This document shows, in pieces, positions 1 to 64,000 of a stretch of DNA of 64,000 bases. Every line of letters begins with the position of its first letter. Position 1 is the stretch's first letter. The stretch is from Neoechinorhynchus agilis (Eukaryota > Animalia > Acanthocephala): assembly GCA_051530055.1 (NCBI GenBank), contig CM121343.1:1706389-1770388 (forward strand), in the 5' to 3' direction. The notes under the pieces were generated by a model. It made no database searches and had not been told where the DNA came from. It saw nothing but the letters and a program-made list of their open reading frames with translations. The translations under genes and the position numbers were made by a program.

Positions 1-428
1 ACAAAAACTCATTACCGAGTCCATCACCTTCGTGAGCACCCTTTACAAGCCCGGCTACATCAGTGACTTTCAAATACGCCGGAACTTTACTGCACAATGA
101 CAAGTAAGAGATTGTGGTAGATTGAGAGAATACCTAAGAGGGCAGTAATGTTCGACAAGCCAGTCAAAACGCTTATCCGGAACAGCAACACGGCTCTCAG
201 TTGAATCGATGGTGCAGAATGGGAAATTTTCCGCTGGCACCTCGGACTGCGTCATGACGTTGAAAAACGATGATTTCCTAATGAGCGATTATTTTAAAAC
301 AAATCACTCGATCGGAATTGTACTCACCCAACGTTTGGAAGACCAACCACGGCCATTGAGAGGTTGGTGCCAGGTCTACCAAGAACCTGCTTTGATTTCG
401 GCAACTCCGATCCTTTTTTCGTCGGCAT
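1..428 (-). CDS. OLA1: Obg-like ATPase 1, 5' part (runs off window start); two ~50-nt GT-AG introns
   Basis: Spliced translation MPTKKG...[18 protein letters not shown]|[24 protein letters not shown]...PLS|[29 protein letters not shown] matches the YchF/OLA1 G1-G3 motifs. Confidence 0.93.
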
Positions 429-1329
429 ATAATTTCCAATACGTGGAGAATTGCCATTAAATAGACATACGTTCTTTCGTGCGGTCTTGAAGACGTTTTG
501 AATCGCACTTTTCCGGGTTACTCAGCAAGTAGATGGATAGAGTCTTGGACTTTTGGACGATCGCAAATTCCATGAGAGATCAACTCAAGGAAACGGTCCG
601 AAAGGACCATTCCGCAAAAAAACGCCATCAGAGTATTTAAGAATGAACCTTATCGTTTCAACAGAACGATCCAATAATCGATATTGAAACCACTGGAACC
701 TTCATACGTATTATATGGAAGGGAACGATGCAACGCTCATATTGATATCCTGTAGTATTCTGAAATATTCCATGAACTTTCACTGCGACTAATGGTCAAT
801 CCAACAATTATCCAATGCGATGATTTCATCGTTTATGGTAGCCGAAACTCTTTTATACCAATAAAAATACGACCAAAGATACCGTCCATTGGTGCCATTC
901 ATGGGTTGTAGGTACCAAAGGACAGCTCAAAATCGGGGGCGAAGAAAATTATGTTCGGTCTCATTTGTTCCAGACTCCAATAATCCGGGCTTTGGTATCC
1001 TGAAAAACAAGCCATATTGTCGAAGATGCGAATCTATTCGGTGAATATTGATCCGGGCGAAAGTTGAGCAAGATGGGTAACGTTCGAGTGCTGTAAATAT
1101 CCATGATTGTCAGTTTGTCGAGAAGACCTAACTCTCGATATTTCAAAGCGCAAAATTGAGACGGAAATATAACAAACTTGGACGCATGACCTCCGCTTTC
1201 TTACTTGCAATAATTTGAACGTCGTACTCGGTCGATCAAAAGTCACCGAAGAACGAAAGCTCGCAAAATACCGATCGGCTTAGCGAAATCGGGACCAACG
1301 AATGTGTCTGTGATGCTCTATGGGAACCG

Positions 1330-4300
1330 AGAGGTAGTAAAGTAGATCCATGAATTCTGCTGGTGGACTAAGTTTATATTTATTCATATTTCAGCCGTGT
1401 ACTTGTAGACTCTTTGGTAGAGAATCATTATCGCTTATTCCTGATTGGAGAGGCGGTGTATCCATGAATTCTCCGGGCAGATTAAATTTTTATTTCTTCG
1501 TATTTCAGTTTTGAACTTGTAGACTCTTTAATAGAGAATCATTATCGCTCATTCCTGATTGGAGAGGCAGTTTATAAATGAATTCTCCTGGTGGATTAAA
1601 TTTTTATTTCTTCGTATTTCAGCTTTGTACCTGTAGACTCTTTAATAGAGAATCATTATCGCTTATTCCTGATTGGTGAGGTAGTGTATCCATGAATTCT
1701 CCGGGCAGATTAAATTTTTATTTCTTCGTATTTCAGTTTTGTACTTGTAGACTCTTTAGTAGAGAATCATTATCGCTTATTCCTGATTGGAGAGGCAGTG
1801 TATCCATGAATTCTCCGGGCAGATTAAATTTTTATTTCTTCGTATTTCAGTTTTGTACTTGTAGACTCTTTGTAGAGAATCATTATCGCTTATTCCTGAT
1901 TGGAGAGGCAGTGTATCCATGAATTCTCCTGGTGGACTAAATTTATATTTCTTCGTATTTCAGCTTTGTACTTGTAGACTCTTTAGTAGAGAATCATTAT
2001 CGCTTATTCCTGATTGGAGAGGCAGTGTATCCATGAATTCTCCTGGTGGATTAAATTTATATTTCTTCGTATTTCAGCTTTGTACTTGTAGACTCTTTAG
2101 TAGAGAATCATTATCGCTTATTCCTGATTGGAGAGGCAGTGTATCCATGAATTCTCCGGGCAGATTAAATTTTTATTTCTTCGTATTTCAGCTTTGTACT
2201 TGTAGACTCTTTAGTAGAGAATCATTATCGCTCATTCCTGATTGGAGAGGCAGTGTATCCATGAATTCTCCTGGTGGACTAAATTTACATTTCTTCGTAT
2301 TTTAGCCTTGTACTTGTAGACTCTTTGGTAGAGAATCATTATCGCTTATTCCGGATTGGAGAGGCGGTGTATCCATGAATTCTCCTGGTGGATTAAATTT
2401 ATATTTCTTCGTATTTTAGCCTTGTACTTGTAGACTCTTTAGTAGAGAATCATTATCGCTCATTCCTGATTGGAGAGGCGGTGTATCCATGAATTCTCCT
2501 GGTGGATTAAATTTATATTTCTTCGTATTTTAGCCTTGTACTTGTAGACTCTTTAATAGAGAATCATTATCGCTTATTCCTGATTGGAGAGGCGGTGTAT
2601 CCATGAATTCTCCTGGTGGATTAAATTTTATTTCTTCGTATTTCAGCTTTGTACCTGTAGACTCTTTAATAGATAATCATTATCGCTTATTCTTGATTGG
2701 AGAGATAGTAAATCCATGAATTCTCCTGGTGGATTAAATTTTTATTTCTTCGTATTTCAGCTTTGTACTTGTAGACTCTTTAATAGAGAATCATTATCGC
2801 TTATTCCTGATTGGAGAGATAGTAAATCCATGAATTCTCCTGGTGGATTAAATTTTTATTTCTTCGTATTTCAGCTTTGTACTTGTAGACTCTTTAATAG
2901 AGAATCATTATCGCTTATTCCTGATTGGTGAGGTAGTGGATCCATGAATTCTCCTGGTGGACTAAGTTTATATTTCTTCGTATTTCAGCTTTGTACTTGT
3001 AGACTCTTTAGTGGAGAATCATTATCGCTTATTCCTGATTGGTGATGTAGTGGATCCATGAATTCTCCTGGTGGACTAAGTTTATATTTCTTCGTATTTC
3101 AGCTTTGTACTTGTAGACTCTTTAGTGGAGAATCATTATCGCTATTCCTGATTGGAGAGGCAGTGTATCCATGAATTCTCCGGGATTAAATTTTTATTTC
3201 TTCGTATTTCAGTTTTGTACTTGTAGACTCTTTAGTGAGAATCATTATCGCTTATTCCTGATTGGGAGGAGTATATGAATTCTCCTGGTGGATAAATTTA
3301 TTTCTTCGTATTTAGCTTGTACTTGTAGACTCTTTGTAGAGAATCATTATCGCTTATTCCGATTGGAGAGGCGGTGTATCCATGAATTCTCCTGGTGGAT
3401 TAAATTTTTATTTCTTCGTATTTCAGTTTGACTTGTAGACTCTTTATAGAGAATCATTATCGCTATTCCTGATTGGAGAGGCAGTTATATGAATTCTCCG
3501 GTGGATAAATTTATTTCTTCGTATTTCAGCTTTGTACTTGTAGACTCTTTAATAGAGAATCATTATCGCTTATTCTTGATTGGAGAGATAGTAAATCCAT
3601 GAATTCTCCTGGTGGATTAAATTTATATTTCTTCGTATTTCAGCTTTGTACTTGTAGACTCTTTAATAGAGAATCATTATCGCTTATTCCTGATTGGAGA
3701 GATAGTAAATCCATGAATTCTCCTGGTGGATTAAATTTATATTTCTTCGTATTTCAGCTTTGTACTTGTAGACTCTTTAGTGGAGAATCATTATCGCTTA
3801 TTCCTGATTGAGAGGCAGTGTATCCATGAATTCTCCGTGGATTAAATTTTTATTTCTTCGTATTTCAGTTTTGACTTGTAGACTCTTTATAGAGAATCAT
3901 TATCGCTTATTCCTGATTGGAGAGACGGTGTATCCATGAATTCTCCTGGTGGATAAATTAATTTCTTCGTATTTCAGTTTTGTACTGTAGACTCTTTAAT
4001 AGAGAATCATTATCGCTTATTCCTGATTGGTGATGTAGTGGATCCATGAATTCTCCTGGTGGACTAAGTTTATATTTCTTCGTATTTTAGCCTTGTACTT
4101 GTAGACTCTTTGGTAGAGAATCATTATCGCTTATTCCTCATTGGAGAGATAGTAAATCCATGAATTCTGCTGGTGGACTAAGTTTATATTTCTTCGTATT
4201 TCAGCTTTGTACTTGTAGACTCTTTAATAGAGAATCATTATCGCTTATTCCTATTGGAGAGAGTATCCATGAATTCTCTGGTGGATAAATTTATATTTCT

Positions 4301-4588
4301 TCGTATTTCAGTTTGTACTTGTAGACTCTTTAATAGAGAATCATTATCGCTTATTCCTGATTGGTGATGTAGTGGATCCATGAATTCTCCTGGTGGACTA
4401 AGTTTATATTTCTTCGTATTTTAGCCTTGTACTTGTAGACTCTTTGGTAGAGAATCATTATCGCTTATTCCTCATTGGAGAGATAGTAAATCCATGAATT
4501 CTGCTGGTGGACTAAATTTATATTTCTTCGTATTTCAGTTTTGTACTTGTAGACTCTTTAATAGAGAATCATTATCGCTTATTCCTTA
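1330..4588. repeat. 114-bp tandem satellite, about 28 units
   Basis: Unit ATCCATGAATTCTCCTGGTGGATTAAATTT...GATTGGAGAGGCAGTGT recurs at 114-nt spacing (e.g. 1692 to 1806). Confidence 0.97.
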
Positions 4589-5034
4589 TTTTCATCCGTA
4601 CTCGGTCAGCTACAGGATAGCAACGTTAACATCAAGTTTTGGACGTCTATCACGCAACCGTCGATCGAGTCACGGAATTGGATGTGAGATTCCGGCTCAT
4701 CCGTTCTTTGATACTGTACATAAAAGAACGAGTTCAATCTTCTATTTCTTCCAATTTCGCTTTTCCTGGTGTTGTTGCGACTAACCACTTTCCGAGGTTA
4801 AAAATTCTGCATTGATTGATCCGCCGGCATCAATCTTGAGATGAATTTAAAATGTAGAGCGGCATTTTGCCACTTCACGGACTCCTGAAACATCGAGGGA
4901 CGAATTGCTGTTCGGGTAAATGAAGAGGAAAACGGTCTCTTTCCCACGGACCCGTCATTATAACATTGCCAAAGCTATACGAATTGGAGCATTATGCTGT
5001 GGCGATTGTTCCTTGCTTTTTGGGGCAATCGGGT
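4589..5034 (+). repeat. ~450-bp non-repetitive flank of the 114-bp satellite, duplicated in inverted orientation at 52520-52965
   Basis: Near-identical reverse complement of 52520-52965; identity ends at ...GGGGCAATCGGGT. Confidence 0.93.
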
Positions 5035-5622
5035 TTTAAAGATTTAGATTAATATTTCTGCGCGGTAGTGGAATCAAAAAGAGGTTCACATACAAATCCG
5101 AATCGACTCTGGAGAATAAGCGACAGTTCGTTTCCTTCGTCTTGGAAAAGTCCAAAAAGATAGAGATATAATGACGGATTCGTTTATCCTTGAGATGATT
5201 TTGTTCCGATCGATATGCAAAAAAACCTCTGCATCGTCCCTTTTAGACTCAGTAAGAAGCATGCTTGTAATTATGACTAAAATGATATCGATATTATTGG
5301 AAAATTCAATCGATAACGGTCAATGCGAAAAAACGATTGGATGGGCGAAAATACCAGTTGATTCTTTCCGATATGGCGAGTTTATTACTTTAACGTCATA
5401 TGTTGCGCGGTGATTTCTTTGTTGGTCAATTTCAGAGGTTACGGGATAAACGGGTAGTCTTTGCGGTTTTTGAGCATTTGCTTTGATTGTTGTGACGGAC
5501 GAGTTTCTCAATTACGGGGAACGATCTCGGTAGCTACAAAAACGCAATCTTCTTTCAATGGACGTTTTATCTTTTTCGGACTGTTAGTTCCGCCTAAACC
5601 TTGTTATTTTTTTAGGATTAAA

Positions 5623-8600
5623 ATGGGATTATCGTTCCCGAAGGCATCATCAAAAGACCGAAACTATAAAGCACACCAAAGCAGCAATGAAAATGCAATG
5701 AGTCCGAACGCTTTCAATGACGAGGAATACTTCGACGCCCGGTCCTACCTACCGAGATTAAAATACTTTGCCGTCCGTCCAGCTTTGGATAATATTGAAC
5801 CAGAAAAGTGTATATTCGACAACCAACGAGAAGCGACTGAACGTATGCGAAATCAGCGTGGCTCTCGTATGAAGATATTCGACAACTACGACGAAGCGCT
5901 CCACTATGTTAAATCGAATCCGGATACGACGATACTCAATGCTTCAAAAACGGACTATAAATCTACTCGACAAAAGTCAAAAGAACGGGTTTTTTTCGCT
6001 CCTACACGGAATTATTGCTCAGTTAGCCAAGTTCGCTTGAATCAGTTTGCATACTACATTCAGAATGGTGACATAGAGGCGGTACGAAAAGCGATTGATT
6101 CTAATCCATATTATCTTGTAACGGATCACGATACTCCAACTGTTATGCAAGTAAGTCTCCTTTTGAAAGATCAACCAAAGTCTTTAGGAAACCAAAGGTC
6201 GCATGTAGGTACAATGCTGCTCATATCTGCTCACGAGCCGTAAAGTCATCTCGCGAAGCAGCACAAATCCTTCAGATTATTCTTAACGCCGTTAGTAGCT
6301 TCACTTTTATGGTCCGAATATCAGTGTCTGATGTTATGCCCGCAAAACGGTGCCAACAACTACTAGATCAGTACCTTAATAACTGTGAACGCCTCGTCAG
6401 TAAACCCCTCCTTTCAAAGGAAATCGTGCTAATATTCGTTTGTTGTAGCAAGGTGATGCCCCCATTCATATCGCTGCCCGACTTGGAAACACCGACGTAA
6501 TCACTGTACTTCTCGGCCAACCACTCTGCAACGCTAATCGATTGAACTCTATTGGACTTAAAGCTATACATTTAATTCCCGAGATTGGCGCAAATAATAA
6601 ATCTCCTACTGAAATACGCAATGCTTTCGATGGTCCGCTATTTTAAAGATTTAACTTCAAATTACTTCGTCTTTAGGTTCCTTTTATATCGTCGCCATCG
6701 AAACCGAAGAAGTCGGACCTGTAATCCTTTTGGAACCAATTATGAGCTCCGATCTATGCGGTAGTACGTTCAAAAAATTTCGCCGTCAGCTGGTCGCATT
6801 AGCAGGACCAATGACCAAAAAAGTGGTATGTATTATCTGTTTTGGCTGTTAAAATTTACATCCGTCCTGTTCATAATTTCCCAACTTACTATTATCTTTA
6901 GTTAAAGCCAATGTAAAAGTCAACCTCGTCTTTAAGATCCTTCGTTTGTTACAAAATCAGAATAAGATTCAACTGAACAGTGTTCAATTGTATTTTTCAT
7001 GTGTATTTGTCATAACGATAAGGTTTAGTTATCATGTTTCATGGGAAATCTATTCAAGAAATGTCATCCACTATCGACTTTTTTCCTCCGTCCTGTTCAT
7101 AATTTCCCAACTTACTATTATCTTTAGTTAAAGCCAATGTAAAAGTCAACCTCGTCTTTAAGATCCTTCGTTTGTTACAAAATAAGATTCAACTGAACAG
7201 TGTTCAATTGTATTTTTCATGTGTATTTGCCATAACGATAAGGTTTAATTATCATGTTTCATGGGAAATCTATTCAAAAAATGTCATCCACTATCGACTT
7301 TTTTCCTCCGTCCTGTTCATAATTTCCCAACTTACTATTATCTTTAGTTAAAGCCAATGTAAAAATCGACTAGAATCAACCTCGTCTTTAAGATCCTTCG
7401 TTTGTTACAAAATAAGATTCAACTGAACAGTGTTCAATTTTATTTTTCATGTGTATTTGCGATAACGATAAGGTTTAATTATCATGTTTCATGGGAAATC
7501 TATTCAAGAAATGTCATCCACTATCGACTTTTTTCCTTTTTATACTATAGAGCCTAACAATTAGCTTTAAACTGGTTTGCGTCTTACCCCTTGAGTTTTT
7601 GATCTCATGCTTCCTTCCTGTTTCATAGCTTTGTGCTTAACGTTCATTCTCAATCATTTGCGCTCTTGGTGCTGTAATTGTTGTTTTGCATCGTTATTTA
7701 TATACATCATCTGTGATCTTTCTTAATTTGGTTGTGATTTATTAGCGATCAAGGCAAGCTTTCATCTCCCATAATGCCCGTCGGATTAAGCATCAATCGA
7801 TATAACGCGATAACATGAAAAGTATTGAATGAAGATTTGAAAAATTAATTGTTGTTTTACATTTTTAACAACAACGAATCTTTCTAAGTGGCGACTATGA
7901 GAAATAGTAGCTATGCTGTACACGATTCTTTAGGCTCATTTGAACTCTTGTGTAATTTTCCTCATTCTTTTGAATTATAGGCAAACTATATTTTCAATAG
8001 ATATAAGCGTCAGAAATTCGTAAACAACAGCTTCAGGAGTGCATCCTTCGCTGGGACGCCTTATGAGTCAAGGAAATATCTGCGCAAGCAGGCCCGTAAA
8101 CATTGTGTACCGATTCGAGAGCGGTTTCCATTTTACGATTCCTTGATCGATCTTCAATCACCTGAGGGTTTGAATATTTTCGAAGCATACTTGAAGCAGA
8201 TCTATATTCGACACAATGCGCCACGACTTTGGGCAATGATTATGTCTCGGATTTTAAAAAATAGAGAACATTTCATTGCGTCACGGTTGAGCAGTGCTTT
8301 TAACAGTCTTATTGAATACCATGGTTCAGAATGCACTATTGACGAAGATCTAGCAGCTGAGTTGCATTCATTGTGTCATACTACAAGCTTTCTGAAATAC
8401 ATTCTTCATCGATGCAATCCAAATGAAACAAAAAAGTGTTGCCATCAGTATTTTAATCCGAGTTTCAATGACAACAAATTCGACGAATTGTGTATTATGA
8501 TGGACTTTACACACATTTCGAAACGATTCGGTTGCCTGGATGGATCACTTTACGGACCATCAATTTTTGAACCTGGCGCTCTTGAATACGATGTGTATCA

Positions 8601-8829
8601 AGCATTGGACTCGGTCGAAGTTAGCAGTACAGCTCATCCATTCATTCGTTTGTGGATGAGAGAGATGGTAGATGGAATCGAGTACGAGCCATCTGTAAGC
8701 GACGGTCAAAACTTTCTTAACGCCTTATATGAACAAGCTGAATCAGAACTACAAACGAACGTATTGAACGACGTGGTTTACGTTTTGAAGATTGTCATCA
8801 ACAAGGTGTGCATGTTTGAAAGTTGTTAA
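5623..8829 (+). CDS. ANKLE2: ANKLE2/LEM4-like ankyrin-repeat protein; multi-exon, one ~1.1-kb repeat-filled intron; 3' end approximate
   Basis: Motifs SNPYYLVTDHDTPTVMQ|VACRYNAAHI, DQYLNN, GDAPIHIAARLGNTDV, ALAGPMT, IDLQSPEGLNIFEAYL and EYDVYQALDSV...HPFIRLW align in order with ANKLE2; GT-AG introns such as 6151-6197. Confidence 0.85.
6861..7537. repeat. Three tandem copies of a ~220-230-bp unit inside the large ANKLE2 intron
   Basis: TCCGTCCTGTTCATAATTTCCC recurs at 6861, 7087 and 7307. Confidence 0.92.
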
Positions 8830-9898
8830 AGCAAATCTGAGATTGAAGCAGCTACAGTACGACTCTGAGAGACGGGTTTTATTAAACGCTGTTAAGCACA
8901 AAGACTGTTCGGTTATTTATATAAAAACGACATGGTCGAATTCATATGTACCAGCGATCTAATCGGTATTTTGATGATATATTGCTCCAAACGCATCCAA
9001 TTTTCCATTTTGCCACAAGTATTTACTCTTAAACTATTAATTTCTTCAACATTGTATGGCCTATATCGCCATTTTTGGTTATTTCTGGAGTTAGCATCCA
9101 AGACCTGCTTTTGAAATTATCTATTCGAAGGTGACTGAGTCCATTCAATCTTTAGAAGCTTAGGTTTTTCGTGTAGTTCCGAATGGATGATATTATATTC
9201 AGACCTGAGCTTGCCTTACGTTCTGAGCCACAAGTCTCAGAAAGTACCGCTATTCATCACTGTGATACGTGCTTTCGAAGTTTAATAAAGAAGTTCGATA
9301 TCCGCTCCACGATTGTAGCATCCTAGAATACAAGCAAAACATTTTCAGATTGCTCTTTTTATCGTTTCAGATGCCTAACCGAAATGAAGTGGTGCAGTAA
9401 CTTGTTGAACGTTAGGAGAGTAGGAAAATGAAACCCGGAGTCAAATGTATCTTTATCAAACGACAATTAAAAAAGACAAAAGTCGTCTGATTATGTGTTT
9501 GATTGGACCTTGACGATCGTTAAAGATAGTAGAATAGTTTTTTCTAAGAAACGGATATTTCGCCTCAATAATGTCCGGTTTATCCCTTGAATGATCTCAG
9601 ATTAGTCCTATAATGCTCATTAACGGTTTCAACAACACGTTTTATTTGTTTAAGAAGAGGACCAATGTACTTCTGAGTCCTCGTGATCACTTTAGAGTTG
9701 ATGACGGATCCGGTGTGGATGACAAAACTTCAATGAACGGTGGAGCAACTTCGAACTATTTGACTAAAAAAGAATGAAATCCTCAATCACAAAGACAAAC
9801 TTTTTCAAACGCGGCATGGACATAGGTACTAACAATCATTCCAACAATCACAGTTTAGAGGGATTGCAGACCCATTTCCCCATTCAGTCACACCAACT

Positions 9899-11239
9899 TT
9901 AACTGGTGCCGCTGTCAGTGCTGCATCGATCGAATGCCTCGTGGTCGTCATATGAACGGAAATCCCTCATCAGGGGAATATGGAGTTCCTCTTTTGAACC
10001 GTTGTAAGCGGATCCTTCTCGATGATGGTCGAACCAACAGATGGGGCAGAAGTACTCAAAGCAAGTGCGGCAAAAGGCGATCGTAGATTTGCGGATCGGA
10101 GCAAATAGATGGGCAAAATTTTTGCACATCGAACATGGTTCATCGAATAAGAAAGGATCAATCTGTAAGACTTTTTTAAATGTCGGCGTTTTTAAACGCA
10201 GAAACCTATCCGCGATTGCTTTTCGGTAGCTTAGATCATGCAGGAAAGTAACACGGCCGCTACCAATTGGGTACCGGTATCGATCGGTATCAATTCTTGC
10301 CTCGGCCACAGGTCCAAATTTTTCGGACATTATACGTGCTAGTAGATTAGCGGATATCATTCCGTGTAGAGCACCGACAAATACGGTTCTCTTGATGGTC
10401 ATCCGTTTTCGTGATAGCATTTCATCGCGATTTGAGTTGCATTGTTGCAAGTACTTGGCATTCACGTGAAAATAATCGCACGTTCTCCATGGAATTATCT
10501 CGATTTTCTTCGAGCTTCCGGAATAAACTTGTTTGACACTCATAAAGAATCGTCCTAGTGGGTCGCGAAAGCAATTCTGCAGAAGAGTGCGAACGACGGA
10601 TGAGTCTTCGAATACGGCATAACAGTATCCAGGTAAGCCAGATCGGCGTTGGGCGGGGCATTTTTGCGGCCAATCGATCATCACGATTGCATGCGGAACA
10701 AGCATGTTTACGACATGACGGACCTGCTGATCGCTCATACTCCAAGGAATTCCGCCAATAAATACCTTTCGAGAGAAATCGAAAGATGAAGTTGTAACGG
10801 AAGGAACGATGGCATCTCTTGATTGCCAAAATGGCATGTTTTTGATGCTTTTGTTGATCGCTGCTTGGCGATGTAGTTTCGCTCTTTCTTGAAGTATAGT
10901 GAACAATCTTCTGTAATATGGATTCGATGACTGGTTCGATTGATAACTTCCTGAAATATTGAGAGAGCCAGCAGCAAAGGCGATCAGATCATCGATTTCG
11001 TTATCCTGCACTTCCGATTCTTGTACGTCACTAAGATGCCACTCGTCGGTGATGGACGTTGGCGACGGCGTTGATTGATACGATGAACACTTTCTGACGA
11101 CTAAGAACTCCAACCCCGGTGGAGGCGGAATGTCACCATCGATTCCCAATAGCTTATATTTCTTTGTCATCGAGGGGGATGGTGCTCGTAAATGCGCACT
11201 ATTCGAGTTATAACAGACCGGACGCATACTAACCGACAT
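9899..11239 (-). CDS. CPEB1: Cytoplasmic polyadenylation element-binding protein (CPEB1/orb type), 446 aa, intronless as seen
   Basis: Tandem RRMs (KVFIGGIPW, GYCYAVF, TVFVGALHG, IDTDRYRYPIGSGRVTF) followed by a ZZ-type Cys/His finger. Confidence 0.92.
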   Translation of the reverse strand: MSVSMRPVCYNSNSAHLRAPSPSMTKKYKLLGIDGDIPPPPGLEFLVVRKCSSYQSTPSPTSITDEWHLSDVQESEVQDNEIDDLIAFAAGSLNISGSYQSNQSSNPYYRRLFTILQERAKLHRQAAINKSIKNMPFWQSRDAIVPSVTTSSFDFSRKVFIGGIPWSMSDQQVRHVVNMLVPHAIVMIDWPQKCPAQRRSGLPGYCYAVFEDSSVVRTLLQNCFRDPLGRFFMSVKQVYSGSSKKIEIIPWRTCDYFHVNAKYLQQCNSNRDEMLSRKRMTIKRTVFVGALHGMISANLLARIMSEKFGPVAEARIDTDRYRYPIGSGRVTFLHDLSYRKAIADRFLRLKTPTFKKVLQIDPFLFDEPCSMCKNFAHLFAPIRKSTIAFCRTCFEYFCPICWFDHHREGSAYNGSKEELHIPLMRDFRSYDDHEAFDRCSTDSGTS

Positions 11240-12004
11240 TAGATACCTCGCCTCAGTAGCGCACTAGTCAACAACTGCGGTCGTAGTTTGTTCGTCGACT
11301 AAAGTTTCGCCATCGCGCTTTGCCGCCGACGTATTTTATGAGTTTGCGGTGTTCATTGTACTCGCGGCTACTTTAATTAAAGTGGACGGATGCACGGTTG
11401 AGTCGGGTTTTTTGGATGATGCCGTAAACGCCAATTTTTTCATCTTTAAACTCTCAATTCGGTACCCGTTACCGTAACGCTTCGTGATTTCATCTGTAAT
11501 TGCGTCCAAGAAATTTCTAGATCTTACCAAGGTATCAAAATGTCACTCGGAAGTTCAAAACCTTTTCTATCACACGATTATCCGTCGAGGAGACAACCAA
11601 TACCACTTGGATCTCACGCGGAATAACTCGTGAAACAAGTTTACAATAATCAAAAAAATTAAACCAATTCACCAACGTTATAACGGATTTTTTCCGTTTG
11701 AAGAGATCTAAGGTAAAATGGAAGCGATAGATTTGTTTGTATGTGTTAATAATCTGAAAAAACTTGGCATATTTGCCAACATAAAAAGTTCCACCGGAAA
11801 TTGAGGAATTCAAATCCTTCATTGGCTCGATGTAAAGACGTTATGCGTTAGATTGTTTTGGCCAATGCGAAGTGAAATTTTTTTATTAGTATTTCGTCCT
11901 CTACGGGGACTTATTTTTAACAAAAAAGATAGTATCTGTAAAACGCATAGGCTTTTTTGAAGCAGTAATAAGAGGCATATCCTTCAGAATCTCCGAGCAG
12001 AAAT

Positions 12005-12126
12005 CATTCACACCACCGCGCTGGATTACTATTGGTCGAAAGGACGGATGCAGCGTTCCCTTCCCGGTCACAGGTGCAGACTTAATGCTCCCGCCCTCGG
12101 ATCGCCAGTGATTCGTCTCAATCTTT
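12005..12126 (-). mobile_element. 3' end of a CRE-like non-LTR retrotransposon (family B), abutting the 211-bp satellite
   Basis: Reverse complement matches 47785-48305: AAGATTGAGACGAATCACTGGCGATC...GGAACGCTGCATCCGTCCTTTCGACCAATA...GCGGTGGTGTGAATG. Confidence 0.75.
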
Positions 12127-14030
12127 TAAGAATTGTTTTAGTTTTTACAAAGTGATCTGGCGACTTAAAAACTTTCAAACAATTCTGAAGAAGTGCCACG
12201 TTGAGGACGAAGTTTTAATAAAATTAATTCACTTCGCTTTGACCAAAACAATCCATGAATAACCTCTTAAAACAATTCATTGTTTTTTTTTCGGTCAAAG
12301 TGAAGAAATTTTATTAGTATTTCGTCCTCTGCGTAGAATTTAAGAATTGTTTTAGTTTTTACAAAGTGATCTGACGACTTAAAAACTTTCAAACAATTCT
12401 GAAGAAGTGCCACGTTGAGGACGAAGTTTTAATAAAATTAATTCACTTCGCCTTGACCAAAACAATCCATGAATAACCTCTTAAAAAATTCATTGTTTTT
12501 TTTGGTCAAAGTGAAGAAATTTTATTAGTATTTCGTCCTCTGCGTAGAATTTAAGAATTGTTTTAGTTTTTACAAAGTGATCTGACGACTTAAAAACTTT
12601 CAAACAATTCTGAAGAAGTGCCACGTTGAGGACGAAGTTTTAATAAAATTAATTCACTTCGCCTTGACCAAAACAATCCATGAATAACCTCTTAAAAAAT
12701 TCATTGTTTTTTTTGGTCAAAGTGAAGAAATTTTATTACTATTTCGTCCTCTGCGTAGAATTTAAGAATTGTTTTAGTTTTTACAAAGTGATCTGACGAC
12801 TTAAAAACTTTCAAACAATTCTGAAGAAGTGCCACGTTGAGGACGAAGTTTTAATAAAATTAATTCACTTCGCCTTGACCAAAACAATCCATGAATAACC
12901 TCTTAAAAAATTCATTGTTTTTTTTGGTCAAAGTGAAGAAATTTTATTACTATTTCGTCCTCTGCGTAGAATTTAAGAATTGTTTTAGTTTTTACAAAGT
13001 GATCTGACGACTTAAAAACTTTCAAACAATTCTGAAGAAGTGCCACGTTGAGGACGAAGTTTTAATAAAATTAATTCACTTCGCCTTGACCAAAACAATC
13101 CATGAATAACCTCTTAAAAAATTCATTGTTTTTTTTGGTCAAAGTGAAGAAATTTTATTACTATTTCGTCCTCTGCGTAGAATTTAAGAATTGTTTTAGT
13201 TTTTACAAAGTGATCTGGCGACTTAAAAACTTTCAAACAATTCTGAAGAAGTGCCACGTTGAGGACGAAGTTTTAATAAAATTAATTCACTTCGCCTTGA
13301 CCAAAACAATCCATGAATAACCTCTTAAAAAATTCATTGTTTTTTTGGTCAAAGTGAAGAAATTTTATTACTATTTCGTCCTCTGCGTAGAATTTAAGAA
13401 TTGTTTTAGTTTTTACAAAGTGATCTGGCGACTTAAAAACTTTCAAACAATTCTGAAGAAGTGCCACGTTGAGGACGAAGTTTTAATAAAATTAATTCAC
13501 TTCGCCTTGACCAAAACAATCCATGAATAACCTCTTAAAAAATTCATTGTTTTTTTTCGGTCAAAGTGAAGAAATTTTATTACTATTTCGTCCTCTGCGT
13601 AGAATTTAAGAATTGTTTTAGTTTTTACAAAGTGATCTGGCGACTTAAAAACTTTCAAACAATTCTGAAGAAGTGCCACGTTGAGGACGAAGTTTTAATA
13701 AAATTAATTCACTTCGCCTTGACCAAAACAATCCATGAATAACCTCTTAAAAAATTCATTGTTTTTTTGGTCAAAGTGAAGAAATTTTATTACTATTTCG
13801 TCCTCTGCGTAGAATTTAAGAATTGTTTTAGTTTTTACAAAGTGATCTGGCGACTTAAAAACTTTCAAACAATTCTGAAGAAGTGCCACGTTGAGGACGA
13901 AGTTTTAATAAAATTAATTCACTTCGCCTTGACCAAAACAATCCATGAATAACCTCTTAAAACAATTCATTGTTTTTTTTCGGTCAAAGTGAAGAAATTT
14001 TATTACTATTTCGTCCTCTGCGTAGAACTT
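12126..14030. repeat. 211-bp tandem satellite, about 9 units; each unit is an imperfect palindrome with a degenerate hammerhead motif
   Basis: CTGAAGAAGTGCC at 12185, 12399, 12610...; arms TTTTATTAGTATTTCGTCCTC / GAGGACGAAGTTTTAATAAAA and GGTCAAAGTGAA / TTCACTTCGCCTTGACC. Confidence 0.95.
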
Positions 14031-14344
14031 AATCTGAAGAAGTCATAAGTAGAGGACAATTTCATTACACAAAACCAATGTCCATTTCGAAGTAAACCAA
14101 AGATTGAAACCGAAAAGTATGTTCGGTGATGTTGATAGGCGCATTGAAACATTCGTATCGAATGTATCGTTCACCAGATCACAGTCCGCTCAACGGCGCT
14201 TTTTAACAATGTCAGATTCTCTATTTGAAATGTTATGCATAACTTAAATGGGCCCGAGGTTGGTTTTCCAAAAAAAATTAGACGTAAAATCTTTTAGTTT
14301 TGTAAAGTCATTCCTAATTCATTGCACTCTTAAAATAATGTCCA

Positions 14345-14527
14345 TTCTAGGATTAAATCGTCCCCCGGACGCTGACCGCATTTCCTCGTTGGATTGCGAG
14401 GCTTATTCTTTGGATCAGGAAAATCTTCTTGCGTCGCTCTCCTGTTTGTGCTGCAAGTCGTCGTCCGAGTTCGGCACAAAAGCTTCGTGCCGAAGATCCC
14501 AGCGCCCGTTGTGTTTCCACGCCGAAA
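14345..14527 (-). mobile_element. 3' end of a CRE-like non-LTR retrotransposon (family A), restriction-like endonuclease C-terminus
   Basis: Translates to LGSSARSFCAELGRRLAAQTGERRKKIFLIQRISLAIQRGNAVSVRGTI*, the typical CRE-clade C-terminal AIQRGNA motif; second copy at 62893-62945. Confidence 0.8.
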
Positions 14528-15460
14528 GGAAGGAAAATGTAATTTTGTTTGTAAAGTTAAACCCTAACTTTATTTAAACCTGATCACAAGGACTTAAAGA
14601 AGTTCAGCATTAAAATCTCACTATACGTAAACTTTAATCGGTGCTCAAACCTTTGTGTATTCAAAATAATTAGCGCGCAGTTTCAAAACTCGTTTTTGAA
14701 ACGACCATTGGAACTTGAAAATAACGCAATCGCTGTAATATTTGATCATGGATGACAATCAGAAGCGCTGCCCTCAAAATCCAAGCGATGAGCCTAAAAT
14801 CTATGTCACTCGATGTGGAACAAATAGCATCAGGCTTATTTATCGACACGGCAAATATCGTTATGACGGAGTTCTGGTTAACAAACTTGCGCTGGATCTA
14901 AGAGCTCATTTAACAACGAAATAATGTTAGATTTTAGAATTATAAAATATACTCTTTAAATGAAACGCGAATTTGCACTCTCGCGCAGAAAAAGTCTGTC
15001 CCAAATGCAGTATTAAAAAAGAAATGCAATTATGCAACCGGCTCATTTTGTATGCATTCGTGTTATCATGAATAACCTGGGCTAAGATTGCAATTTACTG
15101 GTTGTTTTTCTACTCAATCTAAGATCAAGGTCGCCATACCTTTCAAACGCAAAGGAAACCATAAGCCATCTTTAAAAATTAAAATCATAAATATTTGGAA
15201 TGACGAGCACCTAATCCATGCCAAGAACCGTGAAGCAAAAATTTTAGTTTTTAAAAAGCAAGAAATGCTCGCTCGTGTTAAGTGATTGATAAAAGCGATA
15301 CTCACCATAATGATTTACTATCATCTGCGCATCGGATACGTTGGTTCCTTTTGTCGAATCCGAGTAGGCGATTTGATCACCAGCTCCAGAGATACTCGTA
15401 GCATGTACACAAAGCCGCTAGCACATCGGCAAAATGATTTACACACACACTGCTTAGTCC

Positions 15461-17344
15461 TCAAGCTCTTCTTAATCCACTACCATTTGAGGAAACGGGT
15501 TTGAATTGTCGATATCGACGTTTGTATGTGATCAGAAATAACCCCAAAGCCAGCACCAGCATGACAACCAGGGTGACGCAGATGATCACGACTGGTACCC
15601 ATTTAAAGTTGGCGATCTCACGATGCCCGACTATGTTCAATTCCGTGGACTGGGTAAATGGTGTCGGATACCGCAATGAAGGCGGAGTGGTAGTGAGCTT
15701 TCTAATTGCATCCGGCAACGGCCACACGATACCCAATGTACTACTACTGCCCCCACCACCACCACCACCACCCGCTGGTACGGCGGAGAATGCCGTTGAA
15801 TCGTCGTTTGCAGGTATCCCAGCATCACCGATATCTAGTACGACTGGCTCTACTGGTGATTGCCGATGTGGTTGTCCTTTGATTTCGGGCTGAGCAGCAG
15901 CGTTCTGTTGTCGTTGTTGATCCCTTATCATCGATAAAAGACTGCTTGAGTTCACAACCATGACATTGTTGCCGCTGTATGACTCAATGTTTTTGAGTTC
16001 CTGAAAATATATCCGCACGATGTTGCAAGTGGCATAGATTGCACATTTCTCAATCACATCTTTTTGATTACAGTGATGTGGAATTCGTTTGAGTGTTAGT
16101 ATAAAAAGAAGATGACATTCGCATGAAACTTCTACGGGTTCATTGATTTTTGCCGATACGAGTACATCGAGCTGTTTAAGCCTGGCACTGATGAACTGGG
16201 CTAGTAGGCACCGCGTGGAGTATGAGAGAATGTAAAAGTCAAGATCTCGAATATCTAGGACTTTTAGTCGATGTAGGCTATTAAGACATGCATCATCGAT
16301 GTGTCTTACACGTCCTTTGAGCTCCAGCAATTCAAGTGTGTTGGCAACTTCCACCAGTGCACCATTGTTTACTTTCTCAAGGTCTAGCATAAGCTCCTTC
16401 AGGTGGCTTAAACCAACTAATGCATTGCCATTGAGATGAAGCTGTCCACTATGAATCATGAGACCTTTTAAATTGGTGTAAGATGCAAAGGATAGACCGT
16501 CAATACTTCTGGCATTGTGGGCGAAAATGGTGTAAAAGTTCACAACGCCGTAGAACGGAAACTCGCTGGCGCTTATTTGACTAACTTGTTTACTAACAAG
16601 TAATCGATTAATATGTCCTTGAAAATTAGTGACGATTCCAGCGCTTGGGAGCATGATGCCCTCCAATCTCAACATTTGGCTAATCGAAGAATGGTTAAAT
16701 AAGTTTTCGAGGGTAATCGGGGATCCCGTAGCGAATGTTGGGACGCTTAGTGATGAAGCACTTGTGACACTCGGGGCGGTGAAGAAGGCTCCATATAATT
16801 CAAGGTGCCCTACTTTGAGATCCGAGAAGGTATCCGGATACGCGGTAACAGTTTTTTCCGAATAAAAATCGATTGAAAGTTTTGTTCGGTTTTGTATGTG
16901 CAAAGGGATCCGATCTCCGAATAGATTAGCGAATGCGAAGTTATCTAGAGCCAATACGTCGAAGCGTGGGAATGTGATATGGACCAAAAGTTGCTGGTGG
17001 TCACTGCTTGACGACGACGACGACGACACGACGGAACCTCGTTCAAAATCATTATTTCCTATACTCGTATAGTCAAGAAGTTTGTTGATAGGAGTAAAAA
17101 AATTGGCAGGAATGACAAGGGCTTTGGACTGGAAAGTCAAGCGAATCGACTTGAAGGTGTCTGAAGTCTTGACGTGTAGGCTAGTAAGTGGATCGGTGAC
17201 CTTACAATCAAGTGAGCTCGAGCATAGGCATTCCATACCTGCGATAGCGTTACATTCCCTGGCACAATTGCCAAGATGACTGATGGAAAGCAACAATAAC
17301 GACGACTTCATTAGGGCCACCGAGTAGTGATGAGTAGTGGCCAT
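15461..17344 (-). CDS. Single-pass membrane leucine-rich-repeat protein, 627 aa, intronless
   Basis: N-terminal hydrophobic signal, LRR motifs (LKGLMIHSGQL, LKELMLDLEKV, LKVLDIRDLDF), Cys-rich cap (CECHL), TM segment WVPVVIICVTLVVMLVLALGLFLI followed by KRRYR. Confidence 0.82.
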   Translation of the reverse strand: MATTHHYSVALMKSSLLLLSISHLGNCARECNAIAGMECLCSSSLDCKVTDPLTSLHVKTSDTFKSIRLTFQSKALVIPANFFTPINKLLDYTSIGNNDFERGSVVSSSSSSSSDHQQLLVHITFPRFDVLALDNFAFANLFGDRIPLHIQNRTKLSIDFYSEKTVTAYPDTFSDLKVGHLELYGAFFTAPSVTSASSLSVPTFATGSPITLENLFNHSSISQMLRLEGIMLPSAGIVTNFQGHINRLLVSKQVSQISASEFPFYGVVNFYTIFAHNARSIDGLSFASYTNLKGLMIHSGQLHLNGNALVGLSHLKELMLDLEKVNNGALVEVANTLELLELKGRVRHIDDACLNSLHRLKVLDIRDLDFYILSYSTRCLLAQFISARLKQLDVLVSAKINEPVEVSCECHLLFILTLKRIPHHCNQKDVIEKCAIYATCNIVRIYFQELKNIESYSGNNVMVVNSSSLLSMIRDQQRQQNAAAQPEIKGQPHRQSPVEPVVLDIGDAGIPANDDSTAFSAVPAGGGGGGGGSSSTLGIVWPLPDAIRKLTTTPPSLRYPTPFTQSTELNIVGHREIANFKWVPVVIICVTLVVMLVLALGLFLITYKRRYRQFKPVSSNGSGLRRA

Positions 17345-19739
17345 GATCGACTGAGGTAGCAGCTTCGGCGGCGGCGGCGACGATAGGGATTATGATTGCA
17401 ATAAGCCTTGTTAAGAAGGATGATCTAAATAGAAAAAAGCATTATTGTGTGTGAAGGGGAAAACGCGTTGAGAGAGACAACAAATCAGCTCTCGGTGTGT
17501 GTTCCATGCGCCTCCGCCCCCCCCTTCCCGCTACAACATGCGGCGGCGCGTCAGGAGGATGTACAAGAGCAGCAATCGATTGCAGCGCAGCGAGAAGAGA
17601 AGATGACGAAGCGGCCGTAAAACTTGAAACCCGATGCGGCGGAGTCCTTCGCCGGCGCGCGCTTAGTCCCGAGAATTACTCACAACTCGATAGTCAAGCT
17701 GCGGTTTCCGACACACACACACGGCCGTCTATAAATATGTGATGTATACAGAACAGATCGTATAAACTTAATACACACACACACGCTTTGGTGTGATCCG
17801 GATGCCGGATACCATAGTGGTGACGAGGATCCCCGCGTAAACAACCTCGCCAATACTGAAGCATTCTTAGGTCTTCTTCACTCGTATCCGCCGGCGCCGC
17901 GCCAATAATATCAAAAATGTTGTTCGATGCGGCAGTGGGTACAACGCGCATTGTGCCACCGCCGCAACGCAGTAGTGTAGCATTAAATATATATATATAT
18001 TTATCGTGCAGATGGAACCCGGGTTTCCGCCTCATATCTCCGTGTGGATCAATTCATGTGCTTTTCACATCAGGAAATGCCGATTCATCTCGACGAATTA
18101 CTCCCCAAATCGAAGTGAGTGTTCGGTTCATTTTATCTAATTTAATTGTTGCCCGTTAGACACCACGAGTGGCGCACACAAAGATGATGGCTTTTCATTG
18201 TCCGTCGTAGACGAAATTTTACGCACATACAAGGAAATTGAAGAATCTGGTGCGCTAAGGGCACATCTTCTAATTGTCACAAAACGTTCAAATGTGTCCA
18301 TGTCATTCTCGGATCGCAAATTCTTCTCATTTCCAACACTTGCACTAATTTATCTCTCTCAGAAATGCACCATTCAACTACGAGCTCGTCTGTTCGCTTT
18401 GTTCAAAAAATGTGTAAATTACTATTTTAGCACCGTAAAATGAAACGAAGATATCATTCCTTTATTCTTGTTCCTGAAACAATAATTTCCGATTCTGCAT
18501 TCCGAATCGAGAAAGCATTTAAAAATTAATATAAGCTCTTCCATACTAAAAAAAATCGTTTTTGTAGATTTTACCTGTCAAAACTCAATATAAGTGGTCA
18601 AATTGACTGGCGATTGAAACACGATGTCCTTATCTTAATCAAAGGGAGGGTAATGACTCGTTTGATCCTCCTTTGGTTGGCTGCAAGCGACAAGGCACAG
18701 GGATTCTATGATATCTTAACCTCTAGTCCTCTTTCTCAGCAGCTGCTGTTCTGCCCCAGTAAACCTTGACAGCCGATGTCATTCCCAGTCAAAGTGTCGA
18801 AGTATTCGGCATCCAGTAAAAGGATATCTATGTTTACCAAGGAAAAAACTTAAGAGTAGATGTGTAAATTATCGACATGCATCATCGGCCCGTTCGAAAA
18901 AATGGATAATGTGTTTCCGGTATGATATTGTCAAATTTGCGCGGCTTCACCTGTTTCAAGCAGGCTCAAAGGAAAGCTGTCGCAAAAGTGAATGACTTAT
19001 TCTCATCATAGCAACATAACGACGATGTAATGGTGCAAAGTGGGGTTCAAGTGGATACTTTCAGTAGAAATTCAACATTTCCTTTGTCTTTTTAAGAGTT
19101 GCTGTGAGAGAACAATTCGGTTCTTATCAAGTTTGACCCCTTTCTCCTTTTATTTTTATCCAGAAGTCCATCCCCGGACCCTTTGTTGACAGAACCACTT
19201 TAGCCCCGCAGCCAAAGCAAACGGTAAGCAGTTTACGTGTTTTATAAATTCAGCAATCTGAGGGATGACAAAGAAAACGAGACCGAGATGGCCCAATGAG
19301 ATCCTTAAGAACTATTCCAGGCTGTGTACTTCGATAGACTTTTGAGATAGCTATTTAAAGAAATTTTGGTAGCTTTAATGATTTGATAAATTTGAACGCT
19401 CGTAAACGGTCAGTGTAAAACCGGTAGATCAAAATGTATTTTGACGTTCACACAAATGTGCAGAATTCGATATTTGCCAAGTCTTCAAAAATAAACAATG
19501 GTTTTAAGGTCCAGATATCTTTTACAGAAATAGGCAATAAAAAGAATTCTTATTCCGTATCTATGTGCGGCCTTTTTTTCACGGCTGATAATTTTCCTTG
19601 GGCACATAGCCCACCGATCTGGTTCAATAAAGCGTATAAAATCACTTAATATCCCGCTGAACCATACGGTCAGGAAAATGTCGATATGTGAGGTACCGGG
19701 GAATGTGTTTGCAATTATTGTTTAGGTTAGACTAAACAA

Positions 19740-19815
19740 ACTAAATGATGATGAACTTGACGAGGTTCGAAACGTCTTTAATAAATAATCATTTACCGGG
19801 TGTAGACCAAAACAA
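19740..19815 (+). ncRNA. Minimal hammerhead-like motif (C3 mutated), single arm of the 20487-20640 family
   Basis: ATGATGA-T-GAAC-TTGACGAG-GTTC-GAA-ACGT-C, followed by TTTAATAAA...CCGGGTGTAGACCAAAA. Confidence 0.6.
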
Positions 19816-20486
19816 TAATTCCATTCGGTTATGAGTTTGTGCATCCTTCCCGATCCTCAGATACCTTCAGAAGACGGAGCTCATCAGTGAGTTTCCTCCC
19901 TTGGTCGGTATTTCGTCCCCTTTGGCTAAAAAAGAATTCTTAGTGAATGGTGACTTATTTACTCTCCTCAAAATCAGACTTCAAGCTGTCAGTACTATCG
20001 GCTGAACAGATAAATTATATTTAAATTTTCTTCTCAGCTCCGTGTTTAAAATTAGAAAGCGTCTCCGAACCACTTCTGCATTTATAAATTGTTTCATTTA
20101 ACCAACGGCAATAAATTTGGAGCTAATTTCTTGGAACATCTTCAAAACAAAATTATAAGGCACGATAAAAATAAATATATTCGTCCTTATAAGACAAGAG
20201 GGTGAGAGCTTTTTTCTCAAATGCATCAGGATTTATCAAGGTGTGAAAATGACTTGTCGAGCAGAGCGACTTTGCTAGACCATTCTCAAGAACTAGATTA
20301 AAATGATGATAAAATCATAAAGGACCAAAATAATTTAACCCCTCTCTAAAAAAATTTCATCGAATTGATAATTTTACTTCGTTTGGTCGACTTGTTCAGT
20401 TAGCAATTCCAATTCTTCTATTGGTATTCATCCGCCATGTCCAATGAATCAATATATAATTATAATCTGTCAATATGTGAGGAGGT

Positions 20487-20640
20487 ATTGAGGTCTCGGT
20501 AAATAATATTTTATTAAAGACATTTCGAACCTCGTCGGGTTCATCGCGCCTTTTAATAATTAACAAACTGATGATGAACCCGACGAGATTCGAAACGTTT
20601 TTAATAAAAAATTATTTACCCGGTGAAGAAGACCTACACA
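20487..20640. mobile_element. Outward-facing hammerhead palindrome; right arm has an intact core
   Basis: Right arm CTGATGA(20568)-T-GAAC..ATTC-GAA-ACGT-T; left arm is its reverse complement with a damaged core. Confidence 0.75.
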
Positions 20641-21299
20641 ATAATTCCAAGTACAACCTGCCCATAAGTCAAGTTTAAAGAATTTCCAGGTTGGGTATTT
20701 TTCCTGCACACTACACGAAATTAATCGAACATTTATAATTGTGTGAATGTTGATCCATCCTTCAGTAAAAGATGCAAAACAATTTTTGCGTCGAAGTTCA
20801 TCCATTATCCAGAATAACAACCACGGTAATTTGCGCCTAACCTGATCCCTCCTTCAGCTATCAACCAAGCCCACATTAATGTGACAGGGTACAAAATGAG
20901 GCATCTTGCGAGCCAAAGAATATTAAGTACTAAAAGAGTAAAATGCGAAGATTTCACATTAATCACAAAATCACAGACAAATAAAACACTATAAAAGGCA
21001 AATCGAACATTTCAAGGAGACACAGAGTTTGAGAATTGCAGCTGTTAATTTTCCATTCTTTAACAGAAAATTCTTAATTCGAATTTTATTAGAAACTCCA
21101 CCGATTATGAATCTATGAACGGATTCTGATTGACAAATATGCCAGTGAGTTCAAAAATAGCCAAGATTTTTGTTCAAATTTACAATCCCATCCGAGCAAA
21201 ACGTATAGAACAAAAAATATGGAATATAATTGTACGTATTAGAATTTTAGCTTTAAACAATGACATTTAGATATATGCAGCCAATAAAAATTTACTGCC

Positions 21300-22297
21300 G
21301 TGATTTGAAATAAAAATTTATAGCCAATATAAACGCTGATGATAATCTATGAATTTGTTAGAACAGAAACTTGATTATGCTTGAGTTTTAGGGACTGAAT
21401 TATCACAATCTAAAAGTGCAACGTACAAGTGTCCAGGGATGGAACCATCGTCCCCATCTTCCCGAAGATGCCTCATTTTGGTGTGGAGGCGAACACAGGT
21501 AAAACGTTGGGTTGTACAAATGCTCCAGTGATTCCTGTAGCAACGAACATACGTGAAGCACGTTTGGAAGGACTGTGGGCGGACCTGGCGTATCAGAGTA
21601 TCCGGCCCCTCGAAATGCAACGGTTGGTTTCAATCTCGCATGTCTCAAACTCTTGGGGTCTTCATGCGAAGTTCAACTGTGAAGTGTGTAAGAATCACCT
21701 TCAACAAATAACGACGAACGAAAACGCCCGGTCCTTCGACGTCGCAGTGATTTGAAATAAAATTTTATAGCCAATATAAACGCTAATGATAATCTATGAA
21801 TTTGTTAGAACAGAAACTTGATTATACTTGAGTTTTAGGGACTGAATTATCACAATCTAAAAGTGCAACGTACAAGTGTCCAGGGATGGAACCATCGTCC
21901 CCATCTTCCCGAAGATGCCTCATTTTGGTGTGGAGGCGAACACAGGTAAAACGTTGGGTTGTACAAATGCTCCAGTGATTCCTGTAGCAACGAACATACG
22001 TGAAGCACGTTTGGAAGGACTGTGGGCGGACCTGGCGTATCAGAGTATCCGGCCCCTCGAAATGCAACGGTTGGTTTCAATCTCGCATGTCTCAAACTCT
22101 TGGGGTCTTCATGCGAAGTTCAACTGTGAAGTGTGTAAGAATCACCTTCAACAAATAACGACGAACGAAAACGCCCGGTCCTTCGACGTCGCAGTGATTT
22201 GAAATAAAAATTTATAGCCAATATAAACGCTAATGATAATCTATGAATTTGTTAGAACAGAAACTTGATTATACTTGAGTTTTAGGGACTGAATTAT
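21300..22297. repeat. 447-bp tandem repeat, about 2.2 copies, containing an unidentified 108-codon open frame
   Basis: GTGATTTGAAATAAAA at 21300 and 21747; identical ORFs at 21429-21755 and 21876-22202. Confidence 0.93.
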
Positions 22298-23350
22298 CTA
22301 AAAAGTGCTACAATATAGGTCTACAGATGATTGGAGGAAATAATCATGAATTACTATATTCCATATAGCCTTAACCTCGTTCTGCCGACGATTTCGTGTG
22401 AACGATTAACATCGTCCGGTATAGAAAGTAACGATGAAACAATGTTTTCTTTACCAACCTTCTTTTTAAATTCACATCGGTTTTCAATTGTGGGTACAAT
22501 AAAGCAAATTTATCTGAAACTGATGAAATATCTGATCTGGGCATCAATGGATCTTTCTGATTTGCAATTAGTCGCTCACTTTTGACAAATCATAGCATTG
22601 TACAATTATACACCGGCGGATGCGTCTATAGGCGACGTGATCGATATAATTATGATCAAAATGAAAGTATCATAAGTTTAACTAAACGATTTCGTGTATA
22701 TGGGAACCGGATCCCCCGCAGTGGCGAATTAGCTTATTTAAAAGGTTTTTAAGCTCTATTAACGGCTAATAGTTCACAAAATGTGAAGTAGAAACATAGT
22801 TTTTTGACGAATGTCATTTTGTAAAGTCAGTGTGGTCGCTTTAAAACTAAAAGTAACAATTTCCGATCAAAAAGCACCTTATTGAAACTTCACATTCGAG
22901 TGTTTGTGGTTTGAATAGTAAACACACAAAGGCCAAGGCACTCGTAGGTGTTTAACCTCGCTCAGAACGCAAATTTTTTCTTCGTTTTTCCACATTTTCC
23001 CCTTTAACCGTCTTGATTGTAGTGACCCTCCAAAGCGGGATCTTTTTTTCACTCTCCTCATCAGTTAAAACTCTCTTACCCATCTCTGCGACGATTTTAT
23101 AATTGTTAAAGTGTTAAATCCGCACTTGAACATAGTCCGCCCAACTTTCCCCGGGGCACGTACAAGTTTGTCCGGAATTCGTGCCAATTTCCATCATCAT
23201 CATCATTCTTATTACCGAAGCGACTTCTGTATGTACGACTGCCCGTCATAATCCACACGCGTAAACGTACTTGCGGATAAACTCCCTCTCCATTTTGTGT
23301 GTTCGTGAGAGAGTGCGGGTTCATGTCTTCATTGATTGATTTTAGAATTG

Positions 23351-23725
23351 ATGGATAACACAATCAGCGCCGTCTATGAGTCCTTCAGCACTGTAAACGA
23401 GGGTTTCGAGGCCCGATTTTTAACGGATGAAATAACCGTGATCGTTTACAATGAAATGAAGCGCATTCTGGGTAACAATACATATACGGACTCAAGTGTC
23501 AATACGTGGATGAATGAAATTATCAGCGGAGTGCTCAACAACTTGATTGAGGCAACCACGGGATTCAAGTTCGTTGTTAGTTGTACCATCGTTGTTAAGA
23601 ATGGTACTCCCCTCCATATTGCTACCTCCTGCTATTGGGATAAGGAAAAGGACGGTACTTGCACCGTGAAATATGAAAATGATACCCTGTTCGCAGTTGC
23701 CACTGTCTTTGGACTGCGTACTTGA
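23351..23725 (+). CDS. DYNLT1: Dynein light chain Tctex-type, 124 aa, intronless
   Basis: FKFVVSCTIVVKNGTPLHIATSCYWDKEKDGTCTVKYENDTLFAVATVFGL is the Tctex-1 signature. Confidence 0.93.
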   Translation: MDNTISAVYESFSTVNEGFEARFLTDEITVIVYNEMKRILGNNTYTDSSVNTWMNEIISGVLNNLIEATTGFKFVVSCTIVVKNGTPLHIATSCYWDKEKDGTCTVKYENDTLFAVATVFGLRT

Positions 23726-24100
23726 AAGACAGTTACCGAGAGTGATCGGTCAGTGCATTTTAGCAATATTGATTCTCTCACAGTCTTTTCATTTTATTCG
23801 GGATGGTACTCGTATGCTTCACTGGAAGTTTACCTCTCCTTCCACCGCCCGATCAACGCTAAGGACGTGTTGAAACCACCACCACGAAATCATAGGCTTT
23901 ATCAGAGCATTTCGTCGCTTTAAGTGTAAACGCGCATTCTTACCATATCCGTGAAACCAAAAAAATTGATGGACATTTATTTTGACTCCACGTTTTAGTC
24001 GTCTTTTTTAAATTTCATAAAAACTGATCCATAAATTTTTATAGCGAATTATAATAATTGATTTATTTTTCATTCAGGATCACATTCGGGTGGAAAGATA

Positions 24101-24422
24101 TTCTTGTTGAGCCGTTCAAACCACGAAAACTGTTTTGATGTTATTTAATGTTTCATGGACAAAATCCACCTCTTCAGATATCTACAAAAATTGGTTATTT
24201 TATGGGTTACCTTAGGCTCAGGAGCGCGGGTTCGTCGTACCCGTCGAATATTTCGCAAGGGGTTCGAGCGGACACTAACTCCCCGAACCACGATTACGGC
24301 AAAACCGCTCTCTTGAGCCTAAGGTAGCCAATTTTTGTAGATATCTGAAGAGGTGGATTTTGTCCATGAAATATTAAATAACATCAAAACACTTTTCGGG
24401 CTTTGAACGGCTCAACAAGAAA
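24101..24422. mobile_element. Outward-facing hammerhead palindrome with a GC-rich structured spacer
   Basis: Arms ~24101-24235 and ~24300-24422 are reverse complements; right arm CTGAAGA(24345)-G-GTGGA-TTTTG-TCCAT-GAA-ATAT-T; left arm has the same motif on the minus strand (TCTTCAG at 24171-24177). Confidence 0.8.
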
Positions 24423-24451
24423 TGATTTATTTACTTGAATTTTCCTCCGAA

Positions 24452-24500
24452 AACAATAGACTGAAGAAGGCCTACACGAAGGTCGAAAATTATTAAATCA
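24452..24500 (+). ncRNA. Minimal type I hammerhead ribozyme motif
   Basis: CTGAAGA(24461)-A-GGCC-TACACGAA-GGTC-GAA-AATT-A; palindromic AATT stem III. Confidence 0.65.
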
Positions 24501-25369
24501 ATTATTATAATACTCGCTATAAAAAAGGGTTAAAATGATGAACGAACCCATTTGGTTGCCGCCGCCGCCGTCGTCGTTTGTGCGAATAAGCACACGGTGC
24601 AAGAAGATATGGATCAGGCAAAGTTTCGTACTAAATTTGCTGTTTTGGTTCTCACTTGGTGGAGAACGTTTTATTAAAAACGTTTCGAACCTCTTCGGGT
24701 TCATTATTAGTTCGTAATTTTTCTTATGTCGATGATGATCCTGAACAAAAGTTATTATATTGATATTAAATATTTCGAGAGGAAGCCTCATGTAGAAAAG
24801 TTTTAGTTGTTTTGTGTTGTATAGCTTCATGTTTTTACTTTGGTCAGACCGTTAATGACAAATGTATATTTCGTCTGTTCACAATTCAAAATTTATCACC
24901 ACGAAGGATTTTCTCTTTATGATAAGTTATAGCGAAGGCCAAAGCAACAAATTTAATCTCGCACATATCGACAAAGTTTAATACGAAATCTAGATCGGAG
25001 ACGATCGACTTAATGCCCATATCTAAGTCGCTCTTCTGCTTTTATATTTCATTTCCAAAATATGGATTTGTTTAACAACGAAATATTAGGCAACATTTTT
25101 AAGCTCAAAATCAACGTGGTTTAACCTGCGGATTAGAGCTATACTATCCCTAAGTAAATGTGCTTCGGTTGTGGAAGGAATTACTTTAGGACTTTATTAA
25201 ATTTAAATATCATCTTCAGACGTAAGCCCCTGGGATTTTTTGATTAAAAGAAACTATTCTTGAATTGAAATCTACTAACCACTCGTCGTTGGTCGGAATA
25301 CGTGAATGAACGAACAAAAATACAGACAAAAACTATATTTTGACTAAGTTGTAAAGAAGTTGTTCATTT

Positions 25370-25553
25370 ATGTGTTCTTTGGTGATTAGAAGAATAAATA
25401 TTGATTTATTATTCTACATATTTCGTCCGTCTCGTCGGATTTCTTGTAAGTTTTCTACTAATTAAGCTAACTTATAAGAAATCCGACGAGACGGACGAAA
25501 TATTGAAAACAATAAATCAATATATATTCTTCTCATCGCTAAAGAACACATAT
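25370..25553. mobile_element. Outward-facing palindrome with degenerate hammerhead motifs
   Basis: Arms TATGTGTTCTTT...TTTCGTCCGTCTCGTCGGATTTCTT and AAGAAATCCGACGAGACGGACGAAATATT...AAAGAACACATA; cores mutated. Confidence 0.75.
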
Positions 25554-25711
25554 CTTGACTAGGATAGCAATAAGCTTTATTATCTTGTGAAATAATACTT
25601 GATTTTCGAGCCGCATGATTAAGTGTAATTTTTGAAAATGGATACTTAAAACGGTCTGTTGTAATGACAAAGAAAATCATACAAAGAAGATCTTCCGGGA
25701 TGGTGGTTAAA

Positions 25712-25805
25712 AATTCATTGACTGATGAGGGGGAGTTTCCTCTTTCAAAAAATTTCATAATAATAAAGGAATCTTTAACCGGGGGATTATGTACTCCACC
25801 ATTCA
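25712..25805 (+). mobile_element. Single pLTR-like arm with a hammerhead motif (G12 mutated), same family as 32161-32357
   Basis: CTGATGA(25722)-GGGGGAG-TTTC-CTCTTTC-AAA..., then CCGGGGGATTATGTACTCCACC. Confidence 0.6.
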
Positions 25806-26144
25806 AGATAAGGAAAATCTTGATTTACGAGCTTTCCCGTCTTACAGCTTAAGCTCAGGAATCTACAATGGCTCGCGGAGATGTGAAGTGTGTGTTAAAG
25901 CAGCGACATCGAAGCAGAAAGTTCGTCGTGAGATCATGTCTATAAAATTAGAGATTATTAGGTAAGATTGAATTATTCTTGTTTGTTTATGGCGGAAAAT
26001 TGGAGAAGGTTTTTTAGAAAACTTTACAAAAAGCGCAAGATTGTGGCTCTGAAATATTGGATTTAATAAAATCCTTGAATTTTCCGCCATAAAAAAACAT
26101 TATCAGATATTCCATCCAATTGTTCCTTCGAGTGGATGTGTATT

Positions 26145-26327
26145 CTCAATGGCGAATTGTTACACACTCGAGTTTTATTATTGAAATCTTCATTGCGACT
26201 TTTCAAGGCCTCAGCCTCCACACATTTAAAACTTCCAAGCAATGCTTGAGAAGGAGGCTGAGGCCTTGAAAATTCGCAATGAAGATTTCAATAATAAAGC
26301 TCGAGTATGCAACAATTCGTCATTGAA
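26145..26327. mobile_element. Outward-facing palindrome; right arm carries a hammerhead with a U3-A8 variant core
   Basis: TGC-TTGAGAA(26246)-G-GAGGC-TGAG-GCCTT-GAA-AATT-C-GCA; related copy at 49990-50145. Confidence 0.72.
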
Positions 26328-26441
26328 AATTATCAGATATCTCCGTAGAAATTAAGATCGACTCAAACGAATGGATAAAAACTAGACAACTGTTAAAATC
26401 ACCCGACCGTTTAAATTGAATTTTAGAGACAAACGTGCGTT

Positions 26442-26924
26442 TTAAAAATTCGGTTCATTGCTTGCAAGGTTCGGTTTAAGATCTTTTTCATATTCGCTCT
26501 CGCATTTTAGTTTAGCTACCTCCTGATTTGCATCATTTGCAGCAATCTTGACGAGCCATCCTTCATGGAGTGGATCTAAGTTCAATAGTTTAGGATTTTC
26601 AGATATTTTTGATCTGTTTGACTGAACTATTGTGCCAGAAAGCGGACTGCGCACTTCGGTGCTGGTCTTTGAACTTTCTAAAACTGCGATGGAATCACCC
26701 GCGTTCACATAGTTGCCCTCCGTTACAACATCGGCAAAAGTAATATTTCCGAACTGTTTCTGAGCATAGTTCGATATACCAATAGTTGCAACCCCGTCGT
26801 CAGGATTAAATCTCGCGTACTCATGAGTGTCCGCATAGAAGATTCCGGAGATGGATCGTGCCAATATACGGCACGCAGCACGCAAACCAACGAGCCCATT
26901 GCCGGCGAAACTGGAACGAATCAT
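26442..26924 (-). CDS. GCSH: Glycine cleavage system H protein, mitochondrial, 160 aa (start at the second ATG)
   Basis: YADTHEY, GVATIGISNYAQKQFG, lipoyl-lysine motif LESSKTSTEVRSPLSG, LLNLDPLHEGWLVKI; N-terminal MIRSSFAG looks like a transit peptide. Confidence 0.92.
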   Translation of the reverse strand: MIRSSFAGNGLVGLRAACRILARSISGIFYADTHEYARFNPDDGVATIGISNYAQKQFGNITFADVVTEGNYVNAGDSIAVLESSKTSTEVRSPLSGTIVQSNRSKISENPKLLNLDPLHEGWLVKIAANDANQEVAKLKCESEYEKDLKPNLASNEPNF

Positions 26925-27559
26925 TTCTGAATCAATCGGGTGTGCCGATTGTTCCACACATTGCTGAAATTCTTCCGTGGATATTGTCGTCATTAGTTAC
27001 ATGTTCGTCCAACGTTGCATCATCTTCAAGCATTCGGTCTATAGAATCGCGCCCTTGTTGCTAGGCGTTGCAACTCGTCTGGTTGTTCAATCGACTCGTG
27101 TCTCCCTGCGTCATTTGTAGAAAAATCATCAAAGTACGTTCAAAGTGTTACTTGGCAATATCGACTTATATGTGGTTATTTTTGCTCCGAAACCCTTGAT
27201 TTGTTAGAAAATCATTGAAAATGTCTCATTGAATGGGAATTTCCAAGGTTCATGCATGAAAGTCGAACTCACTCGATTTTCGCACATTCACTTCCTTCAG
27301 AGGCAATATTGGACGAAATTTCGCTTTATTTCCGCGCTTAAAATCGATTTGACCGGTATACTCATCTTTAACGTTTTATTCTCGGTTTAAATGCGATCCA
27401 GGAAATACTTTTCGTTATTATATTCACCACGACGGCAGTTCAAGGTGCATTTTAGCGAGCTGTCGTTATTGCGTAGGGTAAAAACTAGAAAATTGAATTC
27501 GTTCAGTTAAAATGATAACAACGCAACTCGGCAAGTATACGAGCAGGCGAGTGTCCGAC

Positions 27560-27700
27560 GAACAATTCATTGTTTTAGTCAAAGCGAAGTGAAGTTAATT
27601 TTTGTTAATATTTCGTCCTCTATTTTGGATTTTTATAAGTCGAGTGTATTAATTTGTAGAGGAAGAAATATTAACAAAAATTTAAGATCAAAATAATCTA
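27560..27700. mobile_element. Degenerate outward-facing pair of the family that forms the 211-bp satellite
   Basis: TTGTTAATATTTCGTCCTC ... GAGGAAGAAATATTAACAA; left arm resembles the satellite arm and 11855-11915. Confidence 0.6.
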
Positions 27701-28520
27701 TGTGAAAAATGCATTATTTTAAACAAAAAGAGATCTACTTCCTTGCAGCTTCCGAAGTACAAGGAATGCGACTCAAATTTTATTTTTGTTCAGGATTTTT
27801 AGAACATCCCTTCCTCGGCTTATTTTCCTGGCTAAAAAAAGGAAAAATAAACCTAGGAAGCGATGTTCTAAAAACACTGAATCAATATAATCGGCTTCCC
27901 AATGTAAACATTAAAGAATTTATTTTTGCATTGGGAATTTCTTTTGAAAAGGATACCTTTTTGTAGGTAATGGTTTTTTGATCCTCTTTTTTTCGTTAGT
28001 AGCTGCAAATTTGTTAAATTGAACAGTGATTTTACTGAAATGCTGAACTCTTAAGCGTCGTATGAAATCGTTTTTCGCTGAATTGATTTTCGACTCTATT
28101 TCGTCCCGCTCATTGGTATGAAAGGATAAGTTCAATTTAGTGATATTACGACCATGGAATTCCTTTCAGCCGACATTTCCGGAGAAACGTATAAAATCAT
28201 TAAGTTCTTACCCGAAGAATCAATAAATCAAGTCCCGTCAAGAACACCGGTTACACTGTCTGATGCTCATTTTGCCGTCCCGGAAGCAACAGCTGGCACC
28301 GAATAGTTTTAGTTCATAGCTATTTTGCGCGCTCGTGCATGTCTCACAGTGCCCATTAGAATCTGGCGAGAAATTCCTTCTGAACTTCGACTGTATATTC
28401 TAAGGTATTGCTTTGATTGCCGCCTACTAAGTTATGAACGGAAAACGGCTAAGTATAACTTGGATGGCCCAATCAAAGCTGACGCTTTTTTTTGTACCCA
28501 ATGCCCCAGTGCATTACTTT

Positions 28521-29571
28521 TTAATGTTTCTCACAAAGACCAAATACATTAAGAAAACAATCCGTATTACAAAGGCAATGGGAGTTTGGCCCTTTTTGAA
28601 TGCATCGTGAGTTGTTTGAGCATGTATAGTATCCTTTATGGCAGCATATTGGTGAATTTAGAAACAAAACGCTTTGCTGGTCAAGGAGACGCGATCTGCG
28701 TCTTTCTTTATCACAATATCCACCGACTGTCACGGATAGATTCGATGGAAGGTCCACGAGGAAATCATTTGCAAGGGATGCTTGAACTAGTTCCTTCCAA
28801 TTCGGTAACAAGGAGTGTTTTGCAATTACTTTGAACCAATCGTTGCTGCATGAGCAATCGAACGACGTGGAATAGATCACTAATTGTTTAAAGCTTTTGA
28901 TTGCAAATATGTCCCGAGGAACACGTTTCAGCTTATTGGACTCAATTACAACTTTTAGAAGGGCATTATCTATTTTCATCAATTTTATCAACGATGGTGG
29001 AATCTCAAATATTCTTCCACTGAGTTTAATTAACTGTAAGGACACCAATAAAACGAAATCAGGCAAAGCGTCAACGTTGTGTTTAGATATTGCGACGATA
29101 ATCTAACAGAAATATGATTTTTATCGGCACTATATCCCATAATGACAATTCAATCAACGAACTGTGTTCATAAAATGTGCGTGGATACTTGGAGGAAACT
29201 TTACTTTCACTAAGTCGTAATGTCCGCAAATCTGTCAGTGTAGAAAACGCACGGATTCCAAGGTCAATATATTGTATGTATTGAAGTTCGATCAATTGGA
29301 CAGATGGAAACGCGTTTGCTATAGCATCCATCGACACTGATCCTGAGTTCTCAAGCCTAAATCCAAGTACGTGTGGAATCGCGAATTCCGGCAAAACTGC
29401 ATTTAGGTTCGATATATTGTACAAATGAATGATCGCTTCATGAAACATCGGTAAGGAATTATTTAGATGCTCGCATCGAAGTATGGACATTGATTGGTAC
29501 TCGCTCCCTGCATTGTGGCATCCCTGGCAGTTAATCATTCTTAACAATCCAACAATGAACAAAACTAGCAT
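28521..29571 (-). CDS. Secreted or cell-surface LRR protein with LRRCT and EGF-like C-terminus, ~340 aa; one 28-nt intron; further 3' exons possible
   Basis: Signal peptide, LRRs (LTDLRTLRLSESKV), FDCSCSNDWF cap, CSNNSRC...CLCNTDC; intron 29103-29130 (GTGCCG...TGTTAG) joins the two ORFs in frame. Confidence 0.75.
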
Positions 29572-30316
29572 TTGCGGTCGGCCTGCAAACGTACTACTTA
29601 CTCCTGCTTAGGTGAAAAGGTATGACAGATCTACACAAATGCTCGGTCTTACGTACTCGAGTTTCTCTTTGATCGTCATATAAGGATCTCCCGTTTACCC
29701 TCCTCCCTCTCGAAATCTTTCACATTTGTTCAAGAAGACTGGAACAATTTGTTAAGTGCATTAATATCTTGATTTAATTGTGAACGTGATATCTTCACCA
29801 ATTCTTTGATAAATTGAAATTTGCGTTTTTTATTGCATTTGTCTTTTTCGAAATGCAAGGTTCCTCGGTTGGCACTGTTCCGGCCAATTTCCACATTCGA
29901 CCTAAGTCGACTCGCTTAGATTTATAGAGGCTAAGGGTGCTAAGTAAATATGAGTATATAATGACTCAGAAATGCGTGAAAAGACAAGCTAGTATTTAAG
30001 AAAATCCTCTTGCCAAAGTATAGACAACGCCCTTGTTAGTTTTTGTAATGGCAATTAGTATATTTTTCTGGTTCATCGAATTTCCTCCGAATAGTGCACA
30101 TCCTCGAAGAATCCATTGTTCTAATACACTAGAATCCTTTTTATCCGAAGTAATTAAGATCGGATACCATTCAGATAACTGAAAACGGGGGAAGTGGTTA
30201 AAAATCACAGTTGATAAAACTTACAAGCAATACATTGAAGAAGACCGAAAATTATCAAATAAATCAATTTTTATAATTCGCTATAAAAAGTTAGTTTTTA
30301 AAAAGCAAAATTTGGG

Positions 30317-30461
30317 TAGTTGTATTGTTGAAAATAATCATTTATCTGATCTCTGTACCATTGCACATTTTCGTTTTTTCGCTACAAGGTCTCTGATTCT
30401 CGTGAGCAACGGTAGTTGAGTAGGACAGCATTCTGATCCGGACAATTGACGTTCCACTGTA
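30317..30461 (+). repeat. ~140-bp dispersed repeat, copy 1 (immediately 5' of SGK3)
   Basis: High identity to 33974-34109, same orientation. Confidence 0.88.
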
Positions 30462-30471
30462 ATTTTATTAG

Positions 30472-33684
<3,213 letters not shown>

Positions 33685-33973
33685 AATATCAAAAGGCAAG
33701 TAAATATCGCCCCTTTTGAGGAGCGTAGTAAACGCTTGATATTTAATTCGAATCCATTGGGAAATTCCCTACACACACAAGGAAAAGATATCCCGGTTCA
33801 ATCTTTAGTTATGCTTTTTCTATGCAGATTTAGACGTACAGTGGAACGAGTCGTTTATCCTCGAAATAAATGGGACTCGACACCATTCAGGTACGGCATT
33901 TTTCGGATAACCGAAACCCCTATGTGTTGTGTTCTTAACATGTAAGCAAAATTTCGATAGATTTACATAATTT

Positions 33974-34109
33974 TAGTTGTATTGTTGAAAATAATCACTT
34001 ATCTGATCGCTGTTCCATTGCACATTTTCGCTTTTTTCGCCCGATTCTCGTGAGCAACGGTAATTGAGTAGGACAGCATTCTGATCCGGACAATTGACGT
34101 TCCACTGTA
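33974..34109 (+). repeat. ~140-bp dispersed repeat, copy 2 (3' of SGK3)
   Basis: High identity to 30317-30461. Confidence 0.88.
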
Positions 34110-35039
34110 CTTATAAAGTTTATTGGAAACCCCAACCATACTTATACGATCAGTGATGGCTTAAATAGATTTTTTATCCACGTTGACGTGTTTTGTCTAA
34201 GATTTTGAGCATTATACAAAAAACCCAAATGACCCAAACTGTAAAAAGGTGTAATTGAGTGTTCAGAGTAGAGCAAATGAGGTTCATAATACGTTCATCA
34301 TTATAAACTTCTGGGCACTTCGCCATCCCAGTTGCAGAGATATGCCTATGTTTATTGTGTAAGGTAAAAATGGGTTTCCTGGATTCCTAATCGTACCGAA
34401 GGGAAACATGAAGGAAAAAGTCTGTTTATCGGCCTTTTCGGAATAGGAAGTGGTGTATTAATTGTTCACGTTAATCCAAATAAGTAGACTTTTGCGATCA
34501 AAGTGATCTCAGTGCAATACTCCATATCTTTTAAGGGAAATCTCGAGCCCTAGAAATCGGGAGATATTTTTGCCCTTGAATGTTGAATGTGCTTAAATAC
34601 GTTTAAACGGATTATTTACCTGCAAGAAACTCCACATAATTCCTTTTTCGATACATTTTTCACATTGGATCTCACTTTTTCAACAAAAGAGCACTGGTTT
34701 TGCGGTTCATATAATAAAATTCTTGAACAAAAACTTAATCGATTTTAGATCAAACATTTTTTCGATTACGATTAATTTGTACGCTCAACCTCGTAAAATT
34801 TCTTTTTATAAATCTAGATGCTCCTGTCTTTTTACAGTCATAAGTGGGCAAAATGTTTGTAGATGAGGAAAATCCGCTTGTTTTCAACAAATAAATTTCA
34901 AGTTCAGTTTAAAATACGACATGACTTTATAGTAATCCGTTGCGGGTGCAACAAGCTTTAAAATGACCTTTGATCTCCTAATAGATGATTTTCATCGCAA
35001 ATAATCTATATTGGCCCATCTTAGAGGAGAGGAAGCCTG

Positions 35040-35130
35040 GCTGTGCAACGGGGGGGAACGCTGTATCCGTCTTTTTGACCATTTGACCAATAAGACACCT
35101 GAGTGATCCAGAGCGGTGGCGTGGATGTTT
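35040..35130 (+). mobile_element. 3' end of a CRE-like element (family B)
   Basis: Encodes AVQRG.NAVSV, then GACCAATAA...CCAGAGCGGTGGCGTG as in the other family B ends. Confidence 0.65.
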
Positions 35131-35739
35131 TTCGAACTCTTTTTGTTCATTCATATCGCCATTTCAATGCGGTTCATTAAGGCCAGAAGACCAAAACAAC
35201 AATAAGTTCACGGAATCAAACCTTCATCAAAACTATTTTTCCTTATATTTTCTTGTGCATAATTTCCAAACGAGGGGTGTATATTTTTTCTCAGACCGAT
35301 TTTCGATTATAGTGAAATTATGGTATTTCTGTCGAGTTGGCATTAGGGCGAAGAACTCGGATGAAGCTTCTCGGCACGGTTGGAAGTTAAAGTTCCGGAT
35401 CTTGTAATCATTTCACAATACGCGTACAAGTCTTAAAAGAGGTGTTAGTAATTCCATTTGTGGTCACACGATGCCCTTCAATGCTTTTATCGCCATTTCA
35501 GCGATATTTATGCAAATAAAAATACGTGTCCTCTACAAGTGAAACTCTCTAGGACGAAACTCCTTAAGTTTCATTTCTCGGTGTTCGCGCTTACGTCAAA
35601 ACTATTAAGCGTCCGGACGTCACCTGGAATCAGAAGAATCGTAGTACCAAGAGTCCACCAGCAAGACCTACATAGTGGCCTTTGCAATCGAAGGATTTCC
35701 TGATAACTGCGGCGATGGAAAATCCTTCGGGTTAATCAA

Positions 35740-37345
35740 TGTTAACTTTTGGGGAACATACATCCCGCCATACCCTTTTTGATTTTGATTTATTTGGAAG
35801 GAGGTAACTTCGCCTTATCAATCATCTAAAAATATATTTTTCACTTTAAGGTTTTTAGCTCGAGTGCGCGGTATCGCCTAACCCGAAGGTCGGGGGGCCA
35901 ATTATTCGCTCGAACGCCTTGCGCTATACTGCGTTTTTTCCATGATTTTAGCATTGATTTTTAACACGTCGCTGGTTAGAAGTTTCAAGCTAAAATTAGC
36001 TTTATTTCCGTCCATTGTGTTGGACACAGCGATGTGTAAGGCCTCCCCAAAACAAGACGTCTTTTTAAGTTTTGCTCTATTTCTATAAAGTTGGTGCCAT
36101 CAAAACCCGCTCGATGCTTACATGTTTCTTGATGGTTAGAGATTGCCGACGAATGCTCAAATCGACTGGAAGTTTGCTTATGTTGAGCGACCCCCTTCTT
36201 GATGTCCTGTGTCGTTTCTCCTATTTTGACTCTATCACAATGTTCACAGTGCATTCTATAGATCCCATGACTCAATTTTACCCTTCCTCTTGAATGTGCT
36301 TCTGAGAGCGATTCCTTTAGTATTCGATAGACAAATTCCAACCCTCCTTCTCATAATGGAGTAAATCATTTTATTCGTGTCATCATCAATTAAGTGCACT
36401 CTTTCGAAGTATGCAGGCTCGGGAGACGATTTGTTGTTGTTCTGCGGATGGTAGTTACAGCCTCGGATTCTCCGGTCTATAATCCATTTGGGATATCCCA
36501 CGAGATAAAATAAACTCTACGGAAGTAAAAAGTGACCGCCGAGATTTTATACCTCATCGGTTTGTGACTTTACCAGTGTGGTGGTGGTCCCCATGGTAGG
36601 TCCTCCTTGCGATAAAGTGAAGCTTCTAACTTTGCCTTGTGCAGAACGCTTGATCAGGACGTCCATGAAAGAGGCCTCACCGTTGATGCTCTCTTCATTG
36701 ACTGTCCACTGCATGTGTGGATTTTGACTGTTAAGTTCAGCATTTAGTGAATCTCTGTTATTGTTTGAATCAGTCAGAATGAATACATAGGCCACATAAC
36801 GCCACCACCGATTGACATGACTATGAAGCACCAAGAAAGTGGATTCCCAATCTCGTATGTAAATGTTGGCCAAGGTTGGGGCTAATGGCGATCCCATCGC
36901 TACACCATCTTTTTGATCATAGAAAAACCTTCAAATTCAAAGGCAGTCATGTTCATGCACCATTGAATTAGGGAATGAAACGTGCCAAGGTCCAATCGTG
37001 GTTCACTACAATTCTTAGATAGCAAATTAGCCGATAAATTGATCGTTTTAGTCAACGGGACATTGGTGAACCGAGCGTTCACGTCGCCCGTAAACATTCT
37101 GTAGTGCTAACGTTAATTTTCCTGATCTCAATCGCAAACGTGGGTCCATCCTTGACGTGCGAGGAAGATGTGCTTAAAATCACTCGTAATAAAGAATTGA
37201 TCCTTTTGGATAGGCGATGATTGAAAGACAAAACTGGCGGCGAAAAATATATTTTTAGAAAACTGACGAGGCGGGGTTACCTCGTGAAATATTTCAAATA
37301 AATCAAATATGCTATTACCGGGAGTATTTTCACCAAAAGTTCACA
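35740..37345 (-). mobile_element. 5'-truncated, decayed Penelope-like retroelement (RT + GIY-YIG) with ~100-bp inverted termini containing hammerhead motifs
   Basis: RT: DVNARFTNVPL, MGSPLAPTLANIY, WRYVAYVF (YVDD lost); GYPKWII linker; GIY-YIG: GIYRMHCEHCDRVKIGET...SAISNH; 35740-35842 is the reverse complement of 37241-37345, which holds CTGACGA(37263)-G-GCGGGG-TTA-CCTCGT-GAA-ATAT-T. Confidence 0.9.
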
Positions 37346-37355
37346 CTGATTAACC

Positions 37356-40300
37356 GTGCGTTCACTGAACATTTCCAGATTACTGCGGCGATTGTGCATG
37401 AAATCTTTAATTGTGACGTCACGTTTCCGTCCATCCTTGTGCGTTCACTGAACATTTCCAGATTACTGCGGCGATTGTGCATGAAATCTTTAATTGTGAC
37501 GTCACGTTTCCGTCCATCCTTGTGCGTTCAATGAACATTTCCAGATAACCGCGGCGATTGTGCGTAAAAGCTTCAATTGTGACGTCACGTTTCCGTCCAT
37601 CCTTGTGCGTTCACTGAACATTTCCAGATAACTGCGGCGATTGTGCGTGAAATCTTTAATTGTGACGTCACGTTTCCGTCCATCCTTGTGCGTTCAATGA
37701 ACATTTCCAGATTACTGCGGCGATTGTGCGTGAAATCTTTAATTGTGACGTCACGTTTCCGCCATCCTTGTGCGTTCACTGAACATTTCCAGATAACTGC
37801 GGCGATTGTGCGTGAAATCTTTAATTGTGACGTCACGTTTCCGTCCATCCTTGTGCGTTCAATGAACATTTCCAGATTACTGCGGTGGTGAAATCTTTAA
37901 TTGTGACGTCACGTTTCCGCCATCCTTGTGCGTTCACTGAACATTTCCAGATTACTGCGGCGATTGTGCATGAAATCTTTAATTGTGACGTCACGTTTCC
38001 GTCCATCCTTGTGCGTTCACTGAACATTTCCAGATAACTGCGGCGATTGTGCGTGAAATCTTTAATTGTGACGTCACGTTTCCGTCCATCCTTGTGCGTT
38101 CAATGAACATTTCCAGATTACTGCGGCGATTGTGCGTGAAATCTTTAATTGTGACGTCACGTTTCCGCCATCCTTGTGCGTTCACTGAACATTTCCAGAT
38201 TACTGCGGCGATTGTGCATGAAATCTTTAATTGTGACGTCACGTTTCCGTCCATCCTTGTGCGTTCACTGAACATTTCCAGATTACTGCGGCGATTGTGC
38301 ATGAAATCTTTAATTGTGACGTCACGTTTCCGTCCATCCTTGTGCGTTCAATGAACATTTCCAGATAACTGCGGCGATTGTGCGTAAAAGCTTCAATTGT
38401 GACGTCACGTTTCCGTCCATCCTTGTGCGTTCACTGAACATTTCCAGATTACTGCGGCGATTGTGCATGAAATCTTTAATTGTGACGTCACGTTTCCGTC
38501 CATCCTTGTGCGTTCAATGAACATTTCCAGATAACTGCGGCGATTGTGCGTGAAATCTTTAATTGTGACGTCACGTCTCCGCCATCCTTGTGCGTTCACT
38601 GAACATTTCCAGATAACTGCGGCGATTGTGCGTGAAATCTTTAATTATGACGTCACGTTTCCGTCCATCCTTGTGCGTTCAATGAACATTTCCAGATTAC
38701 TGCGGTGATTGTGCATGAAATCTTTAATTGTGACGTCACATCTCCGCCATCCTTGTGCGTTCACTGAACATTTCCAGATAACTGCGGCGATTGTGCGTGA
38801 AATCTTTAATTATGACGTCACGTTTCCGTCCATCCTTGTGCGTTCACTGAACATTTCCAGATAACTGCGGCGATTGTGCGTGAAATCTTTAATTGTGACG
38901 TCACGCTTCCGTCCATCTTTGTGCGTTCAATGAACATTTCCAGATAACTGCGGCGATTGTGCGTAAAAGCTTCAATTGTGACGTCACGTCTCCGCCATCC
39001 TTGTGCGTTCACTGAACATTTCCAGATAACTGCGGCGATTGTGCGTGAAATCTTTAATTATGACGTCACGTTTCCGTCCATCCTTGTGCGTTCAATGAAC
39101 ATTTCCAGATTACTGCGGCGATTGTGCATGAAATCTTTAATTGTGACGTCACGTTTCCGTCCATCCTTGTGCGTTCAATGAACATTTCCAGATAACTGCG
39201 GCGATTGTGCGTAAAAGCTTCAATTGTGACGTCACGTTTCCGCCATCCTTGTGCGTTCAATGAACATTTCCAGATTACTGCGGCGATTGTGCATGAAATC
39301 TTTAATTGTGACGTCACGTTTCCGTCCATCCTTGTGCGTTCAATGAACATTTCCAGATTACTGCGGCGATTGTGCATGAAATCTTTAATTGTGACGTCAC
39401 GTTTCCGTCCATCCTTGTGCGTTCAATGAACATTTCCAGATTACTGCGGCGATTGTGCGTGAAATCTTTAATTGTGACGTCACGTTTCCGTCCATCCTTG
39501 TGCGTTCAATGAACATTTCCAGATTACTGCGGCGATTGTGCATGAAATCTTTAATTGTGACGTCACGTCTCCGCCAACCTTGTGCGTTCAATGAACATTT
39601 CCAGATAACTGCGGCGATTGTGCGTAAAAGCTTCAATTGTGACGTCACGTCTCAGCCATCCTTGGGCGTTCGCTGAACATTTCCAGATAATCGCGGCGAT
39701 TGTGCATGAAATCTTTAATTGTGACGTCGTTTCCGTCCATCCTTGGGCGTTCACTGAACATTTCCAGATTACTGCGGCGATTGTGTATGAAATCTTTAAG
39801 CGTCACGTTTGCGTCCATCCTTGTGCGTTCACTGAACATTTCAAGATTACTGCGGCGATTGTGCATGAAATCTTTAATTGTGACGTCACGTTTCCGTCCA
39901 TCCTTGTGCGTTCAATGAACATTTCCAGATTACTGCGGCGATTGTGCATGAAATCTTTAATTGTGACGTCACGTCTCCGCCAACCTTGTGCGTTCAATGA
40001 ACATTTCCAGATAACTGCGGCGATTGTGCGTGAAATCTTTAATTATGACGTCACGTTTCCGTCCATCCTTGTGCGTTCAATGAACATTTCCAGATTACTG
40101 CGGTGATTGTGCATGAAATCTTTAATTGTGACGTCACGTTTCCGTCCATCCTTGTGCGTTCACTGAACATTTCCAGATAACTGCGGCGATTGTGCATGAA
40201 ATCTTTAATTGTGACGTCACGTTTCCGTCCATCCTTGTGCGTTCACTGAACATTTCCAGATTACTGCGGCGATTGTGCATGAAATCTTTAATTGTGACGT

Positions 40301-41745
40301 CACGTCTCCGCCATCCTTGTGCGTTCAATGAACATTTCCAGATTACTGCGGCGATTGTGCATGAAATCTTTAATTGTGACGTCACGTTTCCGCCATCCTT
40401 GGGCGTTCACTGAACATTTCCAGATAACTGCGGCGATTGTGTATGAAATCTTTAATTGTGACGTCACGTTTCCGTCCATCCTTGTGCGTTCACTGAACAT
40501 TTCCAGATTACTGCGGCGATTGTGCATGAAATCTTTAATTGTGACGTCACGTTTCCGTCCATCCTTGTGCGTTCAATGAACATTTCCAGATTACTGCGGC
40601 GATTGTGCATGAAATCTTTAATTGTGACGTCGTCTCCGCCAACCTTGTGCGTTCAATGAACATTTCCAGATAACTGCGGCGATTGTGCGTGAAATCTTTA
40701 ATTATGACGTCACGTTTCCGTCCATCCTTGTGCGTTCAATGAACATTTCCAGATTACTGCGGTGATTGTGCATGAAATCTTTAATTGTGACGTCACGTTT
40801 CCGCCATCCTTGTGCGTTCACTGAACATTTCCAGATAACTGCGGCGATTGTGCGTGAAATCTTTAATTATGACGTCACGTTTCCGTCCATCCTTGTGCGT
40901 TCAATGAACATTTCCAGATTACTGCGGCGATTGTGCATGAAATCTTTAATTGTGACGTCCGTTTCCGTCCATCCTTGTGCGTTCACTGAACATTTCCAGA
41001 TTACTGCGGCGATTGTGCATGAAATCTTTAATTGTGACGTCACGTCTCCGCCAACCTTGTGCGTTCAATGAACATTTCCAGATTACTGCGGCGATTGTGC
41101 ATGAAATCTTTAATTGTGACGTCACGTCTCAGCCATCCTTGGGCGTTCGCTGAACATTTCCAGATAACTGCGGCGATTGTGCATGAAATCTTTAATTGTG
41201 ACGTCACGTTTCCGTCCATCCTTGTGCGTTCACTGAACATTTCCAGATTACTGCGGCGATTGTGCATGAAATCTTTAATTGTGACGTCACGTCTCCGCCA
41301 ACCTTGTGCGTTCAATGAACATTTCCAGATAACTGCGGCGATTGTGCGTAAAAGCTTCAATTGTGACGTCACGTCTCAGCCATCCTTGGGCGTTCGCTGA
41401 ACATTTCCAGATAACTGCGGCGATTGTGCGTGAAATCTTTAATTATGACGTCACGTTTCCGTCCATCCTTGTGCGTTCAATGAACATTTCCAGATTACTG
41501 CGGTGATTGTGCATGAAATCTTTAATTGTGACGTCACGTTTCCGTCCATCCTTGGGCGTTCACTGGACATTTCCAGATAATCGCGGCGATTGTGCGTGAA
41601 ATCTTTAATTGTGACGTCACGTTTGCCTCCATCCTTGTGCGTTCAATGAACATTTCCAGATTACTGCGGCGATTGTGCGTGAAATCTTTAATTGTGACGT
41701 CACGTTTGCGTCCATCCTTGTGCGTTCACTGAACATTTTCAGATA
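37356..41745. repeat. 83-bp tandem satellite, about 53 units
   Basis: GTGCGTTCACTGAACATTTCCAGATTACTGCGGCG...GTGACGTCACGTTTCCGTCCATCCTT at 83-nt spacing (37356, 37439...). Confidence 0.97.
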
Positions 41746-41807
41746 AGCTTTAGTGACCAGTTTAGTAATGGAAGTCGCGATTAAATTAACTCCTTGTGTT
41801 GTTTCAG

Positions 41808-43425
41808 ATGCCAGTGCAACTGCGTTTATTGTTGCCAAAGTCCAAAAAAGATGATCCGTTCCACACGGTATGGATGGCATCGAATGTTGAGACTTCGATT
41901 CCTCGTACACAAGCAAGTTGCAGTGATTTAATCGACTGTATCCATTCGATCGCGAATCCTCCTTTTATGATTACATTTCAGGTCAAAAGTAGCCTTATGG
42001 TCGGACTTGCTCGCATTTATGTTGCCAAATTAAAGTTTTTATTAGATGATGTGACTGTAATTCAATTTAAGATGAGGACCCATTCATATACAAATAAGAC
42101 AATCATATCAACTCATTCGACATGGGTAATAGCGTAGTCGAGTGATGTGTGTGTTAAAGGATAATCCCTTAGGAGGTCGTAAGCGACGACATGAAAAGCT
42201 TGGTGCAGACAGTCCGAAGTCAGTGACTAGTCGATTGATTACCATCGAAGAGTTGGATATAATCAAAGGTAATAAACATTCGAGAATAGACAATGAGCAC
42301 TTGCGCGAAGAAATACGGGCAATGACCGCTAAAGCATCAACGAGAATTGTCAAAGAAAGGAAAGCGAACGAAGTTGCTAATCAACGAATCATAGATGACT
42401 TTGGGGATTCACAAGTTGAAGCTCAATTCGGTGTTCATCCTGGACAACTTTTTTTACAGGAGATCACTCAAAGCTCCCCTGGTTTCCTTAACGAAGGGAC
42501 CCGTATTTTGGGAGCAAACGCCAGCCCTAAAGGTGAAGAGATCAATATCTCTGCATTTAGTAAAAACGGCGCAAAGGAATCACTTGAACTTATGAATTTA
42601 TCCGTTAATCTGAGTCATACTAGGAAATCTAAAGCATTATTAGATCTTTTAAATGTGTCAATTGCAGATTCGAATAGAAACGAAGGAGATGTATTCGATG
42701 ACATTAACACGACGAGCATTTTGAATCAGAATGGACAAACGATAGTTCGTAACATAGACAAGCAAAGGCGAATAAAGATGAAGCGACAAAAATTGCCTAA
42801 AGGAAAGTATTTGGCTGTTGATGAATATACAACGCTTGACCCGTCTCAACTAAGGCAACTCTTGTGCAAGGATGTATTTCCTGGACAACAGCAAAGCGGA
42901 TTGTCGATTGCTCCCTACACCAGAGAATTCTTGACGATGGAGCGCATCGCCAATGGTGACATAGAATGTCAAGATATTAGTGAGATGAGGTCTGCAAAAC
43001 TTATTCAGCGACTTACAGAGCTTCAGTCTTTTGCACGCGGAGTTTCGGAAAACCTCGAGGAAAGCACGGAAACTGGAAACAAGCGTCCTTTTGCACAAAT
43101 TAACGAGATGACCAAGGCTACAGGGAAAACTACCAATGCAACATTTGCAGAGCAGTTGATGGTTTCGAACTTTGGAAGCTGCTGTAAAGTGCTTAAGACA
43201 GGGAAACGCGAAACTTTGTTCGGTCATCTTCAAAAGGCATACGCGCTATCAGCGGATAACGAATTGGATGTGGGTTCATTGGCGGTACAAATTCCATGCG
43301 GAAAATCTGTGAGATCACGAGTTGCCCATACTTTCTCATTGATGCTCGAAATGAGTAAGTTGTCTATAGTTGACATTTCTCAGAAGGAGCCATTTGGCAG
43401 CATTACTGTAAGGCTAAACGCGTGA
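41808..43425 (+). CDS. Rad21/Rec8-family cohesin kleisin, ~527 aa; one 34-nt intron (42126-42159)
   Basis: N-terminal domain (PFHTVWMAS...SSLMVGLARIYVAKLKFLLDD) and C-terminal winged helix (RVAHTFSLMLEMSKLSIVDISQKEPFGSITV); Rad21 versus Rec8 not resolvable by eye. Confidence 0.85.
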
Positions 43426-43901
43426 TTCTGAAGGGTAAAGTGCCGAGTAAATCGCGTGGCGATGATAACTCGTGCATTCTTACCAACCAACTCCAGACAG
43501 CTACTTTTAAAAAATTAGGAAGACTTCCGTTTGATTTGTGGGGCAACTCGTAAACATCCCGCTAAATTTGCATCCTCGGTTCGGGAATGACTCACGAAAT
43601 CTCAGGGAGAAACTTTTCGAACTAGGTTCAGTATAGATTTTGAACGTATAACCTAGTAAATTGTGGAGAAAGCATTCTACTTTGAGCTTTAAATAGATAT
43701 CATTTCGTTCATTTCTATATTACACTGAGTCTAAGTGATTAAATCTCTTTCCTGATGCAGGATATCGGTTGGCTGTGTGCCTAAAGGAAAAGACGAGTAA
43801 GGGATGATATTGTTTGGTTGCGGTAACACTGAAATCGCCGTTAAGTGTTCATACGTGATCTAGATTTTTTGTTATAGACAATTGTGGATCGGTAATGATG
43901 G

Positions 43902-44570
43902 CAGGAAAGTCTGATTTCGGCGTCCGCAGTATTTGGTAATATCGCTTCCTAGTCCGTCTTCGGTTTACTGCTATCATCAGTTGACTGTATTCCAATTGGA
44001 AGTTCTGCTTGAAATCTTTCTCGTCTATATATTTTACATTGGAGACACACTAATTAATGACATTTTCTGGGTTTTCGTAGGGGGAAGATGTTAGGGAGAG
44101 TTTTAGACATCAACTCGACAAATATCAGAACTCCTCAACGAGCAGGATGAGTTTTCCGCTTCGATGTCGCTGCTTTAACACATCCACGCGCCTTTGCAGA
44201 TTTATGAGCTTAGGTCGTAGGACGGGAAAGCTCGGACAGGAAAGTCTGATTTCGGCGTCCGCAGTATTTGGTAATATCGCTTCCTAGTCCGTCTTCGGTT
44301 TACTGCTATCATCAGTTGACTGTATTCCAATTGGAAGTTCTGCTTGAAATCTTTCTCGTCTATATATTTTACATTGGAGACACACTAATTAATGACATTT
44401 TCTGGGTTTTCGTAGGGGGAAGATGTTAGGGAGAGTTTTAGACATCAACTCGACAAATATCAGAACTCCTCAACGAGCAGGATGAGTTTTCCGCTTCGAT
44501 GTCGCTGCTTTAACACATCCACGCGCCTTTGCAGATTTATGAGCTTAGGTCGTAGGACGGGAAAGCTCGG
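43902..44570. repeat. Tandem duplication, 2 x 335 bp; its 3' part is a dispersed repeat also present inverted at ~25820-25930
   Basis: CAGGAAAGTCTGATTTCGGCG at 43902 and 44237; GCTTCGATGTCGCTGCTTTAACAC...GACGGGAAAGCTCG shared with the reverse complement of 25820-25930. Confidence 0.9.
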
Positions 44571-44862
44571 AAACAAAAATTTTCTTTATTATTACATTCG
44601 AAGTGTCAATTTCCAAAATAAACCCTGAAAAAAGAAAGTTAATTTGGAGGTGTGATTTAGACACAACATGGCGCAATGTTTAAACTCGCGTAGAAACGTG
44701 TTGGGCTTTCGACAGGTTTCACGGGATCGTCCGAACTCGGACATTTCACCTAAATTCCCGTGAGCAAAGAAACAGCGATTTCGTTTTATTTACACAAAAC
44801 GCACTTTTTAAGGTAAAATTAAAAGTATTGTTACGCTATCCTGACTACAGATCGCCTTAAGG

Positions 44863-47800
44863 TTAACCAAATTGATTTCCCATCATATGAGCGGGAAAAA
44901 CATTCATTACAGGGACATTCACGTGTTGTGATATTCCCCCACCGAACGGTAGGAAACTCAATTGGTGAAAAGGTATTGCTGACGGATGTTGGTTCATATC
45001 CTGCCCGTTACCGTTGCGATGAACTGGTATTACCATTACATTTCCTGCCATCGACTTGTATGGCATTTGTGGTGCATTATAACCGCTTGTTGCCATTCTG
45101 GGATTCCTAGGTGCCTGTGGACCATATTTGTCTCGGCGATTTCGGTTCCTCTCCATTTGCCATTCAATCATTTCTTCACGTTCAGCATCAGACCGCTGAA
45201 ACGTTCGGATCTCAGGAGTGTCCGAAAACGTGACAGTTTTATTTTTTAGCTTGTTTGAAACTGCCGTGGGTCCATCTTTAAGGTTCAGATTAAAGCTCGC
45301 TGCGTCATATCGACCACAGTCGCCTGATTTTTGATCATATGTCAAAAGAAGTGTAACGTTTTTACAAACGAGTTTTTCTGGTGCAACGTGCAAAACGGGA
45401 TAATTTGCCATTGAAGTAATAATCTGAATTTCTGCATTTAGTACATTAGCAATCGCAAGAGGTATAGCGTTCTGTAGAGGCCAACTACACTTTCCGGTTT
45501 TTTGAAATTGATCAACGTCCGCATCATAACTTATGTTGCTGAGATATGCAATGTATCGATCTTTATTGCGACGCCATTCTCGAATGCATGCTCGATGTAG
45601 TCTTCGAACTAATCGATCAACAGTATAATTAGTCGTTGGGATTTCATGAAGCTTCAGACGATCATTAACAAAACTTGCGAAATCTCCGTTGGTTGAACAA
45701 TTATAAGCGAGACTTTTCGCGATCGCCAGAAGGCACCCGTTCGTTTCCTGCATCGCAATTGAACTTGCGCGACGTTGATGTTCAGGGAGCATGTCGTTGA
45801 AATCGAGAAACTGACAGTCGAGTTTAGTGAGATTTGACTTTAAAATATCAACATGCTCGCCGTTTTTACCGTCTTCTTCATTTTTACTTATCACTAATCG
45901 ATCAGGGGCACAATGCTTTTCAACGTCGTTAGATTCACATTGTTTTGCATTTTGTTGTTGGTTTTGTACATTATCTTCAGTTGTCTCGACTGACAGCGTG
46001 AGACGATCGTTGCAAGTTTTCTTCAATCTAAAGGGCGATTGTTCGCGGTCTTTGCCTTCTAAGCTACAAACTGCATCCACTATTCGGTCGGGAAGCAGGT
46101 TATACATCGATGAAGTTCGAAGTGGATCGTTCTTAATTTCACGAATATCATCTTCTTCCCCAACGTCGTGTGCGATTTCATTGGAACTGACCGAGTATTG
46201 ATTCACTCGCTCTTTAGTGGGATTGTTAGCCGTGCTGCTGCCGCTGTGACTTGGCACGTTAGTCGACATTCTTGTTGTCAGTGGTTTCGATAAGCGTTTG
46301 TTTACAGCATCGTTATTACTAACCTGCCCGGTTTTGTTCGGATTGTTGAAGATCTCTCCAGAGCTCCAATTATTTTCAGTATCAACACCTTTTCGTATTC
46401 TTACGACTGCCATATCATCTTCCTCCTCAGACTCGTTAACACTCTCCATAGTGAACGTTTTATAGATTGCCGGTGAAGTGTCGTTGACTGCAAACTGCTC
46501 GACGTAATTGTCACCCGTTCTGTCTTGATTTGACTCATCCACTGTTAAATATGAATCAAGATTAGCTAATGTATTATCCAGATCTGCTTGGAATTGCCTT
46601 TCTTTTAAACTGTTATTGTTAAGTTCAAACTTTTCGCCAGCTTCACACTGCATTTTTTTCTGATACGATGTTTTCCCCTGCTCCTTTAGCGCCGCGGTAT
46701 TTCCTATTCTTGGATATTGAACAACTTCCTTATCCGAATAAGAATTCGGCTTTCGAGTTGTTTGATCCGACGATGAGTCGATCTGCTCAAGTTTTGATTC
46801 TAAATTCGTCTTAGCGCGATCATTCTCATGGGTTATTGTAGGGTTGCTAGTTTCATCTTCTATTTGACCATCATTATTGGAATCTATTATGCGACTTAAA
46901 GCAGTAATTAGTTTATCTTTGGTTCTGATGAGTTTGTTTCGTAAGTCATTTTTCTTCTCATGCTCGTTATTTGGCTGAGTGTCAGTTACAGATTTTCTTG
47001 CAGCGACAGTGTCGCTTGCATTGATCAGTTGAGAGATATTTGGAAAACCGTGGGACACGATTAACTCATCGAAATGCTGGTTAGCTTCGTTTTTGACGAG
47101 GTATATAGTTTCAAATTGGTTTGGATCTCTGTTCAAAGAACATGCTATGATCGTGGGAGATTGTTGTGTCGATTGAGATGAGTGAAACACAACCATATTA
47201 CAAGCGATTGAATTCGCGATTGCGTGTAGAAGTGGTCTTTCAAGTTGATATCGGTAGTAGTTGTATTCAACAATCGAATGACAGTCTTTTTCTATGCACA
47301 CATTAGTCGTCCTATCATGCTCATCCATGTAGTTGTTATAATGACTCGCGTTTGTTCTTAAATGCTGATAGGTTATATCACGGAGGAATATCGCCAATCG
47401 CTCTTGAATTTGCCCTTCATCGAAATTCATCTTCAGTGATACCATGGCTGTCATCACCTGATTATTGTCGATCCTACTTAGGTTCTTAATACAGTACGAT
47501 ACAGCGCCGAATATCGGAATGCATGCATAATTTCGCGGTTTCACAGTACCTCCAAACTTTGAACAAACGCTTTCAAGGTGTCGCAAATGCCGATTTACAT
47601 CAGCTTGTGTAAATTGTGCTAAATGAGAATTTTTATACTTAAGAATTCAACGGTTTAGTAATAGGAGCAGTGACCACCCTTGAAGAACGCAAAATGACCA
47701 AATACAGGAACCTATGTACAAATCATTCACTCGGATCGTTTGGTACCGAAGCGCAGGACCTTTTCAATCAATCGTCTAAGAGATTGAGACGAATCACTGG

Positions 47801-49449
47801 CGATCAGGAGCACTCCTCGTAACGAGGAAACGCTGTATCCATCCTTAAGAATTCAACGGTTTAGTAATAGGAGCAGTGACCACCCTTGAGGAACGCAAAA
47901 TGACCAAATACAGGAACCTATGTACAAATCATTCACTCGGATCGTTTGGTACCGAAGCGCAGGACCTTTTCAATCAATCGTCTAAGAGATTGAGACGAAT
48001 CACTGGCGATCAGGAGCACTCCTCGTAACGAGGAAACGCTGTATCCATCCTTAAGAATTCAACGGTTTAGTAATAGGAGCAGTGACCACCCTTGAGGAAC
48101 GCAAAATGACCAAATACAGGAACCTATGTACAAATCATTCACTCGGATCGTTTGGTACCGAAGCGCAGGACCTTTTCAATCAATCGTCTAAGAGATTGAG
48201 ACGAATCACTGGCGATCAGGAGCACTCCTCTTAACGAGGAAACGCTGTATCCATCCTTTCGACCAATAATGCAGCTGAGTTATCGAGAGCGGTGGTGTGA
48301 ATGTTGGTAAGATTTGGTCAAGACTAAATGCTATTTTGAAACCATTAAGATTCCAATGAAAATTATTGATTACGGCGTAAAATGGGCGAACGATTTTCTT
48401 TTTTGAAGCATGCTAACAACCCTTGCATAATATTAGTTATCGGAACTGGAAGATCACATTTAAATGTTTGCTAATATTGGTCCACAATAAATCCAAGCGA
48501 TCGCTATTTGTATATAATTCGATAATTGACGAAGCACAGTTGATTGGTAACTTTAGTCCAGTATTTCGGAAATAAAATTACACTGCACTAGCCATTGACG
48601 GCAATAGCTTCGTGGCTATGAGTCTATGTAATATTGGGTTTTTATAGGTTTCTGCTTTATTGATTTTTTTTAATTAGAGCATGCCATACAAAAATAATGA
48701 TATATGAAGTTCCCAATCTCAGGGTCATTAATTCGGAATAATTAAATTAAGAAATATTTAAGAGGAGGGGGGAAGACTGTCCGATTTGAGAAGGATTAGA
48801 ACTTACAAGATTTGACAACTGACAAATACTGTTTAATTGCCTCATTGTATGCAATATAAATTGGATCTTTCTCGAGATTATCCTCTGGTACGAATGGGAT
48901 ATGTTCTTCATTGGCGATGGAACTAATCATCCTGATTTCAAGACCGAGAAAACTTGCAAGTGTTTGTATATCTTGACGACTATGTTGTGAGTGACTGATG
49001 GCATCTAGATTATCACTATTTGCATTGGTTTTATCTTTGGACTTTTGTTTCGCGCTTGGTCTTTTTAGATTTCTTTGACTTTGACAAATAAATTGAAGAT
49101 TGGCTCTGACATGATGTAAGTGATGGCTTACGTCGAAGGGGATGTGTTCAAGTGCCATTTGAGTATAATATCTAAGTTTATATCGATCATTTCGATCGAC
49201 ATATCGCATGAGGGACGTGGTAACAGCGGTGAACATATCCGAGTATTGACTAGCGGGCAATAGATCGTACCGGGTGATTCGTTCGTGTAATATTTGTGAA
49301 TGGCTACGAAGATCTTTTTCATAATCCTTTGATCGCTTTCTCCATCGGGAGCCGTTTGCATCCGTAGAAGAAGATACAGTAGAGTCCCTGGACGTGGCAT
49401 TTCTCCCAATTTCATGAAGACCAATCGAATTTGACGACGGTGACGGCAT
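44863..49449 (-). CDS. 1132-aa protein with three divergent OTU-like domains; two exons (49449-48807, 47618-44863)
   Basis: Phase-1 donor T|GTAAGT at 48806 and acceptor TTTAG at 47619 join the 217-aa and 907-aa ORFs in frame; repeated OTU-like pattern (e.g. NGCLLAIAKS...REWRRNKDRYIAYL...IPLAIANVLNAEIQIITS...GRYDAA). Confidence 0.72.
47638..48305 (+). mobile_element. CRE-like family B 3' end amplified as 3 x 206 bp, inside the OTU-like gene intron
   Basis: AAGAATTCAACGG at 47641, 47847, 48053; encodes EERKMTKY...LGSFGTEAQDLFNQSSKRLRRITGD..RGNAVSIL; tail GAGCGGTGGTGTGAATG. Confidence 0.8.
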
Positions 49450-49989
49450 TGCAGTAGATCAAAAAAGTGGAAGATTAGTGATGGAGCCGCCGGGGTGATC
49501 ACCTTAGCAAAAAAACAGAGGTGAATACGAGGCGCCGGAGGGTATTGATTCGCTCAATGAACGCGAGTCTTCTCGTGTGCGAGCGAACGAGCGCGTGTGC
49601 GTTAGAGCTCACGCACACTAAACGACGACGACGACGACGACGCTTCTCGAAACGGCCATGTCAATTGCTGTGACGATGGCGAAAAAGGAACGGTATAAAT
49701 TTATACCTCAACACTTTGGATGCGTTCTCATAGATTCTCACCGCCGTGGGTGACGTAATCATTGAACGATCAAAGTGACGCTTGGATCTCAACGTCCGCC
49801 TAACATAGGAGGCGATTGAACAGAAATCGAATAACGCGCCCAATTATTCGCACTTCTCTATTGAATTTTTATCCCTTCTATCAGAAAGCGCCGTCGGTTT
49901 AGATCCGTCGGACTAATCGCTATCGAGATGGCGATTTGTGTACAAACAATTCACAATGCTCAAACTTAACAAAATCGTTTCGTTCTATC

Positions 49990-50145
49990 CAATTGCTCCT
50001 TCGAGTACTCGAGCTTTATTATTGAACTGTTCATTGCGAATTTTCAAGGCCTCCTTCTCAAGCATTGCTTGGAAGTTTTTAAATATGCGAACTCGCATTC
50101 GCAAGATTGATTTCAATAAAACTCGAGTGTGTAACAATTCGCCAT
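49990..50145. mobile_element. Second copy of the 26145-26327 palindrome family; minus-strand arm keeps the U3-A8 core
   Basis: Minus strand TGC-TTGAGAA-GGAGGCCTT-GAA-AATT-C-GCA; shared CTCGAG...AACAATTCG termini. Confidence 0.7.
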
Positions 50146-50249
50146 TGGGAAAATCTTTTCGCTTTAAAAGCAACCGAACAGACACAATGTTTACTTTATT
50201 TTGCCACCATCTCGTCAGAGATTCAAAAATTTATTAATTTATTTCTCCA

Positions 50250-51580
50250 ATATTTCACCTGTTTGGTCGACCGTGGATACATGCTTTCCGCCTACCACCG
50301 TGAGCTAAATGCAGCAGCCGAAAAGGATTCGAAGGGGCGCTCAGATGCAGATTCGGCAATGCGAGTTTTGAGCAAGCGCCCTACAGTATTTCAACCAGCT
50401 GATACGCTTTCGAGACTCACAATGGGATTAGCGGGATATGAGGAAAAATACTTTCATATGATACAAGATCAATCGATCGAAAAAATAAGTCTGAATATCG
50501 ATCAATCGAGGAAATCAACGGGAAAAGACCCGAGCTGCGGCGGATTAAGCGATACTTGTGTAGTACTTGCCCTGGTGAGCTGAGTCCTTACTCGTCAAGG
50601 CGCCACGAACTTTCGGTCGAAGACGGCATATTGCTACGGATGCAAAGGCTGGTGATACCGCAAGAATTGCGGATGAGGGCATTAGACATTTTGCATACGG
50701 GTCATCTAGGAATTACCGGTATGAAGGACCTCGCTAACTTTTATTGTTGGTGGCAGACATTAGGAAGGGATATAGAAAAGAAAGTTCGGCCGACTGGCAA
50801 TGGATCACCATTCCAGTCGGCCGAATTCGGGCCGTTTTGTGAAGCGAAGGGTATAAACCACATTCGGGAGTCCACTTGAAGGACCTTGCTAACTTTTATT
50901 GTTGGTGGCAGACATTAGGAAGGGATATAGAAAAGAAAGTAGACCAATCCACAGACCACGAGCTTCACAAATGCCCTTATATCAATGGGACACAACAGAT
51001 TAACCGTGGACGAGGGTCCACGTTGATTTTGCCGGACTTATTCTTGGACACTTATTTCTAATCATCCTAGATTCGTTCAGTCACTGGCCTGAAGTTTATC
51101 CTATAAACTCAACCTCTGCCGATCGAACGATCGGGAAACCCAGGGAAGTGTTCGCGAGATTCGGGATTCCGGCAGAGCTTATATCTGGCAATGGATCACC
51201 ATCCCAATCGGCCGAATTCAGGCCGTTTTGTGAAGCGAAGGGTATAAACCACATTCGGGCGTCCACTTACCACCCTCAAACAAACGGGTTGGTAGAACGA
51301 TTCGTGGGGGCATTCAAAAGGAGAGTACAGATCACGCGAAACTCCAACTCGAATGCGCTAGCCACTGCGCAGTTTTTGATGAGCTATCAAGATTCTCCTC
51401 AGAGTTCAACCCAGAAGGCACCAGCTGAACTACTCTTGGGACACAAATTGAAAAACATATTTGACCACATTCGCCGCACCGTGAAATCCACGGTAGCAAG
51501 GAGACGATTACCACAAAAAGAGAATCGTGATGAGCGGACACAAGTTCGAGATGACATCCAACGGAAATGGAAACCATAAA
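50250..51580 (+). mobile_element. Decayed Ty3/Gypsy pol fragment (RNase H end, zinc-binding and core integrase)
   Basis: LVIPQELR..LDILHTGHLGITGMK...WWQTLGRDIEKKV; RFGIPAELISGNGSP..SAEF..FCEAKGINHIRASTYHPQTNGLVERFV; frameshifts and an internal duplication. Confidence 0.88.
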
Positions 51581-52023
51581 CGATCCTAAGCAGAAGGGCA
51601 TGGTCGTCGTACGAAGTCGAAACCGATGGAAAACCTATTCGAAGACGGAAACCGGATTGGAACCAGGCAATAATGCGAAGGTAACCGCTGATACCGATAC
51701 GGGCGAACACCCGGACGTACTAGCCATCACCATACCACGACGAGGCTCAAGGGAACGGAGACCCCACAACAGTACCATTTTGGAAAGGATAAGATGTCAT
51801 GTGAGCCTGCAAACGATCGATGCGCGATTATCACACCCACGCAATCAATCAATGCGCAACGTTGTGGATGTGGGGGGCGGGGTTGAGCGTGGACCAGAAA
51901 ACGCTTGGCGATTTTTAAGCACAGATACACTCATATCAATATATTGTCCTATTTCCAATCGATCAGTTAATTAAATCATAGAGAATTGTCATCGGGGTGA
52001 ATTTTATTCGGGTTTGGCGATAC

Positions 52024-52236
52024 TTTTCCCCCGGATTGTTGTTGGTGTTGATCATTTATTTTAAAATATTTCGTAAGCTTTTTGCTTACCTCTTCAGTTA
52101 TATTGCTTGTAAGTTTCAAATGTATGAGTTGGTGTCACATTTGAAACTTACAAGCAATATAACTGAAGAGGTAAGCAAAAAGCTTATGAAATATTTTAAA
52201 ACAAATGATCAACACCAACTACAATCCGGGGGAAAA
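52024..52236. mobile_element. Near-perfect outward-facing hammerhead palindrome with intact motifs on both strands
   Basis: 100-bp arms (52024-52123, 52137-52236) with 3 mismatches and a 13-nt spacer; TAA-CTGAAGA-G-GTAAGC-AAAAA-GCTTA(C/T)-GAA-ATAT-T-TTA on each strand. Confidence 0.88.
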
Positions 52237-52519
52237 ACATTGCCAAATACGAAGTTAATTAAATGTAACAAGAAATGTATTCTTGTGTGATGAAACATCG
52301 GCATGTGCCAATTTTCGAAAACACTTCAATCGAAAATTTGTTATTCTTTTTAAAAGCTTTTTTGGAAGTCAACTCAAAAGTTATTTTTCATAATTAAGTA
52401 CTCAAGAAAAACTGTTTGATATGCACTTATAATTTGTAAGGAAATCGATGGCAAATTTTGAATCCTCGAGTTTTCGTTCAAAGTGAGCAGGGGAAATGGT
52501 TGTTTCCCTTCACCCAAGG

Positions 52520-54050
52520 ACCCGATTGCCCCAAAAAGCAAGGAACAATCGCCACAGCATAATGCTCTAATTCGTATAGCTTTGGTAATGTTATAATGAC
52601 GGGTCCGTGGGAAAGAGACCGTTTTCCTCTTCATTTACCCGAACAGCAATTCGTCCCTCGATGTTTCAGGAGTCCGTGAAGTGGCAAAATGCCGCTCTAC
52701 ATTTTAAATTCATCTCAAGATTGATGCCGGCGGATCAATCAATGCAGAATTTTTAACCTCGGAAAGTGGTTAGTCGCAACAACACCAGGAAAAGCGAAAT
52801 TGGAAGAAATAGAAGATTGAACTCGTTCTTTTATGTACAGTATCAAAGAACGGATGAGCCGGAATCTCACATCCAATTCCGTGACTCGATCGACGGTTGC
52901 GTGATAGACGTCCAAAACTTGATGTTAACGTTGCTATCCTGTAGCTGACCGAGTACGGATGAAAATAAGGAATAAGCGATAATGATTCTCTATTAAAGAG
53001 TCTACAAGTACAAAGCTGAAATACGAAGAAATATAAATTTAGTCCACCAGCAGAATTCATGGATTTACTATCTCTCCAATGAGGAATAAGCGATAATGAT
53101 TCTCTACCAAAGAGTCTACAAGTACAAAGCTGAAATACGAAGAAATATAAACTTAGTCCACCAGGAGAATTCATGGATCCACTACATCACCAATCAGGAA
53201 TAAGCGATAATGATTCTCTATTAAAGAGTCTACAAGTACAAAGCTGAAATACGAAGAAATATAAATTTAATCCACCAGGAGAATTCATGGATACACTGCC
53301 TCTCCAATCAGGAATAAGCGATAATGATTTCTATTAAAGAGTCTACAAGTACAAAACTGAAATACGAAGAAATATAAATTTAATCCACCAGAGAATTCAT
53401 GGATATCTCTCCAATCAGAATAAGCGATAATGATTTCTATTAAAGAGTCTACAAGTACAAAGCTGAAATACGAAGAAATATAAATTTAATCCACCAGGAG
53501 AATTCATGGATACACTGCCTCTCCAATCAGGAATAAGCGATAATGATTATCTATTAAAGAGTCTACAAGTACAAAGCTGAAATACGAAGAAATATAAATT
53601 TAATCCACCAGGAGAATTCATGGATTTACTATCTCTCCAATCAGGAATAAGCGATAATGATTATCTATTAAAGAGTCTACAAGTACAAAGCTGAAATACG
53701 AAGAAATATAAATTTAATCCACCAGGAGAATTCATGGATACACTGCCTCTCCAATCAGGAATAAGCGATAATGATTATCTATTAAAGAGTCTACAAGTAC
53801 AAAGCTGAAATACGAAGAAATATAAATTTAATCCACCAGGAGAATTCATGGATTTACTATCTCTCCAATCAAGAATAAGCGATAATGATTCTCTATTAAA
53901 GAGTCTACAAGTACAAAGCTGAAATACGAAGAAATGTAAATTTAATCCACCAGGAGAATTCATGGATACACTACCTCGCCAATGAGGAATAAGCGATAAT
54001 GATTCTCTATTAAAGATTCTACGAGCACAAAGCTGAAATACGAAGAAATA
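52520..54050 (-). repeat. Inverted second copy of the ~450-bp flank (52520-52965) plus about 9.5 units of the 114-bp satellite
   Basis: Reverse complement of the 3' part of the 1330-5034 block. Confidence 0.95.
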
Positions 54051-54099
54051 GGAAAAGCGACCGTTTCCATATAAATAATTGGTGTCTTCGGAGGAAAAT

Positions 54100-54205
54100 A
54101 TACTTTCTTTTGGTAGTTTTGCCACCTCGGATTTAAATTCACTAATTTATTTCCCCGATATTACAGGCCGAATAATTCCGACATTTTTCCAAGATCATCT
54201 AAAAT
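54100..54205 (-). mobile_element. Single arm of the 62105-62320 palindrome family
   Basis: TTTCTTTTGGTAGTTTTGCCACCTCGGATTTAAATTCACTAATTTATTTCCCCGATATT matches the reverse complement of ~62270-62335. Confidence 0.8.
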
Positions 54206-54459
54206 ATGTTAAAGTATTAAATCCTTTCAGATGATCGCCAATAAACCAATGAATTTAAATCGCTGTGGGGATAACTACCAAAAGAAAATGAATAATTGGA
54301 TTACGCTCAAAAGTATATGAAAGAATCGTATACCTCAATTGATCATGAACCGATGAAGAAAATCTTAATAGGTCAAAAGGCTTTATTTTTTATATGACGG
54401 GGTTTGTGTGTGATCGGTGTAGATTTATAAGGTTCCATGGTTATTTTTTTGTAGATTCG

Positions 54460-56739
54460 ATGTGTTCAAAACTCGTCCAGCTCCCGTTTCACTATATTCG
54501 ACGAACCCTAGCCGCCGATTCAATAAAACGACGGGTTAATCGATGTTCGCCGATCGTTGAGAAAGTTACGAATATCGGCATTGTTGCACACGTGGATGCC
54601 GGTAAGACCACAATGACGGAACGGATGTTGTTCAACTGTGGTTCTATTCGAGTGATGGGTGACGTGGATAACGGAGACACTATTACGGATTGTCTCTCAG
54701 AAGAAAGGGAACGTGGGATTAGCATTCAGTCGGCCGCAGTCAGAATGTCTTGGAAGAAGAATATCATAAATTTAATAGATACTCCGGGTCACGTGGACTT
54801 CATGATGGAGGTACAACGGTCTTTGATGGCACTCGAAAGCGTAATCGTGGTGGTTGATTCGACTGCCGGTGTACAAGCCCAGACTCGGACTGTGTGGAAT
54901 CAAGCAAAAGACAAATCCAAGATCGTTTTTTTAAATAAAATCGATTTACTTGGCGATCAAGTAATGCGAGGTGTTACTGCTTGCATGCAATCTCTTGAAG
55001 AGGCTTTTTATGGTCAAAATCCGGTTTTAATACACGATCATCGAATTACAAGAAATTGAATATCTTTCATCTGAGATATTCAGTTCGTAACGATTTGATG
55101 GAAAACAATGAAAGCCCACTTCTAAGAACTCAGATGATTGATCGCTTAGCTCAAAACGACGATGAGCTCTCTTCTCGAATTATTCAAGGATCTTTAGAGT
55201 ACGCTGATTGCTCCGATGAAACATGTCAAATGCTTCGCTCCACACTTAAAACGCAAGTTCTCAAACGAAAATCTTATCCTGTTCTTATCGGTAGTGCTAT
55301 GAATAATATAGGCGTTTCCCAACTTCTAGACGCTGTTTGCCACTATTTTCCACTTAATAATGAAGTGGATCACATACTCGAGGGGTCGCCGAGATTCCGT
55401 GTCTTCAAAATTAAACACTTGCATCGAGACACCTTCGGTCTCTTTGCTAGAGTTGAGGGAAACGTGAAACGCTTCCCAAAGAAATACAAGAACCTTCAAT
55501 TAATAAGTCACTATTATAAACGACGATTGACTCTATCTCAAATGTACTTTCCCTATTCAGATGAACTCGAACCTATCAACTCTACCATTTCATCTGGTGA
55601 CATTGTAGTCCTTGATGTTGGTGAATGGAGCAAATTGATTAGAGTCGGCGATGTTCTTTCTTTAAGTGGTGCTCATATACCGGAGGAAACGGTGGTAAGT
55701 TCGAGAACACATCCAGTATTTATGTGCTCAATTGAGCCCATGGCTTCGGGAGATGCTTCTAAACTCTCCAATGCGTTGAAAATTTTGACCACTGAGGATG
55801 ACAGTGTTGAATTGAACATTGAAGACGATCAGTTTATTCTATATCGCATCCATGTGGATTCGTACTTGGGATTTTAGGATTCACGTGTATAAATTGTTTG
55901 AAATTGATTGCAGATCCACGTCACATTAAACAACCAATGTTTGGATCAAGACAGTCAAATCATTATCAGATATATCTTGAAGGATCATAAAATTCCTAGA
56001 CTTAAGCCGAAGGAAACCAGTTTCATGCCTTAGGAATCCACCTGGTTGTCGGAATACAATGGGCGAGCTCCACTTATCTATCATACGCAGTCGACTTAAG
56101 CGCGAATTCGGAGTAGAGACGACTACATGTTCACTTCGAGTCAAACGCTTTGAAATTCCTTCTAAAATTGCTGATCATAGGTTATATTTTGGTGGTAATA
56201 GCAACTTTGTGCATCTATTGATAGAGCCCGACGAACAAATAGAATCAATACGGAAGTTCAATGAAGTAACTATACGCCAGTCTACAGACAATCCGATGAA
56301 TGACCTAACGAAACAGTGCATCGATTTAGTCAATCACGGTATTCGCAGTGCCCTGTCAAGTGGTCCAGTGAACCGGGATCAAGTAGTCAACACCAGTGTC
56401 TATCTATTAGGAATTCATTGCCCCCGCCCATCGAATCAGCTATCGTTCGCTGCGTCTTCATGTGTAAGAACATGTCTACAGATAGCTGAATGCCGTTTGT
56501 TGGCACCATTGGCTAAGATCCACGTCGATTTGGCAGTAAAATCTGATGTTGTACAAAAGAATGTCTTAAACGTGTTATTCAATCGTGGATTAACTGTTTT
56601 GAAAATCGAACATGGTCGATATGTGCTTGCCCGAGGTCCTTTGGAACGCGTTGGTGATATTTGCAGTGAGTTACGATCCGCATCGAAAGGCGACGCTTTT
56701 GCTTTTATAGAAATCGACGGTTATGACCATTCTTTTTAA
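54460..56739 (+). CDS. GFM2: Mitochondrial ribosome-releasing factor 2 (EF-G2mt); probable 29-nt intron (55024-55052) and an inserted element at 55847-56048
   Basis: NIGIVAHVDAGKTTMTERMLF, ERERGISIQSAA, INLIDTPGHVDF, NKID, PVLIGSAMNNIGVSQLLDAV, PVFMCSIEP, MGELHLSII; N-terminal transit-like peptide. Confidence 0.87.
55847..56048. mobile_element. MITE-like insertion inside GFM2 coding sequence
   Basis: Imperfect TIR CATCCATGTGGATTC / GAATCCACCTGGTTG with a further internal inverted match, flanked by TCG direct repeats. Confidence 0.62.
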
Positions 56740-56811
56740 TAAATACATTCGCCTTCGATTTTATTTTCAATACGTCTAAATGGAATTTTTGAGTTTATTT
56801 TAGATAACAAA

Positions 56812-59411
56812 ATGAAGTATATAGTCGTTTGTGGAGCTGTAATCAGCGGATTGGGGAAAGGTGTCATCATTTCAAGCATTGGGTTAATATTGAAATCTTA
56901 CGGTTACCGAATAACCGCAATCAAAATTGATCCCTATATTAATATAGACGCTGGTACATTTTCGCCATACGAACACGGTGAGGTGTTTGTGCTCAATGAT
57001 GGTTCAGAAGTCGACCTTGACCTCGGCAATTATGAACGATTTCTCGATTTGGAACTAAGTTCAATCAATAACATAACTACTGGTAAAATATACAAAAACG
57101 TAATCGAACGTGAACGCAAAGGTGATTATCTTGGGAAGACCGTACAAGTGATTCCTCATATTACTGATGCAATTCAGAGTTGGATTGCACATGCGAGTGA
57201 AATTCCGTGTGATGAATCAGGCGACATTATGCCCGACATTTGCCTAATTGAGTTAGGTGGCACCACTGGCGATATAGAGAGTATGCCATTCATCGAAGCC
57301 TTGCGCCAGTATCAAGGAAGAGTGGGTAGATGCAATTTCTGTATTATAATGGTCAGTCTATTGCCTTACTTAAAGACAACCGGTGAGGCAAAGACAAAAC
57401 CTACTCAAGAAGCTATAAGGATTATTCGGGGCCTTGGCTTAGCTCCAGATATTATAATCGCCCGTTGTGAGGTCGGAATTAGTCGGGATATTAATCAAAA
57501 AATTTCCATGTTCTGCGACGTACCCCTCGATTGCGTTGTTTGCGTGCCTGATCAAAAGAATATTTTTCAAGTACCACTGCTTCTCGAAGAAAATTTCAAG
57601 ATTTCATCGAAAATATTGAAAAGGCTTCATATGCCTGTTCAAGCCAACATCAAAAATGGTCCACAAAGCTTTGAAAAGTGGCATGAATTGGTCAGACGAA
57701 CTGAAGGGATCGAAAACATGAAAAGCGTAACAATAGGACTGGTTGGTAAATACACCGAATTTCGAGATGCCTACACAAGTGTCATCAAAGCTTTAGAACA
57801 TGCATCTATCCTGTGTTCACGGAAATTAATCTCGAGGTTCCCTGACACAATTTTATTGAGGGAGACCCACACTTTGATTTATTGTATTTTGACATTGAAG
57901 GATTTCAGAGTTCTTGGCGATTAAGCACAATTGTGTTTTCTCTGATAAAGGTCCCAATACATTTCTAAAACTTTTGTTTTCTGTAATTGAAGAACGATTC
58001 AGTGAATAACGATATCTATTTATATTTTGTATATTTTTGGTGAAAATACTCCCGGTAATAGCATATTTGATTTATTTGAGATATTTCGAAGGAGGTGACC
58101 TCGCCTCGTCAGTCATCTAAAAATATGTTTTTCATATTCAGGTTTTAAGGGGATCGCCAAACCTGAGGTTCGGGGACAATTATCCGTTCTGGCCCCTGTG
58201 CTTTTCACCAAAATTATACTTTGACTAGCCCAAAAGATTTTCTATCGATGATTTATATTTTGCTTTCCCAACGAATTGAATATCTTACACAATCGCAAGT
58301 TTGCCACTTGAAATAACTGTTTAAATCATTGCCTTTTTTCGGAAATCATCATTTTACATATACAAAACAATGCTCACATACGCATCAAAAGGCTTAAGTC
58401 GTAGGAGACCCTCATATCGTTCATTCCACCCTACGAATAATAGAAAATCCACCTGAATTACACACTTTTATATGAACTGATGTAAAGGGGTTTTCAATAT
58501 CAGTTTCTTGATGCAGGTTCTGAGTTAGCCACCTCGAAATCACGGGTCTTATGAGCTGCCAAATGCAGCAACTAACGTGAAATCGGATGTTGATGTAGGC
58601 AGGTTTTGGAGGCGGCGTGAATCGTCGTTGCATGTAGGATTCCTGACCTTTTCGCTTTCAAAGGGTGTCTTGAATCTCAGGAACAGACTTGATAATGATC
58701 AAATCTACGGAACTTGAAGAATCGAATTGTGGTAACGCTTGGAAAATGTTGCAATCATGTGACGGAATAATAGTTCCCGGCGGTTTTGGATCGCGCGGGA
58801 TAGAAGGAAAGATTCTTGCCATTGAGCACGCCAGATTGAAAAAAGTCCCATTCTTAGGAATATGTCTTGGATTCCAATGTGCTGTTATAGAGTACTGTAG
58901 AAATGTTTTAAATATGAAATCAGCTAATACCACGGAAATCGATCCTAATTGTGGCGATCCAGTAATCATTGAGATGCCCGAACATAATCCGGAGGTGAAG
59001 GGAGCGACTATGCGTTTGGGACGTAAGACCTCACAATTTATAGTTGCAGATTCAATCAGTCAGAATCTGTACATGAAATCACATTTTCTCGTAGAAGGAA
59101 AGTACATTGAAGAAAGACACCGCCACCGATATGAGGTGAATCCAGAGTATATTGAACGTATTCACGACGCCGGAATGAAATTTGTAGCTGCTAGTTTAGA
59201 CAAAAAACGAATGGAAATTCTTGAGCTAGAGAAACACCGGCATCCTTATTTCATAGCGACACAGTTCCATCCGGAATATTTGAGCAGACCAATTAAGCCT
59301 TCTCCACTATACGCCGGTTTTATTGCCCATTCAACACAAATGTCAACTAAGAAACTTCATTTCAACTACTCTGACATTAACTTACATAATAACTTGGAAA
59401 GTTTATCTTGA
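56812..59411 (+). CDS. CTPS1: CTP synthase, interrupted once (~57829-58685)
   Basis: MKYIVVCGAVISGLGKG, KIDPYINIDAGTFSPYEHGEVFVLNDGSEVDLDLGNYERF, GLVGKYT, VPGGFGSRGIEGKI, LGICLGFQ, ERHRHRYEVNP, TQFHPEY. Confidence 0.95.
58030..58140 (-). mobile_element. Solo terminal repeat of the 35740-37345 Penelope family with a hammerhead motif, in the CTPS interruption
   Basis: Minus strand TGA-CTGACGA-G-GCGAGG-TCA-CCTCCTTC-GAA-ATAT-C-TCA, then CAAATATGCTATTACCGGGAGTATTTTCACCAAAA, identical to the tail of 37241-37345. Confidence 0.85.
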
Positions 59412-59749
59412 CCGCAGCTCAGATATGAATTGGTAAATAAATCGTCAATTTCTATTAGTTTTGACCGCTATGATCGACGACGATATTTCTTCGTACAGCG
59501 ATGGTAATCAAAGATTAATAAAGATAAGTTTAAAACGATCAGTTTATACCAATTTCTCTTTACCTCACTTCTTTAAATCTGTTAAAAAAGAAAATATATT
59601 TTTTGCAAATTTGTTCTGGTTCCTCTTCTTTCTTCATTAATAGAACGTGTTATTATTATAACCAATTGCGCCGAGTTTAAAGCTAATTTTTTAATAGTTT
59701 GGGACTCACCAATGGTAGCGAGAATTCATAACTCTTTAATTTCAGATTC

Positions 59750-60270
59750 TTGTTACCTGGTGAACCGAACTCGATTGGCGGCAGTCTCTACAAGAGAATC
59801 GGGTGCTTGGCTCAACGCTATCCAAATCGGTCCCTGAGACTTGGGTACCGATGTGCACATCTCATCGCTGCCGTTGCGGAGCGACCGTGGAACCGTCGGG
59901 ACGCCATGGTCTCGTCTGTCGGCAATCAGGTGGAAGGTACTCACGACACGCCGAAGTCAACGCAATTCTTAGACATGCCCTGAATACTGTGAATGCGGCC
60001 AACATCCTAGAGCCGAGAAATCTTTGCCGACTCGATAGCCGTAGACCGGACGGTGTCACAGTATTCTCGTGGCGAGAAGGAAAATGTTTTCTTTGGGACG
60101 CCACGCTGGAAGCCAGCAACATAAAATTCGCCGCCATTAAACCAGAGGGAGCAGCAACCGCCGCTTAGGAACGCAAAATACAGGGGCCTGAGTCGAAATC
60201 ATTATTTTGTTCCCTTTATCGTCGAGACGCTCGGGCAGGAACTGGTCAAGATCCAGAGCGGTGGTGTCGT
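59750..60270 (+). mobile_element. CRE-like non-LTR retrotransposon fragment (zinc finger + restriction-like endonuclease)
   Basis: SGAWLNA, CRCGATVEPSGRHGLVC, SRHAEVNAIL, RRPDGVTVFSWREGKCFLWDAT; ends with CCAGAGCGGTGGTG. Confidence 0.85.
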
Positions 60271-61004
60271 CAATTGGGCGTCTATACGATTTAGCCAGGG
60301 AGAACTAATGCTTATTGACCAGATTTAGTTTTTCCTCGCGAAGGCTCTTTTTTAAAAGAGAAACGCCTAAGTCATTCACATATTTTTTTATTCGTAGTTT
60401 TAGCATATTCGAGTTTTGTTGCAAAACCCAAAACTCTAATTCATGCAAAAGCTTTTTTGTTCATCCCCCGCACCCCCGGGCACGTATTGTTTTATTATTT
60501 AAAAACATTTTTAAATTTACGATGCTCTCGACACACTGGAAGCACTATAGAATGTCTTTAGTAATACTTTTTGAATCAATGTTTTGTCGATAAAATTTCT
60601 AGGAGTCATAAAATTAGAGTTACCCAGAAAACACGAAAATGTCCGTCATTTGACGTCTCAAAATAGTCAAACTGTAAACTGTTGGAGAGGGAAAAGATTA
60701 TTCAAGGTAGCGAGAGTTATAAAGGCGTTGAAAGTCTATTCCTTAATATACCTTCAATCCCCTCAAAATCGTAACTTTTGCCTCCCTTAACTTGCATCGG
60801 ATGCATGCAAAGTGCTTTCGAGATGTTGCTTAAGTTTAAATTTTAACGGCAGTGTGAGAACCTGAGTTAATTCTCAAAAGACGTCAAATTGCCACCAGGA
60901 GAGATGAGGGCATTAGAATGCGAAGCAAGCAAGTTTGTCCTTTTATCCAGCTAAGACTCACACACTTTCTCCTCAACTAAGGACGACCCTTTAATTATTT
61001 CCAA

Positions 61005-61865
61005 TCAATTATGCTGGATGCGTAATCTGCCATGATCAAATGCCTGCACGAATTTCGCGGCTTGGATCCAGCCTGCATATTCTCCCCAAATCTTCCTATA
61101 ATGCGCAGAGATAATATCGTAGCTCTTGTTCGTTAAACTCCTAGGAACTTTCAACGACTTGAAAGTATCTTCTGCATACTTGCGCATGTGAGTGTCGATG
61201 GGTACAACGTGCCACTTCCTCATGCTCATCAGGAGAATGCAATCAGCTACCTATGTGATTTTTAGAGGGTATTCTTAAGCGATTCGACTAACTTTAAGCC
61301 CGACTCCAGGAATTTTCAGCAGTTGTCGTCGTGCATCCTCATGATTCATTTCACTAACTTCCTCCAGGAATTTTCTATCAGGCGGACACTGCTTATTGAG
61401 ACACCAATCACGTAGTGTCCGTTTTTCTACCGCCTCGGTTGTATATATAGCGAGCAGCGTTGTTAATAAGTTTAGCTCTGTAGCCAAACGAGTGCTTTTT
61501 TAATCCAGGGATTACATCAGGCCGGGATAATCTCTCTAGAGAGAAATGTATCATCGGCTAAGAATTGAAAACTAACCGATTTCTGGGAAATTGTGCAACT
61601 TAAAGGACTGTAAATCTCCTGGAAAAGTAATACAGCCATCTCCGTACTCGGAGCATAAAGTGTTTACCATTCGTCGAATACGTTTCGCGTTGTTGTTAGC
61701 AGAACAAATAAAAGTGAAAACGCATTCAACTGGGTCCGTGGACAATACCCGTACTCCATACTGGACGCATTTCTCACAATCGACGGAAACATCAAGACTA
61801 AGATAGTGGCACAGATTATTTTCGCACGATTTAGCTTCAAGTGACTTAATTAATAGCTTGTTCAT
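61005..61865 (-). CDS. OGG1: 8-oxoguanine DNA glycosylase; introns 61536-61576 (41 nt) and 61251-61292 (42 nt)
   Basis: DPVECVFTFICSANNNAKRI, FPEI|ERL...FGYRAKLI, HhH-GPD motif LKIPGVGLK|VADCILLMSMRKWHVVPIDTH, GEYAGWIQA. Confidence 0.92.
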
Positions 61866-62104
61866 TGTATTTAATTTGATAGAAGTTCCAAAAAGAAACA
61901 CTGATAATCTCATCGACCTTTTACAAGTTTAAAACCATTGGAGCAGCAATAAAACCGTACTCAGAAAATCATAAGTATTTTTCTTATCGTTCTTTTTGAT
62001 AATCAAGACCGCAAATGTCTGTTGTATTTACGTTTTACAGTAACGATAGGTGCCGGACGCATGCTTGAGAAAAGTTTAATGCTAGCGATTGTTGTCCGAA
62101 ATAA

Positions 62105-62320
62105 ACCACCACCTCGGATTTGAATTCACTGATTTATTGCCGATATTTCACGTCGGATAATTCTGACATTTTCCTAAGATCTGTCATTGTTAAAGTGTTA
62201 AATTCGCACTTGAGCGTCTCACTTTTAAAAATGACAAACCTTGGAAAAATGTCGGAATTATCAGACGTGAAATATCGGGGAAATAAATTAGTGAATTTAA
62301 ATCCGGGGTGGCAAAACTAC
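62105..62320. mobile_element. Outward-facing palindrome with a degenerate hammerhead-like motif
   Basis: CCTCGGATTTGAATTCACTGATTTATT..GATATTTCACGTC / GACGTGAAATATC..AATAAATTAGTGAATTTAAATCCGGGG; right arm TTGGAAA-A-ATGTC..GACGT-GAA-ATAT-C. Confidence 0.75.
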
Positions 62321-62399
62321 CAAAAGAAAGTATATTTTCCCCTGAAGATAATAATCCAAGAAACCTAGTACCGTTGCAACCGTCTTTCAAACGATGCTC

Positions 62400-62700
62400 A
62401 CCGAACCATATACTCAATCAGGTTCGACAAGACCGACGTCCACCGTATCGAAAATTCCATCGACTGATAAAAGAGTCGATATTTATATTGAAATGGAAAA
62501 ACACGATGGAAGGGAACAATGCAAAAGTTTCCCTCCAATTACCTGTAGTTGGCCTAAATGCACACAAGGAAGTTGGTCTTCGTCTACGGGGTTGACGATC
62601 CCGGGTTCCCGAGTAGAGTTTGAACACCCCTATCCGGATTCTCAGATACCTCCTGAGGAGGCGGGACTCATCAGTGAGTTTCCTTCCTTCAGAGGTATGT
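62400..62700 (+). mobile_element. 3' fragment of another Penelope-like element (GIY-YIG C-terminus plus downstream hairpin)
   Basis: RLIKESIFILKWKNTMEGNNAKVSLQL parallels the frameshifted end of the 35985-36341 endonuclease (EALHIAVSNTMDGNKANFSLKL). Confidence 0.65.
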
Positions 62701-62892
62701 ATGAGATCGGTGTGGCGTCATACCAAAAAAACCGAGGACGGAATGTAATAATCTGATTCAAAAGACCCGGCTTGCCAGGAACATTTAAGAATGAATTGAT
62801 AAAATGACTCTGATTCAATCAGTCGAAGTTAATCCGCTCCTCTCGGGTGTCGACAAGCGACCTAAATAACAACAAAAAATAGTAAATTACTC

Positions 62893-62945
62893 CCTCGCAA
62901 TCCAACGAGGAAATGCGGTCAGCGTCCGGGGGACGATTTAATCTA
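62893..62945 (+). mobile_element. Extreme 3' end of CRE-like family A
   Basis: CCTCGCAATCCAACGAGGAAATGCGGTCAGCGTCCGGGGGACGATTTAATC identical to the reverse complement of ~14350-14400. Confidence 0.8.
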
Positions 62946-63479
62946 AAAGAGTAGAATATTAACTTAAGAAAGAGATTTTCGAATTACGAAATAGAAATAA
63001 TCTACGAAATAAAATTTTTTTTATAGTTTATTCAAAGAAAAAACGGTCACTTATGCATATTATCTTATGAAACACAGCTAATAAAGCAATTAAAAAAATT
63101 AATAAGAAAAATAATTTATAGATTCTTTGAACGATTTTGCGTGTGTTCGCGTAAATGAACAGACTACTGGAAACCAAACATTGTGTACTCTATGTATTGT
63201 TCCGATGTTCGGGTGACCAAATATGCCAAACCGTTAGCAATTGGACCAACAAAGCGTTCGTCGTCCAACTCAGTCCATCTAAAAGTTCACAAGTAGTCGG
63301 TGGAACCGTAATGCGATCAAACTACCTGAATGTTTGTCCTCCAAGTAAAGTTCGTCTCAGATCAAGAGAATCCGATCCTATTAGCAATGTCCCCTTCAAC
63401 ATATCTTAATGCGGAATTTGTAGAAGTGTTTGAAAAGCACCCACTAATTATTAATATGCCGGCTTAGACTGGCAAAATC

Positions 63480-64000
63480 ACCGCAGCGTGCCATTTAAAG
63501 GCTCCGGTTCTTTCTTCTTAAAGTATTGATGTTTGTATACAAATCCCTTGACAATTCGGAGCACTATCGAATCACCTACGATAACTACAAATCGCTCAAG
63601 TACCTTTCGTCTCACCAACGTTACCATTCTGTCGATTTTACAAAGTTCTTGTAATCAAACGGTGCTGGTTCTAAAATCATTCACTTTCTGGATATAGTTC
63701 TACAGCAACCAAAGATACCCCTTTCTTATAGTCATCTTTTAAACCATTGACAACGGCTTTCGGTGTGGGAAATTCCTCAGTTTTATAAACTCTGCGGATT
63801 TTATCCCATTCTAAGATGGGTTTTAATACCTCAACCTTCGAATCCAGCAAAGCGCGTCAATGCGTAACTTGGAAACTGTCGCTTTCGACCTCAAGTGAAC
63901 CTCATTTGAGTCTTGTACCGCCTGGGATCTGAAAAGGTGTCCGGATGTTTTACACTTCTCATAGTTGATGTTCGGATGAACGATGCTTTCCATCACATCT
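63480..64000 (-). CDS. Probable multi-exon coding region of unknown identity, entering from the window end
   Basis: Open stretches DVMESIVHPNINYEKCK... and VEVLKPILEWDKIRRVYKTEEFPTPK... separated by short GT-AG-like gaps; no family recognised. Confidence 0.35.

What the first reader, a model, noticed from the sequence alone, without database searches (positions are those of the whole stretch)
11855..62320. A class of outward-facing hammerhead palindromes: Penelope termini joined head-to-head with no coding body
About ten inverted-repeat elements from several sequence families occur in 64 kb: 20487, 24101, 25370, 26145, 27560, 32161, 49990, 52024, 62105 and the units of the 211-bp satellite. 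Seen: each arm contains CTGANGA (or a decayed form), an extra nucleotide, a short stem II, GAA and a 4-nt palindrome (ATAT, ACGT, AATT) plus H. Polarity never varies: the left arm reads on minus, the right arm on plus. The decayed Penelope at 35740-37345 has the same geometry with RT-EN in the middle. Established: PLE termini carry minimal type I hammerheads with palindromic stem III that cleave as dimers, and PLE insertions often have an inverted 5' terminal repeat. Inference: these are not MITEs but PLE integration products reduced to two 3' ends, e.g. priming by PLE RT on both sides of a break, and may be a mobile non-autonomous class. I do not recall such terminus-only palindromes being described as a dominant repeat class, but cannot search.
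Basis: partly seen in the sequence, partly recalled or inferred. Interest (0 to 1): 0.85.

Follow-up and report, generated by a model that had tools for sequence, protein, structure and literature searches.

The report
Head-to-head Penelope tail scars with hammerheads
The inverted repeats are real and are best read as the usual insertion scars of Penelope-like retrotransposons, two shortened 3' ends joined head to head and each carrying the known "minimal" hammerhead ribozyme, so this is a common local form of a known architecture and not a new kind of element.

Summary
Observation largely confirmed. All ten named places and the 211-bp satellite are inverted repeats. A strict minimal-hammerhead descriptor gives 7 hits against 0.64 expected. 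A covariance model adds solo copies of the same families.

The catalytic core is intact in only seven of eleven families: A, B, C, D, E, F and the satellite. Polarity holds: 11 of 11 independent junctions have their 3' ends outward.

- The element at 35730-37355 is a broken Penelope-like element (PLE) on the minus strand, with a short inverted tail upstream.
- The two arms have unequal inner ends.
- Some arms carry a one-sided 30-39-nt 3' extension, the published PLE "tail".
- Solo tails of the same families occur, and there are no transposon-type end duplications.

The literature already describes inverted 5'-truncated PLE copies, paired minimal hammerheads on opposite strands, and a PLE protein that extends both DNA strands in vitro.

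Modestly new: head-to-head forms outnumber solo tails here (about 11 to 6), one family (J) was copied as a whole palindrome, and one family seeded a satellite.

Earlier notes of this scan reported the same thing on other DNA of this genome (s1-037921, s1-038089).

The parts
35730..37355 (-). Family B: broken, 5'-truncated EN+ Penelope-like element. ORF pieces lie on the minus strand (RT-like 37231-36547, GIY-YIG EN 36341-35985). Its own 3' UTR with a decayed hammerhead is at about 35800-35842, and its 3' end is at 35730.
   Evidence: ORFs. The EN piece finds homologues at E=1.9e-16, and long homologues carry RVT_1 plus a C-terminal GIY-YIG. Atlas look-alikes of both pieces are HTH_animal/RVT_1/GIY-YIG clusters. 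Arm alignment.
37242..37355 (+). Short inverted 3' tail of family B joined to the 5' side of the PLE. It carries an intact minimal hammerhead at 37263-37293.
   Evidence: 47.2 bits; 35730-35842 vs 37355-37242, 76%.
58028..58189 (-). Solo 5'-truncated tail of family B with hammerhead (58063-58112).
   Evidence: 89% to 37242-37345. No inverted partner upstream.
20481..20649 (.). Family A head-to-head pair. The right arm (+) has an intact CUGAUGA at 20568. The left arm (-) is cut inside the core.
19739..19823 (+). Solo tail of family A.
24641..24750 (-). Family A tail (24641-24715, minus) with a roughly 20-nt inverted stub upstream. The family H tail (24752-24795, minus) abuts it.
24101..24421 (.). 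Family E head-to-head pair with intact hammerheads on both arms (24147-24177 minus, 24345-24375 plus) and a 117-nt non-palindromic centre.
24032..24525 (.). Family D outer pair enclosing E: a D tail remnant on minus at 24032-24068, and a D hammerhead plus tail on plus at 24461-24525.
   Evidence: A DNA-run contig joins 24056 to 24451, skipping 394 nt.
30215..30293 (+). Solo tail of family D with an internal deletion in stem II.
25369..25552 (.). Family G head-to-head pair. Stem II, GAA and AUAU are kept, and the same dead core is present in both arms.
25707..25806 (+). Solo tail of family C. CUGAUGA is intact; GAA has changed to CAA.
32146..32367 (.). Family C head-to-head pair with decayed cores. 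The right arm is 68% identical to the PLE 3' UTR at 35718-35825.
26112..26330 (.). Family J head-to-head pair. The left arm is cut in stem II, and the 33-nt 'spacer' is the 5' extension of the right arm. A 30-nt 3' extension is present on the left arm only.
49985..50154 (.). Second copy of the J palindrome in the opposite orientation. It has the same junction and the same arm-specific variants, and it has deletions.
27561..27690 (.). Family K solitary head-to-head pair. Its junction differs from that of the satellite.
12125..14040 (.). 211-bp satellite, 9 units at 99% identity. Each unit is one K-family pair of arms plus about 20 nt. The plus arm has CUGAAGA..GAA-GUUU.
11835..11915 (-). Solo K-family tail just left of the satellite.
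52000..52260 (.). Family F head-to-head pair. The arms are 124 nt and 91% complementary, with intact hammerheads at 52065-52097 (minus) and 52163-52195 (plus).
   Evidence: As RNA it folds into a hairpin of -172.6 kcal/mol.
54078..54297 (.). Family I pair with a long minus arm and a short plus arm that starts after the ribozyme.
62109..62355 (.). Family I pair. The right arm runs 39 nt further 3' than the left arm (a one-sided 'tail').

Best explanation
The palindromes are insertion products of Penelope-like retrotransposons (PLEs). The PLE enzyme cuts both strands of the target and primes reverse transcription from each. Two cDNA copies of the element's 3' region are therefore laid down in opposite orientation and meet head to head. 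Both copies are usually heavily 5'-truncated, so what remains is two short 3' tails with their 3' ends outward.

Each tail keeps the minimal hammerhead that sits about 20-100 nt from the PLE 3' end. After the hammerhead come an AAUAAA hexamer and often a CCGGG box.

Shown here: the geometry, the homology to a PLE tail, the unequal truncations, the one-sided tail extension and the solo copies. Inferred: that two independent priming events, and not one snap-back, made each pair. Also inferred: that the ribozymes are passengers, because families with dead cores are as abundant as the others. Once formed, a pair can be copied again as a unit (family J) or amplified into a satellite (family K).
For: 1. 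The element at 35730-37355 is a PLE. Its GIY-YIG piece has homologues at E=1.9e-16, and long homologues carry RVT_1 plus a C-terminal GIY-YIG. It has a 1.5-kb arm on minus and a 114-nt inverted tail on plus, 76% alike.
2. The family C arm is 68% identical over 115 nt to that PLE's 3' UTR.
3. Six solo tails of families A, B, C, D, H and K have no inverted partner.
4. The arms share their outer ends but differ at their inner ends. The A left arm is cut in the core, the J left arm in stem II, and the I54104 right arm starts after the ribozyme.
5. Different copies of families A, I and K have different junctions.
6. I62105 (39 nt) and J26145 (30 nt) carry a one-sided 3' extension. This matches the optional 30-40-bp PLE tail of PMC8557442 and PMC11167929.
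7. No TIRs or TSDs are present.
8. 11 of 11 junctions face outward.
9. [quoted passage not shown]
10. A purified PLE protein cleaves and extends both strands in vitro (PMC11167929).
11. Summed DNA-run contig depth is about 100-1500 times the flanking unique depth at A, E, G and J.
Against: - Only one family (B) is tied to a coding PLE in this window. Parents for A, D-K were not found because the rest of the genome could not be searched.
- The RT pieces have no significant sequence-search hit: Pfam finds none, and BLASTP to homologues is not significant.
- Most pairs are nearly symmetric, with 13-45-nt spacers. A snap-back or a palindromic master would also give that.
- J shares one junction at two loci, so not every pair formed in place.
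- Helix I is hardly present, and no cleavage evidence could be obtained because only contigs were available.
Confidence: 0.75

Rival explanations
1. The twin-tail palindromes are themselves a non-autonomous mobile class. A read-through transcript of either strand ends in a PLE-type 3' tail and is re-inserted as a unit by PLE reverse transcriptase. This overlaps with the main explanation and differs only in how most copies arose.
For: J26145 and J49990 share the same asymmetric junction and arm-specific variants without flank homology. In both, the long 3' extension is on one arm only, and on the opposite arm type in the two loci. That fits transcription from either strand with internal RT initiation. 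Depth at J is about 1500 times unique depth.
Against: Families A, I and K have different junctions in different copies. Solo tails are common. A transcript across a pair folds into a near-perfect hairpin (-172.6 kcal/mol), which is a poor RT template. The evidence rests on only two J loci. The depth figure cannot separate solo arms from palindromes.
Confidence: 0.3
2. Each pair arises from one priming event followed by snap-back. The cDNA folds back at the RNA 5' end and copies itself, giving a mirror image.
For: Most pairs are nearly symmetric with short spacers of 13-45 nt. The outward polarity is also predicted by this model.
Against: A mirror copy should have identical outer ends. Yet I62105 and J26145 have a 30-39-nt extension on one arm only. 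The PLE has arms of 1.5 kb and 0.11 kb. I54104 has arms of about 170 and 58 nt.
Confidence: 0.1
3. They are retrozyme-type elements: rod-shaped circular RNAs with hammerheads whose DNA copies look like inverted repeats, the 211-bp satellite being the tandem form.
For: The satellite has nine head-to-tail 211-bp units, each with one hammerhead-like motif. Animal retrozymes are PLE derivatives (bioRxiv 10.64898/2026.07.22.740005).
Against: The satellite motif has G at 15.1 and a non-palindromic helix III. The dispersed pairs are single units and not tandem. The arms are 83-94% complementary and carry the motif on both strands, unlike retrozyme monomers. The 99% unit identity fits recent DNA-level amplification.
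Confidence: 0.07
4. They are MITEs or foldback DNA transposons, or ordinary hairpins, in which hammerhead-like strings occur by chance.
For: They are short, AT-rich, non-coding inverted repeats. Rfam sees only miRNA-like hairpins. One palindrome (27780-27890) has no ribozyme motif.
Against: The motif is about 11-fold over chance, and more than 100-fold with a palindromic helix III. Stem II covaries. There are no TSDs or TIRs. Solo arms occur, and there is homology to a PLE 3' UTR.
Confidence: 0.03

Closest known systems
Complex tandem/inverted insertions of EN+ Penelope-like elements (Evgen'ev & Arkhipova 2005; Craig et al. 2021, PMC8557442)
   Same: High 5' truncation, an inverted 5'-truncated copy adjoining the 5' end, a hammerhead near the 3' end, an optional 30-40-bp tail at one end, and no regular TSD.
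   Different: In most cases here both copies are cut down to 50-180 nt, so no coding body or pLTR remains. Such pairs outnumber solo tails in this window (about 11 to 6).
PLE minimal hammerheads, including 'dual min-HHRs ~100-700 bp apart on opposite strands' in Schistosoma mansoni (Cervera & de la Pena 2014, PMC4209133)
   Same: [quoted passage not shown]
   Different: Helix I here is only 1-3 A-U pairs. Several families carry family-wide dead cores. That paper did not analyse the paired form.
Both-strand cleavage and extension, with internal RT initiation, by the Anolis PLE protein PAc (PMC11167929)
   Same: It gives a mechanism for two opposed cDNA copies at one break and for the two alternative 3' ends 30-40 nt apart. 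Hammerhead cleavage is not needed for insertion in that system.
   Different: It is an in vitro result in a vertebrate element. No head-to-head product was reported in the passages read.
Animal non-LTR retrozymes (Cervera & de la Pena 2020; bioRxiv 10.64898/2026.07.22.740005)
   Same: Short non-coding hammerhead repeats derived from PLE terminal regions; tandem arrays such as the 211-bp satellite.
   Different: Retrozymes are head-to-tail units with one polarity. The elements here are head-to-head, and the satellite's ribozyme looks inactive.
L1 twin-priming inversions (Ostertag & Kazazian 2001; recalled from memory, not checked here)
   Same: Two priming events at one target give an inverted 5' segment.
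   Different: In L1 the second primer anneals inside the same RNA, so the inverted part is internal sequence. Here both arms are 3' ends.

Membership tests
PLE minimal type I hammerhead (Cervera & de la Pena 2014) | Conserved core CUGANGA ... GAA | tested here: met
   Intact in families A, B, C (solo copy), D, E, F and the K satellite. Lost family-wide in G, I, J and H.
PLE minimal type I hammerhead (Cervera & de la Pena 2014) | [quoted passage not shown] | tested here: met
   All 8 aligned motifs have the extra nucleotide and G10.1. 5 of 6 pairs show changes on both sides, and 87.5% of cells are paired against 33-40% when slid. Partly circular, because of the descriptor-based choice of sequences.
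PLE minimal type I hammerhead (Cervera & de la Pena 2014) | Very short helix III with a palindromic sequence, allowing dimers | tested here: met
   AUAU, ACGU or AAUU after GAA in 5 of 7 strict hits, against 0.04 expected. The satellite has GUUU.
PLE minimal type I hammerhead (Cervera & de la Pena 2014) | Helix I of about 4-5 bp | tested here: inconclusive
   Only 1-3 A-U pairs next to the core. Duplex energy is no better than mismatched controls. A 2-bp helix I is reported for D. virilis PLEs (PMC4209133).
PLE minimal type I hammerhead (Cervera & de la Pena 2014) | Self-cleavage, as dimers | not testable with these tools
   Only assembled contigs of RNA runs were available, with no read ends (table 6 empty).
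Rfam hammerhead families | Match to a curated hammerhead covariance model | tested here: not met
   No hammerhead hit at gathering score or at E<=10. This is expected for motifs without a closed helix III.
EN+ Penelope-like element insertion | [quoted passage not shown] | tested here: met
   Met only for family B (35985-37231, minus, broken). EN. The RT is supported only by Atlas look-alikes.
EN+ Penelope-like element insertion | 5' truncation with a common 3' end; an inverted 5'-truncated copy at the 5' side | tested here: met
EN+ Penelope-like element insertion | [quoted passage not shown] | tested here: met
   I62105 right arm +39 nt; J26145 left arm +30 nt; J49990 on the other arm type.
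EN+ Penelope-like element insertion | Partial tandem forming pseudo-LTRs | tested here: inconclusive
   No pLTR-ORF-pLTR unit is present in the window. The E and D hammerhead units follow each other on one arm (24345 and 24461), which may be nesting instead.
Animal non-LTR retrozyme | Head-to-tail tandem units of about 170-400 bp, each with an active type I hammerhead, giving circular RNA | tested here: not met
   The tandem form applies only to the 211-bp array. Its motif has G at 15.1 and a non-palindromic helix III. Circular RNA is not testable here.
MITE / foldback DNA transposon | Conserved terminal inverted repeats flanked by a fixed-length target duplication | tested here: not met
   No TSD at any of 11 elements. 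The outer ends differ by optional extensions, and solo arms exist.

The most novel reading that the evidence does not exclude
Twin-tail palindromes are a self-sustaining non-autonomous PLE derivative. Either strand yields an RNA that ends in a valid PLE 3' tail, so a pair can be re-mobilised from both directions. Family J, with about a thousand-fold depth, would be an example. Their perfect hairpin transcripts could also feed small-RNA silencing of the parent PLEs.
Probability: 0.2. Interest if true: 0.55.

Novelty: new member of a known kind. Interest (0 to 1): 0.3.

Why it matters
It shows, in a syndermatan genome, what the both-strand priming seen in vitro for a PLE enzyme leaves behind when both copies are severely truncated. 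The result is short hairpin-forming repeats that annotation pipelines would call MITEs, miRNA-like hairpins or unknown repeats. Recognising them as PLE scars improves repeat annotation. It gives natural data on PLE start sites (long and short tails) and on truncation. It also shows that hammerhead activity is not needed for spread. It does not reveal a new mechanism.

Tried and rejected
- Rfam at gathering score and at E<=10 found no hammerhead, only sub-threshold miRNA-hairpin matches that reflect the hairpin shape.
- Pfam on the PLE ORF pieces gave only a weak GIY-YIG hit (E=0.049) and nothing for the RT pieces. BLASTP of the RT pieces against long homologues was not significant.
- The helix I test was no better than controls.
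- The TSD search found none.
- RNA runs were available only as contigs, so cleavage-site ends could not be seen. The opposite-strand 'joints' at J are mapping ambiguities of a palindrome and were not used.
- Mirror-image variants at 26186/26286 were rejected as evidence, because one contig maps to both arms.
- A literature search for 'Penelope + head-to-head + hammerhead' returned nothing. The 2026 retrozyme preprint does not mention inverted forms.
- The organism name (Neoechinorhynchus agilis) comes from earlier scan notes and was not verified here.

Full report

- 20498-20620
- 24101-24421
- 25369-25552
- 26142-26330
- 27561-27690
- 32146-32367
- 52000-52260
- 62109-62311
- an unlisted relative of 62105 at 54078-54297
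- 49985-50154, a damaged second copy of the 26145 element

The 211-bp satellite (12125-14040, 9 units, 99% identical) is built of two opposed arms per unit. One palindrome, 27780-27890, has no ribozyme-like motif.

Rfam finds no hammerhead at gathering score or at E<=10. It sees only sub-threshold miRNA-like hairpins.

Five of them have a palindromic 4-mer, against 0.04 expected. All seven have the extra nucleotide.

I aligned eight motifs from six families. The alignment shows invariant C3, U4, G5, A6, G8, A9, G10.1 and GAA. The stem II is kept by compensatory changes: 87.5% of cells are paired against 33-40% when the partner is slid. The caveat is that six of the eight were selected by a stem-requiring descriptor.

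A covariance model built from this alignment was run unfiltered over the window. It recovers the partner arms and also solo copies at 19745(+), 24710(-), 58112(-), 25722(+), 30235(+), 24795(-) and 11871(-).

**2. What is overstated**

The core is intact only in:
- both arms of E (24101) and F (52024)
- the right arm of A (20568)
- the short arm of the Penelope element (37263)
- D (24461)
- a solo copy of C (25722, where GAA is lost)
- the plus arm of the satellite, whose helix III is GUUU with G at 15.1

Families G, I and J have the same dead core in all copies, so they inserted with a dead ribozyme.

The left arms of A20487 and J26145 are not decayed. They are truncated inside the ribozyme.

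The homologous remnant (UUGAGAA) lies upstream, next to a block (AAACTTMCAAGCAAT) that J shares with families D and F.

Helix I is only 1-3 A-U pairs and no better than mismatched controls.

**3. The Penelope element**

ORF pieces on the minus strand between 37231 and 35985 include a GIY-YIG piece. Its homologues reach E=1.9e-16 in the 1.84-billion-protein library. Long homologues carry RVT_1 followed by a C-terminal GIY-YIG (P0028, P0094).

Pfam itself gives only E=0.049 for GIY-YIG and nothing for the RT pieces. Atlas look-alikes of both pieces are animal HTH_animal/RVT_1/GIY-YIG clusters (leads only).

The element is broken into at least five frames and lacks the N-terminal part. Its own 3' UTR runs leftwards to 35730 and holds a decayed copy of the hammerhead. 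At its 5' side sits a 114-nt inverted copy of the same tail (37242-37355, plus strand) with an intact hammerhead. The two are 76% alike and both end in ..GATTAACC.

**4. Evidence that the short pairs are the same thing**

a) The family C arm (32265-32379) is 68% identical to the PLE 3' UTR (35718-35825). B also has a solo tail at 58028-58189, 89% identical to the short arm.

b) Six solo tails of families A, B, C, D, H and K have no inverted partner within 250 nt. Single 5'-truncated tails and head-to-head pairs are therefore alternative outcomes for one family.

c) Outer (3') ends are shared while inner (5') ends vary:
- The A left arm stops in the core, while the right arm continues at least 22 nt further.
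- The J left arm stops in stem II, while the right arm continues 33 nt.
- I54104 has arms of about 170 nt and about 58 nt.
- The PLE has arms of 1.5 kb and 0.11 kb.

d) Copies of A, I and K have different junctions, so pairs formed repeatedly.

e) I62105's right arm runs 39 nt past the point where its left arm ends. J26145's left arm runs 30 nt past its right arm. [quoted passage not shown] It corresponds to two alternative internal RT start sites (PMC11167929).

f) No element has a target-site duplication or conserved terminal inverted repeats.

g) All 11 independent junctions have their 3' ends outward (P=5e-4 if random).

**5. Tail anatomy**

Across families that are otherwise hardly alignable, the ribozyme is followed by an AAUAAA hexamer within 3-25 nt. 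This holds in 9 of 11 families. The background is 3% per 30 nt, or 8.7% in AT-rich windows.

In A, B, C, F and I a CCGGG-like box follows about 30-40 nt further on, and the 3' end lies 20-100 nt after the cleavage site. I did not find this described in the papers I read. Its function is untested.

**6. Mechanism**

Craig et al. 2021 state that PLE insertions are highly 5'-truncated. [quoted passage not shown] Cervera & de la Pena 2014 list the same ribozyme traits and mention dual min-HHRs about 100-700 bp apart on opposite strands in Schistosoma. The 2024 study of the Anolis element shows that the protein cleaves and extends both strands, and that hammerhead cleavage is not needed for insertion in vitro.

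The simplest reading is two target-primed reverse transcriptions at one break, both aborted early and joined head to head.

A single snap-back event predicts the same polarity but identical outer ends. The one-sided extensions and the very unequal arms of B and I54104 argue against it.

A transcript across a pair folds into a near-perfect hairpin (F: -172.6 kcal/mol, z=-28). The ribozyme there cannot compete, and it has no second sense copy with which to form a dimer. I therefore regard the ribozymes in the pairs as passengers.

**7. Is any of it mobile as a unit?**

J26145 and J49990 lie 24 kb apart in opposite orientation. They share the same asymmetric junction. They also share variants that distinguish the long arm from the short arm, and there is no flank homology. 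This palindrome was therefore copied as a whole at least once.

In each locus the 30-nt extension sits on one arm only, and on different arm types in the two loci. That would fit re-insertion from transcripts of either strand with internal RT initiation. This is inference from two loci.

The K family shows another fate. A pair plus about 20 nt became a 211-bp satellite. At 99% unit identity this was probably DNA-level amplification, because its ribozyme looks inactive.

The E pair lies inside a D pair. One DNA-run contig joins 24056 to 24451, skipping 394 nt, which suggests D pairs without E exist elsewhere.

**8. Abundance and expression**

In the DNA run, summed contig depth is about 77-90 over unique sequence. 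At the elements it is about 31,755 at A, 10,000-15,000 at E, 10,607 at G and 57,000-129,000 at J. The tool warns that this is not a copy number, but it shows that the families are highly repeated.

RNA-run contigs cover the elements at modest depth. No read ends were available, so cleavage could not be examined.

**9. Verdict**

The architecture and its likely mechanism are already in the literature, and earlier notes of this scan reached the same reading on other pieces of this genome (s1-037921, s1-037920, s1-038089).

What is modestly new:
- the predominance of terminus-only pairs over solo tails in this window (about 11 to 6)
- unit-level copying of one family
- a palindrome-derived satellite
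- the conserved AAUAAA/CCGGG tail anatomy

The organism name in those earlier notes (Neoechinorhynchus agilis) was not verified here.

Noticed in passing
window: tails after 20599, 37293, 32303, 30254, 52195, 25504, 62276, 26275, 12430 and others: An AAUAAA hexamer lies 3-25 nt after the hammerhead cleavage site in 9 of 11 tail families. A CCGGG-like box often follows about 30-40 nt further on. The hexamer may be a poly(A) signal and the box an RT start or recognition element.
   Followed up: partly
window 3512-5034 and 52520-54050: A 1.5-kb inverted duplicate (95% identical) includes the 114-bp satellite, about 48 kb apart, at the two sides of the window.
   Followed up: no
window 35690-35729 and 37356-41744: The Penelope element sits at the edge of, or inside, the 83-bp satellite. 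Its left flank is a degenerate satellite unit, and the array starts at the base after its right end.
   Followed up: partly
window 27780-27890 and 25980-26099: Two further inverted repeats have no hammerhead motif. The first begins with AAAATAAAC on each arm and may be a tail-only pair cut after the ribozyme.
   Followed up: no
window 24203-24320: The 117-nt centre of the E pair holds another ..C-GAA-AUAU-U string on the minus strand, preceded by a G/C-rich stem but without a CUGANGA box. It may be a remnant of a third element.
   Followed up: no
window 44863-47586 (-) and 15461-17344 (-): Long ORFs of 907 and 627 aa have no Pfam family at E<=0.01. Neighbouring ORFs match CPEB (9899-11239), Rad21/Rec8 (42142-43425), EF-G-like (55056-55877) and CTP synthase (56812-57924).
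   Followed up: no
window 52000-52260: As RNA, the F pair is a 124-bp near-perfect hairpin (-172.6 kcal/mol). Such transcripts would be double-stranded RNA and could feed small-RNA pathways.
   Followed up: no
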